Source of the DNA: Pedosphaera sp. | GTDB lineage: Bacteria; Verrucomicrobiota; Verrucomicrobiia; Limisphaerales; F1-12-MAGs170 | NCBI GenBank assembly: GCA_009695275.1 | Contig: SIBF01000001.1 | Span: 1-55,552, forward strand | Direction of reading: 5' to 3' | DNA length: 55,552 nucleotides | Shown: one piece after another, positions 1 through 55,552 of the stretch | How positions within the stretch are numbered: the stretch's first letter is position 1 | Layout of the letters: every line of letters starts with the position of its first letter | Notes under the pieces: model-generated | Database searches by the model: none | What the model saw: the letters and a program-made list of their open reading frames with translations, nothing else | What the model was told of the DNA's origin: nothing | Program-made: the position numbers and the translations under genes

Positions 1-1191
1 CCTGTAGCAAAGGGGAGCGCGGGCGTCCCGCCCGCTGAATCCGGCGTCCCGCCGGATTCTCGTCACACTCACTCTTCTCAGGACGAAAAGTTAGAGGAAC
101 GAAGTTTTCGGCGGGACGCCGAAAACAGCGCGCGAGACGCACGCGCTCCCCAACATGACCCCGACGAAACGCGCGTCACGCTCATCCTCGAAGTTTCGGA
201 CACCGGCATCGGGATTCCGAAGGCGCAACAGGACCACATCTTCGGCGCGTTCTCGCAAGTGGCGGGTCAAAGCACACGCAAGTTCGGCGGCACTGGCCTC
301 GGCCTCACCATCACCAAGCGGCTTGCCGAAATGATGCATGGCGTGATCACTGTCACGAGCGAACCAGGGCAGGGCAGCGCGTTCCGGTTCGAGTTCCCCA
401 ATGTGGCGATCACAGAGCTGGCCGAGTCCGATGCCACCGCAACGAGCGGCGAAGGCGACTTCACCCAGTTCGCTCCCGCGACGATTCTGGTGGCTGATGA
501 CGTGGCGTTGAATCGGGCGCTGCTCACCGGTTATTTCGAAGGCACAGGACATAAAGTTTTCCTGGCAACAAACGGACTCGAGGCATTGGAACAAGCGGAG
601 AAGCTTCGGCCGGACGTGATCCTGATGGACATGCGGATGCCGGAGCTGGACGGCCACGAGGCAACGAAACGATTGAAAGCAAACCCAGCCCTGAAGAACA
701 TCCCGGTCATCGCGGTGACGGCGTCATCATTTCGCGAAGAAGAAGCGAAAGCGCGGAAGATCTGTGATGGGTTCATCCGCAAGCCGTTCAACCGGGAGGA
801 GCTTATTGCTGAGTTGAAACGTTTCCTGAAGCTGGCTGAAGTTCACGAGCGGGAACTTTCCGCGAACCGACCAGAGGCGACACGCATGGAAGCGTCAGCC
901 GTTTCCGAAGCCGCGTGGAAGGATCGTCCTGAATTGCTCGCCAGGCTTCGCCACGAGCAGACCACGGTCTGGCCGCGGCTCTGTCGCGTGATGGACATGA
1001 GCGAGATTGAGGAGTTCGCCCGCCGGCTGGAAGCATGGTCGGAAGAGGGGCATCTTTCTCCGTTGGGAAACTACGCGGTGGAATTGCTGCGGGACGTCGA
1101 GGCCTTCGATGTGGATCAACTTGCCAGAACGCTGCAAAAATTCCCCGCCCTCTGCGCAACGGCCGGGCTGAAGGAGGAGCAGAAACCATGA
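1..1191 (+). CDS. hybrid sensor histidine kinase, C-terminal part (5' end off-window): HATPase_c ATP-lid + receiver (REC) + C-terminal helical region
   Basis: Frame 1 is open from nt 1; the track ORF at 259 starts at an internal GTG. 'VTLILEVSDTGIGIPKAQQDHIFGAFSQV..KFGGTGLGLTITKRL' gives the G1/F/G2 boxes. 'ILVADDVALNRALL...DVILMDMRMPELDG...VIAVTA...KP' is a REC fold. The TGA at 1189-1191 overlaps the next ATG (ATGA). Confidence 0.85.
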   Translation, partial: PVAKGSAGVPPAESGVPPDSRHTHSSQDEKLEERSFRRDAENSARDARAPQHDPDETRVTLILEVSDTGIGIPKAQQDHIFGAFSQVAGQSTRKFGGTGLGLTITKRLAEMMHGVITVTSEPGQGSAFRFEFPNVAITELAESDATATSGEGDFTQFAPATILVADDVALNRALLTGYFEGTGHKVFLATNGLEALEQAEKLRPDVILMDMRMPELDGHEATKRLKANPALKNIPVIAVTASSFREEEAKARKICDGFIRKPFNREELIAELKRFLKLAEVHERELSANRPEATRMEASAVSEAAWKDRPELLARLRHEQTTVWPRLCRVMDMSEIEEFARRLEAWSEEGHLSPLGNYAVELLRDVEAFDVDQLARTLQKFPALCATAGLKEEQKP

Positions 1192-2303
1192 GCCTCCCTG
1201 GTATTTCCGCGGTCCAGCAAACCAAGTCCCGCGTGCTGGTCGTGGATGACATCTCAAAGAATCTCCAGGTGGTCGGCACGATGTTGCGGAACGAAGGCTA
1301 CCAGGTCATGCCGGCAACCAGTGGCGCCCAAGCCCTCGAACGTGCGCAAGCGCAACCGCCTGACCTGATTTTGCTGGATCTCATGATGCCGGAGATGGAC
1401 GGCCTCGAAGTTTGCCGTCGTCTGAAGGCGGACCCTGCCACGCGACAAATCCCCATCATCTTCCTCACCGCCAGCAATGAGATGGAGCACCTGGTCAAGG
1501 GCTTCGAGGCCGGGGCCGTGGATTACATCACCAAGCCCTTCAACGCCCCGGAATTGCTGGCCCGGGTGCGCACTCATCTGGAGTTGAAGCTGGCGCGGGA
1601 ACGTCTGCGGGAGATGAACGATGAAAAGAATGAATTCATGGGCATCGCCGCTCATGATTTGCGCAACCCCCTGTCCGCGATCAAAGGCTACTCCGAAATG
1701 ATGATCGAAGACGCGCAGGCATTGCAACACCGTGAGCTCGAGGAAAACGGACGCCGGGTTCTCGAGACTGCCGTGCGCATGGCCGAGATGGTGCAAAATC
1801 TCCTGGATGCCAATCGTATTGAGCGCGGGGAAATGCAGCTTCACCTGGCACCGATGGATCTGGCCGCGGCAGTGGCGGCCGTCCTGGAAACCCAGCGCCC
1901 GCGAGCCGTGGCCAAGCAACAAGCCCTCCACTGGCAGAACGAAGCCGGGCCGGTCCCCGTGCTGGCTGATGCGAGTGTACTAACGCAGGTCGTCGAGAAC
2001 CTGGTTTCCAACGCCATCAAGTACTCGCCTCCGGGCAAAACTATTTTCGTGCAGTTGAACAGGTTCGCGGAGACGGCGCGTTGCGAAGTGAGGGACGAAG
2101 GCCCCGGCCTGAGTGCGGAGGATCAGAAGAAACTGTTCGGCAAATTCGCGCGCCTGAGCGCGAAGCCGACTGGCGGGGAAAATTCCACCGGCCTCGGCCT
2201 TTCCATTGTGAAGAAGATGGTCGAGGCGATGAACGGCAAAGTATGGTGCGAGAGTGAGCCGGGCCACGGAGCAAAGTTCATCGTTGAGTTTGCCACCACT
2301 TGA
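1188..2303 (+). CDS. response-regulator receiver / histidine kinase fusion (REC-HisKA-HATPase_c)
   Basis: ATG at 1188 ('MSLPGISAVQQTKSRVLVVDD'); the track start at 1035 is an upstream extension overlapping the previous gene. REC: 'DLILLDLMMPEMDG'. H-box: 'FMGIAAHDLRNPLSAI'. N-box: 'LVSNAIKYSP'. G boxes: 'VRDEGPGL' and 'GLGLSIVKKMVEAMNGKV'. Confidence 0.9.
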   Translation: MSLPGISAVQQTKSRVLVVDDISKNLQVVGTMLRNEGYQVMPATSGAQALERAQAQPPDLILLDLMMPEMDGLEVCRRLKADPATRQIPIIFLTASNEMEHLVKGFEAGAVDYITKPFNAPELLARVRTHLELKLARERLREMNDEKNEFMGIAAHDLRNPLSAIKGYSEMMIEDAQALQHRELEENGRRVLETAVRMAEMVQNLLDANRIERGEMQLHLAPMDLAAAVAAVLETQRPRAVAKQQALHWQNEAGPVPVLADASVLTQVVENLVSNAIKYSPPGKTIFVQLNRFAETARCEVRDEGPGLSAEDQKKLFGKFARLSAKPTGGENSTGLGLSIVKKMVEAMNGKVWCESEPGHGAKFIVEFATT

Positions 2304-2359
2304 ACAGTGTCATGCCGTTCGCCTGTCGGTTGATGAACAAGAGATGTGGACCACCAGCT

Positions 2360-3010
2360 CTATTTGGAAGCAATCGCAACCCGGCAGGTTTCCGCGAAGG
2401 CGAGGCACTGTGATTCCACCCATTGCCAATCTCCAGCCTCGATGCGCTTCCGATCAAACAGCGGGTTGCCGATGCCCGCACCGTCTGCTCCGGCGCGCAT
2501 GAATTCCGGGAGGGTCTTCAAATCGACGCCGCCGGTGGGCAGGAGTTTGATGTGCGGCAAGGGCGCCTTGATCGCCCGGATGTAAGCCGGGCCGTGTAGT
2601 TCGGCTGGAAAGATTTTCACCATCGTGGCCCCGTGATCCCACGCGCAAGCGATCTCGGTCGGGGAAAGTGCGCCGGGAAACACCGGCGTCTGCAAACGCA
2701 CGCATTGGTCCAGAACATCGATCACCAATGTGGGCGTGACGATGAAAGATGCTCCGGCACTTAGGGCTTCATCCAGCAGCCGACGCGATGTCACGGTGCC
2801 CGCGCCGATGTTCAGGGCTCCTTTGGCACACTCCACCGCGTGCCGGATCTGTCCTGCGGCGTCGGGACTGTTCATGGTGATCTCCAGGTTCCGCAATCCA
2901 CCACGCACCGCCGATGAGATGAGCGGTTCGATCTGGTGTGTCGCAAAGCCACGGAGGATCCCGATCAATGGCATTTCCTGAAAATGCTGATGGCTGAAGA
3001 TGACACTCAT
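2360..3010 (-). CDS. dgoA: KDPG/KDPGal (2-dehydro-3-deoxy-6-phosphogluconate or -galactonate) aldolase family
   Basis: Start taken at ATG 3010 ('MSVIFSHQ..'), which forms an ATGA overlap with the dgoK stop. 'PLIGILRG', 'IGAGTV', 'FIVTP', 'MVKIFPA', 'LLPTGGV' match the Eda/DgoA aldolase fold. The dgoA assignment rests only on coupling to dgoK. Confidence 0.75.
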   Translation of the reverse strand: MSVIFSHQHFQEMPLIGILRGFATHQIEPLISSAVRGGLRNLEITMNSPDAAGQIRHAVECAKGALNIGAGTVTSRRLLDEALSAGASFIVTPTLVIDVLDQCVRLQTPVFPGALSPTEIACAWDHGATMVKIFPAELHGPAYIRAIKAPLPHIKLLPTGGVDLKTLPEFMRAGADGAGIGNPLFDRKRIEAGDWQWVESQCLAFAETCRVAIASK

Positions 3011-4038
3011 GGTGTTTGCCTGCCGATCAATGTCTTCAAGAACATGGCCTGTCCCATGATTGTCGCGCGGGCCATGGTCCCGGCTCGGACGCATTGCCAG
3101 CCAGCCTCCGCGCCTCGAAGTTCTGCAAGGGCGATGCGGTAGAGATTCGCCAGCGCTCCAGTCGCGGCGATAAAAATTGGACAAGTCACGGACTGAAGAG
3201 CGATCAACTCGGATCCTATGATGAGCCCGCTGAAGAATCGCGTATTCTCACCCAACGCGCTCCGATCGAGAACCGCCCGGGTGCGCACGCGAAAAAGTCC
3301 ACCAGCCAATCCACACCGGCGCGCGTGCCGGACTCCCTCCTCGAAAGCAGTCCGATCATCGCCGGACAATTCGTCAGAGGGGCTCGCGCTTCCCACTGAA
3401 TCGACTTGAACGGATGCCCGCAACAGACTGTGCCGGCCGAGCACGTCAAACAATTCCCCGGTCATGTAGGTTTGGAAATCCACGACGGAGCCGCCACGAA
3501 CATGAATGTGTTTGGAATGCGTTCCGGGAAGAACAAGCAGCGATGCTTCGCGAGCCGCAGCCATTTCCTCGGAGGCCATGATGCCAACCACCTCAATTTC
3601 CTCGCCTCGCATGATGTCGGCGGGATGCGCCGCGCCTGAAATCAAATGTGTGTTTGAAATCCAATCCGGTCCTGCCCATTTGATTTTCGCATGGCTCAGA
3701 CCGCTTCCGTTGAGTTGAAGTGGCAATGCGGCGTAGGGCAATTCACGCCAGCCCACGGTCGAGGAAGCCATGCCAGAAACCACGAGGGGCAATGGTTCAT
3801 CAAGCCTCCCCTGCCCTTCCACCAGCTTGTCCAACTGCCGCCGGAGGTGCGCTTCAAAGATCGTTCCCCGCTCTACCTCGGTCAACGCGCCCCCCGACTG
3901 CGCTTGTTCGTACAATGCGCGGACGCCACTGCTCTCGCGGATTTCCCTGACCACCGTGCATCCTGCGTCGCGAACCCATCGAAGCCGAAACGTTGAAGTT
4001 CCCCAATCGCAAGAAATGAATTCCAATTGGTCGCTCAT
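3007..4038 (-). CDS. dgoK: 2-dehydro-3-deoxygalactonokinase
   Basis: 'FISCDWGTSTFRL', 'VVSGMASSTVGWRELPY', 'IMRGEEIEVVG', 'LPGTHSKH...DFQTYMTGELF', 'FFSGLIIGSE' track the E. coli DgoK motifs along the full length. Confidence 0.85.
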   Translation of the reverse strand: MSDQLEFISCDWGTSTFRLRWVRDAGCTVVREIRESSGVRALYEQAQSGGALTEVERGTIFEAHLRRQLDKLVEGQGRLDEPLPLVVSGMASSTVGWRELPYAALPLQLNGSGLSHAKIKWAGPDWISNTHLISGAAHPADIMRGEEIEVVGIMASEEMAAAREASLLVLPGTHSKHIHVRGGSVVDFQTYMTGELFDVLGRHSLLRASVQVDSVGSASPSDELSGDDRTAFEEGVRHARRCGLAGGLFRVRTRAVLDRSALGENTRFFSGLIIGSELIALQSVTCPIFIAATGALANLYRIALAELRGAEAGWQCVRAGTMARATIMGQAMFLKTLIGRQTP

Positions 4039-4055
4039 GGTGATCTCCGATACAT

Positions 4056-4523
4056 TTACTTCAGCGCATCTGGAAACGCGAGCTGTCGCAGCGCTTCATA
4101 CAGGACAATCGCAACGCAATTCGAGAGGTTCAATGATCGTGCATCAGCGTTGAACATTGGCAGCCGAATCCAGCTCTCATGGCGGCTCTTGAGCAGCTCG
4201 GCCGGCAAACCAGCGGTCTCGCGCCCAAACACGAGGTAATCCTCTCCGGAGTATTTCACCGCTGAGTAGAGCTGGGGCCCGTTGGATTCCACCAGCCAGA
4301 GTCGCGCGCCCGGTGGCAATCCAGCCTCAAACTCCGTCCAGCTCCTCCAGCGCTTCCAATCGACGTGCTCCCAATAATCCATTCCCGCCCTCTTGAGCTG
4401 CTTGTCATCGAGCTTGAATCCGAATGGCTCGACGAGATGGAGCGTGGAGCGCGTCGCAGCGCAGAGGCGGGCGACGTTGCCGGTATTCGGCGGGATTTCA
4501 GGCTCAACCAGGACGATGTGCAT
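4056..4523 (-). CDS. trmL: tRNA (cytidine/uridine-2'-O-)-methyltransferase, SpoU/TrmL family
   Basis: Start at ATG 4523 ('MHIVLVEPEIPPNTGNVARLCAAT'). 'YLVFGRETAGLP' and 'RSLNLSNCVAIVLYEALRQ' are SPOUT knot motifs. About 155 aa, typical for TrmL. Confidence 0.85.
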   Translation of the reverse strand: MHIVLVEPEIPPNTGNVARLCAATRSTLHLVEPFGFKLDDKQLKRAGMDYWEHVDWKRWRSWTEFEAGLPPGARLWLVESNGPQLYSAVKYSGEDYLVFGRETAGLPAELLKSRHESWIRLPMFNADARSLNLSNCVAIVLYEALRQLAFPDALK

Positions 4524-5310
4524 CTGATGCTTTGTATTTTGGATTCCGGACTTTGGGATTGTAGAAGACCTTCCAGAGCACGAGTCCATGGGCCGGCGCT
4601 GTCATCCCGGCCGCGCCGCGATCCTTCTTCTCCAGCATCGAGGAGACAGCCGAAGCTTCGAACTTGCCCAGCCCGATCTGAATCAACGTGCCCACAATCC
4701 CCCGGCACATCTTGTAGAGAAATCCATCGCCCTCGATGATGAACGTCAACAACGGTCCGCTTCGTCGAACATCGCATCGTGTCAACCGTCGCACCGTGCT
4801 TTCCGGCTTGTAGTTCCGATTCGCAGCGAACGATTCAAAATCATGGCTGCCGATGAACAACGCGCTCGCGGCGCGCATCGCGGCCAGGTTTAATTCCTTG
4901 GGAACATGCCACGTCTGCTGCCGCAGAAGCGGCTGATGCGCGTGATGATTCCAGACGAAGTAACGATACTGTTTGCCGGACGCGTCAAACCTTGCGTGAA
5001 ACTCCGCCGGACATCGAGTCGCGGCGACAATCCTGACATCTTTGGGAAGGTTCGCGTTGAGTGCCAGTGCGAGCCTCGCCGTTGGCATCTTGAATTGTTC
5101 CCGGGGGATCTCCACGTGCGCCACCATTCCAACCGCATGAACGCCCGTGTCCGTCCGGCTCGAGCTGTGAATCCGTTTCACGCCGGGAAAGAGCCGTTGC
5201 AAAGCGCTTTCAATCTTCTCCTGAACGCCGGTGCCGATCTTCTGAACCTGCCAGCCGGCGTAATTCGTCCCGTCGTAAGCGATGGTGAGTTTGAATTTGA
5301 TGGTGTCCAT
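4504..5310 (-). CDS. truA: tRNA pseudouridine(38-40) synthase
   Basis: Start at ATG 5310 ('MDTIKFKLTIAYDGTNYAGWQVQ'). The catalytic 'SSRTDTGVHA' motif is present. 'GSHDFESF' and 'IEGDGFLYKMCR' are TruA signatures. The 3' end overlaps the trmL start by 20 nt. Confidence 0.9.
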   Translation of the reverse strand: MDTIKFKLTIAYDGTNYAGWQVQKIGTGVQEKIESALQRLFPGVKRIHSSSRTDTGVHAVGMVAHVEIPREQFKMPTARLALALNANLPKDVRIVAATRCPAEFHARFDASGKQYRYFVWNHHAHQPLLRQQTWHVPKELNLAAMRAASALFIGSHDFESFAANRNYKPESTVRRLTRCDVRRSGPLLTFIIEGDGFLYKMCRGIVGTLIQIGLGKFEASAVSSMLEKKDRGAAGMTAPAHGLVLWKVFYNPKVRNPKYKASDAHRPG

Positions 5311-5326
5311 TCGGCATCCACAGATC

Positions 5327-5740
5327 TCAAACCGACAAACTCTCGAGATAACTCTGGAGCAGAATCGCAGCGGCGGCACCATCGACACGTTCCTTGCGCT
5401 CCGCCCGGCGGACGTTTGATTGGATCAACAGGCGGTTCGCTTGAGCGGAAGTCAATCGCTCGTCCCAGGTCCGGATCGGCACAGTCACTTTCTCCTGCAC
5501 CGCCGCGATAAATTCGCGCACTTTCTGCGCCGCCGGGCCGTAGCTGCCGTCCATGTTGCGGGGCATTCCCACTAAAATCAGTTCGACCTCCCTGGCCAGC
5601 AGCAAGGCCTTGAGCTTCACGAGGGCGTCAGCGAACGGTTGTGCCGGGATGAAATCCAGCGGCTGCGCCAGTATTTTCAATTCATCGCTGACAGCCACGC
5701 CGATGCGTTTGGTTCCGTGATCCAGGGCAAGGATGCGCAT
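5327..5740 (-). CDS. ruvX: Holliday-junction resolvase-like / pre-16S rRNA nuclease YqgF
   Basis: 'MRILALDHGTKRIGVAVSD' plus 137 aa length. 'ILVGMPRNMDGS' and 'DERLTS' motifs are present. Confidence 0.9.
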   Translation of the reverse strand: MRILALDHGTKRIGVAVSDELKILAQPLDFIPAQPFADALVKLKALLLAREVELILVGMPRNMDGSYGPAAQKVREFIAAVQEKVTVPIRTWDERLTSAQANRLLIQSNVRRAERKERVDGAAAAILLQSYLESLSV

Positions 5741-5743
5741 ATT

Positions 5744-7090
5744 TCAAAGGGTCTTCAACACCTTCGCCGCCGCCTGAATCGTCCTGTCCAGATCGATGTT
5801 GGTGTGCGCAACAGAGAGGAAGCCCGCTTCGAACTGCGAAGGGGCCAGATATATGCCAGCTTCCAGCATTCCGTGGAAGAATTTCTTAAAGCGCTCACGG
5901 TCGCTTTTCATCGCGTCGCCGAGATTCCAGACTGGTTCGCCGGTGAAGTAGCCACAGAACATTGAGCCGCACCGGTTGAAGGTGATGGACACGCCCGCAG
6001 ACTTCGCTGCGTCACGCATCCCGGCTTCGAGTTGAGAGCCGAGTTGTTCGAGGCGTTCGTAAACCGCCCCCCTCTCCCAGCCTTCCGCCTTCACCTCCTC
6101 TTTGGATAGGGAGGGAGTTGGGGTGAGGGTCGCTCCGAGTCCTTCCAAAGTTGCAAGACCCGCGGCCATCGCCAGCGGATTGCCGCTTAACGTACCGGCT
6201 TGATATACGGGACCGAGCGGCGCGAGGTAGTCCATGATCTCCGCGCGACCACCGAACGCCCCCACCGGCAGACCGCCTCCGATGATCTTCCCAAAGCACG
6301 ACAAGTCCGGCGTGATCCCAAATCGCTGCTGTGCACCACCGAGCGCCAGTCGGAAGCCAGTCATTACTTCGTCGAAGATGAGCAGAGCGCCATTCCTGGC
6401 GGTGATGTCGCGGAGAAATTCAAGATAGCCGGGTTTCGGCAGGTAAAGACCAGCGTTGCCAGGCACTGGCTCGATGATGATTCCAGCGATCTGGTCCTGG
6501 TTGGCGGCGAAGGCCGCTTTCACCGCCTCTTCGTCATTGAACGGCAGAACGATGGTGTGCTGAGTGAACGAGGCAGGCACACCAGCACTGTCTGGATGCC
6601 CAAACGTCAAAGCTCCCGAGCCAGCTTTCACCAGCAACGAATCGGCATGTCCGTGATAACAGCCGTCGAACTTCACAATCTTGTCGCGCTTGGTGAAGCC
6701 ACGCGCCAGGCGAATGGCGCTCATGCAAGCTTCGGTCCCGGAGTTGCACATGCGAACCTTTTTCACGCTCGGCACGATCGACGTGATCAACTTCGCCATC
6801 GTGACTTCGAGGGGATTTGGAATTCCAAAGCTGGTGCCGTTCACAGCCGCCTGTTGAACCGCCGCAATAACTTTCGGATGCGCGTGCCCAAGAATCGCCG
6901 GCCCCCACGTCCCGACATAATCAATCAGTTCATTGCCATCCACATCGAAGATATGCGCGCCACTCGCGCGATTGACAAAGAACGGCTGCCCGCCCACCGC
7001 CCTGAAGGCGCGGACGGGGGAATTCACACCGCCGGGTATGTATTTCAAGGCTTCGGCGAATAGTTGCTCCGATCTGGCGCGGCTGATCAT
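5744..7090 (-). CDS. hemL: glutamate-1-semialdehyde 2,1-aminomutase
   Basis: Start at ATG 7090 ('MISRARSEQLFAEALKYIPGGVNSPVRAF'). 'FDEVMTGFR' and 'GKIIGGGLPVGAFGG' give the PLP-lysine region. The C-terminus is 'YLAPSQFEAGFLSVAHT'. The stop lies 3 nt from the ruvX start. Confidence 0.92.
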   Translation of the reverse strand: MISRARSEQLFAEALKYIPGGVNSPVRAFRAVGGQPFFVNRASGAHIFDVDGNELIDYVGTWGPAILGHAHPKVIAAVQQAAVNGTSFGIPNPLEVTMAKLITSIVPSVKKVRMCNSGTEACMSAIRLARGFTKRDKIVKFDGCYHGHADSLLVKAGSGALTFGHPDSAGVPASFTQHTIVLPFNDEEAVKAAFAANQDQIAGIIIEPVPGNAGLYLPKPGYLEFLRDITARNGALLIFDEVMTGFRLALGGAQQRFGITPDLSCFGKIIGGGLPVGAFGGRAEIMDYLAPLGPVYQAGTLSGNPLAMAAGLATLEGLGATLTPTPSLSKEEVKAEGWERGAVYERLEQLGSQLEAGMRDAAKSAGVSITFNRCGSMFCGYFTGEPVWNLGDAMKSDRERFKKFFHGMLEAGIYLAPSQFEAGFLSVAHTNIDLDRTIQAAAKVLKTL

Positions 7091-7305
7091 GTGCAGTTTG
7101 TGGCACCTTGTCTTGATCGCTTGCAAGCCAAGACTCGAACTCCAGGGTGCAATTCAAAGGAGGCTCGAAACAAAGGAGGCCCTGGCAAATGCGGTGGAAA
7201 TCACTTCCATCGAACTTAAGCCGAATTGAATGGGGCTCACACCCGTCAGAAAAAGATTCGTCAATGTCCCTTGGGCTTGCCACATTCCATTTCAACGATC
7301 CATTG

Positions 7306-8583
7306 ATGACTGAAAATATACAGAACCAATCGCGCGTGCTTCTTGCGCTGCTATCCGCGACGGGGGTGTTGCTCCTCGTGGCGTGCCAGCGCGACAGTGC
7401 GCCCGCTTCCACATCAAAGAAACCGGACGCACCCGCCAAAACCGTCCGCGCGTCAAGGATCCGGCTCATGCCGGTTGAGCGCACCGTCCGGTCATTCGGC
7501 TCCCTTTCAGCGCACGAGCAGGCAACCCTCAGCACGAAAGTTCCAGGACGATTGGAGAATCTGCTGGTGGACCTGGGGTCTGTGCTCCGAAAGGACGAAA
7601 TCATCGCTCAGTTGGATCAGAAGGATTACAAACTGCGGCTTCAACAGGCTGAAGCGCTGCTGGCTCAGGCAAGAGTGCGGCTCGGACTGCCACTCCACGG
7701 CGAGGACGATACCATCGCCCCTGAAGACACCAGCCAGGCGCGCCAGGCCAAAGCCGTGCTGGACGAAGCCCGCACCACCCGCGAGCGCATTCGGAACCTC
7801 TCCGATCAGAAGATCATCTCAAAATCCGAAGTCGAAACCGCCGAGGCAGCCTACACCGTCGCCTTGGGCAAACATCAAGCGACCGTCGAAGAAGCCCGCA
7901 CTCAACAAGCGCTCGTCGCTCAACGGAGAGCGGAAGTCAGGATCGCCCGGCAGGCGCTGGAAGATACAACTATCACCGCGCCCTTTGACGGTTCAGTCCA
8001 GGAACGGCGTGCCAACATAGGTGAGTACCTCTCAGCCAGCACACCAATCATCACGCTGGTGCGAATGGACCCGTTGCGACTCCGCCTCGAGGTGGCGGAA
8101 GCCGAAGCTTCAAAAATCGCCGCCGGCCAGAAAGTGCGGCTGACACTTCAAGGCACCACAAACATCTACTCGGGCGAAATCAAACGACTAAGTCCCGCCC
8201 TCGACGAGCGCTCGCGCATGCTCCGCATCGAAGCGGATGTTCCAAACCCTGGCACGCTGCGACCCGGGGCGTTTGTCACCGCTGAGATTGTGATCAATCA
8301 GAAGGACATGGCCGTGACCGTGCCGAATCGAGCGCTGGTCACCTTTGCCGGAATCGAAAAGATTTTCGTCCTGGAGAGCGGTAGAGCGATCGAACGAGGC
8401 GTCACCACCGGTCAACGCTTCGGCCAAAACGTCGAGATCATTACCGGGATTTCTGCCGGAGATGTGGTGATTCTGGAACCTGGAGCGGTGCAAAACGGTG
8501 CATCCGTCACAGCATCCATCGATGAATCCAGCGACGCACCCTCGTCATCGTTGAACCACGGCGCCAGCAAACCAAACGGTTAG
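7306..8583 (+). CDS. efflux RND transporter periplasmic adaptor subunit (HlyD/MFP family), lipoprotein-type signal
   Basis: Start taken at ATG 7306 ('MTENIQNQSRVLLALLSATGVLLLVAC', lipobox-like LVAC). It has a coiled-coil hairpin (Q/A/E/R-rich, 7600-7950), 'ITAPFDGSV' and a beta-barrel/MP-domain tail. It sits directly upstream of the RND pump. Confidence 0.85.
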   Translation: MTENIQNQSRVLLALLSATGVLLLVACQRDSAPASTSKKPDAPAKTVRASRIRLMPVERTVRSFGSLSAHEQATLSTKVPGRLENLLVDLGSVLRKDEIIAQLDQKDYKLRLQQAEALLAQARVRLGLPLHGEDDTIAPEDTSQARQAKAVLDEARTTRERIRNLSDQKIISKSEVETAEAAYTVALGKHQATVEEARTQQALVAQRRAEVRIARQALEDTTITAPFDGSVQERRANIGEYLSASTPIITLVRMDPLRLRLEVAEAEASKIAAGQKVRLTLQGTTNIYSGEIKRLSPALDERSRMLRIEADVPNPGTLRPGAFVTAEIVINQKDMAVTVPNRALVTFAGIEKIFVLESGRAIERGVTTGQRFGQNVEIITGISAGDVVILEPGAVQNGASVTASIDESSDAPSSSLNHGASKPNG

Positions 8584-8609
8584 CCCGCGCGTCCATCAAC
8601 CGACCTCAC

Positions 8610-11600
8610 ATGCAGAAACTAGCCGAGATTTGCATCAAGCGTCCTGTGTTCGCCACGATGCTTGTCCTGACCCTCGTCGTTATCGGCATCGCCGGCTACA
8701 TGCATTTGGGAGTGGACCGTTATCCGTCCGTTGATCTGCCGACAGTGCGGATCATGACACGGCTGCCCGGTGCTTCTCCGCAGGAAATGGAATCGCTCGT
8801 TGCCCAGAGGATCGAAGAAGCCGTCAACACCGTTCAGGGCGTCACGGAGCTCCGCTCCATTTCATTCCCCGGCAACTCCTTCATCATCGCAACATTCAAC
8901 CTGAACCGTGATATCGATAACGCGGCGCAGGACGTTCGCGATCGTGTCGCGCAAATCGCCCGTGATCTGCCTCGGGATGCCGATCCGCCGTCCGTCTCCA
9001 AATTCGACAATGATCAGATGCCCATCATGGAGATTGCGATCTCTGGCAATCGAAGCCCCAGGGAGCTCACGGAACTCGCGGACAAGGTTGTAAAGATGCA
9101 GCTCGAACGGATCACGGGCGTTGGGGAAGTTGAGGTCATGGGCGGCACCGAGCGCTCGATCAATGTGTGGATCAACGCCGACCGTCTGGCCGCTTATCAG
9201 ATTCCGATCACCGCTGTCCGCGAGGCCATCGTCCGACAGAACGCCAACATTCCAGGCGGCAATGTCACGGGTACGCTTCGGGAGCATGCCCTGCGAACGG
9301 TTGGCCGTATCACCGACTCACGTGCCTTCAACGATCTCGTGGTGGCGACGGTTAACGGTTCACCGATACGAATCCGGGATCTGGGCACTGCGGAGGATGG
9401 CGAAAAGGAACGTCGCAGTATCTCGCGGCTCGATGGCGTTCCCACCGTTTCGCTGAGGATTCGACGCCAATCCGGTGCCAACACGGTTGCAGTGATTGAA
9501 GCCACAACAGCGCGCATGGCACAGTTGAAATCTCAATTGCCACCGGATGTGAAACTCGAGGTGATTCGTGACCAGTCACGATACATTTACGAAGCGTTGC
9601 ACGAGATCAGCGTCCACCTGATCCTTGGAAGCATCCTGGCCAGCCTCGTCGTACTCGCATTCATGCGGAGCTGGCGCTCCACACTGATCGCCGCCATCGC
9701 CATTCCGACTTCCGTCATCTCGACCTTTGGCGTGATGTGGGCTCTCGGTTTCACATTGAACTCTGTGACCATGCTCGCGCTGGTGCTGATGGTCGGAATC
9801 GTCATCGACGACGCCATTGTCGTGCTCGAAAACATTTTCCGATTTGTCGAAGAAAAGAAGATGCCCGCGTTCGAGGCGGCAAAGGCAGCGACGGCTGAAA
9901 TTGGCTTTGCCGTGCTTGCGACCACTTTGAGTCTTGTCGTTATCTTTGTACCGGTGTCATTCATGTCCAGCATCTCGGGCCGGTTTCTGTTTCAGTTCGG
10001 CATCACTTCAGCCGTGGCCGTGCTCGTGAGCATGCTCGTGTCCTTCACTCTCACGCCGATGATGAGCGCCAGACTTCTGAGGAGAGATGATACGAGGGGG
10101 GATTCACCTCACGAACCAGCGCGATCTCGACAAGGCTTTTACAGCTGGATCGAACGGTTCTACATGACGCTGCTCGGATGGTCCATGCGCCATCGACTCG
10201 CGGTCTGGACCCTGGCGACGGCCGTCGTCCTGTCCTCGATTCCGCTCTACAAGGTCGTACGCCAGGAATTCACTCCAGGCAATACCGACGAAGGAGAATT
10301 CGACGTCGAAATCGGGGCTCGTGAGGGAACCAGCGTTACTTCGATGAGCGAAGCCCTCAGCGCCGTCGAGGCGGAACTTCGCTCAATGCCTTCCATCCGC
10401 CTCGTGCTGGCATCGATTGGCGGCGGTCCGGGAATGATCAACTCCGGCGGATTTTACGTACGCCTGGCGCCTCATTCAGAAAGAACTTTCACCTGGAAGC
10501 GGTTTTTGAGCCTGCATCCGCAGGATGCGTTCAAAGGTAATTACACTCAACGAGATGTCTCGCAGGAAATCCGGCAACGACTGAAAAAATTCTCCGACCT
10601 GAGAGTCTCCGTCCGCAGTTCGTCGTCATCCATCAATCTCGGAGGCGGGCGCAATTACGACATTGATTTCTCCATCCTTGGTCCGGAACTGGAATCCCTC
10701 GCACGTTACGCCGAGATCCTTCGCAAGAAGGCCCCTGACATCGGAGTGCTTGATGCCGACACCACCTTGCGCCTGGACAAGCCTGAGTTTCGCGTCGAGA
10801 TCGATCGCGCCCGCGCGGCCGCGCTCAATGTGGACACGGAGGACATCGCCACCGCGCTTCGAATCATGGTGGGCGGCGACCAACGGGTGTCACGCTACCG
10901 TGACCCACTGATGAACGAAGATTACGACGTGCAATTGCGCCTGGCAGAAGGCGGACGCAATGACCCGACTACGATCTCCCGCCTGTTTGTCCCGTCTGCC
11001 AGTGGAGGTCTCGTGCGCCTCGACAACCTTGTCCAGATTGTACCGGGTTTCACAGCTTCGCGAATCGATCGATTGGATCGCCAGCGACAAGTTGGCCTGC
11101 GCGCCTCGGTCGCTCCCGGTTTCGCCCTCGCGGATCGGCTCGAAGCCCTCAAGGATGCCGTCAAGGAAATGAATCTGCCGCCCACCTACTCGACCAAAGT
11201 GAATGGGCGCGGTCGTGAGCTGGAGAAAACCTTCAAGGAATTCCTGTGGGCGTTCTCGCTGTCTGTTGTCTTCATGTATCTAATCCTTGCGTCGCAGTTC
11301 GAGAGCGTCATCCACCCGTTTACAATCCTTTTGTCGCTGCCGCTCTCGGTGCCGTTCGCGCTGCTGTCGCTCTGGGCGACGGGAAACACCATCAATCTCT
11401 ACTCGGCGTTGGGGGTTCTTGTCCTCTTCGGCGTCGTCAAGAAGAACGCCATCCTCCAGATTGATCACATGAACAAACTTCGCGAAGCTGGCATGGACCG
11501 GCTCGCAGCCATCATGCAGGGAAATCGCGACCGCCTGCGGCCAATCTTGATGACAACCCTGGCTCTCGTGGCTGGCATGACGCCGCTCGCGCTTGGTGCC

Positions 11601-11789
11601 GGCCCTGGCGCCGAGGAGCGGCGTGCGGTGGCAGTCGTGGTCATCGGCGGCCAGACGCTCTCACTCCTGCTCACTTTGCTGGTGACGCCCGTGGCCTACT
11701 CCATTCTCGACGATGTGAAAGAAAAGTTTCTCTGGCGCAAGGCTGACCCTGCCGTGGCTTTGGCCGCCCCGTCGTCCGCAGCCAAGTGA
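8610..11789 (+). CDS. efflux RND transporter permease subunit (AcrB/HAE family), 1059 aa
   Basis: 'CIKRPVFATMLVL' at the N-terminus. It has two 6-TM bundles ('VLMVGIVIDDAIVVLENI', 'GVLVLFGVVKKNAILQIDH') separated by large periplasmic loops. Length and order after the adaptor fit RND. No outer-membrane factor gene is adjacent. Confidence 0.93.
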   Translation: MQKLAEICIKRPVFATMLVLTLVVIGIAGYMHLGVDRYPSVDLPTVRIMTRLPGASPQEMESLVAQRIEEAVNTVQGVTELRSISFPGNSFIIATFNLNRDIDNAAQDVRDRVAQIARDLPRDADPPSVSKFDNDQMPIMEIAISGNRSPRELTELADKVVKMQLERITGVGEVEVMGGTERSINVWINADRLAAYQIPITAVREAIVRQNANIPGGNVTGTLREHALRTVGRITDSRAFNDLVVATVNGSPIRIRDLGTAEDGEKERRSISRLDGVPTVSLRIRRQSGANTVAVIEATTARMAQLKSQLPPDVKLEVIRDQSRYIYEALHEISVHLILGSILASLVVLAFMRSWRSTLIAAIAIPTSVISTFGVMWALGFTLNSVTMLALVLMVGIVIDDAIVVLENIFRFVEEKKMPAFEAAKAATAEIGFAVLATTLSLVVIFVPVSFMSSISGRFLFQFGITSAVAVLVSMLVSFTLTPMMSARLLRRDDTRGDSPHEPARSRQGFYSWIERFYMTLLGWSMRHRLAVWTLATAVVLSSIPLYKVVRQEFTPGNTDEGEFDVEIGAREGTSVTSMSEALSAVEAELRSMPSIRLVLASIGGGPGMINSGGFYVRLAPHSERTFTWKRFLSLHPQDAFKGNYTQRDVSQEIRQRLKKFSDLRVSVRSSSSSINLGGGRNYDIDFSILGPELESLARYAEILRKKAPDIGVLDADTTLRLDKPEFRVEIDRARAAALNVDTEDIATALRIMVGGDQRVSRYRDPLMNEDYDVQLRLAEGGRNDPTTISRLFVPSASGGLVRLDNLVQIVPGFTASRIDRLDRQRQVGLRASVAPGFALADRLEALKDAVKEMNLPPTYSTKVNGRGRELEKTFKEFLWAFSLSVVFMYLILASQFESVIHPFTILLSLPLSVPFALLSLWATGNTINLYSALGVLVLFGVVKKNAILQIDHMNKLREAGMDRLAAIMQGNRDRLRPILMTTLALVAGMTPLALGAGPGAEERRAVAVVVIGGQTLSLLLTLLVTPVAYSILDDVKEKFLWRKADPAVALAAPSSAAK

Positions 11790-11848
11790 GAGGAACATCA
11801 TCCCTGTCCAACTCATCCAACTCCGAACCGGCACCACTATAAATCTCC

Positions 11849-13399
11849 ATGACCCCATCACTGGAACAATCCACCCTCCGCCTTCACGAGTCTGACAATG
11901 TTGTCGTCCTGAAACGCGCGCTCAAGATGGGCACCGAACTCACCGACGGTGGCACTCGCATCGTTCTGTCGCGAGACGTGCCGGCAGGCCACAAGATCGC
12001 CGTTGCGCCGATCGCCGACAGCGATCCAGTCAGGAAGTACGGCCAGATCATCGGCTTCGCGAAAGGCAACATCGCGCCTGGCAATCACGTCCACACTCAC
12101 AACGTCGTCGTGCGAGACTTCGGCCGCGATTATGAATTCTGTGCGGATGCTCGACCGTTCCCACTTTATCCAGCCGAACGGGCCAGGACATTCCAAGGCT
12201 TCGCCCGTCCAGGAGGCCGGGCGGGCACGCGTAATTATCTAGCCGTGATTTCGAGTGTGAATTGCTCCGCGTCCGTCTCGCAATACGTCGCGGACCGTTT
12301 CCGCACCGCCGAGTTCAAGCGTGATTTTCCAAACGTGGATGGCGTCATCGCATTCAAACACAAAAGCGGTTGCGCCATGTCAGCGGAAGAGCCCACGCGT
12401 TTGCTTCAACGAATTCTCGCCGGCATCGCGCGGCATCCGAACATTTCCGGCTATGTCTTGATCGGGCTCGGGTGTGAAACGAATCAGATCCAGGCGCTGT
12501 CGCGGGCGGAAAAACTGGATCAACTCCAGCCCGGCGAACTCGCTCCCGCCCTGATGACCATCCAGGGCACCGGCGGGATCTCGAAAACGGTCGAAGCTGG
12601 AGTGAACGCCATCACCAAAATGCTGCCGTTTGCCAGCGCACTCACTCGCTCCCCTCACTCTTTGAGCAAGCTCGTCCTCGCCATGAACTGCGGCGGCTCG
12701 GACGGCAACAGCGGCATCACCGCCAACCCCGCCCTGGGTGTCGCCTCCGACGAACTCGTTCGCTACGGGGGGGCTTCCGTCCTGGCTGAGACTCCGGAAA
12801 TATACGGCGCGGAACACTTGCTCACCCGGCGCGCCGTCACACGAGAGGTGGGAGAGAAGCTCGTATCGCTCATCCGCTGGTGGGAGAATTACGTGCGCCT
12901 CTTCAATGACTCGATCGACAACAATCCGTCCGTCGGAAACAAGGAAGGCGGACTGACCACCATTTACGAGAAAAGCCTCGGTGCCGTGGCCAAAGGCGGT
13001 CAGGCACCTCTGGCCGCCGTTTACAATTACGCGGAGCAAATCACGACGCCCGGTTTCAGTTTCATGGACACACCGGGATACGATCCCGTGAGCATGACCG
13101 GCCTCGTCGCGGGCGGCTGCACGGTCGGCGTTTTCACCACCGGTCGTGGCAGCGTCTATGGCTGCAAACCGGCCCCGTGCATCAAAGTTGCCACCAACAC
13201 ACCGCTCTACAACTGGATGAAGGACGACATGGACATCAACGCCGGCACAATCCTCGACGGCACCGAAACGGTCGCAGAAGTCGGCATGAAGATTTTCGAG
13301 AAGATCATCGCAGTCGCGAACGGAGAGCGCACCAAGAGCGAACTCGCCGGCATCGGCGATGAAGAGTTCGCTCCGTGGCAGATCGGGCCCGTGCTGTGA
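11849..13399 (+). CDS. UxaA-family hydro-lyase (altronate / galactarate dehydratase-like)
   Basis: N-terminal SAF-like segment 'LHESDNVVVLKRALKMGTEL..VPAGHKIA'. Also 'RNYLAVISSVNCS', 'GCE' and 'GYDPVSMTGLVAGGCTVGVFTTGRGS', typical of UxaA/GarD. 516 aa. Confidence 0.88.
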   Translation: MTPSLEQSTLRLHESDNVVVLKRALKMGTELTDGGTRIVLSRDVPAGHKIAVAPIADSDPVRKYGQIIGFAKGNIAPGNHVHTHNVVVRDFGRDYEFCADARPFPLYPAERARTFQGFARPGGRAGTRNYLAVISSVNCSASVSQYVADRFRTAEFKRDFPNVDGVIAFKHKSGCAMSAEEPTRLLQRILAGIARHPNISGYVLIGLGCETNQIQALSRAEKLDQLQPGELAPALMTIQGTGGISKTVEAGVNAITKMLPFASALTRSPHSLSKLVLAMNCGGSDGNSGITANPALGVASDELVRYGGASVLAETPEIYGAEHLLTRRAVTREVGEKLVSLIRWWENYVRLFNDSIDNNPSVGNKEGGLTTIYEKSLGAVAKGGQAPLAAVYNYAEQITTPGFSFMDTPGYDPVSMTGLVAGGCTVGVFTTGRGSVYGCKPAPCIKVATNTPLYNWMKDDMDINAGTILDGTETVAEVGMKIFEKIIAVANGERTKSELAGIGDEEFAPWQIGPVL

Positions 13400-13538
13400 C
13401 GATGGACAGCGTATCCCTGACAAATTGAGGCTGACCTCCACACCAGTCAATTTCGGTGCCACACTCCCTGCCTCTGAATGTTTGGCCTCGCTCGACAGGG
13501 ATTCCTTCACCACGGCAAGCAATTCATGCAGCATACCT

Positions 13539-13937
13539 TCACCATAAATTTTTGAGGCCATACTCCGTGAAAACTTTATCGGGAGAAACCAGCGTCAACT
13601 CATGCGCTCGTGCTTGCGCCACCAACAAACGGTCAAACGGATCCTTGTGAATCAAAGGAAGCTCTGAAGTCAGGTGGAGCGATTCCAGATCAATCGGGCG
13701 GTCTCGCACTCCCCAGACCGCAAGCTGCCGGGAAAACCAAAGGCGGGGTTTTTCCGGCAGCGTGAGTTTCCCGGTTAGATGCTTGAGATGCACTTCCCAG
13801 ATGCTGGCGTGACTGAGCCAGAGTTCGTTGCCGCTGTCATCAATGGCCCGCCGGGCTGGGCGGCTGATTTCCCCGGGTGTTTGGGTGAGCCAGAGGAACA
13901 CGCACGTGTCCAGGAGGAGTTCTATCCCATCCCCCAC
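13539..13937 (-). CDS. vapC: type II toxin, PIN-domain VapC family
   Basis: 'LLLDTCVFLWL' (first acidic PIN residue), 'ASIWEV', 'HKDPFDRLLVAQA'. 132 aa. GTG start, overlapping the upstream antitoxin ORF by 16 nt. Confidence 0.85.
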   Translation of the reverse strand: MGDGIELLLDTCVFLWLTQTPGEISRPARRAIDDSGNELWLSHASIWEVHLKHLTGKLTLPEKPRLWFSRQLAVWGVRDRPIDLESLHLTSELPLIHKDPFDRLLVAQARAHELTLVSPDKVFTEYGLKNLW

Positions 13938-14164
13938 GCGGTGAGTTCGTCATCAGAGAGCGGCGCGAAACAACCGGGCTGGCAACGAACCGGCCCCGAA
14001 GTGACCTCGCCTACCTTGGGTCGTCGGGACCGTCCCTTGTGGTAGGGCACCAGTTTGGCGACCGGATTATTGCCCCGGCAGATCACGACCTCCGCGCCGG
14101 ATTCGACTTCCGTCACGAGCCTGGACAGATTGCTCTTGGCTTCATGGATGTTCAATTTCGTCAT
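13922..14164 (-). CDS. type II antitoxin, Phd/YefM-like (prevent-host-death family)
   Basis: Start at ATG 14164 ('MTKLNIHEAKSNLSRLVTEVESGAEVVICRGNNPVAKLVP'). About 80 aa, with the classic antitoxin-then-toxin order and overlap. Confidence 0.8.
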   Translation of the reverse strand: MTKLNIHEAKSNLSRLVTEVESGAEVVICRGNNPVAKLVPYHKGRSRRPKVGEVTSGPVRCQPGCFAPLSDDELTAWGMG

Positions 14165-14198
14165 GCCCGCCAAATTAGCCCGCTGGTTAGCCCGCTGC
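14161..14198 (-). promoter_or_regulatory. candidate vapBC operator: tandem 12-bp direct repeats abutting the antitoxin start codon
   Basis: Plus strand 'ttagcccgctgg' (14175-14186) and 'ttagcccgctgc' (14187-14198), plus a degenerate third unit 'catgcccgccaa' (14162-14173). The 'gcccgc' core recurs with a 12-nt period. Confidence 0.3.
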
Positions 14199-14356
14199 AA
14201 GGATGCAGCCGCACACCCCGGAATTGAAGTTTTTCAAAAAGCCCATGCCTGTGGCTCCGTCGCGCTGAGAAACGGATCCTCCATTGCTTCTCCTCCTGCC
14301 AGACTTGCATCGCGCCATCCATTCTCATGCGTTTCAAATAACCAAGGTCTCCCTTC

Positions 14357-17300
14357 TCATGGACGAATGCGGTAGAACTTCTGCGGCCCATCCCCGGGGT
14401 TGACGTTCAAAGTTTGCGCGCCGGCCGGTACATCGGTCCATGGCCCGAGGAGGCTGTCGGACACTTGCAATTTTTCGGAAGAGGACCAGGAAATCGTCAG
14501 AGTGTTTCCGCTGTGGTTCACCACGATTTTCGCGCAGTTCACGGTCACGGTGAATGAGCAGGTCAGAGGCGTGGAGGAGCCTTTGTAAACGCAGGTCACC
14601 TGTGTCTTACCCACCGGGAAGAGTCCCGGCGGCGGATTGCATTCCATCGGCAGCTCCCCGCAGCCGATGCTGACGAACGCCTTGAAATCCACAAATGCCC
14701 CGTTGTCGTCCGCGCACGGAACCACAATGTCCTGCGGGCAATGGACGACCGGCTTGGCGTTCGGGTCTGCCGGCGGGCCGATGACTGTAAATTTGGTCAC
14801 GCATGAACCCGTGTTGCCGTGCCCGTCATCGACGCTGAGAACGATGTCATGTTCGCCCGGTCCGACGAGCGTTCCCGGCGGCGGCTCCTGGGTCACCGGT
14901 TCAATGGCTACAGACCCTGTATTGGGTGAGCGCGGGCAGTTGTCCGTGAAGGTCACCTTCTGACGCAGATCGGGCACCGGCGTCTTGCATGGCACGGAAC
15001 CGGCAATCGCAGGCGTCTTGTTCAAGTCCACCGTGATCGGATCGGGGCAAGTCACAACGGGCGGCGTGGTGTCGCCAAAGAAGAAGCAGACCGGCCATCC
15101 ATAGGACTCGTAATCGGCCAAGCCATACTGGGTCAGCCCCACCGGCTGCGGCGAGACAACACTGTGGCCGCCGGGCGTCAGCGGAACGCTCGCGCCGGAG
15201 AAACCGCTCACGCCAATCGCGAAGAACGCTCCGGGCGGAATCGCCGCTCCATCGAGTTGCACCAGCCCGGCGCTCGCGGTCGCACTCGGGGCAATCACGT
15301 TGATGAAGTGGGAGGCGAATCCATCCGGCGCACAGAATTTATACTGCGTGTTGAAGAGCGCCCGGTGGGGCAATTGCATCATGAACGGATCGGACTGCTT
15401 CACGAGGTCGAAGTCGGAGCTGTTGGCGTATTGCGTTACATGGATAGGCCGGTTCGCCGTGATGCGCGCGCCCAATGCAAGGACGATCTGGAACATTTTG
15501 CCCCGGTCAAGCGTCGCCACGTTGAAGCCGTTGATCGAGACCTGAGTGCCATCGAACGCCGCCAGAACGCGGAACGTGTCGCCCTTCGTGCGTGTCTTGA
15601 GCGGGAAGGTGAAATAGTCGGTGCCCCAGCGTTTGATGGGGATCAGTTGCTCGACGAGGTAATCGCAGAACGCGTGCGACGCCGATTGGATATTCGCGCA
15701 CGCATGACTGCCGAAGGCGGCAACCGGCTTGTCGGATGAGATCAGTGTGCCGGAAAGATCCTGGGGAGGGCCGTTCACGTTTCGCAGTTGGTAGGTTTCA
15801 CCCTGCTGCAACTTGATCGTGTAAGGGAAGCCCGAGTCGTAGCCTTGCGTGACCACGGATGGAATGATCGTGACCGTCGTGTCGTTCTCGGTGGCGACCA
15901 GGGCGAACTGGGTGCCGTTTAGTTCCGGCTGCGGCGAACTCGAGTTAGAAAAACTCTGGATGATATAATCGGAACCAAGCGCCTCGGTCTGAATGGCGAG
16001 GAAACCGTCCGAAGTGTACTTCACCTTGCTCAATCCATGAACGCTGACCGGCTGGCTCGCGGTGAGATGGATGCCCTTCTTCTCGATGATATCATTCGCG
16101 TCGCCGAGATCCGCCCCCACAGGCAAAACGATGGTCACACACATCGCGGCGGGAATCGTGGTCGTTTTCTGAAACTTCAATCCGGGAATCTGAACCGACA
16201 CGGATGTGCCTGGATTCCCCACCACGGATAACTCCGGTCTCACCGGATTCGCCGGGTCGGGATCATAGTTTCCGGGGAAGGTCAGCCAGAAGTCGGTTCC
16301 GGCGCAGGTGAGGTCGCAATTCTCGCCGCGCTCGATCTCAACGCGGTAATCCTCGACTTCACCAATCGGCGAGAAGCCAGTGAAATCGAGTCCACCCTCG
16401 CGGCTGAAGCGGAATCGAGCAAAGCTGACTCCCGGCTTCGCCCGAAGTGGAACCAGGAACTTGAGGAGGTTCAGGCCGGGCGCGAGCGCCTGGCTGGTGA
16501 AGATGTGATCCTCCGGGTCGGCCCAGGAGAAGTTCACGTTGAAGTCGAGCCAGGCGTCAAGACGCCCGGTTGTGCTGGCGGTGACCTCAATCGTCGCCTC
16601 GCGTCCGGGCACGAGCGGCGTCACAAAGCGCACGCCATCTTCGTCATCCGGAATCGTCGCCAACGCACCGTCGTCGCCAAGAGCGTCCGAACTGGGCTGA
16701 CCATCCAGCTCACCATCGATCAGTTTGCCGAGAAAGAAATTTGGGTTGATCCCGTGGCGCGCGCCGTTCCGCGAGAGCGTGGTCGGATAACCGCCCGCGA
16801 GCAGATCGGATTGAAGTTGCGGCGCATCGCCAAAGTCTAGCGACTCCGCCTTGATCGACACCTTGTAATCCTCGACTTCGCCACTCGATGCGAGGCCATC
16901 AAAGTTCAAGCCACCTTCGCGGCTGAATCGGAACCGCGCGTAAGTCTCGCCTGCTTTTGCAAAAGCAGGAACGGGAAACGTCAGTGTGTTCGCGCCGGCC
17001 ACCAGCGGCAGACTGGTGAAAATCCTCTCACCAGCGTCGGCCCACGAAAAGTTCACGTTGAAATCGATCCAAGCGTCCAGACGACCGCTTTGCGATGCGG
17101 TGACGACCACGGTCGCCGTCGCGCCAGAGTTCAGCGGTCCCGAAAACACCACTCCGTCTTCGTCGTCCGGAACAGTGGTGGATGCGCCGTCGTCACCGAG
17201 AGCGTCAGAGCTTGGCTGCCCGTCCGGCTCGCCGTCGATGAGCTTGCCGAGAACAAATTTCGAGTCGATGACGTGTCGTGCGCCATTCCTCGCGAACGTT

Positions 17301-20300
17301 GTTGGATAGCCACCCGCCAGTAGATTGGATACAAGCTGCGGCGCGTCGCCGAAATCGAGCAACGGCGCGCTGATCGTCACTTTGTAATCCTCGACTTCAC
17401 CGCTGGACGCCGAACCGTCAAAGTTCAGACCACCCTCGCGACTGAAGCGGAACCGTGCGTAAGTCTCGCCCGCTTTTGCCGAGGCGGGAACCGAAAATGC
17501 CAACGTGTTTGCGCCCGCCACCAGCGGCAGACTGGTGAAACTCTTCTCACCAGCGTCCGCCCACGAGAAGTTCGAGTTGAAATCAATCCACGCGTCAAGA
17601 CGACCGCTCTGAGACGCCGTGACGATCACGGTCGTCGTCGCGCCAGCGTTCAGCGGTCCAGAGAAAACCACTCCATCCTCATCATCAGGAACAGCGGTGG
17701 ATGCGCCGTCGTCACTGAGAGCATCCAGGCCCGGCTGGCCGTCGGGCTCCCCGTCGATCAATTTGCCGAGGAAGAATCCTGGCTGGATCGCATGTCGTGC
17801 GCCATTCCGCGAGAGCGTCGTCGGATAACCACCCACCGCCAGCCCAGCGGGGAATTCCGGCGCGTCGCCAAAGTCGAGCGAGACCGTGGAAATCGTCACC
17901 TTGTAATCCTCAACCTCGCCACTCGATGCCGGGCCATCGAAGTTCAACCCACTTTCGTGACTGAAGCGGAACCGTACGTAAGTCTCACCCGCTTTTGCCG
18001 AGGCGGGAACCGAAAATGTCAACGTGTTTGCGCCCGCCACCAGCGGCAGACTGGTGAAAATCTTCTCACCAGCGTCCGCCCACGAGAAGTTCGAGTTGAA
18101 ATCAATCCACGCGTCAAGACGACCGCTCTGAGACGCCGTGACGATCACGGTCGTCGTCGCGCCAGAATTCAGCGGCCCGGAGAAGACCACGCCGTCCTCG
18201 TCGTCCGGTACGGCGGTGGAGATGCCATCGTCACCAAGAGCGTCTGAACTTGGCTGGCCGTCCGTCTCCCCATCAATGAATTTCCCGAGAACGAATTTAG
18301 GGTCAATAACATGCCGCGCGCCGTTCCGCGCGAGCGTGGTGGGATAGCCGCCCGCCGCCAGCCCGGTTGAAAACTCCGGCGCGTCGCCGAAGTCGAACAA
18401 CTGCGCGCTGATCGTCACCTTGTAATCCTCCACCTCGCCATCGGACGCGAGACCATCAAAACTTTTCACGCCTTCGAGGCTGAAACGGAAACGCGCGAAG
18501 GTGTCTCCACCTTTCGCGTCCGCAGGCACGTTGAATGAAAGTGTGTTCGCTCCGGGCACGAGCGCCTGTCCCGCGAAAATTCGCTCGTTCGTTTCAAGCC
18601 ACGAACCATTGCCGTTGAAATCGAGCCACGCATCCAGCCGCCCACTCACGGACGCGAACACTTCGAGCTTCGTGGTCTCACCGGCGTTGAGCGGAGTCAG
18701 GAATCGAACCCCATCCTCGTCGTCGGGAACGGTCGGAGATGAACCATCATCGCCGAGTGCGTCGGCGCTCGGTTTGCCGTCCGGCTCGGCGTCGATGAGG
18801 CTGCCGAGGAAAACGCCCTTCACGATTCGATGCCGAGCACCGTTGTTCTTGAGTGTGGTCGGAAAGGATGGCTCCGGCGCATCGCCAAAATCGAATTCGA
18901 TCAATTGAACCGTCAGGCTCCCCGGATTGCTGGTGATCGAGCCATTCTGGTTGCTCACGACCACGTCGTAATTCCCGGACCGGCTGGTTTGGACTGCCGG
19001 CAGAAGCAGCGTGGAGCCCAATTCGCCAGGCAACGCTCTTTGGTTGAACCGCCACTGAAATGCCAATGGAGGATCGCCCGCTGCGTCCACTTTGAGAATG
19101 ACGTCCGCTCCTTCATCCGCCGTCTGGCTCGCGGGATGATTCACGATCGTCGGTGGCGAACCCTTCTTGTTCACGGTCAGCACAAACGTGTCAGCGGCTG
19201 AAGCGGCGCCATCGCTGACGGCTACTATGATTGTAGCAGCTCCGCTTTGCCCGGAAGCCGGCTGGATCGCAATGGTTCTATTCGCACCTGAACCGCCCAA
19301 CGAAATACTAGCGTCCGGCACCAGGATTTGGTCCGACGACTTCGCCGTCACTGTCAACGACGCGATCGGATTGTCGATGTCATCCACCGTGAACGCCACC
19401 GGGCCGAGGCTTGATCCCTGATCCACCGCCTGGTTTAGAATGTCCGAAATGGTCGGGGAATCGTTCGCCGGATTGACCGTCACTTTGAACGTCGTGCTTG
19501 CCGTACTGTTGGCAGAGCCGCCGTCATTGACCGTCACTGTGATCACTGCCGCTCCGTTGGCGTTGGCTATCGGTGTGAAACCAATCGAGCCGGTTGCATT
19601 TGGATTCGCGTAACTCACGCCCGGATTTGGAACCAACCCCGTGTTGTCCGACGTGGCCGTGACGGCAAGCGTCTGACTCTCGTTGCTGGCTCCCGAACCA
19701 ATTCCAGACAGCACCACTGTTTGCGGTCCAGCATCCTCGTTGATCGCCAGGTCGGAAAGCGCCCCGATGGTCGGGGGATCGTTCACCGGATTGACCGTGA
19801 CGGTGAAGGTCCGGCTGGCCGGCGTGTTCGAGCTGTCGTTGACAGACACCGTGATGTTTGCCGAGCCATTCGCATTCGATGCCGGCGTAAAACTCAAGCT
19901 ACCGGTCGCGCTCGCGCTGTTGTAGTTCACCGTCGGATTTGGAATCAGCCCGGAATTATCCGACGTAGCGGTGACGGTGAGTGTCTGGCTCTCGTTGCTC
20001 GCGCCCGATGTGATCCCGGTCAGGTTCACTGTCTGGGTTCCGGCGTCCTCGTTGATCGTCAGACTTGAAATCACGTCTATCGTCGGCGGATCATCCACCG
20101 GAGTGACCACCACCGTGAATGCTACGCTCGCCGTATTGTTCGCGGCACCGCCATCGTTGACAGTGACCGTGATCACCACACTGCCATTCGCGTTCGCCAC
20201 GGGGGCGAAGCTCAAGCTGCCCGTCGAGTTCGGGCTGGTGTAGCTCACGCCCGGATTTGGAATCAATCCCGTGTTGTCCGAAGTGGCCGTGACGGCAAGC

Positions 20301-21787
20301 GTCTGACTCTCGTTGCTGGCTCCCGAACCAATTCCAGACAGCGCCACTGTTTGCGTTCCAGCATCCTCGCTGATCGTCAGGCCGATCAGCCGGTCGATCG
20401 TCGGCGGGTCGTTCACCGGATTGACCGTGACGGTGAAGGTCCGGCTGGCCGGCGTGTTCGAGCCATCGCTGACAGACACCGTGATGTTTGCCGTGCCACT
20501 TCCATTCGACACGGGAGCAAAACTCAGACTGCCCGCCGCGTTCGGACTTGTGTAACTGACACCCGGATTTGGAATCAGCCCGGTGTTGTCCGACGTAGCG
20601 GTGACGGTGAGCGTCTGGCTCTCGTTGCTCGCGCCCGATGTGATCCCTGTCAGGTTCACCCCCTGGGTCCCGGCATCCTCGTTGATCGTCAGACTCGAAA
20701 TCGCGTCGAGCGTCGGCGGATCATCCACCGGATTGACCACCACCGTGAATGTTACGCTCGCCGTATTGTTCGCGGCACCGCCATCGTCCACGGTGACAGT
20801 GATCGACGCCTTGCCATTCGCATTCGCCACCGGCGCGAAGCTCAGGCTGCCCGTGGAGTTCGGGCTGGTGTAGCTCACGCCCGGATTGGGGATCAGGCTC
20901 GTATCGCTCGAAGTGGCGGTGATTGTGAGCGTCTGGCTCTCATTGCCAGGGCCGGCGGAAATGCCGGACAGGGAAACGGTCTGTGTCCCGGCATCCTCGT
21001 CGATCGTCAGCGTCGTCAGCCGGTTGATCGTCGGCGGGTCATTCACCGCATTGACAATCAACGCAAACGCGGTGCTGGAACTGGCCTTTCCGTCTGAAAC
21101 TGTAATGGTGATCGAGGTCTGTCCGCTTTGATTTGCCACGGGAGTCACCGTGATCGTTCTTGCGGCCGGAGATGTCGCCCCCACACCAAGAACAATGCCG
21201 CTATCAGGCACGAGCGTCTTGTCAGTCGCATCAGCGGTCACCGAAAGGCTCGTGATGGCCGAGTCGATGTCTCCGATGAAAAATGAGATCGCGCCCGTTG
21301 ATGAGTCCTCGTCGATCGTCTGGCTGTCGATGTTCGAAGTCGTCGGCGGATCGTTCACCGGATTGACGGTCAGAAAAAACCGCGTAACGCGTGTCAGTGA
21401 ACCATCGCTGACAGTCAATATGATCAACGCAGAACCGGACTGGTTCGCGGCTGGTGTCACTGTGACGTTCCGGGCTCCTCCCTTTCCGCCGAGTGAGATC
21501 GACCCAGCCGGGACGAGCGTCGTGTTGTCAGAGGCAGCAGTAACAGTGAGCAGCGCCGCAAAGGTCTCCAGATCACTGACGGTGAAGTCAAGCGGCCCAT
21601 CAACCTTGTCCTCGTCGATGGTCTGGCTCGCGATGGTCGAGATGGTCGGCGCTGTGTTCCGGGTCTGTGCCGCGACTTCCCACTCATGGAAGAGCAAGGC
21701 AATGGCGACGACGCGGCACACAAAGCCCCCCGACGCGCGACTCACCGCGCAAGTCCAGTTCCACAGCATTGTCTTGAGCTTGTTCAC
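14357..21787 (-). CDS. giant secreted surface protein (2476 aa): signal peptide, 8 cadherin-like repeats, Ig I-set, 5 GEVED domains, IgGFc-binding-N-like domain, HYR domains, conserved FYRI tail
   Basis: Uninterrupted 7.4-kb ORF (GTG 21787, or ATG 21769 'MLWNWTCAV..'). The N-terminus has a hydrophobic h-region. Motifs in order: 'IDED...VNDPPT' units; 'PASQTADEGADVILKVDAAGDPPLAFQWRFN'; 'DFGDAPE..NGARH..DDEDGV..GEVEDY' x5; 'GTDFWLTFPGNY...DPFMMQLP'; Cys-rich 'PPVVTCPDPITV' HYR-like units. Confidence 0.9.
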   Translation of the reverse strand: MNKLKTMLWNWTCAVSRASGGFVCRVVAIALLFHEWEVAAQTRNTAPTISTIASQTIDEDKVDGPLDFTVSDLETFAALLTVTAASDNTTLVPAGSISLGGKGGARNVTVTPAANQSGSALIILTVSDGSLTRVTRFFLTVNPVNDPPTTSNIDSQTIDEDSSTGAISFFIGDIDSAITSLSVTADATDKTLVPDSGIVLGVGATSPAARTITVTPVANQSGQTSITITVSDGKASSSTAFALIVNAVNDPPTINRLTTLTIDEDAGTQTVSLSGISAGPGNESQTLTITATSSDTSLIPNPGVSYTSPNSTGSLSFAPVANANGKASITVTVDDGGAANNTASVTFTVVVNPVDDPPTLDAISSLTINEDAGTQGVNLTGITSGASNESQTLTVTATSDNTGLIPNPGVSYTSPNAAGSLSFAPVSNGSGTANITVSVSDGSNTPASRTFTVTVNPVNDPPTIDRLIGLTISEDAGTQTVALSGIGSGASNESQTLAVTATSDNTGLIPNPGVSYTSPNSTGSLSFAPVANANGSVVITVTVNDGGAANNTASVAFTVVVTPVDDPPTIDVISSLTINEDAGTQTVNLTGITSGASNESQTLTVTATSDNSGLIPNPTVNYNSASATGSLSFTPASNANGSANITVSVNDSSNTPASRTFTVTVNPVNDPPTIGALSDLAINEDAGPQTVVLSGIGSGASNESQTLAVTATSDNTGLVPNPGVSYANPNATGSIGFTPIANANGAAVITVTVNDGGSANSTASTTFKVTVNPANDSPTISDILNQAVDQGSSLGPVAFTVDDIDNPIASLTVTAKSSDQILVPDASISLGGSGANRTIAIQPASGQSGAATIIVAVSDGAASAADTFVLTVNKKGSPPTIVNHPASQTADEGADVILKVDAAGDPPLAFQWRFNQRALPGELGSTLLLPAVQTSRSGNYDVVVSNQNGSITSNPGSLTVQLIEFDFGDAPEPSFPTTLKNNGARHRIVKGVFLGSLIDAEPDGKPSADALGDDGSSPTVPDDEDGVRFLTPLNAGETTKLEVFASVSGRLDAWLDFNGNGSWLETNERIFAGQALVPGANTLSFNVPADAKGGDTFARFRFSLEGVKSFDGLASDGEVEDYKVTISAQLFDFGDAPEFSTGLAAGGYPTTLARNGARHVIDPKFVLGKFIDGETDGQPSSDALGDDGISTAVPDDEDGVVFSGPLNSGATTTVIVTASQSGRLDAWIDFNSNFSWADAGEKIFTSLPLVAGANTLTFSVPASAKAGETYVRFRFSHESGLNFDGPASSGEVEDYKVTISTVSLDFGDAPEFPAGLAVGGYPTTLSRNGARHAIQPGFFLGKLIDGEPDGQPGLDALSDDGASTAVPDDEDGVVFSGPLNAGATTTVIVTASQSGRLDAWIDFNSNFSWADAGEKSFTSLPLVAGANTLAFSVPASAKAGETYARFRFSREGGLNFDGSASSGEVEDYKVTISAPLLDFGDAPQLVSNLLAGGYPTTFARNGARHVIDSKFVLGKLIDGEPDGQPSSDALGDDGASTTVPDDEDGVVFSGPLNSGATATVVVTASQSGRLDAWIDFNVNFSWADAGERIFTSLPLVAGANTLTFPVPAFAKAGETYARFRFSREGGLNFDGLASSGEVEDYKVSIKAESLDFGDAPQLQSDLLAGGYPTTLSRNGARHGINPNFFLGKLIDGELDGQPSSDALGDDGALATIPDDEDGVRFVTPLVPGREATIEVTASTTGRLDAWLDFNVNFSWADPEDHIFTSQALAPGLNLLKFLVPLRAKPGVSFARFRFSREGGLDFTGFSPIGEVEDYRVEIERGENCDLTCAGTDFWLTFPGNYDPDPANPVRPELSVVGNPGTSVSVQIPGLKFQKTTTIPAAMCVTIVLPVGADLGDANDIIEKKGIHLTASQPVSVHGLSKVKYTSDGFLAIQTEALGSDYIIQSFSNSSSPQPELNGTQFALVATENDTTVTIIPSVVTQGYDSGFPYTIKLQQGETYQLRNVNGPPQDLSGTLISSDKPVAAFGSHACANIQSASHAFCDYLVEQLIPIKRWGTDYFTFPLKTRTKGDTFRVLAAFDGTQVSINGFNVATLDRGKMFQIVLALGARITANRPIHVTQYANSSDFDLVKQSDPFMMQLPHRALFNTQYKFCAPDGFASHFINVIAPSATASAGLVQLDGAAIPPGAFFAIGVSGFSGASVPLTPGGHSVVSPQPVGLTQYGLADYESYGWPVCFFFGDTTPPVVTCPDPITVDLNKTPAIAGSVPCKTPVPDLRQKVTFTDNCPRSPNTGSVAIEPVTQEPPPGTLVGPGEHDIVLSVDDGHGNTGSCVTKFTVIGPPADPNAKPVVHCPQDIVVPCADDNGAFVDFKAFVSIGCGELPMECNPPPGLFPVGKTQVTCVYKGSSTPLTCSFTVTVNCAKIVVNHSGNTLTISWSSSEKLQVSDSLLGPWTDVPAGAQTLNVNPGDGPQKFYRIRP
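16340..18912 (-). repeat. 5 tandem GEVED-domain coding repeats (~173 aa, ~520 bp each)
   Basis: Unit boundaries at about 18912, 18400, 17880, 17360, 16840 and 16340. Units 2-4 are close to identical at DNA level (for example 17520-17650 versus 18040-18170). Confidence 0.85.
19140..21655 (-). repeat. 8 tandem ~105-aa (~315-bp) cadherin-like/Ig-like coding repeats; units 3-7 alternate A/B types to give a ~630-bp higher-order repeat
   Basis: Each unit ends in 'VN(P/A)V(N/D)DPPT'. DNA near 19620-19760 is nearly identical to 20250-20390, and 19930-20080 to 20555-20710. Confidence 0.85.
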
Positions 21788-21803
21788 GACTCGTCAAAAG
21801 CGC

Positions 21804-24800
21804 CTATTTGATCCGGTAAAACCGCTGCTTCGATTCCGAAGTGTTGATCGTGATCTCGTTTCCGCCGACCGTGACATCCACCCACGGTCCCGCCGGGCTG
21901 TCTGCCACCTGAAGCACGCCAGCACCGGACCACGAGATCGTGAGTTGGGAATTGTTGAGCACCGGCGCCACACTGATCTGCGCGCAACTCACGGTGATTT
22001 TGAATTCGCACGTCAACGGCGGCGATGAACCCGGCAGCGTGCAGATCACCGTCGTCGTCCCGACCGGGAAGAGGCTGTTCGGCGGAGGCACGCATTCGAG
22101 CGGCACCTCATCGCAATCGACCGTGGCAAACGCATGGAAATCCACGATGGCGCCATTGTCGTCCGCGCACTTCACCACCATGTCCTGCGGACAATGGAGA
22201 ACAGGCTTGGCGTCTGGATCGGCGTTCGGATCCGTCACCGTGAATGTCGTCACGCAGAAGCCGACGTTCCCGCGCGCATCGGCGACGCTGCACACGACCT
22301 CATGGACGCCAGGTCCGACGAACGTTCCGGGCGGCGGATCCTGCGTCACCACGCCGCCAGCTCCCGCGAAGGTCTGTGATGGAGGGCAATTGTCGGTGAA
22401 CGTCACTTTGGATCGAAAATCCGGAACAGGGGCTTTGCATATCCGAACCGCGGTCAGGTTCGCGTTCAACGTCGCGACGGCGGGCGGTGGACAGTTCACC
22501 GTCGGAGGTGTTGTGTCGCCAAAGAAAAGACAGGTGGGCCAGCCGTAAGATTCGTACTGGTTCCATCCGTAAAGGGTGACTCCCACCGGCTGGGCGGCCG
22601 TCAGCGAGTGAACGCCGGGCACGACCGCTTTGGTCGCCTCCGAGTAGGCAGTCACTCCTATCGGACTAAAGCCACCCACGGCCACGCCATCCAGCAAAAC
22701 GCTGCCCGCGGCGGCGGTGGGCGCGATCACGTTGATGTGATGAGTGAGGAAGCCGGTGGGCACGCAGAATTTCTGCTGGGCGTTGAACAGCGGACGGCCC
22801 GGCACCAGCGACATGAACGGATCGCTCGAGGCTACCGTGTCGAAATCGGAGCTGTTCGCATACTGGGCCACGAGCACAGGCCGGCTGGCGGTGATCTGGG
22901 TGCCATTCACCGCCGCCGAAGCGGGACGGACAGTCTCATAAAACCCGCCCGCCGCGAGTGTCGCCACCGGCGCGCCGTTGACCGAGACAATCGTGTTGTC
23001 GTACCCGGCCAGAACACGGACTGTGTCGCCCTTGGAACGAGTCGCCAGCCGCCGCAGGTAAAATTCCGCCGCCCACCGATTGACCGGCGGAAGCTGCTCG
23101 ACGACGTAATCGCAGAACGACGAACTGGCGGAGCGAACGTTCGCGCAAGCGTGGCCGCCAAAAACGCCGATCGGTTTGTCCGACAGGATATGGGTTCCCG
23201 TGAGATCAGCGCCCACGCCGGAGGCGCGAAGTTGATACGTCTCGCCCGCGCCCAGCGGGACAGGGAAAGGAACCCCCGCGGCGTGCGGGCCGGTCACCGC
23301 GCCCGGGATCACGATAACCGTGGTATCAGGTTCGGTGGCGACGATGGCGAATTGCGTCCCGTCCAACTCCGGCACGCCCGCCTGCTCATTGCCATACGCC
23401 AGGACAAAATACTCGGTGCCCAGTGCCTCCGTCGGCAGGGCCAGGTAGCCGTCGCTCGAAAACTTCACCTTGCTCATTCCGTGGATGCCGACCGGCGCGG
23501 TCGCGGTGACATGAATGCCCTTGTCGTCGATGAAATCACTCTTATCGCCCAGGTCGGTTTCCTTCGGCAGATCAATGTTCACACACGACGACGCCGGAAT
23601 GACGACGTTCTTGTTGAAGCCCAGGCCGGGAATTGCGACCGTCACCTGCGTTCCCGGATTGCCCAGCACCCACAAGCCCGGCTTCACCGGATTCGCCGGA
23701 TCCGGCGCATAATTGCCAGGGAACGTCAGCCAGAAATCGGTCCCCTCGCAACTCAGGTCGCAGCGCCCCGCCTTCTCGATCCGGGCGACGTGATCCTCGA
23801 CCTCCCCCACCCCGCCATCGCCGTCGAAATTCAATTTACCTTCCCGGCTGAACCGGAACCGGGCGAACGCGGAGCCAGCTTGTGCTGATGCGGGCACGGG
23901 AAAATTCAACACGTTCACGCCCGTCGCAACCACCTGGCCGTTGAAGATCCTCTCGGAAGCGTCGGCCCAGCTCAGGTTGCGATTGAAATCCACCCACGCA
24001 TCGATACGACCGCTGGCGGTTGTGATGATCTCGACCTGCGCGATGGTTCCCGGCGTCAGCGCCGAAAGGAACCGCACGCCATCCTCATCGTCCAAGCTTC
24101 CATTTGCGTCATCACCGCTCGCCGCCGCGTTTGGCTGGCCGTTCAACTCTCCGTCCTCAATGCGTCCAAGATGGAAGCCTTTCAGAATATGATGCCGCGC
24201 TCCATTCCTCGCGAGTGTCGTGGGGAAACCGCCATTCTCCAGCTCCGGCGCGTCGCCGAAATCGAGCAACTCAGATTCGATGTTCACGCTGTAGTCTTCC
24301 ACTTCGCCATCTTTCGCCGGGCCAAGGAACGAAAGCTTCGGTTCGTGGCTCCACCGGAAGCGGACAAAGGTCCGGCCCTGCTTGGCCGAGACGGGCACGA
24401 TAAAACTCAGCGTGTGCGCTCCCGTCGCCAGCGAAAGGTCGTTGAAGACGTGTTCTCCCTCGTCGGCCCAACTGCCGTTTAGGTTGAGGTCCACCCAGGC
24501 ATTGAGGAGGCCCTGCCCAAGGACAGTCACCACGACCGTCGCCGCCTGCCCCGGCACGAGCGACGAGGAAAACACGACGCCATCTTCATCGTCCGCCGCG
24601 CCCGCCGGCAAAACATCGTCGCCCAGCGCGTCGGCGTGCGGCTGGCCATCAAGTTCCGGATCGATCCGGCGCCCGAGAGTGAATCCCTCGACAATTCCGT
24701 GCCGCGCTCCGTTTTTCTTCAGTGTCGTTGGATAAGGACCATCTGGCGCGTCGCCGAAATCCAGTTTTCCAGCTCCAGTCGGCGGCGGCGCGATGGTATT

Positions 24801-24905
24801 GATGCTGGCAGAGGAGGCGCGCGTCGCCAAGGCGGACAAGACCGCCGCGAGCGCGAGACCAATCAGCGCAAAGGAAACTGATCCATGGAGAAGGCTATTT
24901 CTCAT
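21804..24905 (-). CDS. secreted surface protein (~1033 aa): signal peptide, 2 GEVED domains, IgGFc-binding-N-like domain, HYR domains, conserved FYRI tail (paralogue of the C-terminal half of 14357..21787)
   Basis: ATG 24905 ('MRNSLLHGSVSFALIGLALAAVLSALA'); the track start GTG 24920 is also possible. Either start overlaps the stop (24895-97) of the giant upstream ORF. 'DFGDAPDGPYPTTLKKNGARH...GEVEDY' occurs twice. 'GTDFWLTFPGNYAPDPANPV' and the following sequence is collinear with the 2476-aa protein. Confidence 0.9.
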   Translation of the reverse strand: MRNSLLHGSVSFALIGLALAAVLSALATRASSASINTIAPPPTGAGKLDFGDAPDGPYPTTLKKNGARHGIVEGFTLGRRIDPELDGQPHADALGDDVLPAGAADDEDGVVFSSSLVPGQAATVVVTVLGQGLLNAWVDLNLNGSWADEGEHVFNDLSLATGAHTLSFIVPVSAKQGRTFVRFRWSHEPKLSFLGPAKDGEVEDYSVNIESELLDFGDAPELENGGFPTTLARNGARHHILKGFHLGRIEDGELNGQPNAAASGDDANGSLDDEDGVRFLSALTPGTIAQVEIITTASGRIDAWVDFNRNLSWADASERIFNGQVVATGVNVLNFPVPASAQAGSAFARFRFSREGKLNFDGDGGVGEVEDHVARIEKAGRCDLSCEGTDFWLTFPGNYAPDPANPVKPGLWVLGNPGTQVTVAIPGLGFNKNVVIPASSCVNIDLPKETDLGDKSDFIDDKGIHVTATAPVGIHGMSKVKFSSDGYLALPTEALGTEYFVLAYGNEQAGVPELDGTQFAIVATEPDTTVIVIPGAVTGPHAAGVPFPVPLGAGETYQLRASGVGADLTGTHILSDKPIGVFGGHACANVRSASSSFCDYVVEQLPPVNRWAAEFYLRRLATRSKGDTVRVLAGYDNTIVSVNGAPVATLAAGGFYETVRPASAAVNGTQITASRPVLVAQYANSSDFDTVASSDPFMSLVPGRPLFNAQQKFCVPTGFLTHHINVIAPTAAAGSVLLDGVAVGGFSPIGVTAYSEATKAVVPGVHSLTAAQPVGVTLYGWNQYESYGWPTCLFFGDTTPPTVNCPPPAVATLNANLTAVRICKAPVPDFRSKVTFTDNCPPSQTFAGAGGVVTQDPPPGTFVGPGVHEVVCSVADARGNVGFCVTTFTVTDPNADPDAKPVLHCPQDMVVKCADDNGAIVDFHAFATVDCDEVPLECVPPPNSLFPVGTTTVICTLPGSSPPLTCEFKITVSCAQISVAPVLNNSQLTISWSGAGVLQVADSPAGPWVDVTVGGNEITINTSESKQRFYRIK

Positions 24906-27900
24906 AGATCGATACGGCACCGGCAGATTTCGAGGGCGGAATCAGGGTGCGGGCGGCCATGTCCGCGCGAATCGTCTTACTCTCGTTACCCAAGATCGCA
25001 GCCGTCACCGTCCTCGATCTCCCGGGCATCGGACCATCACTCCAACCCGCCGCCTCAAAACCGAGCAGGCTCACCAAAGTCACCACGCTCGAATTCAGAA
25101 CATGGATCGTTTCAAAACCAGCGAAGAACACGGTCTTGTAGCCGGGCGTCACCAATTTTGTCGGAGTCTGGGTCGTGGCCAGACCGAGGGCATCGTAGTT
25201 TATTACATCCTCGGTTCCTCCTCCGCCTTCGATCTCCAGAGTGACCGCCACGGAAGGTGTGATGTTGAAACTGTCGCTTTCAGCACCGCCGACAATCTTC
25301 TCGATGTTCTCTCCGGCGTGAGTGACTTTGTTCGTGCCTGCGATGATGTTGATTCCGGCGTTCACCATCACAGTGACCCCGGCTCCTGCGTCTGCGAAAC
25401 GGATCTGATCGTTGCCTTCAGACACAGCCTCGGCGATCACGTCGGTTCCCCAATCCGCGCCGAAGGCGTAGGTGTCGTCACCTTTGCCTCCTCCGAGCAA
25501 GTCGTCGCCAGCGCCTCCGTTCAATGTGTCGTTGCGAAGTCCGCCCTTGAGCGTGTCGTTGCCCCCGGCTCCGTTGAGCGTCACCGCGCCAAGGGTAAAA
25601 GCCGAGGCATCGATCGAGTCGCCATTCACGCCGCCGGTCAATTCCGCCGATTCAATCGACAGGAGGGTGTCAATTTCCGCATCGATTTGCAGCGAGACAT
25701 CTTGCAACACAAAATCGGCATCGCGCGTCTCGACGACGCGATCCAGGCCGCCGGGGCCGCCGTTCAACGTGTCATTGCCCTGCCCACCGGTCAGCCGGTC
25801 GTTCCCCGATCCGCCGCGCAGCGAGTCCGCTCCGTCACCGCCGAACAGTGTGACGGACCCAAGTGTGAAGGCCGCCGCGTCGAGAGTATTCGGACTCGCG
25901 CCGCCAACGAGCGTGGCGGTTTCGATGCCGGTGAGAGTATCCACTTCCGCGCCGATCTGGAGCGTGCCGTTGCTCAGGACCATGTTCGCATCGCGAATGG
26001 CGACCACGCGATCCAGCGCGGACGCGCCGCCGCGAAGGATGTCGTTGCCATCGCCGCCGATCAAGGTCACCGGACCAAGGGTGAAGGCACTCGCATCGAT
26101 CGTGTTCGCCGAGGCGCCACCAGAGAGAAAGGCCGATTCAATGCCATCGAGCATGTCGGTCTCGGAGCCGATCTTCAGAGTGATGTTGCTCAGGAAAAAA
26201 TTGGCGTCGCGAGCCTCAGCAATGGCGTCGTTGCCCAAGCCACCTTTCAAAATGTCATTCCCGGGGCCGCCGGAGAACACATTGTCGAGATCGTTGCCCG
26301 TGATCTGATCCGCCAGCGCGCCGCCAATGACGCTCTCGATGGAGTTCGCATTCCGCAATTCGAGTGCAAGGTAGATCACGTCAGGATCGGGCGCGGTGTT
26401 CAGCACCACGGTCTGCCGGACCGTGAGGGAAAGATCAATGGTGATCGGGAATCCTGTGGTCGCGCTGAAGTCGAGCGCGTCAATGCCACCGGAGGGATCG
26501 CCTGCTTCGAGGATCACGTCGCTGCCGAGATCGGAATCGGCGTCGAACAGATAACGGTCATTTCCCGGACCGCCGCTGAGATGATTCTCAAGCGCGTTGC
26601 CTTGGAGGACATCGTTGCCCGAGCCGCCGATCAGATTCTCGATCCGGTCTGCGGCGATGAGATTTAGGAACAGACCGGCTTTCACCTGCTGTGGGGCCGG
26701 ATTAGCCAGATTGACCGTTACACCGGCGGTGGTGGTCGCCGAGAAGTCGAGAGTGTCAACGCCGCCATTGACCGGAAGTTCAACAATCGTGGTGGTGCCC
26801 GTTTCCACATCCGCGTTGAACTTGTAAGTGTCGTTGCCGGAGCCGCCGTTGAGCAGATCATTCCCGCCGCGCCCTTCGAGGATGTCATCACCCGCAACTC
26901 CGCCGATCACGTCCGCCCCCGGACCTCCGATCAGGTGGTTGTCGAGCAAGTTGCCAGTGATCGTGTTCCCTGCCTGGCCACCCAGGACATTTTCGACCGC
27001 GGCACCGGACGAAAGTTGAAGCTCCAGATTTCCGTTCACGACCTGGGACGGAGGCGTGCCATCCGCCAGATTCACCGTGATCGCGCCGCCGGTGGTGGCG
27101 GAGAAGTCAAGCGTGTCAATCCCGCCTTCAATATCGGGCTCTTCATTTACGGTGTCCGAGCCAAGCGGCAGGTCCGCGTCGAAGCTGTAGGTGTCATCAC
27201 CGCCCTCGCCAGTCAAAGTGTCATTGCCGGCAAAACCGGTGAAGTGGTTGGCGAGGGAGTTGCCAGTCAGAATGTCGTTTCCAGTGCCGCCAGTGACATT
27301 TTCGATGCCGTGACAAGCGATCAGGCGGAGCTGCAAATTTCCATTCACCACCTGCGTGTCGCCTTCGCCAAGATCGACAGTGACGGGCGAACTGGTCAGC
27401 CGGAAATCGAGCGTGTCATTTCCACCCGTCCCAACATCCTCCCAGATGTAATCCAGACCGAGCGGCCCGTCCGCATCAAAGAAGTAAATGTCGTCACCCG
27501 CGCCACCTTGCAGCCAATCGTTACCAGCCGCGCCAAGGAGCGCGTCATTGCCAGCGTTGCCCTCGATGCGGTTGCCGAGTCCATTCCCGGCAAGGACATC
27601 GTTCAACGCGCCGCCCTTGAGATTCTCCACCCCGCTCCCGCTGGCGAGCGTGAGGGTGTGGCGGAGCAACGACGCAGGCGCGGGCGTGCGAGCTGCCGGT
27701 TGCGCCACGGTGAGGGCAAGACTGACGGTGACTACGGCGCTTTCCGTGCTGGAGTAATCCAGAGTGTCGATCCCGCCCCCGGGCACTTCAAACACACTGT
27801 CGGAACCGATGGCAAAGTCTGCGTCAAAGACGTACGTGTCGTCACCGTTTCCTCCGCTTAGGATGTCATTGTTCGCTCCGCCGATCAGGGTGTCCGCGCC

Positions 27901-30900
27901 GACACCGCCAAGGAGAAAGTCATCCCCGCCGCGACCGTCGAGCGTGGCCGAGCCGGTGAACCCGCCCGCGTTGAGCGAATTATCGCTGACACCACCGATC
28001 AGGGTTGCGGCCTCGATGCTCACAAGCGCATCGGTCTCACCGCCGCCGAATGTGAGCGAAGCGTCGGTCAGCACCATGCTGAGGTTTCGTTCTTCGAGCA
28101 CCCGATCCACACCGGAACCGCCATCGAGGATGTCATTGCCAGTGCGGCCGGTGAGAACATCCACGCCCTGCAAGCCTTCGATCTTGTTGACGAGCGCGTT
28201 GCCGATGAGCGTGTCGTTGCCACGTCCGCCCTTGAGATTTTCGATCACGCCAGCGCCGCTCAAGGCCAGTTCGAGATTCGAATTGACCGCCTGCACATTC
28301 GTTGTTCCGAGATCGACGGTGACGCCGACATGAAGGGTGCCGGAGAAGTCGAGCGTGTCGGTGCCACCGGAATTCAATTCCGTGATGCCATCGCCAAACG
28401 TCGTGAAGAGCGATGTGTCCGCGTTGAAGATGTAGGTGTCGTCACCCGCGCCGCCGGCCAGGTTGTCGTCGCCCGCGCCGCCAATGAGCGTGTCCGCACC
28501 CGAGGTGCCGAGGAGCGAGTCGTCGCCCGCGCCACCATCGAGTTTCACCGTTCCCGTGGTGAAGGCGGAGGCGTCGAGTGTGTTGTCCCCGTCCCCACCA
28601 GTGAGTTCGACACGTTCGATGACGCCGGTGTAGGTATCGGTCTCGCCCCCGATCTTGAGCTGCGAGTTGCTGAGAATGAAGCTGGCATCGCGCTGTTCGG
28701 TGATGGTGTCCACGCCGCTGGCAGTGATGGTGTCGTCGCCTGCGCCCCCGGTCAGGAAGTTCTTGCCCGTGCCACCCACGATAATGTCGTTGCCACCGCG
28801 TCCGTCGAGGCGCACTTCTCCGCTGAAGGTTGACGCGTTCAGCGTGTTGTCATTGTCGTCACCGACCAGGCTGACATTCTCGAAGTCCGAGTAGGTGTCC
28901 ACCTCGCCGGCGCTGATGAGCGTGAGCGTGGCATTGGTGAGATTGAAGCCGCCACCGCGCTCCTCGACGAGCGTGTCACTGCTCGTGTCGCCGGGTGGAC
29001 CGCCATCAAGCACATCGTTGCCCTCGCCGCCCTTGATGCGGTTGCTGTTCAAGTTGCCCACCAACCAATCACTCCTGGCGCCACCGTAGAGATCTTCAAT
29101 GCCCCTGGAGTTGGAGATGGTGAGGCTGAGATTCGCGTTCACGGTTTGCGAGACGTCCTTGCCAAGATCCACCGCGACCCCCTGGAGCGTGGTGGCGGAG
29201 AAGTCGAACAAGTCTTCATCCAGGCTCGATCCAAACAGCCCTGCGGACTCGAAGATGTCGTCGTGCCCCAGCGGCCCGTCAGCGTCGAAGAGATAAATGT
29301 CCGAGCCGCGCCCACCCCGAAGTTCGTCGTCGCCACTTTTTCCTTCGATCGTGTCCCTGCCCGCGCCGCCGAGGATTCGGTTGTCGAGCGCATTGCCCGT
29401 GAGGACGTCATTCTGATCGCCACCAATGACGTTTTCTATGACATTGCCCGCCGGGAGAGTGATCGAGAGCGAGTTGGTGACCGCCTGGAGCGCCACACTT
29501 CCAAGATCGAATTTAATGGCGCGGCTGCTGGTCTGCGACAGGTCGATCGTGTCGTTGCCGCCGAACGGCGAGGCAACTTCGATGATGCTGTCGGCACCCA
29601 GGTTCTTGTCGCCGTCGAAGCGGTAGGTGTCGTTCTCGCCGCCGCCATCGAGCTTGTCGTTGTCCGGCCCGCCTTCGATCAGATCGTTGCCACCTTCGCC
29701 GTAGATTTCGTCCGCACCCTTCGCACCGATGAGCTGGTCATTCCCGACACCGCCGAGCAACTCCGCTTTGCCCAAGTTTGTGAAGTAGCCGAAATCGCCG
29801 AGCATCACGTCATTGCCGTCCTGGCCGAACACCTTGTCATCGTCGGGGCACGGGTTGTCGAAGATGAGCACGATGGCTTCGGGGAGATTGCCATAAACCG
29901 GGCCGCCCGTCGGATTCCCCAGACGGACACGGAAAAACTCCGGCACCTCGGTGAGATTGTCTTTCTTGATCGGGATGACAAACGATTTCTCGTTCTCGTC
30001 CACGCCAAAGCTGACGGTCCGCCGTCCTATCGCGCCCGCAGCGCCATTTTCCCAGATGCCGATGTAGTCGAGGTTGTGAAGAGCGGTGGATTGCTCCGTC
30101 CAGTAGGTACCGACCGGCTGGAAGCTGTTCGGTGTCCGGAGAATGCCGACCGTGGCGAAGCCGTCGGTCTCGCGCACGCTATAGACGACGTGGTCGAACT
30201 GAAGGCTCCACGGACCGGCTGAACCGGGCGGGACAGCCTGAAATCCAGCGTCGATATTCGAGACCGTCTGCCCGGCGTTGACGTGGAACGACAAGGTGAT
30301 GCCGGTCACATCGCTGGCATCGCTGTCACGGTCGTCAGAACCGATGTCAGGGAAGGCGAAGGCATAGCCGGCGGGCGGCAGGAACTGGACATAATAATCG
30401 CAGGCGGCAAGTTTGGTGAACTTGTAGTTGCCGGACCCCTCGGTGTAGGTGATGCCGACAAGCACCCACTGCGAATCGAACAAGTTCACTTGAACGTCCT
30501 TCACGCCCGGCTCGGCGTTTTGCTCGCGATCATCAACCGGACTGCTGTCGAGCCAGACACGGCCCTGGATTGTGCCTGGCGCGGGAATCGTCGCGGGATT
30601 CACGTAAATGCGCCTGCCGCCGTCGGCGGGATCGGCGTTGGCAGGCTGCTGGATCAACTGCGCGTCGTAGGCGTCACCCTCGCACGCGCAACCCGGCCCG
30701 AGCCAGTGTCCGCCGATGAGCCAGTCGTTGCCCGGACCGCCATCAAGGACATCGTTACCCGTCCCGCCATAGGCCATGTCATTGAAGAAGGCCAGGCCGG
30801 TGCCGGTCGAGGTGTCGGGTTTGGCTTTCTTGGGCGGTGTGTAAAAACCGATGCTGTCCAGCGTCGCGACGGTGGTGCTGACAGTGGTGAGGAGCGGATT

Positions 30901-33900
30901 GCCTTTCGCGGTGCTGACGGAGCTATCGACCGGCGTGGTGCTTTCATCCACGGTGACGGTCAGCGGCCCGAGCAAAACGTTCTTCGTGAACTGCCCGATC
31001 GTCCCCACCGAATCGGTCGTCACCGTGTACTCGGTCTTGAAATCCTTGATCTTGACCGTGACGCCGCCGAGCCCCCAATCGGTGCTCGGGTCGAAGAAAC
31101 CGTTGTTGTTCGCGTCATAGAAAACGAAGCCGGTCACCGCCGAGAAATCGTCATCGTAGATGTAGCCAAAATCCTCGAAGCCGGCAATCTCGGCATTCAC
31201 CGGATTGGTTATGCGGGCATAAACACTTTCCCAATCTTCGGAAATCACGTCGTCAATGAGCGTCACTTCCACCTGGATGATCTGAGTGCCGGAAAACGGA
31301 GCGAAGATCTTGGTGACCGGGCCGACCGGCAGGAAGTCCACCCCGGCGATCGCGGTGCCATTGTAGGCTGCCCAATCCACGGACACGGGCACCTCGCTTT
31401 TCCCCTCGGCCACGATGTCAAAGAGCATCTTGCTCGGCGTCACATCCATGCCCGGCCCGTTCCCGTCAGGCGATGCGTCCTCGGTCACACCGTCGGGCCA
31501 GTCCGGACCTATCAAATTCAAGGCGAAAATGTACACCTTTGGCTTCGGGTCATCCTCGACGATGGTGATCACGGCCGTGTCGTTCGGCGCGCGAACCTCA
31601 CCGCCGGTGGGATTAAGCAGGTGAAGAACGATGGTTTCGTCGCCCTCGTAAGCGTCGTTGTTGACTATGGGAATAATGATCTCCTTCACCGTCTCCTCCG
31701 GGGCAAATTGGACCACGCCGCGCGGACCGCTCGTACCACTCTCCCAAATCCCGGTGTAATCAAGCCCCGGCGTGGCCGTGCCGCCAATGCTCCAGAAAAC
31801 CGCCAGCGGCTGGGAGCTGCCCTCGGCACGGACCAGATGAACCGTCACCGACTCTTCCGACTCCTTCACTTCGTAATGCGTCCGCGCCCACCCAACGTAC
31901 CACGGGCCGGGATCGGGCACTTCGTCATTGGCAATCGTGACGATGGCGTGATTCAAATCATCGTCCAGTACGTTCAGCCGGCCGTTCGAGGCCCGGAGCA
32001 GGTTGACGAAGAATTGTTCGTTCGGTTCGAGACGCGTGTCGCCGATCACCTCGACTTCGATCTCGATCTGATTCAATATCTGACTTTCACGGAAGGTGAC
32101 GGTTTCGAACTTGTAAACGAAGTCCGGACGTTCGCCGGGTGGCGCGGCGTTCACGGCGGTTCCGCGCGTCGTATTCCAATCGAAGGTGACATCGCGTCCG
32201 CTGACGGCGCTGAGGCGGACGTTCAAATGCACGGCGGTATTCCCCGCCTGGCCTTCCGGCGTCGAAACGGTATTCGGGAGGAACTCGACAAACGGCATCG
32301 CCTCGTCGTCCAAAATTCGCCCGGTGGCCACCGGCCGCCCCACCACGGCGGCATCGGACGGCATCAATGAGTCCATGCGGACGGCCATTTGGAACTGCTC
32401 GTCATACTCGTCGAGCGCGTCGTTGAAAACCGGGATGACAACTGTTTTCTCCGTTTCGCCGGAAGCGAAACTGACCAAGCCCGGGGCTGTCTCGAAGGCC
32501 GCCGAATAATCCAGTCCAACACCCGGTTTCGCGCCGTCGAACACTCGCAGCCCGCTCGAATCCACGACCTGCCGGGTCATGTATTCCACGTCAATCTGCT
32601 GGTAGCTGGAATTGCTCAACCGGATCACGAAAGTCATTCCGGTGCCCTCGGGCGAAGGCAGATTGTCGTTCGGCGTGGGATCGATTTGAACGCCGTCGTC
32701 CACGGAAATGACAGGCGCGGCATCGTCGTCAATGATCGTGCCGGTGCCCGTCTGATTTGCCGGATCAATGTCGGCATTCCATGCGTCACACAACTTCACC
32801 GTGAAGGTCTCGTCCAATTCATCCATGGTGTCGCCGATGATTGGAACAACGATGGTCTTCAACGTTTCGCCAGGCTGGAATACGAGCGTGTAGGAAACGG
32901 TTGAATAGTCGCTGATCCGCTGCGCGCCACCCAATCCGATGCCGGGCTCGGATTCATAGCAAACCACGACCGCTTGATCGCTGACGCTCGACATCGTGAC
33001 CGTGAAAGTAAGGTTCGTGATCCCGGAATCGCCCTCGACCACAGACGGATTGTTGATGACCAGCAATGGCGTTGTGCCATGCACACCCGCGTCCCGAGTG
33101 TAATCCACCTGGCCGTCGGCCACCGTGAAGGTGTCGGTCACGCCTGTCCCGGGATTCACGTCGCTGTCCACTTCCTCATCGACACCGGACTGTTTGACCA
33201 CGAAGGCGAGGCCGGTTGGAAGCGTGAAGCGGAGCTTGTAATCACCACCCTGGAGTCCGGTGAACTTGAAGGCACCGTCCTTGTCGGTCGTGGTCTTGGC
33301 GACGACCGCGCTGGTCGAGTCGAGCAACTCGACCTTGATGCCGGCCACGCCCTTCTCGCCCGGATCGCGCACATCGTTCCGGACACCGTGTTCGTCCACC
33401 GCGTCGAGCCAGATGACATCACCGATGTTCGCGCCGGGGAAGGTCGTCACGACCGCGCTGTGCGCGTCGTCGGCGAAGACAAGATCGTTCCCGTTACCGC
33501 CATCGAGGAAGTCCTCGGTGTCGGTGCCCGTGTCACCCGGAGTCACCACTCCGCTGACCAAAAGTGTTCCTCCAAACAATCCATCATTGCCGCCTGCTCC
33601 GAAGAGCACGTCGCTTCCAGGCCCGCCGGCAAGCAGGTCATTGCCGGTGCCTTCTATGTCCTGCACATTGAAAATGCTGACGATGATGCCGTCGTCGCCG
33701 ATGAGAACATCGTTGCCCAGGCCGCCGTCGATGGTGTCATTGCCATAGGTTCCACCCGGCGTGCTGTCGTCTCCGATCAATTTATCGTCTCCCAGACCGC
33801 CGTTGATCGTGTCATCGCCTTCGCCGCCCATGACGAAGTCGGCGCCTTCATCCGCTTCGATGGTGTCGGCACCTGCGTTGCCCTCGATGGTGTCGTCACC

Positions 33901-36900
33901 GGCAGCACCGAAGATTTTGTCGTTGCCCGCGCCGCCGTAGAGCATGTCGTTACCGTCGCCGCCATACAACATGTCGTCGCCGTCATCACCATACAAGTGA
34001 TCAACACCCTCCAGGCCCGTCAGCACATCGCTCCCGGAGCCTCCGTGGAATTCATCGTCGCGGCCCGTGTAGGTGTCGTCCGTCTCCTCAGCGGTGATCG
34101 TGTCGTTGCCGTTGTCACCGTCGTAACGCCCGCCGCCGCGTCCGGCGTAGAGGGTGTCATTGCCGTCGTCGCCGTGGAGGCCACGATCCGCCGTGGAGTT
34201 ATCCACCGGCGAGGTGACACCGATCAGATTGATGGTGTCGCTGCCCGCACCGCCCCGCGCCCAAATCTTCTTCACGCCGTAGTAGGTCTGTTTGATGCCG
34301 CCAAATGCGACCTCAACGGTTTCGCCCTGGGCGGTGTCCTCAATGTGAGTGACGGTGTATTTCTCGTCGGCGTCGGTGGTGTCGCCGATTTCCCGTTCGG
34401 AAGCGTACTTGCCGATGTTGAGCCGGAGGCTGCCGGCGCCGTCGGCGGTGGCGATTTCACTGCCGCCCGCGTTCACGTAATTCGCGAGCACCGGCTGCGG
34501 ACAGGTCACGTCGAATTCGAGGAGTGTGATCTCCGCGAACCGCCAGGTGGCGTCGATCTGGAAGAAGAACAGGTCGATGATCAGATACGCTTCAAGGAAG
34601 AGGTTCATCTCGCCGTGGATGTCAAAGATGCACCGGACATCCTGCTTCGCGTTCGCGATCAACTCCGAGATGCGGACTCGTCCGTCGTCATCCGGATCAT
34701 TCAGATTGAAATCCACCGTCACCTCGACGCCACCGCGGACACCCGCCTCGGCGATGACAATGTCGATGGAACCGGCGGCGTAGAGCGACCCGCCCAGCGT
34801 CAACTCCGGCACGTCATTTCCGTCCTTGTCCACATCTTTGATGTAAAAACCGTCGAAAATATCCAGGACGTTCTTGTCTTCGCTGTTGAAGAATTTCTGA
34901 ATGCCGAACGTGTCGAAGCCGATGGTCAGATCGGCGTAAGCGCTGACCTTTCCGCCGAACTTCACGTAGAGCGGCCCGATGATGGGGATGGACAGCTCGA
35001 AGCCGGCCTCGAAATCGAGCGTGGGAATGTGATACTCGAAAAGGCTGACCGGCTTTCCGAGGAACAGCTTCGAAATTTCACCGATGGAAAGGAATGGCAG
35101 CTCGATTCCAATCTTCTTGAGATCGTCCAGGAAGCCAAGGATCGGGCCGGGAACATTGGCTTTGCCGATGGCCTGCCCCGGTTTGAGGCCGGATTGCTTG
35201 GCGACCTTTGAACCGCCGGCCCAATCCGGCGTGGCAAAGAATTTCCCGATGTCCCCCAAGTCCACCGCAGGTGCATCCACCTGCCCTTCGAGGCGTCCGA
35301 CCTTGCCAAACTTGTCGGTTTGCAAGTCGAAGCTGCCAAGCGAGAGCAGGATCGAGCCGTCGTTAACCACGGTCGAGTTCGCCATACGGATGACGACAAC
35401 CAGCACATCGATGAATTCACGCGTGCTCGGAGTGATGAGTCCGAACGCCTCGGCCATGTCGAGCAGGCTGTAGGGTTTCCCTGCGAGATCCGAGATGATC
35501 GGCAGCGGCGCGGTAATGACATCGACGACAGGCCCAAGCGGCTCGGTGATCTTGTTAAGCTCCTTGAGGATCGGCCCCATGAACTCGGCAATGAACGAGC
35601 CGACATCAAGCGAGACGTTGTGGATGCCGAATTCCAGATCTCCCTCCGAGTCCCCGCCGAGCACCCACTTCCAATTCAGGTCCAACTCCGCCAGCAGCCT
35701 CGGGAACCGGGCATCGCCGCCGAAGCTGAGAATGAGATCCAGGGCAAGGTTCGCCTCGGCGCCGAGTTCCGCTTTGATGAACTTGTCAAAGCTGAACCCG
35801 CTGCTGGTCATGTCGCCGAAGGTCAGCTTGTTCCCGCTGCCGACCGGATCCTTCAGATCTACGGAGAAGTAGCCCGTGAAGTGGGACGATTCGCGGGGAT
35901 CACCGGCGAGGCTGACACCGTCGGATTCATCGAGGACTTCGAGTTGCAGGAAGAGCAACTGCCCCTTCGCCTTCAAGCCCGGAATGGTCAGGCTGAAATC
36001 GACCCGCAACTCCTCGGGATCGGAAGTGTCGAAGTAAAAGCCATCCGTCGCGGTGATGGCGAATTTCAGTTTTAGATCGAAGCCAATCTCGATCTTCACA
36101 TTCCCATCGACGCTCAGGCCAAGGCCGGGAACCCCGATGTCGAAATCAATCGGGTCGCTGCTCGTGTCCAGAAGCGCGGCGGATTTCTTGAGGCGAAGGT
36201 TGAACTTGATCCCGTTGCCTTCGCACTTGATGTCGATCTGCTCCGCGCTGGTGATGGGCGATCCATCGCTCTTGGCGAGAATGTCGAGTCCGGGAGTGCC
36301 CAGCGCCTCGAAGATGGCCTTCTTGGCGAGCGTGATCGGATCGCCCCCCTCAGCGAGCGTCTGCCGGAGCTGTGCGAGAAGGCCGTTGCGGAATTCCATG
36401 ATGGAATCCGCCGCCTTGCCGAATTGATCGCCCACCAGCGGCAGGTTTCTTGAAAGCTTGTTGCCCAATCCGTCTTGAATGACGCCGAGCAGCGCATCGA
36501 GTCCATCGACCAATATCTCCGGGTTGTTGACGATGTCGCAGGCATCGATGTTGTCGAAGAGGCTCGAAATGTCCGGTGCCCGCAAGACCACCGCGCTGGT
36601 GTCCCCGGTGAAAAGCTGCGAGAGCGGACCGGATTGGAAGACAAGCCAGTTATCCGGCTCGGTGCCGGCATCCGGCCCGTCGCTGGTGCTGCCGATCGGG
36701 AGGCTGCCCAACGCGAACAATGGGAGATTCGCGCTTGCGGCGGCGGTGAGCGTGACGCCGATGTTGTCCGAGTCGAAGAAGGTTTCTCCGCTGCGGAAGT
36801 AATGCCGTCCATCGCCGTTGCTGTCCTTGAATGTGACACCAAACGAGGCGCTGTCTGTCGTTGTGGTGGGATCGCCATCGCCGTCGAGTGTGACGGTGCC

Positions 36901-39900
36901 GTTCTTGATCGAGACCTTGAGGCTGCCGATGCCGGCGGAGAGGTTCACTCCGGTGGCACGAACAGCCGCTTTCAGTGTGAGGCCGGTCGTGTCATAGAGA
37001 AACGGAATCAAATTGCAGCCGCTGCTGACATCGAGTCCGAACTCGATCATGAGATTGGCGCTGGCGGTGACATTAAGATTCGCCGAGCCTTCGATCTGGA
37101 TGATGTCCGCAACCCCTTCCAGCACCGCCCGCGCGGGATGACCAGGCGGGAGGAGTCCCACAATCTTCCCGAGGTCGAAGGCGAACGGCAGGTAATTGCC
37201 ATAGGAAAGCCCATACTCGAGATGGAACTTGATCGCCGTCTCCGTGAGGGTGTTCGCCCCGTCATTGCTGGCACCGTCGCCCACGGGTGAAACTGAAGTG
37301 TCGAGACCGGCGCTGAATGGGCTGGCGACGCTGGCGTTCAACTTGTCGCGGACCTTCGCGGCGGTGGTGTAGGTCGCGTTATAGACAATCTTGACGGTCT
37401 TGTTCGTGTTATCGACGACGATGCTGGCGTCATTCACGCCGTCGGCGAACGAGCCGTCGTCATCGAAGTCGATCTTCCAATCGTTGAACACCGCGCCGTT
37501 GCTCCTGGCCGTGAACACCAGCGCGTTCTTCTGGCCGGACGGATTGAAGCGCGCGACAGCGGCGGAACCGGCCGAACCACCCGCAGGCCCGGAAGTTTTC
37601 GCGTCATCGAGCTTGATCCAGAACTTGGCCGGGTCCACGCCGAAGAGTTTCTCAAGGTCGCTTTCGAGCTTGGTGATCGCGGAACTGTCGCCGGAAGAAA
37701 GGCTCTTGAAGGCGCGGGCAATATCTCCGGCGAAATCAAGCACGTCGCTCACACTGACATTGATCAGAGGCAGCGGCTCGCTCAGGAAGGAAAACGCCTT
37801 CAAGCCCTCCAGTTGATCGCTCAATGAATCGAGGACGGCGACAACATCCAGAAAGCTCGCGCAGCGGAAGTCCCCGAGCGAACCAAGTTTCGGATAAGTG
37901 ACGAAGGTGCCCTTGTTGTTTGTCGCGGCGTCGTAAGCGGCACCATTGTAGTGAACATCGTGAAAGTCAGGGATGAAAATCCGGAATTGCGATCCTGGCG
38001 GGATCAGCGGATTGCCGGAGAGCGTCGGCAGATTCGGCAGCACTGTGATGTTATTCAACTGAATGTCCACCGAGCCGGTGATCGACGTGTCCGGCGTGAC
38101 ATAGCTGCCCAGGTCCGACATGTGCCTGAGGATCATGTCCAGATCCAGGCGTGTCGGATGCAACGAACCGGGCGGCTCATGCGGATTCTTGAGCTTGAGC
38201 GTGGCGGCGAGCGTGCCGGTGGCCGTCCCGCCGCTGGTGGAGAGTTCAAAGATCGCAAAGCGCGCCTTGGCCGCAAGGTTGGTGGCGGAAACGGTCAATG
38301 TTCCTCCGAGCTGCACGTCTTCGAGGAAGACGCCGCGATTGGCTGACTTGGCCGGCACGATGTTGTTCATGCCGATCTCGGTGACAATGGGATCGCTGTT
38401 CGCCGATTCGATGGCGATCGACGTGATGACGCCGAGGTAACTGTCGAGCACGCCATTGTGGAAGAACGGATCGCCCGTTACCACGTCCTCCTCGACATCC
38501 AATTGCCCGTCGTTGTCCGTGTCTTCTCCAGCATCGAGAACGTGATTGCCATTGGCGTCCTCGTTCACCGTGTCGAGCTTGCCATCGGCGTCCTGATCTT
38601 CATTGATGGCTTCGATGAAGATGCCCGGGCTGAGAGTGGTTGAGACAAAGCGAATGACGCGGTTGAGCGGCTTGCCGTGGTAAGCCGGGCCGGTGCCAAG
38701 GAGGCCATTCAAATCGGCGGCGAGGTCGGCCACGCTGGTATTGTTGTCAGTGCGCAATGGCCCCACCGACTTCGAGAGCGTAAAGGTATGCCGGTACTCT
38801 CCGTCATTGAGGTTGATCGTGAAGGTCGAGTCGGCGGTCGTCCGGCCGTCGGACGGCGGCGGCAATGTCGGGGAACTGATGAGCTTGGGCACCGTCAGAT
38901 CGCCAAGATTCATCCCGAGTGTGAAGGAGATGCTGGGCGTGCCACTGATGCTGAAATCGCCACTGGCCGAGATGTCCACCAAGTCGCCCAGGCCGATGTC
39001 CGGATTGTATTTGAATTGGGTGGATTTGGTGACCGGGTAGCTGAAACTGAGGGCGATGGCGAAGGTCTTGTTCACCAGATCCACCTGCGGATCGATGTTG
39101 AAGGTGGCCGGGCCGGGTGGATCAAGGATCTCGTTCAGTTTGGCGAGCAATCCCTGGATTGTCGGGAATTTCGGGAACGAAACACCGGACGAATCACGCG
39201 GAAAACCAATTTCGGTGAACGCGGGATTCGACGCATCCCCGGTGATCTTGAGACTCGCGCCGGCGAGCAGCTTCAAGGCGATCTGCGAACTCTTGAGGAT
39301 GGCCTGCACCTTCGTGCCGAGTCCGGCACTGGTGAGAGCCTCGTTGATGTCGAGAACGAGATCGGCAAGGGCGGAGTTGTTATCGAGACCGGTGTCCGTG
39401 CTCGCCTTGGTGACGGTGACGGTGACAGCCGATGCGCCGTCGATGCTCAGGCCGAACACTGCGTTCCCCGTCAACTGCCCCTTCGCCAGTTTGCCGGTCG
39501 GACTGCCGGAGCTGGTGCTCGAGACGAGTTCAACATCGACCAGCCTGGCAAAGATTTGATCGAGGAATGCGGATCCGAAATCGAACGACCCGCCAATGTT
39601 CAAGCCGGAGCCGAAAGGCAGATCCACCTGCAGCAACGCGCTGCCGCTGATGCCGCCAAGGCCGCTCAAAGTTCGCTTCAATTCCCCGTAGAAATCCTCG
39701 ATCCGGAAGTTGAGGAAGCGGTAGAGGAAGGCTCCGGCCCCCGCAATGCCGCCGACAGGCTTGACGGTGACTTCGAGCGGGTGACTGATGTCCGGCCAGA
39801 TGACCTGGATCGTGCCGACAGGGATATCGAAGAGCGGGGGACCGCCGGGTTCCATGCCGGCGACGCGAATGTCCGTTTCGAACACAAGGTCATCACCCGC

Positions 39901-42900
39901 CGCGCCGAGCATGTTGACTTCGAAAAATTTGGCGGGGTTGTTGGCGAACTCGTAAAGACGGATGAGTCCATCGCCGCTCTCCCCTGGATGAAGCAGATTG
40001 GCCGGTTCTTTTATCTTGAACGCGATCCCGACCTGCGGATCGACCGTGATACTGGCGTCTTCCAGAATGACCTCCAGCGGCCCGAGCCGCCCTGTTGCCG
40101 TCAACGCTCCGTTGATCCGGATGTTCCGGATCATCACTTCCGGATCGACCATGTTTTTCTTGAGGTAAAAACCCTTCCCATCAATCCCCATCTCGATCAT
40201 CAACTCGACATCGAGCGAAAGCTCCAGACTGCCGTGAATGCTCAGGAGTCCACCGAGAACATCGACATTCACGGGCGCCGAGACGGTGACGGTGCGGCGG
40301 AATGGCGCGCCTGGCTTGCCCAACTGCAGGATGCCCGAGCCCGCATTGGCAACCACGTTCAGGGGCGAGTCGTCCAGCGAATCGAGGAGCGTCTGAAATG
40401 CCCCATCCGTGGTGATCAACGTGCCAAGATCGGATGGCCTGAACGGACTTCCCGATTCAAAGATGCGACGCCACAGCGAGCGCGAGTCCAACCCAGCGCC
40501 GGCCAAAGACTGTTCCTCCGCTTCCGCAGCTTCGCCTGGCTCGTCGTGAGCCGGACCTTTCCCATTGAAATTGCCCCCGTTCAATGCCGATCCGAGAGCG
40601 TCACCCACCACCGGGGTGTCGTCCGTGAACAGATCGCCGATCATTCCGAAGAAGCCGGTGATGTGATCCCAGACATCCTTCCAAAAGCCGATGAAATCCT
40701 CAAGGAAAGTGGTGTCGTCGAAATGCTCGACGTTTACCGAGAAAACCTTCTGCGGTCCCATCTGTCGGATCTCGACACCGTCTGCTGAACTCGTTTCAAG
40801 ATCGCTGGTGGTCGGTCCCGTGAAATCGAGCGAATCCTGAGTGGTCTGGCCACCGCCGTTGTAATCAATATCTCCAAGAACCTGAACCTCGCCATTGGCG
40901 CTATCCACGATCAACGTGTCGTTCCCAGCCCCGGTATGCACCGAGATGTCTCGAACCGTCGAGAGTTTGAAGCTCCCAATCATCATCTCCGGACCGCCAG
41001 AAGCGACGAACACCTGCAGCTCGGGAGGAGTTCCGGACGCGGGACTGAGCTTCAAGCGGACCGTGTCGTCGCCCGGGCCGGTGTCGATGCGCAGCACGGC
41101 GTCCTGAAAGACGATGCGGCTGGCGTTGGGTAATTTCCACGCTCCCCTGCCCTGCGTGCCTGCCACCAAAACATCGTCGGTCCTGTCGTAAACCAGGTCG
41201 CCGACAACGACATTTGGAAAATCGTCACCAAGGCGGGTCCAGTTCGCGATGACGGGTGAGAACGAAAGGAACACGTTCAAATCAAAAATCCCCAGCCGAT
41301 AAACTCCGTCGTGAGCCCCCACCAGCAGCACATACTCATTATCGCGCCGTAAAACCTCGACCGAGCGGAAGCTTCCAACAGTGCGAAGTCCTCCGGTGAT
41401 ATCCGTCTGGGTCACGCCCGTTACCTGGTTCGAGGCGTCCACCGCGGTTTGAAGCAGCCAGACATGGCTTTCATCCACGGCAAAGGCCGTCTGCCAATTC
41501 GTCGGATCCAGAACGATATCGGTGATCGATCCTCCTCCAGGCAAAGTCACGGTGCGGAAATTGACGCCATCCGAGCTGACCGCCACCGTGCTGCCACGCG
41601 CCACATACATCACGTTCGTCACCGAACTTCCGTCCTTCATTCCTCCGTAGGCCAGGGCGCTGACAAAATCTGAAGACGCAGCGGCGAAGGGATCCTGAAC
41701 GATGCTGACGGTGTCCCCGCGGTCCGTGCTGCTGTAAACCCGGATCCGGCCAAGCAACAGCCGGTTGGAATCCGTGGCATTCACCACCAGCGGGATGCTC
41801 TGAAATCCGGAGAACGTCCTGTCTGTCTGTGCTCTCCGAAAACCAGGAGTGTTGTCCAACCCGCTGTAGTTCGCGGCACCAGCTCCTGATTTCAGCGGGA
41901 TTCGAGTGGCGGCGGAGAATGTGTCGGCGTTCAACGGGTTCGTGAAATCTCGCCGGTCGAAGAACTGGAAATTGTTTCCCATGTAATAGCGCGTCGAGAC
42001 CGCGCCATTGTACCCGACCGCCACATAGTTGCCGTCGCCACCGGAGAGATTCGACCAATCGGTGGGGGTCGCAGTCTGCCGAATCACGCCGGTGTCCTGC
42101 GTCCCGGCGAAGATTGAATTCGTGCTATGATCGTAGGCGACCGAATGGGTGATCTCGGCGATGCGCAGGCCCCGGCCCACGAATTCCCAGGCCGGTGACA
42201 AATTTGCGGCGCGCGGATTTTGCAGGCGGTACGGTCCGCCGTCAGTCAGCGCGATCAGGTCGTTGTTGTTGACCGAGAAAACGAGGTGCCGCGTGTCCGC
42301 GTGTGGCGCGGTGGTGAAAGGAGCGGGAATGGCCCCGTTCTTCGTGGTGATCTGCGTCCAACCGGCACCGCTCCAGCGATAGATGATCGCGAAGTAAGGC
42401 CCTTCAAGATTCGCGTCGCCGGCGATATAGACGGTGTTGGCATTGAGCGGGTCGGCAACCAGGCCGAAATGCAAATCGCCCTGGCTCCCGTTTGTTCGAG
42501 GGATCGAGTTGAGCACCGTCGAACCGAGCACGTTCCAGTTGTCCCCCTGGTCGCTCGACTGAAAGACACCAGCCGGCTTCCCATCGTAACCGATGACCAC
42601 CGCATAAACAGCGTTCCCAGCCGCTTTGCTGACGGCGAGCCGGATGCGAAGTGAGTTGGCCACCGTTTCTGGCACCACACTGGTTGTGATGGCACCATTG
42701 CGGTCCAGATCTTCTCCTTCGTCCAAAACGCCGTCCGCGTCGGCATCTTCGCCAGGGTCAAGAATCCGGTTGTTGTTCGTGTCCTCGCCCGCGTCGAGCA
42801 AGCCATTGTTGTTCAAATCCTCGCTCTGCTGTGCTTCCCCGGCGACACCGTCATGATCGTAGTCCGGCGCCAAGCCGTTGATCTTCCTCGACCATGTGAT

Positions 42901-44592
42901 CGTGGCCACGTTGATGTTCTGAGCGTTCGTCGAACGCCAAATCCCCCGTGTGCCGGCCGGAGAATTGGAATCAGACACTGATAGATAAAAGCGATTCGCG
43001 TCTCCCGGATCCTGTAAGACGTCGATGATGTCCGCCTCGGGCAGCGTTCCCTTCCCGGAGAGACGGACAAAGCTGTCTCCCCCGTTGTCGCTACGGTATA
43101 AGCCGCCCTTGCCCTCAACTGTTCCGACCGTAGCGGTGGCTTTGTTCGTTGAAACATACAGCCACCCAGCCAGGTTCCTCGATGAAACAATCGAAGTGAC
43201 CGCCAGGTCGTCGAACGATCCAATCTCCTGCCAGGACTCTCCCCCATCCTTGGATCGGAACAAGCCAGCCGAGGGTCCGCCCTCACGCGCGCTGCTGAAC
43301 GAGCCGGTCCCCGCGTAAAGCACCAGTTTGTTTTGCGGCGTCGCGTTCGTGACCAGATCCGCGTTGGCGTCAAAGTAACCCACCGCCACCGCGCCGATGG
43401 CCAGCGACGGCAGATCATCCCCGACGGGAGTCCATGAAGGGTTGGCCGTGTTGAAGTTGGTGGTTTTCCAAACACCGCCACTGACCGACGCCAGAAACGC
43501 GATCGCCGGATCCGTCGGATGGAACACGACGGAGTTGACCGCGCCGACGACCGGGTTGTCAGGCGGCACTTTCGTATTGGAATTACCGGAAGTGACGAAG
43601 GGCCCCTGCTCAACCCAGACGGCCGGTTCATCCAGGATCACCACCGACGGAACGTTCGGAACAAACCGCAGGAAGAGATCCCGTCCGTTGGCCGACAGAT
43701 CGATGAGAAAAACGCCCGTGCCAACACTTCCCCAAAAATCACCGGCATCGAGATCGAACCCGTCCCGATCAAAACCTTCGATGCCCTGCGTCGTGTGAAC
43801 AAGTCGCCAGGAGTATGACTTGGTATTGTCGAAATTCGCCGCGCCCAAGGGAGCGCCCCCCAGGGTCACCGTGTGGATGTCCACGAGGTACTTGCTCGCG
43901 GCAGTGGCGTTGATGGTGAGCTTTCCGGTGATCTCCAGCAAATCCCATCCGGTGCTGCTGCCTTCCACTCCTTCGGCATCACTGATGTCCCATACAAACT
44001 TCTCCGTCCCGCTCCACGCTTCATCGACGGACAGGACGGTCTTTGCGGGCACGTGTGCCGTGGATGTATCCGTGTGTTTCCCCACGGCCCCGCCATGCAA
44101 ACCAATCCATCGGAAATCGGTAGAGTTCGCAGGCGGCCCATTCGCCGCACGCAGGGTCTCCACCAATTGCCCGCTGGTTGGATTCGTGATCTGATCGCCG
44201 ACTGTGGCGGGCACATCTTCCGACGGGCTTGCCGGTGAAGTTTGCGCTTTGGGGGAAATCCCGGACGCTTCGTTGATTGCCGCGGCGGCAACGATTTCTT
44301 CGCCACCAGGACCGCCGTCGTTCAAATCCTCATTTCCCGCGGAGCCATCGGCTGGCGCCGATGAAAAATCGCTCAAGTCAAGGGGCCTGCTGTTCTCGAA
44401 AAGATCCAGAACCGCGTCGATCGGATGATAGGTATGTTCGCTGGTTTGAGAACTGGCTGGAGCGGCGATCTCGATCGTGACTTCCTGGGTTCCTGCGAGC
44501 AAGGAGGCGGGAGCAAGTGCGGAGAAACCTTCCGCTGAAAGCAGCAGCCTTGGCTCCAGAAGTTCGATCTCAAATTGTCGTTGAAAGGACAT
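24895..44592 (-). CDS. giant (6565 aa) LEPR-XLL-type mosaic extracellular Ca-binding protein: BNR/Asp-box propeller, TSP3-like loops, ~2300-aa unassigned core, RTX blocks, Calx-beta and SdrD-B-like units, ~1470-aa C-terminal RTX module array
   Basis: Single uninterrupted 19.7-kb ORF starting '[22 protein letters not shown]'. Asp-boxes: '[11 protein letters not shown]', 'RSDNGGDSF', 'SSDQGDNWN'. Many GGxGxD nonapeptides ('[26 protein letters not shown]'). Calx-beta-like units ('..DY....G.L.F.PGE..K.I.VPI..D...E.DE.F.V.L'). SdrD-B-like units ('GRVWLD...GV..V.V.L.D......T.T...G.Y.F..L..G.Y'). Confidence 0.92.
   Translation of the reverse strand: [6565 protein letters not shown]
25440..29860 (-). 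repeat. C-terminal RTX (hemolysin-type Ca-binding nonapeptide) module array, ~1470 aa
   Basis: Dense GGxGxDxL/I/F motifs organised in two recurring ~90-115-aa module types (see findings). Confidence 0.85.
29870..33440 (-). repeat. Calx-beta (about 6 units) interleaved with SdrD-B/Cna-B-like (about 3 units) block
   Basis: Units listed in the CDS evidence. Boundaries are approximate, judged by motif positions only. Confidence 0.7.
33465..34190 (-). repeat. first RTX nonapeptide block of the giant protein
   Basis: '[15 protein letters not shown]', '[62 protein letters not shown]...[13 protein letters not shown]...[20 protein letters not shown]'. Confidence 0.85.
41130..43650 (-). other. BNR/Asp-box (sialidase / VPS10-like) beta-propeller region of the giant protein
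   Basis: Recurrent 'S-x-D-x-G-x-(S/T/N)-W/F' boxes and 'GGVWKT', 'GLYRS', 'GIWRS', 'VFQS' blade starts. It ends near '[14 protein letters not shown]'. Confidence 0.65.
44533..44559 (-). other. LEPRxLL N-terminal signature of the giant protein (aa 12-20, 'LEPRLLLSA')
   Basis: Read directly from the translation. From memory, it matches the motif that names the 'LEPR-XLL domain' used in RefSeq annotation of very large repeat proteins. No Sec-type hydrophobic core follows it. Confidence 0.6.
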
Positions 44593-44949
44593 GTTACTTC
44601 AAGCACAGCCAGAGCGGAATATGTCCGGCTTTGCCTTCGAAAAATCAGGCTTCAGCAACCATGACTTCAGAATCGGCTCCGTTGATTGGGATCATGGACG
44701 ATTGATTATCAGGGCACTTTTGAGTCGTCAATGTTATTGCCGTAAATTTAATGAACCTGGCCTGTCGCGGTCAGAGCAAAAATGAATTGCTATGGACACT
44801 GCCTGCAAAATTGACCCCGGCATGCCATCTGGGTAGTGTACCCGCCATTGTCTGAGAACTGATTGGAAGACCGGTGCCAATGCCCTCGACGGAGTGAATC
44901 GCTTCGACACAGCGGGCGTCAGTTTTCACGGCGCGAATCGCAGCCAAAC

Positions 44950-46407
44950 ATGCAGCATCACAAGCCAAGACTCGAAGATCATTTTCTGACGCGCCGTGAT
45001 TTCCTGCACCGTTGCGGCATGGGCATGGGTGGCCTGAGCCTGGCATCGGTCATGAATTCGGCCGGGCTCCTGGATTCACGGGCTGTTGCCGGCACGGGCG
45101 CGGTTTCACCGATGGCTCCGAAGGCACCCCATTTTGCCGGAAAAGCGAAGCGAGTCATCCACCTCTTCATGAACGGCGGTCCGTCGCAGGTGGACACGTT
45201 CGACCCGAAGCCCGCCCTCAGCCGCCTTGCCGGGAAGCCGCTGCCCACGGAGAATCTCCGCACCGAACGCAAAACCGGCGCGGCATTCGCATCGCCGTTC
45301 AAGTTCAAGAAGTACGGCCAGAGCGGGATTGAAGTCAGCGAGATCTTTGCGAAAACGGCGGAGAGCATCGATGATATTTGTGTCATTCGCTCCATGCACG
45401 CGGATGTTCCGAATCATGAACCATCGCTGATGCTCATGAATTGCGGAGATGCGCGGTCAATCCGCCCCAGCATGGGATCGTGGGTCACGTATGGCTTCGG
45501 CACGGAAAACCAAAACCTGCCCGGCTTCATCTCGATGTGCCCGGGCGGCTACCCGATTCAGGAATCGCAGAACTGGCAGTCGGCTTTCCTGCCCGGCATT
45601 TTTCAGGGCACCTACATCGACACGCAACACACGCAGATGGAGCGCCTGATCGAGCATATCCGTAACAATTACACCTCGATGGCGGAGCAGCGTTCGCAGC
45701 TCGACTTGCTCCATGAATTGAATGTCCGCCACGCCAGGAAGCGTCAGAACGACGCCCAGCTCGAAGCCCGCATCCAATCCTTCGAACTCGCCTACCGGAT
45801 GCAGATGGATGCCACGGACGCTTTCGACATCAGCCGCGAACCCGAACACATCCGCAAAATGTACGGCGAAGGCACTCAAGCCCGGCAGATCCTCATTGCC
45901 CGGCGGTTGATCGAGCGCGGCGTTCGCTTCGTTCAAATCTGGCATGGCTCGGGTCAACCGTGGGACAGCCATGATGACCTGGAGGAGAATCATCGACGAC
46001 TCGCGCAACAGTGCGATCAGGCGATTGGCGCGCTTCTGAAGGATCTGAAGCAACGCGGCATGCTTGAAGACACGCTGGTGATCTGGGGTGGCGAATTCGG
46101 AAGAACACCAACGGTGGAACTTCCCACCCCAGGGTCAAACGCGGGCAAGATCAATGGCCGCGATCATAACCACTACGGTTTCTCCATGTGGCTGGCGGGA
46201 GGCGGAGCGCGCGGAGGACACGTTCACGGAGCCACGGACGAGTTTGGCTATCAGGCCGTCGAAAACAAGGTTCACGTGTACGATCTACAAGCCACGATTC
46301 TCGCGCTGCTCGGCTTCGATCATGAGAAGCTCACGTTCCGCTCGGCGGGCCGGGATTACCGCCTGACAGATGTTCACGGGAAAGTCGTAAGCGACTTGAT
46401 CGCCTGA
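44950..46407 (+). CDS. DUF1501 domain protein (sulfatase-fold), twin-arginine signal
   Basis: Start at ATG 44950 ('MQHHKPRLEDHFLTRRDFLHRCGMGMGGLSLA', a Tat motif). 'HLFMNGGPSQVDTFDPKP', 'IRSMHADVPNHEP' and 'WGGEFGRTP' are DUF1501 hallmarks. Confidence 0.9.
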   Translation: MQHHKPRLEDHFLTRRDFLHRCGMGMGGLSLASVMNSAGLLDSRAVAGTGAVSPMAPKAPHFAGKAKRVIHLFMNGGPSQVDTFDPKPALSRLAGKPLPTENLRTERKTGAAFASPFKFKKYGQSGIEVSEIFAKTAESIDDICVIRSMHADVPNHEPSLMLMNCGDARSIRPSMGSWVTYGFGTENQNLPGFISMCPGGYPIQESQNWQSAFLPGIFQGTYIDTQHTQMERLIEHIRNNYTSMAEQRSQLDLLHELNVRHARKRQNDAQLEARIQSFELAYRMQMDATDAFDISREPEHIRKMYGEGTQARQILIARRLIERGVRFVQIWHGSGQPWDSHDDLEENHRRLAQQCDQAIGALLKDLKQRGMLEDTLVIWGGEFGRTPTVELPTPGSNAGKINGRDHNHYGFSMWLAGGGARGGHVHGATDEFGYQAVENKVHVYDLQATILALLGFDHEKLTFRSAGRDYRLTDVHGKVVSDLIA

Positions 46408-46653
46408 CTCGAAGGCATGATGCCTGCACGGTCTCCGGAGCCGGCGTGAACTATCGATCAACTCGCGCGTCCACCAGGACCGGACGCTTCCATTGGCAGG
46501 AATGGTGCGGGGGAAGCAACAGTGGCTTCATTGGGCTCAGTCCGTGAGCGCAACATCGACACACACCAAACAGCTTCATTCAGTATTCAGCGATACAACG
46601 CCGCTTCCAAATCAGAACGCCGTTACCAGCTCACGACAATCGGGCTCACGGTC

Positions 46654-46684
46654 AAAAAAAACGCCCGCCTGTTTGGCGGGCGTT
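46654..46684 (-). terminator. Rho-independent terminator after the pseudopilin-lipoprotein transcription unit
   Basis: On the minus strand, 'aacgcccgcc-aaaca-ggcgggcgtt' (9-bp GC stem: 46675-46683 pairs with 46661-46669) is followed by T8 (46654-46661). It lies 29 nt downstream of the stop at 46713. Confidence 0.75.
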
Positions 46685-46712
46685 CCTGTAAACAAGTTTG
46701 ATGGATGAGGCG

Positions 46713-47081
46713 TCAGCGCCCCCCGGTGGTGAGACTCCTGATAACCGATACAGCTTCCTGAGCTTTCTGATCAGTCCCGCCAAGCTCACTGATTTTGTCC
46801 CTGGTCTGGCGGGCCAAAACGACAAACTGGGCGATTTGATCTTCGCTCGTTAATCCTTCCTTGACCTTCATGAGGGCAGCTACGGCTCCCTCGTAATCTT
46901 TCTTGGTCACGGCAGCCATGACATCGGCGGCACCTGGCAGCTTTTGGGCCGCATCGGCGCTAACGCCTTCTCCTCCGGGCTCTGGAGGTTTCTTGCCACA
47001 ACCAAAACCGACTACCAGCCCTGCAACAACCAGAGACACAACCAGCAGGTCAACAAAGCCACGGGAGCGTTTCATGCACAT
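46713..47081 (-). CDS. small hypothetical lipoprotein (~120 aa), co-transcribed with pseudopilin 1
   Basis: 'MKRSRGFVDLLVVSLVVAGLVVGFGCGKK' is a signal peptide with a lipobox-like GFGC. The remainder is helical and Ala/Lys-rich. There is a 20-nt gap to the upstream gene and a terminator downstream. No family recognised. Confidence 0.6.
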   Translation of the reverse strand: MCMKRSRGFVDLLVVSLVVAGLVVGFGCGKKPPEPGGEGVSADAAQKLPGAADVMAAVTKKDYEGAVAALMKVKEGLTSEDQIAQFVVLARQTRDKISELGGTDQKAQEAVSVIRSLTTGGR

Positions 47082-47101
47082 CTTGAGCGTCCACTAATCG
47101 A

Positions 47102-47992
47102 CTATTTCTTCCGATAAACCGGCCCATTCAACATGTCATTCGGGACCGGGACTTTCTTGTTAACCATTGCCCAAGCCTTGTTCCATTTCAGAAGTTCAGA
47201 CGAGCCGCCGATACGTCCCACCACCGCACCACCCGCGAGGTTCTTGGCTGAGGCATAGGGCAGTGAAATGTGATTTGGCGCACCAGAATGGCGCAAGGAA
47301 ATCGTTTCGCCGATGGATTCAACGTTGTTGCCTGCGTCATTGAAGAAGAACGGATCGGACTCGTTCTGCTCCCAGAGCATGATGTCCGTCGCCAGGAAGT
47401 CTGTGGTTTTATAAGTCCTGCCTTCCGGACTGAGTCCAGCGACCGGGTATCCGGCGATGGTGCCGTTCATGCAGTAGGAGGTGAGCTTGACAGGCCGCCC
47501 CAACCACGCCGTCTTTTGTTTGCCTTGACCGCGTTGGCTCACGTCCTTCGGGCACCAAAGGATGTTATGTGTGCTCAAGAACGGACCGAGTTGACTGATC
47601 TTGAAGAACTGGAGCTGATTACTGAACTTGACAGAATTTACATCCGCACCGGCAGCAGAAGCCGCAGCAGCAGGCCCGCCCGGGATGCGTCCGTTGTTCT
47701 TGGTCGCGTAGCACCATCCATCCGCGCCGGAGAGATCACCGCCCCAGGTGGGATAAGAATTCAGATCGTTGTTATCCGTCGCGTACATCTGGTTGGCGAG
47801 AAGCACCTGCTTGACGTTGTTTAGGTCGATCGTCAACTGGGCCTTGTCTTTGGCCTTCGAGAGAGCTGGTAATAGCATCCCTGCGAGGATGGCGATGATG
47901 GCGATGACGACCAGAAGCTCAATGAGCGTAAACGCCCGCATGAGGCGCTGGCGTAATGAAAGGACTGGGGTGGGCTGGGCTTTCTTTTGCAT
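47102..47992 (-). CDS. prepilin-type N-terminal cleavage/methylation domain protein (pseudopilin, PVC-type), paralogue 1
   Basis: '[32 protein letters not shown]' follows a 20-aa leader. The C-terminal globular part ends 'LRHSG...[17 protein letters not shown]', resembling the H-X9-DG region of DUF1559-like pseudopilins. Confidence 0.85.
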
Positions 47993-48051
47993 AATAAGTA
48001 TGTGGCTACGTTACGACTTCGATTTCGGAATCGGTTTGGGACTTGCGACGA

Positions 48052-48079
48052 ATTAGACGGGAAAATCCGGGCAAGTCAA
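48052..48079 (-). promoter_or_regulatory. candidate sigma70-type promoter of pseudopilin 1
   Basis: Minus strand: TTGACT (48079-48074), 16-nt spacer, TCTAAT (48057-48052). It lies about 60 nt upstream of ATG 47992. The same architecture is conserved upstream of paralogue 2. Confidence 0.4.
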
Positions 48080-48267
48080 CTGTGCGTTTCCAAGCACAGA
48101 ATTCCTGAAAAACTGGAGGGTCTTTGAGTGTTCGGCCTGGGAGCTGAACTCCGTGAAGAGACAGGACATAGCATCTATCCACTCAACATCTCTGACCGCG
48201 ACTCCACCGACGGCCATCGCCCGTTCAACCGCTCCATTCCCACTTATTCGAAGCCAATTCCAATGGG

Positions 48268-49182
48268 CTACCGGCTGTAACCTGGGCCGTTGAGAAGCTC
48301 GTTCGGATAGGGAACCTTCTTATTGATGAGATCCCAGCATTTGAACCACTTTACGAAGGCGGCTGAACCCCCGAACTGGCCGACAACAGCACCTCCCGCA
48401 AGTCCCCGTTGCGAAACATTGGCATTCCACCATGCGGGCTGCGCTGAATGGCGCAAGGAAAGTGTTTCGCCGGTCGTCTCGGGATTGTTTCCCGCGTCAT
48501 TGAACATGAATCCGTCAGGGGCTCCAGAAGGTGAAATTTCATTTTGTTCCCACATCTGCCAATCGGTGGCCAAAAAGTCGGAAGTCTTGTATGTCCTGCC
48601 ATTCAGCGCTTTCTGCTTCGGTCCGACATAACCGCCAATGGTCCCATTCCAACAATAGGAAGTGACCTTGATGTTGCGGCCAATCCAGTTCTTCCTCAAC
48701 TTTTCGGACAATTTGCGCGTGGCGACGTCCTTGGGACACCAGGCGGCTTTCACATCCTGAAGATATTCTCCGACCTGACTCGCCTTGAAGAACGCCACTT
48801 GATTGCTGAACTGAATTGAACCGATGTCTTTGCCCTCGCAACCTGGCAGGGTGGTGACGGTGGCACCCGGCACGGGCTTGTTTTTTGTGGAAGTCAGATA
48901 GGCCCAGCCATCGGGGTCGCCCGAACCTGATCCCCAGGTAGGATGCGGCAGAGAATCCTGGTTGTCGCCGCTGTACATGGCGCTCCCCAACAGGATCTGC
49001 TTGACGTTGTTGAGATCGACCGCCATTTGCCCTTTGTCTTTGGCCTTCGAGAGAGCTGGTAACAGCATTCCTGCCAGGATGGCGATGATGGCGATGACGA
49101 CCAGAAGCTCAATGAGCGTAAACGCCCGCATGAGGCGCTGGCGTAATGAAAGGGCTGGGCTGGGCTGGGCTTGCTTTTGCAT
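48268..49182 (-). CDS. prepilin-type N-terminal cleavage/methylation domain protein (pseudopilin, PVC-type), paralogue 2
   Basis: The N-terminal ~60 aa are almost identical to paralogue 1 ('[50 protein letters not shown]'). The C-terminal parts are collinear but diverged. Confidence 0.85.
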
Positions 49183-49290
49183 ATTGTTGGTCTGTGGTTG
49201 CGTTAACGAATTCCTTTGGGAATCGGTTTGGGTATGGGGCGGATTAAAAGGTAATAGCCGGGCAAGTCAACCATGCGTTTCCAAGCACAG
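48997..49290 (-). repeat. duplicated promoter + 5' leader + first ~185 nt of CDS (copy 2; copy 1 is 47807-48100)
   Basis: Offset is 1190-1192 nt. The core 47844-47992 versus 49034-49182 differs at only about 7 positions by eye, while the rest of the two genes is much more diverged. Confidence 0.85.
49243..49270 (-). promoter_or_regulatory. candidate sigma70-type promoter of pseudopilin 2
   Basis: Minus strand: TTGACT (49270-49265), 16-nt spacer, TTTAAT (49248-49243). It is embedded in the block 'ctgtgcttggaaacgca..gttgacttgcccgg' that is shared with paralogue 1. Confidence 0.4.
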
Positions 49291-49481
49291 AACCTCTCAA
49301 AAAGTGGAACATCTTTCAACCATCGCACGAGCTGATCTCCGAAAATTGACACCGCAAAGTGCAGGCATTTTCCTGATATCACTTCGATGAATCGGTTCGC
49401 TGAACATTTGCTTTCCAGGATGCCACTCAACCCTGGCCATGCCCTCTGCTGGTTTTTCATCGATCTAATCATGCACGCAGC

Positions 49482-50039
49482 TCATTTTTGATCACGAATG
49501 CGACGCTTGAGCCACACGCGGGCGTAGGTCCAGAGATCCTCCGCCGTCCGTTTGGGCAGCCCCATCACTGTCGCGGCCTCTTCCATGGTGATCCCAACGA
49601 AATATCGAAGTTTCACCAACTGCGCGGCTGAGGGATCCTCGATTTCCAGTATGCTCAACGCCTCATCGACTGCCAGCAATTCGTCCGGCTGCGCTGCCAG
49701 AATGATGGCCGATTCATCCAATTGTTCATGTTCGACTCCTCCCCCCCGCTTCTGGCTTTTCTTGCGCCGCGCGTGATCAACCAGAATTCGCCGCATTGCT
49801 TCGGCCGCCGCGGCAAAGAAATGCCCTCTGCTCTCCCAATGCTGTTGATTCGCTCCGACGAGCCTCAGCCAGGCTTCATGGACCAATGCGGTGGCTTGAA
49901 GCGTATGTCCTGAAGCCTCCAGGTTCATCCGTTGACCAGCCAGCTTGCGAAGTTCCTCGTACACAAGCGGCAGGAGTTTGTCCGCAGCGCTGGTTTCGCC
50001 CTGTTCAATCTTGTTGAGAATCCGGGTAACCTCGTTCAT
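49482..50039 (-). CDS. ECF-type RNA polymerase sigma factor (TIGR02999-like subgroup)
   Basis: Start at ATG 50039 ('MNEVTRILNKIEQGETSAADKLLPLVYEELRKLAGQRM'). 'TLQATALVHEAWLRL' is region 2. 'LVKLRYFVGITMEEAATVMGLPKRTAEDLWTYARVWL' is the region 4 HTH. Confidence 0.88.
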   Translation of the reverse strand: MNEVTRILNKIEQGETSAADKLLPLVYEELRKLAGQRMNLEASGHTLQATALVHEAWLRLVGANQQHWESRGHFFAAAAEAMRRILVDHARRKKSQKRGGGVEHEQLDESAIILAAQPDELLAVDEALSILEIEDPSAAQLVKLRYFVGITMEEAATVMGLPKRTAEDLWTYARVWLKRRIRDQK

Positions 50040-50267
50040 CTGGATCAACACGTCCAAAGCTTGCACTGGAGAGCGGGTTCGTGCCAGCGGATTAGTCTGC
50101 CACCTGTCAAAGAGCCAGAAACGATTGCCAGCCCCTGTAAAAGTCGAATAACCAGAAAATATTTGAACGAATCCACCTTGATGCCGGTCAAGATTATACG
50201 CGCGTCGATGTAGGGCCTACGAAGGTGCTTTCCTTTGACGCATGCGGAGGTTTGGTCTAAGCCATCA

Positions 50268-51350
50268 ATGCCGATGTTGAAAATGTTCTCCCGAAAAAGC
50301 GTTTGGTCACGCCACGCGTGGGTTATCCCCGCGCTGTTCGTCGGCGCGAGCGCTCAGGCGGGGGAAAAGATACGCTACACCTCCCCAGGCAAATCAACTG
50401 ACACCGATTCGCGCCCGGATCGAAGTTTGAGGGACGATGGTTCAGGACCATTCGACCTCCAGCGTGACCGCCCAGCTGGAGGTGAGGCACCGCCCGTGGC
50501 ACCGCCATCGAGCAATTCCAGATTAAGTCCGAAGACCCTGGAGCTACTTGAGCAGAAGAAGAATTGGATTTTGCGAACGCCATCAGGGTCTGGTGATGCG
50601 GCGCCGAATAAATCATTCACGGTCCGTGAACAGGAATTCGGCGGCCCCGCGAAGAAACCAAGCGGGTTCATTGAGCGCTATTTCGAGCGCGAAGCCGAAG
50701 CGCGCAAGGAGATTTCTGCCAGGACCGGCTCAAAGGACCGGGAAGACTCTCTTCAATCCGATTCCAAGGACGACACCTTGGGCAAGCAGCGTGAAACGAA
50801 TCGAAACCGGGAAGAATCCAACAAATCAGAAGAGTCGAAGCTCGGATCGGATCTGAATTCCTCATCTCTCATCACGAAGCCATCATCCAAGAACGCCATC
50901 GGATCATCGCTCAATTCAGACCTCATCCCTCGCAGCTTTGGAGCTGACAAAGACATATCCGGCACATTCCGTCGAACCCTTGGGAGCTCGACAGACATCC
51001 TGACACCCCAGGAACAACGATTGAAGGACTTCGAAAAGAATGCGCTCGGACGTATTGGATCTGGCATCGCGGTTGACCCGATCAGCACCCTGCAGGATGC
51101 CACGCGCCAGCCTTTGAATCCGGTTCTAGGAGGTTTGTCGGTCTCTCCCAACTCCGGATTGAACACTGGATTGTCCGATGTCGGAGTGACGCCCCTGGCC
51201 GGTGCGGGCATTCGATCCGGGATTATTGACACCTTCGGTTCGCGAGGCCTCGGAGGATCAAGCTTGTCCCCTGGATTCACAATGCCCACCGCCTCTCCAT
51301 TTTTGCACCAACGTCCGGGTGTCCTTGAGATTCCGCGTCGCAGGTTTTGA
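50268..51350 (+). CDS. hypothetical secreted protein, largely low-complexity/disordered (Ser/Asp/Lys/Gly-rich)
   Basis: ATG 50268 ('MPMLKMFSRKSVWSRHAWVIPALFVGASAQAGE', a signal peptide). It is a long open frame divergent from the ECF sigma gene. No recognisable domain, so coding status rests on ORF length and the signal peptide only. Confidence 0.5.
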   Translation: MPMLKMFSRKSVWSRHAWVIPALFVGASAQAGEKIRYTSPGKSTDTDSRPDRSLRDDGSGPFDLQRDRPAGGEAPPVAPPSSNSRLSPKTLELLEQKKNWILRTPSGSGDAAPNKSFTVREQEFGGPAKKPSGFIERYFEREAEARKEISARTGSKDREDSLQSDSKDDTLGKQRETNRNREESNKSEESKLGSDLNSSSLITKPSSKNAIGSSLNSDLIPRSFGADKDISGTFRRTLGSSTDILTPQEQRLKDFEKNALGRIGSGIAVDPISTLQDATRQPLNPVLGGLSVSPNSGLNTGLSDVGVTPLAGAGIRSGIIDTFGSRGLGGSSLSPGFTMPTASPFLHQRPGVLEIPRRRF

Positions 51351-51406
51351 ACTTTGCGGTGGCCACCGTCCTGTTGGATTTGCAGTCAGCAAGGCTTTAA
51401 CAGGCC

Positions 51407-52654
51407 CTAATCCCAGACTCCCACCCGCACAGGCCCGCCAGTCGAAAGAGCCGCTCCTGGTGCCAGATCCACCAGTCCATTCGCCAGGCTAAGGGACTTG
51501 AGTAAATGTGATGCCTGGGTTCCAGCGGAACGAACCTCCCCGCGGCTGTCAATCTGCACCCGGACGAAGTGCCTGCGATCGCCGTGATTCAACAGCGGCT
51601 CGACAAGAATCCCATGCCTAACTGGGAGGTCAACATCCCGCGCACCTTGCATTCGCAACAACGCCGGCCGCACCAGCGTCAGAAAAGTCACGAAGGCCGA
51701 GACGGGGTTGCCCGGAAGTCCAAAAAGAAGCTTTCCATCGCACCTGCCAAACGCGAATGGCTTTCCCGGCTTGATGGCGACTCTCCAAAAATCAAGCTCC
51801 CCCCCAAGTTCAGCAAACGCTGATTTCACGAAATCGAATTCACCAACCGAGACGCCCCCAGCCGTCACCACGACATCACACTCAGCGATGGCAATCGAAA
51901 GCGCTGCTTTGATCGCGACCAGGTTGTCCGGTACAATCGGATACACTCGCGGTTTCACTCCGCACCGTTGAGACAAGGCAGCCAGTGCAAAACGATTACT
52001 CTCGTAAATTTGCCCGGGTGACAGTGGCTCACCTGCAAGGCACAGCTCAGAACCCGTCGCAATGATTCCCAGGACAGGCTGCCGGCCAACCATAATCTCC
52101 CCGAATCCCACTGCGGCGAGCAAAGCGATTTTCCCAGGGGTAACCAAATCTCCAGCATCCGCGACCTGGCCCCCAAGCCGGACATCTTCGGCTCGAAACC
52201 GGATATTTTCCCATGGCCGAACGCAATCCAGCACGGCCACACAGCCTTTCGCCTGGCCTTCTGACTGTGTGTCCTCCTGCATCACCACGGCATCCGAGCC
52301 CTCTGGTAGCGGTGATCCGGTGAAAACTCGCACGCAGGTTCCGACCGAAACCGGAGTTGCTGGCGTTTCACCAGCCGCAACGCGACCGATCAGTTTGAGC
52401 AGTACCGGATTCTCCCGACTTGCTTGTGAAACATCCCCGGCGCGCACGGCAAAACCGTCCATGGCAGAATTGTCGAATGCCGGAAGGTCCACTTCAGAAA
52501 TCAAAGTCCCGCTCAGGTAGCGACCATGTGCTTCTGCCAGCCGCAATCGCTCAACCCCAACGCATCGAACCAATGCAAGGATTCGATCGATGGCTGTTTC
52601 GAGTTCAATCATGGAAGCATGACTCTGGGCGATGGCGCTCCCGAATCCACCCAT
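51407..52654 (-). CDS. moeA: molybdopterin molybdenumtransferase
   Basis: 'IELETAIDRILA', 'LPAFDNSAMDGFAV', 'VRVFTGSPLPEGSDAVVMQE', 'TGSEL', 'IYESN' and 'DVVVTAGGVSVGEFDF' are MoeA signatures. ATG 52654 overlaps the gspE-like stop (TGATG). ATG 52612 is an alternative start. Confidence 0.88.
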   Translation of the reverse strand: MGGFGSAIAQSHASMIELETAIDRILALVRCVGVERLRLAEAHGRYLSGTLISEVDLPAFDNSAMDGFAVRAGDVSQASRENPVLLKLIGRVAAGETPATPVSVGTCVRVFTGSPLPEGSDAVVMQEDTQSEGQAKGCVAVLDCVRPWENIRFRAEDVRLGGQVADAGDLVTPGKIALLAAVGFGEIMVGRQPVLGIIATGSELCLAGEPLSPGQIYESNRFALAALSQRCGVKPRVYPIVPDNLVAIKAALSIAIAECDVVVTAGGVSVGEFDFVKSAFAELGGELDFWRVAIKPGKPFAFGRCDGKLLFGLPGNPVSAFVTFLTLVRPALLRMQGARDVDLPVRHGILVEPLLNHGDRRHFVRVQIDSRGEVRSAGTQASHLLKSLSLANGLVDLAPGAALSTGGPVRVGVWD

Positions 52655-54396
52655 CAGTGCCCGCCGGATGTCATGACCAGGGTTTGCTCCAGCGTGGACG
52701 TGCCGTCACGAACCTTGTCGAGGGCGACCATGCGCAGAGTCCTCATTCCTTGCGCCACGGCAACTTTCCCAATCTCCATCGCACTGGCGCGTTCAATCAC
52801 TTTCTTGCGGATTTCGTCCGTGACGGTCATCAACTCGATGATGGCGAGGCGGCCTGCATAGCCGGTATTCTTGCAACGGTCGCACCCTCTGCCTTTGTGC
52901 AGCGTGGAACCATCGAAGAACCGTGGATCGATGCCCAGATCCTGGTACATTTTTGCCGGGTAGGTGACAGGCTCCTTGCAAACGGCGCAGATACGGCGCA
53001 TGAGACGTTGCGCGCAGGAAAGGATCACCGCGGAAGAAATCAGGAACGGAGCAATTCCCATGTCGTCCAGGCGGGCGATGGCACCGGCGGCGTCATTGCA
53101 GTGCATGGTGCTCAAGACCTGGTGCCCCGTGAGCGCCGCTTCCACCGCGATCTCCGCGGTTTCCTCATCGCGAATCTCACCAATCATGATGATGTCCGGA
53201 TCCTGACGCAGAATGGAGCGCAATGAGGATGCAAAAGTAAGCCCGATCTCCTTGTTGACTGGAACCTGGTTGATCCCAGGAATCTGAAATTCAACAGGAT
53301 CCTCAACCGTGATGATGTTGTAATCCGGATTGTTGAGTTCGTTCAGCGCCGAATACAGTGTCGTGGTTTTGCCTGATCCGGTGGGCCCGGTCACCAGCAA
53401 CAATCCGTGGGGCGCATCCACTGCGGACTTGAACCGGCGCAGCGATTCCGGATCCATCCCCAGCTTCTCAACGCTCGCCGAGAGGTTTGATTTGTCCAGA
53501 ATGCGCAACACACATTTCTCGCCATGAACCGTCGGCAAAAACGAGACACGAAGGTCGATGTCCTTGCCCAGCGCGCGCATGCGCATGCGTCCATCCTGTG
53601 GCAGACGGCGCTCCGCGATGTTCAGGTTGCTCATGATCTTGATCCGGGACATGAGCGCAATTTGCAGATTTTTTGGGGGAGGCACGACATCCACCAATGC
53701 ACCGTCCACACGGTACCGCAGCCGCACGACCTTCTCGAAAGGCTCGATATGAATATCGCTGGCGCGATCCTTGATCGCCTGGATGATGATCAGATTGGCC
53801 AGTTTGATGACCGGGCCTTCCTCAGTGGAAGCCGTTAGCTCATCCAGATTGATGTCGTCACCGGCCACCTTGGTGATTTCGAGATTTGCCGCCTCAGCCT
53901 CAAGTTCCGCCTGACGTTGGGCATCCTGGATGATGTCTTCCATCCGGTTGCCCTGCGTATCGAGGTTCGCCAGCTTGTCGGCGATCGATTTCTCAGATGC
54001 GATCAGCGGGAAGACATCAAGCTTGGTGATGCGCTTGACATCATCGATGGCCAGGATGTTCAGCGGATCCGCCATCGCCAAAAACAGCTTCGTATCCAGC
54101 TTCGATACGGGCATGACCCGGTGATTCATCATGATGTCGCGTGGAACCAGTCCGGCGACGTCCATGGGAATTGCCGTCCGACCCAGGTTGATCGGTGGAA
54201 CATTGAGAACACGCCCCATTGACACCGCCATGTCCACGTCGCTCACGTAAGATTTCTCTATGATGAGCTTGAGCAGGCGGGTTCCCTCCTTCTTTTGCAG
54301 GTCCAGCAGCTCTTGCACCTGGGTGGTCGTCAGCAGACCGTCCTCGACCAGCACATCGGCTATGCGTTCACCAAAGCTTTTGATTACGGGAGGCAT
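52654..54396 (-). CDS. type II secretion / type IV pilus assembly ATPase (GspE/PilB family)
   Basis: The N-terminus is a T2SSE_N domain. Walker A is 'VTGPTGSGKTT'. Asp-box and Walker B are 'IMIGEIRDEETA'. His-box is 'GHQVLSTMH'. The tetracysteine motif is 'CAVCKEP....CDRCKNTGYAGR'. Confidence 0.92.
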   Translation of the reverse strand: MPPVIKSFGERIADVLVEDGLLTTTQVQELLDLQKKEGTRLLKLIIEKSYVSDVDMAVSMGRVLNVPPINLGRTAIPMDVAGLVPRDIMMNHRVMPVSKLDTKLFLAMADPLNILAIDDVKRITKLDVFPLIASEKSIADKLANLDTQGNRMEDIIQDAQRQAELEAEAANLEITKVAGDDINLDELTASTEEGPVIKLANLIIIQAIKDRASDIHIEPFEKVVRLRYRVDGALVDVVPPPKNLQIALMSRIKIMSNLNIAERRLPQDGRMRMRALGKDIDLRVSFLPTVHGEKCVLRILDKSNLSASVEKLGMDPESLRRFKSAVDAPHGLLLVTGPTGSGKTTTLYSALNELNNPDYNIITVEDPVEFQIPGINQVPVNKEIGLTFASSLRSILRQDPDIIMIGEIRDEETAEIAVEAALTGHQVLSTMHCNDAAGAIARLDDMGIAPFLISSAVILSCAQRLMRRICAVCKEPVTYPAKMYQDLGIDPRFFDGSTLHKGRGCDRCKNTGYAGRLAIIELMTVTDEIRKKVIERASAMEIGKVAVAQGMRTLRMVALDKVRDGTSTLEQTLVMTSGGH

Positions 54397-54402
54397 TGTG
54401 GG

Positions 54403-55248
54403 TCAGCGGAAAATTTTCCGGATGGTTTTGGACAGCTCCTGCGGCTGCGTCAGGTACCAAATCAGGCGGTTTTGTGAAACTTTTTCCAGCTCCCGGACGA
54501 CATGCTTGTTGAACGGGTTGGCCGTGGCAACCATGAGTGATTTGCCCATCCGATCAAAAGGAAGAACGCACCAGCGCTGGCACAATTCACGGGGAAAACT
54601 TCGCGCCAGTTCCACGTCAACATCGTACTTCTCGATCAGAATGTAACCGCAACGTGTCCGGTCGCACAAAATCTTGAGAGCCGTCTCCGACGAAAGAAGC
54701 TGCCGGTGAGCCAGCACATAAAGGAACGGGTCCACTATCTGCCCCGGCACGTACTCCGAGTCGTGCTTCGGCCAGGTCGCCTCAAAATCCATCGCGGAAA
54801 TATGTTTGCCGTCCACGAACAGCTTGTACATCACATCTCGCCCGTCCTCGACCGGCCCGCCAACGGGCGCCTCCACCGCGATCTTGCGGCGAGCGGTTCC
54901 TCCATCCCGCGGCGCCTGAACCTGCTCCGATTCCGCAGCAGGAGTCGGTGCCGCGAAACTGGTGGCCTTTTGCTCGATCTGAGCCAGAGCAGTCCTTACA
55001 TCTGGATCGTCCGGGTGACCTTGAAGAATACTCTCGTACTCCAGAATCGCGGAGGAAAGTTGCCCCAACTGCACGTAAGCGGACGCAATCCGCTTTGAGG
55101 TTGCCAAAGCATCCTGTTGACGCCCCAACTTCAGATACGCTTCCTTGAGAATCTCCAGGGACTGGTAATCCAGTGGCTGTGTTTGAGTGATGACCTCAAA
55201 CATTTCCACCGTCTGAATCAGTTGTTGTCCCTCCTCGTGTGAACTCAC
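54403..55248 (-). CDS. TPR-like N-terminal region fused to a stand-alone GspE/PilB N-terminal (T2SSE_N-like) domain; hypothetical
   Basis: GTG 55248 (ATG 55203 is an alternative). 'YQSLEILKEAYLKLGRQQDALATSKRIASAYVQLGQLSSAILEYESILQGHPDDPD' is TPR-like. The C-terminal 'CVLPFDRMGKSLMVATANPFNKHVVRELEKVSQNRLIWYLTQPQELSKTIRKIF' matches the end of T2SSE_N domains. It lies 6 nt upstream of the ATPase gene. Confidence 0.7.
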   Translation of the reverse strand: MSSHEEGQQLIQTVEMFEVITQTQPLDYQSLEILKEAYLKLGRQQDALATSKRIASAYVQLGQLSSAILEYESILQGHPDDPDVRTALAQIEQKATSFAAPTPAAESEQVQAPRDGGTARRKIAVEAPVGGPVEDGRDVMYKLFVDGKHISAMDFEATWPKHDSEYVPGQIVDPFLYVLAHRQLLSSETALKILCDRTRCGYILIEKYDVDVELARSFPRELCQRWCVLPFDRMGKSLMVATANPFNKHVVRELEKVSQNRLIWYLTQPQELSKTIRKIFR

Positions 55249-55552
55249 AATGTTGGGAAATCAGAAGTCTTCCGCCGACCGAAACTATCGCGCGGAAAGC
55301 GCGCCTCGGCGTTTGAGGAGTACACGTTTATCATCGAATTGTCCGGGAGGCTAATAGCTCGTCGTTCGCAACGCAACTCCACTCTCATCTGTTGAAAGAA
55401 AAGGGGTGCGATTAATTCTGTCGGTCACTTGCAGATGATTTCCTGCGCGTGAGTTGTGGGAGAAGACCAGCGATGAGACAATTTGGCGGTTGTACTTTTA
55501 CGTACTGTGTATAATTGAAACGGTTCGTGAATACCGAACTACTCAATTCAAA

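Follow-up and report, generated by a model that had tools for sequence, protein, structure and literature searches.

We describe here a gene pair of Verrucomicrobiota in which the gene for a giant RTX/Calx-beta/SdrD-B protein precedes that for an IgGFc-binding/HYR partner, which bears a signal peptide and, in most cases, GEVED repeats. On balance, we lean towards reading this cassette as a conserved two-component, extracellular and calcium-dependent structure, such as a fiber, whose giant component is exported by a SecA-like module. We propose more tentatively, and with rather less than even confidence, that the ~155-residue LEPR-XLL leader tags the giant as cargo for a distinct truncated-SecA/M50-HlyD/GAF-HlyD/TolC route, which would export giant proteins without signal peptides in Verrucomicrobiota and other phyla, and that the cassette is an undescribed two-component fiber assembled through this route together with Sec.

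The window, by which we mean the whole 55,552-nt stretch that was analyzed (Pedosphaera sp. contig SIBF01000001.1, positions 1 to 55,552), contains three consecutive genes, g1, g2 and g3 (Table 1). Our ORF calls agree with an earlier sequence-only reading of this DNA in placing all three on the minus strand, where they cover 30,236 of the 55,552 nt (54%). The tight junctions and the lack of hairpin terminators noted in that reading are likewise borne out: g2, read from its ATG at 24905, shares 11 nt with the end of g1 (stop codon 24895-97; sequence ATGAGAAATAG), g2 and g3 are separated by 16 nt, and neither junction has a terminator-like site in a consensus scan. Terminator-like matches are not enriched in the region as a whole, with 11 found against 12.4 expected in shuffled sequence. 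The shared strand, minimal spacing, lack of an internal terminator and conserved gene order are those of an operon, and at the sequence level g1-g2-g3 is very probably a co-inherited and co-transcribed unit. A candidate operon promoter presumably lies in the 270 nt that separate g1 from the divergent DUF1501 gene; a sigma-70 scan of this region, which is uninformative for this phylum, gave no convincing promoter.

Table 1. Coordinates of the genes and features of the locus (window positions).
Feature	Position	Strand	Description	Basis
g1	24895-44592	minus	6565 aa, ATG start; no signal peptide, no transmembrane segment	ORF
g1 leader, aa 1-158	44119-44592	minus	three conserved motifs	NF012209, alignments
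LEPR-XLL core of g1	44509-44574	minus		NF012209
GH74/sortilin-like tandem beta-propeller, g1 aa 321-1180	41053-43632	minus	predicted	AF2, Foldseek, homologs
Family-less stretch, g1 aa 1181-3439	34276-41052	minus	~2,260 aa	searches negative
First RTX beta-roll block, g1 aa 3440-3718	33439-34275	minus		HemolysinCabind, GGxGxD motifs
SdrD_B and Calx-beta region, g1 aa 3721-4913	29854-33432	minus		Pfam; copies placed by BLAST
Tandem RTX-containing units, g1 aa 4933-6464	25201-29796	minus	~15 units of 105-130 aa each	self-similarity, unit mapping
Non-repeat tail, g1 aa 6465-6565	24898-25200	minus	Ser/Ala-rich; last codons overlap g2 start
g2	21804-24920 or 21804-24905	minus	GTG start, 1038 aa, or ATG start, 1033 aa	ORF
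g2 architecture	21804-24905	minus	signal peptide, 2 GEVED, IgGFc_binding, Cys-rich HYR-like, C-terminal domain
g2 IgGFc_binding	22566-23453	minus		Pfam
g3	14357-21787	minus	2476 aa, GTG start	ORF
g3 architecture	14357-21787	minus	signal peptide, Big_9/tandem-95 and Cadherin_5, Ig, 5 GEVED, IgGFc_binding, HYR-like, C-terminal domain
g3 IgGFc_binding	15122-16009	minus		Pfam
Intergenic region between g1 and the divergent DUF1501 gene	44593-44862		270 nt

The sequence-only reading had also raised the concern that repeats in the locus might have been collapsed or expanded during assembly. Independent assemblies give identical sequence: the whole 6565-aa ORF is present on one independent ENA contig, and two Logan assemblies match the final 10 kb of g1, the whole of g2 and the beginning of g3 at 100% identity. 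Assembler collapse within g1 is in any case unlikely because its internal DNA repeats are no more than 76% identical and no longer than 77 nt. On these observations we rejected an assembly artefact as the source of the giant ORF.

The products of g2 and g3 are paralogues. Both match the full length of the IgGFc_binding profile (PF17517, positions 1-297 of 297) at 213.9 bits for g2 and 220.4 bits for g3 against a cut-off of 25.6, and both end in the same type of C-terminal domain, which in g2 comprises ~55 residues and ends FYRIK. Upstream of this common part g3 has four Cadherin_5, seven Big_9, one Ig (Ig_3/I-set) and five GEVED domains by Pfam and NCBIfam, and its gene contains a 312-nt tandem repeat (19610-21055). 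The C-terminal cassette that the two proteins had been said to share is real and was understated, since residues 53-1038 of g2 and 1477-2475 of g3 are 56% identical over 1011 aa. As judged from this comparison, g2 stems from a tandem duplication, specific to this lineage, of the 3' third of g3. Among the loci compared, such a duplicate occurs only here and in the metagenome-assembled genome L003 (80-85% identical), and most relatives have just one partner, with a length of about 1,000-2,400 aa. Signal peptides, previously described as classical, are present in both proteins, and the N-terminus of g2 is hydrophobic, but that of g3 is long and atypical; it is kept in the closest orthologue, and the g3 GTG start is conserved in L003. 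HYR modules had been claimed as well, but in g2 the match of 18.1 bits falls below the Pfam cut-off of 21.7. The AF2 model of g2 residues 386-1038 is all-beta, with a pLDDT of 89, and a sequence search of the PDB with g2 returned no matches.

The giant and its partner are found in this order, on the same strand and with near-zero spacing, at every one of the 15 informative loci, namely this window, 8 loci from genomes and 6 additional contigs. One of them is from the cultured Limisphaera ngatamarikiensis NGM72.4 (GCA_011044775.1), in which contig JAAKYA010000081 carries a gene for 6189 aa. The pair persists at protein identities as low as 30-45%, with flanking genes that vary from locus to locus. 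At the 8 genome-locus junctions examined the partner start lies between -11 and +28 nt from the stop of the giant, with ATGA overlaps at three, and seven of the 8 partners have a signal-peptide-like N-terminus. Loss of synteny in relatives, which had been put forward as evidence that would count against a single unit, was thus looked for, and the pair order proved to be retained throughout. The co-expressed multi-component unit of the sequence-only reading stands as regards co-inheritance and, very probably, co-transcription, but on the comparative sequence data it is a two-component and not a three-component system.

From their sequences all three proteins look extracellular and of adhesion type, each being a mosaic of common adhesin modules. 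This composition would also be expected of an adhesin island, in which independent proteins of the cell surface are expressed from a common promoter, with no complex between them and no dedicated machinery. The IgGFc_binding domain is widespread among otherwise unrelated surface proteins in Myxococcota, Bacteroidota and Nitrotoga, so its presence does not imply a giant neighbor, and a Foldseek search with the partner-core model yielded generic beta-sandwich and multi-Ig matches only (TM no higher than 0.15), with no specific docking fold. However, adjacency at every informative locus whilst all other neighbors change, and start/stop overlap or near-contact in the 8 junctions examined, amount to a linkage that is not normal for independent adhesins, and we regard such an island as rather unlikely. 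A physical partnership of giant and partner is supported by the coupling of their genes because this implies matched expression, and the two proteins may be in direct contact.

Profile searches of the three proteins uphold the LEPR-XLL, RTX, Calx-beta, SdrD_B, Cadherin_5, Ig, GEVED and IgGFc_binding assignments made previously. For g1, Pfam identifies three SdrD_B and five Calx-beta domains. RTX repeats (PF00353) account for 23 stretches with 346 bits, there are 37 GGxGxD motifs, and 11 stretches match the serralysin-type C-terminal region profile. The TSP3-like loops also listed in the sequence-only reading have no Pfam support and correspond to just three short DxDxDGxxD motifs, and we have dropped them. 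The non-repeat tail is 68% identical in L003 and is not conserved in remoter homologs. The stretch between the predicted propeller and the first RTX block matches no Pfam family even at E≤5, shows little self-similarity and is almost devoid of internal repeats; a homolog search with residues 2401-3400 recovered only 7 proteins, none of them giant. A sequence search of the PDB with the N-terminal half of g1 found nothing.

The BNR propeller previously assigned to g1 lies below the Pfam threshold (Sortilin-Vps10, E 0.0019, with one Asp-box) but is backed by homologs, which carry PF15902 and PF02012, and by its predicted fold. The AF2 model of residues 321-1180 is confident and has two tandem seven-bladed propellers, for which the best Foldseek matches are the tandem-propeller GH74 xyloglucanases (6p2n, 6mgj, 2cn2 and 4lgn; E 5.6e-23, target TM 0.57-0.63). 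This match raises the alternative that the locus encodes a tethered polysaccharide-processing device, in which g1 would be a giant GH74-like surface hydrolase and the partners its carbohydrate-binding accessories. CAZyme, sulfatase or rhamnosidase genes do lie beside some homologous loci (L112, L115), and altronate dehydratase and KDG-pathway genes are present in the flank of the window. Nevertheless, the CAZyme neighbors vary and are not kept across loci, the sequence identity to GH74 enzymes is only 14-16%, the propeller makes up 13% of g1, and sortilin/VPS10 and Ycf48-like proteins use the same double-propeller fold for binding without catalysis. We consider a device of this kind very unlikely.

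g1 has no signal peptide, as reported before, and no hydrophobic 19-residue window anywhere in the protein. Its N-terminus is marked by three motifs, FEIELLEPRLLLS at residues 7-19, Y-x-P...F at residues 55-65 and QLVETLRAANGPP at residues 143-155, within a region of 320 residues that AF2 predicts to be disordered. The LEPR-XLL family (NCBIfam NF012209) is defined by an N-terminal motif of ~24 aa that scores above a curated cut-off at the start of a very large protein, and g1 belongs to it, with a score that just passes (18.4 bits against a cut-off of 17, residues 7-28) at its extreme N-terminus. A phmmer search of 1.84 billion proteins with the leader alone gave 7 weak and fragmentary matches (E 3e-5 to 9e-4). 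The extended LEPR motif of g1 matches 14 other LEPR ORFs, and residues 4-158 can be aligned (26-33% identity, E 1e-7 to 1e-11) with the N-terminal ends of 8 giant ORFs located after SecA-like genes, with conservation of the three motifs. The tripartite leader of ~155 residues common to these ORFs is also that of g1.

A module of TolC, HlyD, GAF-HlyD, M50-HlyD and truncated SecA genes was described from Verrucomicrobia and Planctomycetes as having a role that is 'completely unknown', in a study (Kamneva, Poudel & Ward 2015, PMC4452313) that identifies no substrate and is silent on giant, RTX and LEPR-XLL proteins. The giant-partner pair adjoins five genes of exactly this composition in three relatives. 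In one of these (L009) the order is giant, partner, TolC, 246-aa ORF, HlyD-GAF, M50-HlyD and SecA-like, all on one strand with gaps of less than 130 nt, and in the other two (L006 and L011) the same five genes are convergent with the pair. Module-adjacent homologs of g1 are found in these three loci and in L034, L102 and L107, where the ORFs are homologous to the g1 body as well as to its leader. Across 80 metagenomic module loci, every contig of sufficient length shows the five-gene order. The SecA-like gene is complete, and the DNA downstream of it long enough, in 43 module loci; 15 of these (about 14 distinct) have a huge same-strand ORF less than 500 nt after the SecA-like gene, and in the remaining 28 no LEPR ORF directly follows it. 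Each of the 15 ORFs opens with F-x-L-E-x-L-E-P-R-x-L-L-S, and most are still open at the contig end, beyond 2,000 aa. There are 13 instances of the strict LEPR motif in 955 kb of module loci, always at such N-termini, and a single one in 777 kb of control loci, which is g1 itself.

The 55-kb window contains no SecA-like module genes, and none are seen in the visible flanks of L003, L010 and L112-L119, so g1 itself is not adjacent to a module. From the linkage of its leader class and its homologs to the module, we infer that g1 is a likely cargo of such a machine and that the source genome may encode one. The M50-HlyD protein of the module resembles RiPP leader-processing (daptide) metalloproteases (NF041824, 193 bits, below the cut-off of 300), and its N-terminus is weakly PqqD-like at a score below the curated threshold. 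A PqqD-like leader-recognition domain stays a weak lead because a PDB search with the M50-HlyD profile matched only the MexA-like adaptor part.

RTX repeats are classically paired with an ABC-type type I secretion system and a C-terminal signal, and such signals have no reliable sequence signature. g1 could on this basis be a conventional RTX adhesin that leaves through an ABC/MFP/TolC exporter, with the LEPR-XLL leader serving in, say, retention or regulation. The ~1,800 residues of RTX sequence near its C-terminus and the 100-residue non-repeat tail are reminiscent of LapA- and MpIBP-type adhesins, and there are strong partial matches to serralysin and RTX-toxin C-terminal regions. Against this, it is the N-terminal leader that is conserved among homologs and not the C-terminal tail, no ABC exporter is present in the window or beside the pair at any locus examined (L112-L119 among them), and the linked transporter, where there is one, is the SecA-like module. 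The only MFP gene in the window, a HlyD-like gene, is paired on the opposite strand with AcrB (7147-11789 for the two genes); it belongs to an RND pump that is not conserved with the pair, and we rejected it as the exporter. Conventional type I export of g1 is accordingly unlikely. Separately, we weighed the T2SS/T4P-like genes (47-55 kb) as an outer-membrane route for the partner and set them aside for want of supporting conservation. Two-partner secretion (TpsA/TpsB), which involves an Omp85/POTRA beta-barrel transporter and a cargo with a TPS domain and a signal peptide, was also rejected: the partners have no POTRA/ShlB matches and are soluble multi-beta-sandwich proteins, and g1 has no signal peptide.

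Under the SecA-like export model that we prefer, g1 would be a filament-like protein of ~6,500 residues in which the disordered LEPR-XLL leader replaces a signal peptide. The GH74-like double propeller would be its likely glycan-binding head, catalytic or not, followed by the ~2,260 residues without an assigned fold, by SdrD-B and Calx-beta extenders and finally by the RTX beta-rolls. The giant would exit unfolded through a type-I-like duct composed of the truncated SecA-type ATPase, the M50-protease/HlyD fusion, the GAF-HlyD adaptor, a small HlyD-like protein and the TolC-like channel. This duct would recognize the N-terminal leader and possibly cleave it off, and the RTX repeats would fold on meeting extracellular Ca2+. 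The translationally coupled downstream gene, duplicated here as g2 and g3, would supply a Sec-exported partner in which GEVED stalk units are followed by an IgGFc-binding-type beta domain, then by HYR-like domains and a small beta domain at the C-terminus. Having been exported separately, the partner would bind the giant at the cell surface as an anchor, cap or co-adhesin, and the assembled structure would presumably function in adhesion.

We know of no route for the export of signal-peptide-less proteins of 5,000-10,000 residues in PVC bacteria. The locus and its relatives suggest one answer both to this question and to that of the missing substrate of the 2015 module. Consistent with the earlier remark that no described system has this composition, our literature search found no paper describing the giant-partner pair. 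Its parts are already known, namely LEPR-XLL as an NCBIfam family, GEVED as a stalk domain, giant RTX adhesins as a class and the probable export machine as described, minus a substrate, in 2015 (PMC4452313). The proposal draws on the conserved leader, the recurrent cargo class and the obligatory partner, and a cultured carrier of the cassette is available in Limisphaera ngatamarikiensis. If correct, it would mean a new pairing of cargo signal and transporter and a new surface-fiber architecture in an abundant environmental phylum; if wrong, a well-conserved giant adhesin operon remains, which is useful for annotation but unsurprising.

Among the closest known systems are the giant RTX adhesins that leave the cell by type I secretion, such as LapA of Pseudomonas, MpIBP of Marinomonas and SiiE of Salmonella. 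Like these proteins, g1 has several thousand residues, no Sec signal peptide, Ca2+-binding Ig-like extenders and RTX beta-rolls near its C-terminus, and it probably shares with them a ligand-binding region and a role in surface adhesion. The known adhesins differ in having adjoining ABC/MFP/TolC genes, a C-terminal signal and an N-terminal retention plug under LapG/LapD control, whereas g1 has no ABC exporter, a disordered N-terminal LEPR-XLL leader, an obligatory Sec-dependent partner gene and, at those related loci where a transporter is linked, one based on SecA. That transporter is identical in composition to the 2015 module (PMC4452313) where it lies beside the pair (L006, L009 and L011), but is missing from this window. 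Giant proteins of Omnitrophota, for which self-export has been proposed, contain a fused truncated SecA (DEAD and preprotein-binding domains, no wing or scaffold; bioRxiv 10.1101/2023.11.21.568195). As with the homologs of g1, these are giants of the PVC group tied to SecA-type domains, but there the SecA domain is within the giant, along with many transmembrane helices; g1 lacks both, and a separate gene encodes the SecA-like protein. GEVED is the stalk domain of CshA-type fibrillar adhesins (PMC10952558), and as in those adhesins the GEVED units of g2 (two) and g3 (five) belong to signal-peptide-bearing secreted proteins. Unlike CshA-type adhesins, g2 and g3 come from a diderm host, have no NR2 ligand-binding domain or LPXTG anchor, and place their GEVED units ahead of IgGFc_binding and HYR-like domains. 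Finally, the double propeller predicted in g1 is that of GH74 xyloglucanases and of sortilin/VPS10, albeit at the low identity given above and with one canonical Asp-box, and in g1 it is embedded in a protein of 6,565 residues.

We find that a giant gene (g1) and the two partner genes that follow it (g2 and g3) fill 54% of the 55,552-nt window as consecutive minus-strand ORFs (see table), as the sequence-only reading had described. That reading also placed the start of g2 inside the end of g1 and left 16 nt between g2 and g3. Both points are borne out, with an 11-nt overlap between the g2 ATG and the g1 stop (junction sequence ATGAGAAATAG) and a 16-nt spacing from g2 to the g3 GTG. Public gene calls start g2 at ATG 24905 and g3 at ATG 21769; the MNKLK... 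start at the g3 GTG is kept in the closest orthologue, which makes GTG the probable real start. The hairpin-free junctions noted earlier agree with our terminator scan of the region, which found no terminator-like site at the g1/g2 or g2/g3 junction and, over the whole region, matches only at shuffled-sequence level. On the same strand, 157 nt downstream of g3, lie PhdYeFM antitoxin and PIN toxin genes, with a weak hairpin and then a U-run between these genes and g3.

Features of the window and of the encoded proteins (nucleotide positions unless marked aa)
Feature	Position	Strand	Details
g1	24895-44592	minus	6565 aa, ATG start
g2	21804-24920	minus	1038 aa from GTG, 1033 aa from ATG 24905; N to C: signal peptide, two GEVED, IgGFc_binding, Cys-rich HYR-like region, ~55-aa C-terminal domain ending FYRIK
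g3	14357-21787	minus	2476 aa, GTG start; N to C: Big_9/tandem-95, Cadherin_5, one Ig, five GEVED, C-terminal 650 aa as in g2
g1 RTX block	aa 3440-3718		
g1 SdrD_B/Calx-beta region	aa 3721-4913		
g1 tandem RTX-containing units	aa 4933-6464		~15 units
g1 C-terminal tail	after aa 6464		100 aa
~55-aa C-terminal domain	g2 aa 986-1038; g3 aa 2424-2476		W..G.L...GPW......F(Y/F)R(I/L)
KDG-pathway genes	2360-4038		KDPG aldolase, 2-keto-3-deoxy-galactonokinase
RND efflux pair	7147-11789	plus	HlyD-family adaptor, AcrB
Altronate dehydratase	11849-13399		adjoins RND efflux pair
PIN toxin	13539-13937	minus	
PhdYeFM antitoxin	13922-14200	minus	
Weak hairpin and U-run	14235-14258		
Two tandem prepilin-type paralogues with ECF sigma factor gene	47102-50066	minus	296 and 304 aa; N-methylation motifs
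ECF sigma factor	49482-50066		upstream of the prepilin-type paralogues
PilB/GspE-type ATPase	52654-55248	minus	MshEN-like c-di-GMP-binding N-terminus; interval given with adjoining TPR + MshEN protein

We rejected an assembly artefact as the source of the giant ORF. The 6565-aa product occurs independently on an ENA contig, two Logan assemblies are identical across 14 kb, and the internal DNA repeats of g1 do not exceed 77 nt and 76% identity. A 312-nt unit in g3, whose copies match at 70-72%, is the largest repeat in the whole locus.

The two partner proteins share 56% identity over 1011 aa (g2 aa 53-1038 against g3 aa 1477-2475), which makes them tandem paralogues and not distinct components. 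IgGFc_binding scores 214 bits in g2. The HYR module previously listed for the three proteins together survives in g2 as a Cys-rich HYR-like region, but its score is under the Pfam cut-off. The model of the core common to g2 and g3 is all-beta (pLDDT 89) and has no specific PDB relative (TM at most 0.15). The ~55-aa domain that closes both proteins, for which no family model matched, also terminates the partners in the related loci L003, L008, L009, L010 and L011, and might serve as a signal for sorting or anchoring.

The sequence-only reading had tied its proposal to gene order in relatives, and the giant-then-partner order is kept in all 15 informative loci, the window included, among otherwise unrelated housekeeping or catabolic neighbours. 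The nearest genome, a Verrucomicrobiales MAG (L003), has the complete trio in the same order, with identities of 79% for the g1 C-terminus, 83% for g2 and about 81% for g3. Further out, in Verrucomicrobiota MAGs at 30-45% identity (L005-L011), the gene immediately after a g1-like giant ORF is a single GEVED/IgGFc-binding gene of about 1,500-2,400 aa. Six of six further partner homologues, including that of the cultured Limisphaera ngatamarikiensis, come right after a HemolysinCabind/SdrD_B/Calx-beta gene of 4,817-6,397 aa. At the eight genome-locus junctions the partner starts -11 to +28 nt from the giant stop (ATGA overlaps in three), and seven of the eight partners have a signal-peptide-like N-terminus. 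This retention and near-zero spacing make a translationally coupled pair the conserved unit, with g2 a duplicate particular to this lineage. GEVED is wholly absent from the L119 partner, and the invariant partner core is IgGFc_binding plus HYR.

Two of the related loci contain split or fragmented genes. In L003 an in-frame stop near 8438-8440 divides the g3 orthologue (6809-13885) into ORFs of 543 and 1815 aa, which might reflect a pseudogene, an error in sequencing or a genuine split. In L117 (1-12625) both genes are in pieces, with calls of 5394 and 723 aa for the giant and of 507 and 874 aa for the partner, suggesting frameshifts or cassette decay.

No hydrophobic segment was found anywhere along g1, and its LEPR-XLL match (NCBIfam, aa 7-28) is barely above cut-off. 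An AlphaFold2 model of the N-terminal part, built from 48 aligned sequences, predicts disorder for aa 1-320 and a confident all-beta structure for aa 321-1180. Among PDB entries the latter best matches GH74 xyloglucanases, enzymes built as tandem seven-bladed propellers (E 5.6e-23, target TM 0.57-0.63, 14-16% identity). This match, together with homologues of aa 1-1200 that bear PF15902 and PF02012 (two of them named LEPR-XLL proteins), upholds the earlier call of a BNR propeller, even though the only Pfam hit, to Sortilin-Vps10, is below threshold and the sequence has a single Asp-box. The following ~2,260 aa (aa 1181-3439; 34276-41052) match nothing in Pfam, NCBIfam or PDB and are nearly free of internal repeats, and a search with aa 2401-3400 gave only seven homologues; this stretch could hide an enzymatic or toxin domain that escaped detection. 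The suggested TSP3-like loops come down to three DxDxDGxxD motifs.

Downstream of the L009 pair, and on its strand, come five genes (13786-22448) with gaps below 130 nt; they encode a TolC-like protein, a 246-aa HlyD-like protein, a GAF-domain HlyD, a Peptidase_M50/HlyD fusion and a 678-aa SecA without its C-terminal part. The same five genes lie convergent with the pair in L006 and L011. They are the module of Kamneva, Poudel and Ward (2015; PMC4452313), who proposed type-I-like secretion, called its biological role 'completely unknown' and mentioned neither RTX, giant proteins nor cargo. Across 80 module loci from a metagenome scan with an M50-HlyD alignment (L032-L111), the gene order is fixed wherever the contig is long enough.

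Among the 43 loci where the SecA-like gene is complete and 600 nt or more of sequence follows it, 15 (about 14 distinct sequences) have a very large same-strand ORF starting within 500 nt after that gene, and all 15 ORFs open with F-x-L-E-x-L-E-P-R-x-L-L-S; most leave the contig at 2,100-2,660 aa. The other 28 have no LEPR ORF immediately after the SecA-like gene; several other module loci adjoin large ORFs whose N-termini are off contig. The strict motif occurs 13 times in 955 kb of module loci, always at such an N-terminus, and once in 777 kb of control loci, in g1 itself. The likeness extends beyond the 24-aa motif: g1 aa 4-158 aligns with eight post-SecA ORFs through three conserved elements (FELExLEPRxLLS, Y-x-P...F-x-G and QL(T/V)xTL(K/R)xANGPP). 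Next to the module in L034, L102 and L107, the ORFs are homologous to the g1 body too and, like g1, nearly without Pfam domains over the first 2,600 aa.

No module gene lies within the window. In most loci the module is not visible beside the pair; the 10-kb flanks, however, always stop short of the giant's 5' side, where the metagenomic loci have it. Export of g1 by a classical ABC-type T1SS acting on its C-terminus seems improbable, ABC-type T1SS genes being linked in none of the loci examined. The M50-HlyD protein resembles daptide/RiPP leader-processing intramembrane proteases and has a weakly PqqD-like N-terminus; since both matches are below curated thresholds, leader recognition and cleavage by this protein is offered as an idea only.

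Elsewhere in the window are prepilin-type, ECF sigma factor, RND efflux, altronate dehydratase and KDG-pathway genes. The PilB/GspE-type ATPase and its neighbour may belong to a pilus or a type II secretion apparatus under c-di-GMP control, with no established link to the cassette.

The earlier proposal of one co-expressed surface structure is thus partly supported: the gene data favour one co-inherited, co-expressed extracellular system, but of two components and not three, with the second component duplicated here. We found no paper describing the pair, in keeping with the earlier statement that no described system of this composition is known, nor any on the leader-module link. An independent parallel to that link is provided by Omnitrophota giant proteins with fused truncated SecA domains, proposed to serve their own export (bioRxiv 10.1101/2023.11.21.568195). 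In its mode of action the system would resemble a giant RTX adhesin. Three features set it apart from the known family: it has an N-terminal LEPR-XLL leader, its Sec-dependent partner is obligatory, and its class is linked to a type-I-like machine based on SecA.

Follow-up and report, generated by a model that had tools for sequence, protein, structure and literature searches.

A giant RTX protein with an LEPR-XLL N-terminus and a candidate SecA-like/M50–adaptor export cluster

Giant repeat proteins are often encoded by the largest genes of environmental bacteria, and are presumed to have roles in adhesion, predation or symbiosis. A 2004 study by Studholme et al. reportedly put forward the 'Planctomycete extracellular' motif as a novel export signal. 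The exit route of the LEPR-XLL/planctomycete-motif class has been a puzzle since that year, and the searchable literature gives just guesses ('novel signal peptide', 'probably T1SS/Sap'). Planctomycete proteins of the Pfam family PF07595 (Planc_extracel) are very large extracellular repeat proteins that begin with a basic stretch followed by ExLExRxLL[AS] and have no hydrophobic core. In Tuwongella immobilis, the motif is carried by 8 of the 10 longest proteins, and of the 20 motif proteins detected, 8 were exclusive to the SDS fraction (PMC8567305). The LEPR-XLL giants, such as those of Vibrio sp. VB16 (~8000 aa), Chlorobium chlorochromatii (Cag_663 and Cag_665) and Pontibrevibacter (WP_205793450), match the NCBIfam model NF012209, and several NF012209 members carry C-terminal RTX/serralysin-like repeats.

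Three kinds of export system are the closest described relatives. The RTX adhesins of type I secretion systems (T1SS), including LapA, MpIBP, SiiE and FrhA, are giant, acidic, calcium-binding proteins with RTX repeats near the C-terminus and a functionally important N-terminus, and are exported by an ABC transporter together with a membrane-fusion protein (MFP) and a TolC-type partner. Their C-terminal signals (the last ~60 aa) have no reliable sequence signature. In systems with PCATs (double-glycine leaders) or RiPP leader proteases, a dedicated domain recognises the leader of a peptide substrate, and an exporter-linked protease cuts it off. Accessory SecA2 of Gram-positive bacteria and mycobacteria is a second SecA-type ATPase that serves a few unusual, often giant, surface proteins.

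Here we analyse a 55,552-nucleotide stretch of bacterial DNA (the window), which encodes a giant protein with an LEPR-XLL N-terminus, and compare it with homologous loci. We put at roughly 0.5 the probability that this N-terminus is a dedicated export or processing leader whose cognate machine would be an apparently undescribed, envelope-spanning gene cluster. Its first ~30 residues are most likely neither a Sec or Tat signal nor idle decoration on a classical T1SS substrate with a C-terminal signal.

The giant protein and its N-terminal motif

The giant gene (24895..44592, minus strand) is an intact 19.7-kb open reading frame (ORF) with an ATG start that encodes 6565 residues (685 kDa), of which the N-terminal letters are MSFQRQFEIELLEPRLLLSAEG. 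The protein is acidic (pI 4.13), has 13 cysteines and lacks any transmembrane-like segment. An in-frame TGA lies 9 nt 5′ of the ATG, and therefore an upstream start is impossible; furthermore, the LEPR motif lies at aa 12 in the close orthologs P0035, P0047, P0061 and P0063, at the same distance from the methionine as in the giant. The ORF and its LEPRxLL N-terminus are thus as a previous reading of the sequence alone (the sequence-only reading) described them, and the wrong start concealing a normal signal peptide that this reading had raised as a refutation is ruled out. The giant and the other relevant genes of the window are laid out as follows.

7147-8583: MFP (HlyD_D23), followed by AcrB (8610-11789); the next gene encodes galactarate dehydratase, not TolC
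24895..25062, minus strand: extreme C-terminus of the giant, aa 6511-6565 and stop; not conserved in orthologs (blastp)
25063..25437, minus strand: non-repeat C-terminal module, aa 6386-6510; kept at or near the C-termini of orthologs P0034, P0039, P0051, P0053, P0058 and P0061 (blastp)
25438..29847, minus strand: RTX/serralysin-type calcium-binding modules, about 1470 aa, aa 4916-6385; 16 HemolysinCabind stretches, and NF035945 at 3e-88, below its cutoff
29848..33432, minus strand: three SdrD_B and about 7-10 Calx-beta domains with a short RTX stretch, aa 3721-4915 (Pfam)
33433..34257, minus strand: first RTX (HemolysinCabind) block, aa 3446-3720 (Pfam)
34258..37125, minus strand: conserved core domain without a Pfam family, aa 2490-3445; 30 homologs by word-indexed search
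37126..41142, minus strand: central region, aa 1151-2489; partial homology to P0002, P0012, P0022 and P0027
41143..43617, minus strand: BNR/sortilin-like β-propeller region, aa 326-1150, starting at W-V-E-Q-G-P, with approximate boundaries; weak NF045728 match and homology to P0002 and P0032-P0039
43618..44505, minus strand: acidic low-complexity linker, then a small domain common to close orthologs, aa 30-325; blastp to P0035, P0032, P0034 and P0063
44506..44574, minus strand: LEPR-XLL N-terminal motif, aa 7-29 (FEIELLEPRLLLSAEGFSALAPA); NF012209 at 24.7 bits (cutoff 17) and a custom HMM at 27.1 bits
52654-54396: GspE/PilB-like ATPase, upstream of the giant gene; tblastn 2e-119 to EtpE

Pfam assigned no family to aa 30-325, and Pfam and NCBIfam scans gave no match in aa 1151-2489. 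HemolysinCabind matches form 16 stretches in the last 2565 aa, with 6 more around aa 3450-3720. GGxGxD nonapeptide repeats of the RTX-substrate kind stand near the C-terminus, the last GGxGxD-type motif being at aa 6368 and followed by a tail of about 180-190 aa (24895-25437), in agreement with the ~1470 aa of RTX repeats and ~180-aa non-repeat tail described before. An exhaustive phmmer search with aa 2690-3445 of the core domain retrieved 2343 representative clusters at E ≤ 1e-3, of which 860 reached 1e-30. The product is an adhesin-like giant that binds calcium and is secreted or sits at the cell surface; it differs from other LEPR-XLL giants in its middle, where a BNR propeller, the Pfam-less core and the Calx-beta/SdrD_B arrays are found.

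The N-terminus places the giant as a further member of the named LEPR-XLL family, the RefSeq name that the sequence-only reading had given it. NF012209 (LEPR-8K) matches aa 7-29 of the 6565 residues, at the extreme N-terminus; the match scores 24.7 bits (E 1.2e-5) when the first 61 aa are searched alone and 18.8 bits within a 2500-aa chunk. The motif regex has a single match in the six-frame translation of the window, and the giant is the sole ORF there scored by the custom 31-position motif HMM, for which true matches start at 11 bits and noise is at most 8.8. Among plasmids, the 34-aa N-terminus had no tblastn match, and a protein search by word index with aa 1-331 returned one match of 197 aa. 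PF07595 gave no match to the giant at E ≤ 10 (gathering threshold 25.5 bits). The giant has ExLExRxLLS (EIELLEPRLLLS), and differs from the PF07595 consensus in having a proline at the variable position (LEPR) and an Arg-rich stretch reduced to one R, the one basic residue before the motif. NF012209 is matched by the giant, P0001, P0023 and P0024, and Planc_extracel by the homologs P0002 (24.1 bits), P0029 (16.6) and P0007 (15.1). By these matches, the LEPR-XLL motif grades into the 'Planctomycete extracellular' motif (RRLxxExLExRxLLA). The motif had previously been called functionally uncharacterised, which is not wholly so given this continuity and the Tuwongella proteome data (PMC8567305).

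The N-terminus is neither a Sec nor a Tat signal, as had been noted from the letters alone. The former comprises a basic n-region, a hydrophobic h-region of 7-15 residues and a cleavage region, the latter a twin-arginine motif (S/T-R-R-x-F-L-K) before an h-region. The best 11-residue Kyte–Doolittle window reaches 1.65 in the N-terminal 30 aa and 1.88 in the first 400 aa, against maxima of 2.4-3.3 in homologs with real signal peptides, and charged residues (E, E and R) lie inside the segment; over the whole protein, 19-residue windows stay at or below 1.46. The n-region is unusually poor in basic residues, with a single Arg, and the first 60 aa contain no RR pair and no h-region. A double-glycine (PCAT) leader was also rejected, as there is no GG cleavage motif.

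The motif across genomes and its gene neighbourhoods

A DNA pattern for ExLEPRLLLSA, in which Arg was fixed as CGN with a slight bias of the sample, retrieved at least 120 loci from GTDB species genomes. Among the 120 matches listed, 119 follow an in-frame stop and fall in roughly the first 100 codons of a long ORF. About 35 matches would be expected at random by a hand estimate for the whole collection, and chance occurrence was rejected. The use of one fixed DNA pattern to choose the training motifs accounts in part for the invariance of their core positions. Lysine and arginine make up 26% of the nine residues before the motif and 1% after it in the sampled LEPR genes, which come from Planctomycetota, Verrucomicrobiota, alpha-, beta- and gamma-Proteobacteria, Desulfobacterota, Nitrospirota and Acidobacteriota.

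Homologous proteins interchange this N-terminus with Sec signal peptides. Among the best 150 relatives of the core domain of the giant, 71 begin with LExRxLL, with about 6 further near-misses, and a few begin with classical Sec signals (P0084 and P0095; P0017, P0018 and P0021 in an earlier set). Directly before W-x-x-QGP, the propeller homologs P0002, L291, L293 and L296 carry LExRxLL, and L289 (Massilia) and L295 (Chthoniobacterales) carry a Sec signal peptide. In these homologs, the motif thus takes the position of a cleavable Sec signal peptide.

The genes beside the motif proteins encode export-type components. The closest upstream ORF encodes an HlyD-type MFP at 13 of 105 LEPR loci, an OEP at 5 and SapC at 4. 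Core genes of the cluster described below occur inside an 8-kb slice at 23 of 119 LEPR loci, and SapC or TolC alone at 8 more. Tblastn and neighbourhood scans around the 119 sampled LEPR genes found no adjacent HlyB-type ABC transporter, T2SS genes showed no enrichment near these loci, and no ABC-MFP-OMF set adjoins the examined homologs of the giant. The E. coli HlyD and TolC probes are too distant for such surveys, missing most MFPs and all Planctomycetota and Verrucomicrobiota OMFs, so that MFPs and OMFs were detected with a Pfam scan and locus-derived probes. The sequence-only reading had suggested a search for co-occurrence of the motif with a transporter family: machinery does co-occur, in the form of a SecA-like/M50-MFP/MFP/TolC cluster and not of ABC-MFP-OMF.

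In Planctomycetota and Verrucomicrobiota, cluster genes lie in the visible flank of 4 of 47 LEPR loci, a proportion that counts against the link, and none lie within 10 kb in five homolog neighbourhoods from these phyla. P0024, a core-domain homolog with an NF012209-positive N-terminus, has the M50 gene starting right after its stop codon, and directly links the protein family of the giant to the cluster.

Anatomy of the SecA-like/M50-MFP cluster

The cluster adjoining many LEPR genes comprises DUF3467, a GAF-MFP, a fusion of a PqqD(RRE) domain, an M50-like HExxH protease and an MFP, a truncated SecA paralog and a further MFP, often together with TolC/OEP or SapC. At 158 loci retrieved with the M50-MFP fusion, we found the GAF-MFP at 149, the SecA paralog at 134, the small MFP at about 106 and SapC at 30. 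The association with the motif also holds in this direction: an ORF with an LEPR-type N-terminus lies within 10 kb at 46 of the 158 loci (25/80 and 21/78), and at 22 of 54 where the downstream sequence runs to 6 kb or more. Most of these ORFs share the strand of the cluster and lie 1.4-5.7 kb downstream. At the other 112 of the 158 loci, the majority, the visible flank has no LEPR-type ORF, which weighs against the link. As a control, 80 loci were retrieved with an unrelated propeller motif; this search, which returned mostly unrelated BNR propellers and also served for the signal-peptide comparison, gave 0 M50 genes and no spurious LEPR matches in about 2600 ORFs. HlyB-type matches at the 158 cluster loci were limited to distant, ATPase-only ones at 8.

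On plasmids of cultured Alphaproteobacteria, the order is a giant gene (8-12.7k aa), DUF3467, MFP, 'PqqD family' M50-MFP, SecA-like, MFP and TolC. The motif starts four of the five plasmid giants, one of which RefSeq names 'LEPR-XLL domain-containing protein'. Mesorhizobium ciceri R30, Pontibrevibacter nitratireducens, Pseudosulfitobacter sp. DSM 107133 and Methylosinus sp. C49 are cultured and carry the putative substrate and machine in one plasmid-borne operon. The cluster is also present in Planctomycetota and Verrucomicrobiota (L209-L228, L367-L369, L016, L066 and L121), and 6 of the 20 cluster loci from Planctomycetota have an adjacent LExRxLL gene. In Thiodiazotropha, the clusters beside LEPR genes are without the SecA paralog.

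The SecA paralog contains SecA_DEAD, SecA_PP_bind and P-loop_SecA within about 660 aa. It aligns solely to residues 31-603 of Bacillus subtilis SecA and falls below all SecA and SecA2 cutoffs, keeping NBD1, the preprotein cross-linking domain and NBD2 and lacking the C-terminal SecY-docking parts. Unlike SecA2, it has neither the HWD nor the C-terminal parts, and its partners, in diderm bacteria, are MFPs and TolC instead of SecY2.

The M50-MFP fusion has invariant HExxH and NGNPLLxFDGY motifs, and its PqqD domain, at 29.7 bits, lies above the cutoff of 23.4. Its best NCBIfam relatives are HExxH intramembrane proteases (daptide, YydH/LiaK), with which it has the PqqD/RRE-like domain in common; the match to the daptide/YydH RiPP leader protease has an E-value of 9.5e-51, and the score of 173 lies below the curated cutoff of 300, so the fusion is not a member of the RiPP leader-protease families. 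In the AlphaFold model (pLDDT 87), Foldseek matches the last 285 aa to MexA/AcrA/MacA (3e-12, TM up to 0.78).

The giant gene itself has no cluster gene beside it. With the M50 fusion, SecA-like protein, GAF-MFP and SapC as queries, tblastn found no cluster genes in the window, giving weak matches to the RND-type MFP; in this the giant differs from the Chlorobium and alphaproteobacterial examples, which have sapC, tolC or M50/SecA-like genes adjacent. E. coli HlyB, HlyD and TolC had no tblastn match in the 55-kb window, and GspD and GspF are absent from it. The sequence-only reading correctly listed no ABC transporter or TolC and a sole MFP paired with an RND pump (AcrB, 8610-11789). This MFP was rejected as part of an export route, being paired with AcrB and having 24-26% identity to the cluster MFPs.

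Candidate export route and its alternatives

The LEPR genes and the cluster together suggest the following route; what we infer is that LEPR proteins are carried and cleaved by the cluster, which way and with what energy source they move, and that the giant takes this route. The leader would be the segment hydrophobic-E-x-L-E-P-R-L-L-L-S-A, usually behind a basic stretch. It would be recognised by the cytoplasmic PqqD/RRE-like domain of the fusion, a domain of the type that binds leader peptides in RiPP pathways, and cleaved by the six-transmembrane M50-like HExxH intramembrane metalloprotease core, while the complete MexA/AcrA-like periplasmic adaptor of the same polypeptide would reach the outer-membrane channel. 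The truncated SecA paralog may push the substrate at the expense of ATP. The small DUF3467 protein, the GAF-domain MFP, the further MFP and a TolC/OEP-type outer-membrane factor would complete the machine, joined in some lineages by SapC. A leader read by a dedicated domain and removed by an exporter-linked protease would resemble PCAT and RiPP systems; unlike in those, the substrates would be megadalton proteins and not peptides, and there is no ABC domain. For the giant, the cluster would be encoded elsewhere, outside the 55-kb window, which would fit the scattered arrangement in Planctomycetota and Verrucomicrobiota loci. The suggestion that LEPRxLL could be a targeting signal gains comparative support from the Sec interchange and the neighbourhood association.

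The giant is an ordinary member of its class, and the cluster a candidate export machine with a defined parts list. To a wider proposal we give somewhat less than an even chance: LEPR-XLL/'Planctomycete extracellular' leaders may direct proteins, as an address tag, to an undescribed, widespread trans-envelope export system of diderm bacteria, a T1SS-like tripartite conduit with the truncated SecA paralog and the PqqD(RRE)-M50-protease-adaptor fusion in place of the ABC transporter. Megadalton adhesins would be threaded N-terminus-first through MFP and TolC and their leader clipped, the giant being a scattered substrate. If true, this would be a new route of secretion, with a SecA paralog taking on a new function in Gram-negative bacteria, and would correct the routine annotations 'PqqD family chaperone', 'DEAD/DEAH helicase', 'prepilin peptidase' and 'RND adaptor'.

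The association of motif and cluster could also mean leader processing, anchoring or regulation instead of transport. One such possibility is that the cluster is solely a leader-peptidase and quality-control or anchoring module, which would recognise and cut the LEPR N-terminus, or tether it, at the inner membrane and leave passage across the envelope to another route. The likeness of the PqqD/RRE domain and HExxH protease to RiPP leader-processing enzymes and the clusters without a SecA paralog fit this, and, to our knowledge, no M50-type protein conducts polypeptides or acts as a channel. However, the protease is covalently fused to what the model predicts to be a full TolC-docking adaptor with its α-hairpin, and the cluster further supplies an OMF, another two MFPs and a motor of SecA type that has a preprotein-binding domain, the parts list of a trans-envelope conduit; we regard a module of this limited kind as improbable.

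A classical T1SS would require that an ABC-MFP-TolC set encoded elsewhere export the giant C-terminus-first by an uncleaved C-terminal signal, the LEPR segment being a retention, anchoring or processing element at the envelope in the manner of the LapA-type N-terminal retention module. The giant looks the part, with about 1470 aa of RTX beside a roughly 180-aa tail, a pI of 4.13, 13 Cys and a C-terminal module (aa 6386-6510) conserved in orthologs; the Vibrio giant of about 8000 aa likewise joins LEPR-XLL with C-terminal RTX, and a Chlorochromatium preprint proposes Sap/T1SS export of its LEPRxLL giants. RTX repeats and a tail without repeats make up the C-terminal third, in line with the sequence-only reading. 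The step from this layout to T1SS is weak, because no HlyB-type ABC adjoins the 119 LEPR genes and RTX homologs carry Sec signals, from which it follows that RTX does not imply T1SS in this family. TolC, SapC and MFP genes do stand next to LEPR genes in Proteobacteria and Desulfobacterota, in favour of a T1SS, but those that occur are parts of the SecA-like/M50 cluster. The inner-membrane components that accompany LEPR genes are a SecA paralog and the fusion of an M50-like protease with an MFP, with no ABC gene among them; ATPase-only matches are confined to 8 of 158 cluster loci, the window encodes no T1SS and the last 55 aa, the expected site of a T1SS signal, are not conserved. A classical T1SS substrate is in our view unlikely. 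The least likely reading, and a highly improbable one, is an atypical general Sec signal used by housekeeping SecA and SecYEG, with the outer membrane crossed through a T2SS/T4P-like apparatus encoded upstream. The exchange of the motif with Sec signal peptides, the basic n-region of most family members, the GspE-like ATPase, MshEN/TPR protein and two N_methyl proteins in the window and the giant Omnitrophota genes reported beside T2SS/T4P-like loci would suit it; the lack of a hydrophobic h-region (1.65 versus at least 2.4), the E and R inside the motif, the one basic n-region residue, a window without GspD or GspF and the absence of T2SS enrichment near the 119 LEPR loci argue against it. 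N_methyl/DUF1559-type genes are very numerous in Planctomycetota/Verrucomicrobiota-type phyla, and their adjacency to the giant is therefore uninformative. Tuwongella has 100 of them (PMC8567305).

Upstream of the giant gene, the window encodes the MshEN/TPR protein and two pseudopilin-like N_methyl genes, which the sequence-only reading left out together with the ATPase. The GspE-like ATPase and the pseudopilin-like genes lie 2.5-10 kb upstream of the giant gene.

The giant protein and its domain layout

The gene for the giant LEPR-XLL protein (24895–44592, minus strand) is an unbroken open reading frame (ORF) of 6,565 codons that starts with ATG, as the sequence-only reading had described it, and its product begins with MSFQRQFEIELLEPRLLLSAEG. 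The protein has a mass of 685 kDa, contains 13 cysteines and is acidic (pI 4.13), and a hydropathy scan found no transmembrane-like segments. NCBIfam NF012209 ('LEPR-8K', LEPR-XLL domain-containing protein) matches residues 7 to 29 with 18.8 bits in a 2,500-residue chunk and 24.7 bits in the first 61 residues (curated cutoff, 17), which bears out the LEPR-XLL name given earlier and places the protein in this family; its score stays below the threshold of Pfam PF07595. The Kyte–Doolittle peak near the N-terminus is 1.65 (11-residue window), compared with 2.4–3.3 in signal-peptide-bearing homologs, and the protein does not classify as a Sec or Tat substrate, in agreement with the earlier judgement. 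An in-frame TGA three codons 5′ of the ATG rules out a longer N-terminus that could hide a conventional signal peptide. The giant is best filed as a further member of a family that has a name but whose function is uncharacterised, and is ordinary for its class.

Domain layout of the giant protein (residues; gene on the minus strand)
7–29: LEPR motif
30–325: acidic linker and small domain
326–1150: BNR/sortilin-like propeller region
1151–2489: stretch without family assignment
2490–3445 (window 34258–37125, minus strand): conserved core without a Pfam family
3446–3720: first RTX block
3721–4915: SdrD_B and Calx-beta arrays
4916–6385: RTX/serralysin-type modules, about 1,470 residues
6386–6565: non-repeat tail, about 180 residues

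The domain scan confirmed the C-terminal RTX region and tail noticed from the sequence. The core matches no Pfam or NCBIfam family, and an exhaustive HMMER search recovered relatives in 2,343 representative clusters (E ≤ 1e-3), of which 860 reach E ≤ 1e-30; in these relatives an RTX block regularly follows the core. Within the tail, residues 6386 to 6510 (window 25063–25437) form a conserved module, shortly beyond which orthologs tend to stop with a recurring end pattern such as N-[FV]-E-x-V-x-P (homologs P0039, P0055, P0056, P0061 and P0063); the giant runs 55 unconserved residues past it. The closest relative of the propeller in the genome collection (44% identity) lies in an ORF of more than 4,000 residues on CAMBEJ010000003.1 (locus L287), whose label 'MAG: Akkermansia muciniphila' looks doubtful and which still points to Verrucomicrobiota relatives, as does the ortholog P0056 (locus L023, Verrucomicrobiia). 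The closest word-search homolog, P0002, is encoded at L006:10001–25740 by three consecutive ORFs of 2,976, 81 and 2,212 residues, probably the pieces of one giant gene (more than 5,000 residues) broken up by a frameshift or by mis-assembly.

The LEPR-XLL motif in place of Sec signals

The motif is genuine; it is confined to N-termini, occurs across many phyla, and can be replaced by a Sec signal in homologs. A degenerate DNA search for ExLEPRLLLSA matched at least 120 loci in GTDB species genomes, and 119 of the 120 listed matches follow an in-frame stop and fall inside roughly the opening hundred codons of a long ORF. These listed matches span Planctomycetota, Verrucomicrobiota, all major proteobacterial classes, Desulfobacterota, Nitrospirota and Acidobacteriota, and in the sampled loci the lysine and arginine content is 26% before the motif versus 1% after it. 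Among the best 150 of the 2,343 core-domain relatives, 71 start with LExRxLL and about six more are near-misses; a few, such as P0084 and P0095, carry textbook Sec signal peptides, and the remainder are fragments or have unclear N-termini. Other core homologs with Sec signals came from the word-indexed search (P0017, P0018 and P0021). The propeller domain is the cleanest comparison: its first strand (W-x-x-Q-G-P) is directly preceded by LExRxLL in P0002, L291, L293 and L296, and by a cleavable-looking Sec signal in Massilia L289 and Chthoniobacterales L295.

The N-termini of P0002, P0007 and P0029 match PF07595 ('Planctomycete extracellular') and those of the giant, P0001, P0023 and P0024 match NF012209. 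P0002 and the giant align from the propeller onward, which puts both variants of the motif on orthologous proteins. The PF07595 motif (RRLxxExLExRxLLA) was proposed as a novel export signal in 2004. Tuwongella immobilis carries it on 52 genes, including 8 of its 10 longest, and 8 of the 20 motif proteins detected were exclusively in the SDS-soluble fraction (PMC8567305). The literature searched mentions LEPR-XLL only in passing, for a Vibrio giant of about 8,000 residues with C-terminal RTX, a Limnohabitans protein and Chlorobium chlorochromatii giants of 36,806 and 20,647 residues flanked by sapC and tolC. The export route asked about in the sequence-only reading is a genuine question.

A gene cluster that accompanies LEPR genes

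The motif and a specific gene cluster are associated in both directions. No ABC transporter, membrane-fusion protein (MFP) or TolC gene lies within 10 kb of five homologs of the giant. When the nearest upstream ORF, present in 105 of the 119 listed LEPR loci, was scanned with Pfam, it encoded an HlyD-type MFP in 13 cases, a TolC-type outer-membrane protein (OEP) in 5 and SapC in 4. The recurrent operon order is a GAF-MFP (~585 residues), a fusion of PqqD, an M50-like HExxH protease and an MFP (~725 residues), a SecA paralog (~660 residues), a smaller MFP and then the LEPR gene, accompanied in many lineages by SapC, DUF3467 and TolC/OEP genes. In 8-kb slices, core cluster genes occur in 23 of the 119 listed loci and SapC or TolC only in 8 more; cluster-type genes are found in 4 of 47 Planctomycetota/Verrucomicrobiota loci and 27 of 72 others. 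An HlyB-type ABC gene is not part of the cluster in the loci examined, and the co-occurrence check proposed earlier ties the motif to the SecA-like/M50-MFP/MFP/TolC cluster instead.

Conversely, the fusion protein as bait recovered 80 loci, mostly proteobacterial, and a Phycisphaeraceae fragment 78 more, with flanks of up to 10 kb on each side. A 31-position leader HMM built from sampled leaders (matches ≥11 bits, noise ≤8.8 bits) detected LEPR-type N-terminal ORFs in 25 of the 80 and 21 of the 78 loci, and in 22 of the 54 with 6 kb or more of sequence downstream; all of these are minimum counts, as the HMM misses variants, LEEHILYSAD being one example. The ORFs lie 1.4–5.7 kb past the fusion gene, nearly always on the same strand. 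The 158 fusion loci contain GAF-MFP (149), the SecA paralog (134) and the small MFP (about 106), and a LEPR-type gene adjoins 6 of the 20 Planctomycetota clusters. In 80 control loci picked by an unrelated BNR motif, no M50 fusion was found, and the leader HMM matched only genuine propeller homologs.

The composition varies. Planctomycetota loci have the full set, OEP included; Verrucomicrobiota such as L016 have the SecA paralog and OEP immediately upstream of the LEPR gene; and the fusion gene begins right past the stop codon of P0024, a core-domain homolog whose N-terminus matches NF012209. Candidatus Thiodiazotropha clusters (L129–L133, L168) lack the SecA paralog and keep the GAF-MFP, fusion and small MFP directly upstream of the LEPR gene; in L024/L168, two transposase genes separate the fusion from the MFP. 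The DUF3467 protein (~100–120 residues; L369:7662–8024, L367:7526–7897 and 37 other cluster loci), whose gene usually either directly precedes that of the GAF-MFP or separates the giant gene from the MFP genes, might, as a guess, be a chaperone or adaptor.

On RefSeq-annotated plasmids of cultured Alphaproteobacteria, the genes follow one another in the order giant, DUF3467, MFP, 'PqqD family' fusion, SecA-like, MFP and TolC.

Plasmid cluster loci
L371: NZ_CP049813.1
L370: NZ_CP085155.1
L372: NZ_CP088148.1
L373: NZ_AP022333.1
L374: NZ_CP123586.1

The adjoining giants have 8,100–12,700 residues; one is named 'LEPR-XLL domain-containing protein', three start with the motif under other names, and the annotated start of the fifth lacks it. 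Their SecA-like genes are annotated 'translocase', 'DEAD/DEAH box helicase', 'prepilin peptidase' or 'preprotein translocase subunit SecA', and the fusions 'PqqD family peptide modification chaperone', 'peptidase M50' or 'hypothetical protein'.

The SecA paralog (SecA_DEAD, SecA_PP_bind and P-loop_SecA) scores 596 bits against a SecA cutoff of 814 and falls under every SecA2 cutoff. It aligns only to Bacillus subtilis SecA residues 31 to 603, a stretch with both nucleotide-binding domains plus the preprotein cross-linking domain, and lacks the C-terminal half, which in SecA docks on SecY. In the fusion, a family of more than 4,500 clusters at E ≤ 1e-20 among scored candidates, HExxH and NGNPLLxFDGY are invariant and about six hydrophobic segments surround the HExxH site. 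Planctomycetota fusions have an N-terminal PqqD domain (29.7 bits; Pfam threshold, 23.4), a fold that in RiPP pathways serves to bind leader peptides. The best NCBIfam relatives, below cutoff, are daptide and YydH/LiaK intramembrane leader proteases. In an AlphaFold model (mean pLDDT 87), the C-terminal 285 residues match MexA, AcrA and MacA, α-hairpin included (Foldseek E 3e-12, target TM-score up to 0.78).

Candidate export routes and the genes around the giant

Taken together, the components of the cluster resemble a tripartite conduit equipped with a domain for leader recognition, a protease for the leader and a motor of the SecA type. Standing where Sec signals stand and often accompanied by this cluster in other genomes, the motif is probably an export or sorting leader, which partly supports the targeting role suggested earlier. 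The candidate cluster would export LEPR proteins and remove the leader, and the giant may be a substrate of such a cluster encoded elsewhere in its genome; we put leader and cluster as one system, jointly for the family and the giant, at about 0.5. The giant's part is the weakest, because the window has no cluster, the rest of the genome is unavailable and adjacency is low in Planctomycetota/Verrucomicrobiota.

A classical type I system (T1SS), in which the motif would act in retention, is doubtful. The repeats of a T1SS substrate are present, so that this part of the earlier description stands; RTX-bearing relatives use Sec signals, however, so RTX repeats in this family are no sign of type I secretion by themselves. 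The machinery is missing from the window, where Escherichia coli HlyB, HlyD and TolC as tblastn probes gave no match, upholding the earlier account of a window without ABC transporter or TolC. Downstream of the giant, beyond a galactarate dehydratase gene, an MFP (7147–8583) is paired with AcrB (8610–11789), with no TolC beside them. That the cluster is a processing module only, as its leader-protease-like component might suggest, is unlikely, given a parts list that also holds conduit and motor. That the motif is an atypical Sec signal, with a T2SS-like step to follow, is more improbable still. Two tandem pseudopilin-like N_methyl genes with near-identical N-termini (47102–49182, minus strand) and a GspE/PilB-like ATPase with a TPR/MshEN protein (within 52654–55248, minus strand) lie upstream of the giant, and no GspD or GspF was seen from the N_methyl genes to the window end. 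A divergent DUF1501 gene, a PF07638 ECF sigma factor and MoeA are also upstream, and this upstream gene content as a whole is typical for Planctomycetota and Verrucomicrobiota.

Should the cluster be the exporter, tripartite secretion would gain a new variant whose engine is not an ABC transporter. Among the full texts searched, with partial journal coverage, no paper ties a SecA paralog, M50-type protease and HlyD-type adaptors to LEPR proteins. Cultured strains with substrate and candidate machine in one operon make the question directly testable.

Two paralogous genes directly follow the giant on the same strand (21804–24920, 1,038 residues; 14357–21787, 2,476 residues; both minus). Both products have ordinary Sec signal peptides, GEVED and IgGFc_binding domains and a common C-terminal domain of about 110 residues ending in FYRI(K/RP), and the larger additionally has Big_9, Cadherin_5 and Ig domains. 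If the GTG at 24920 is the start, the 1,038-residue gene overlaps the giant's stop codon, which suggests co-transcription. Genes identical to those of the window are present on short contigs of an ENA metagenome.
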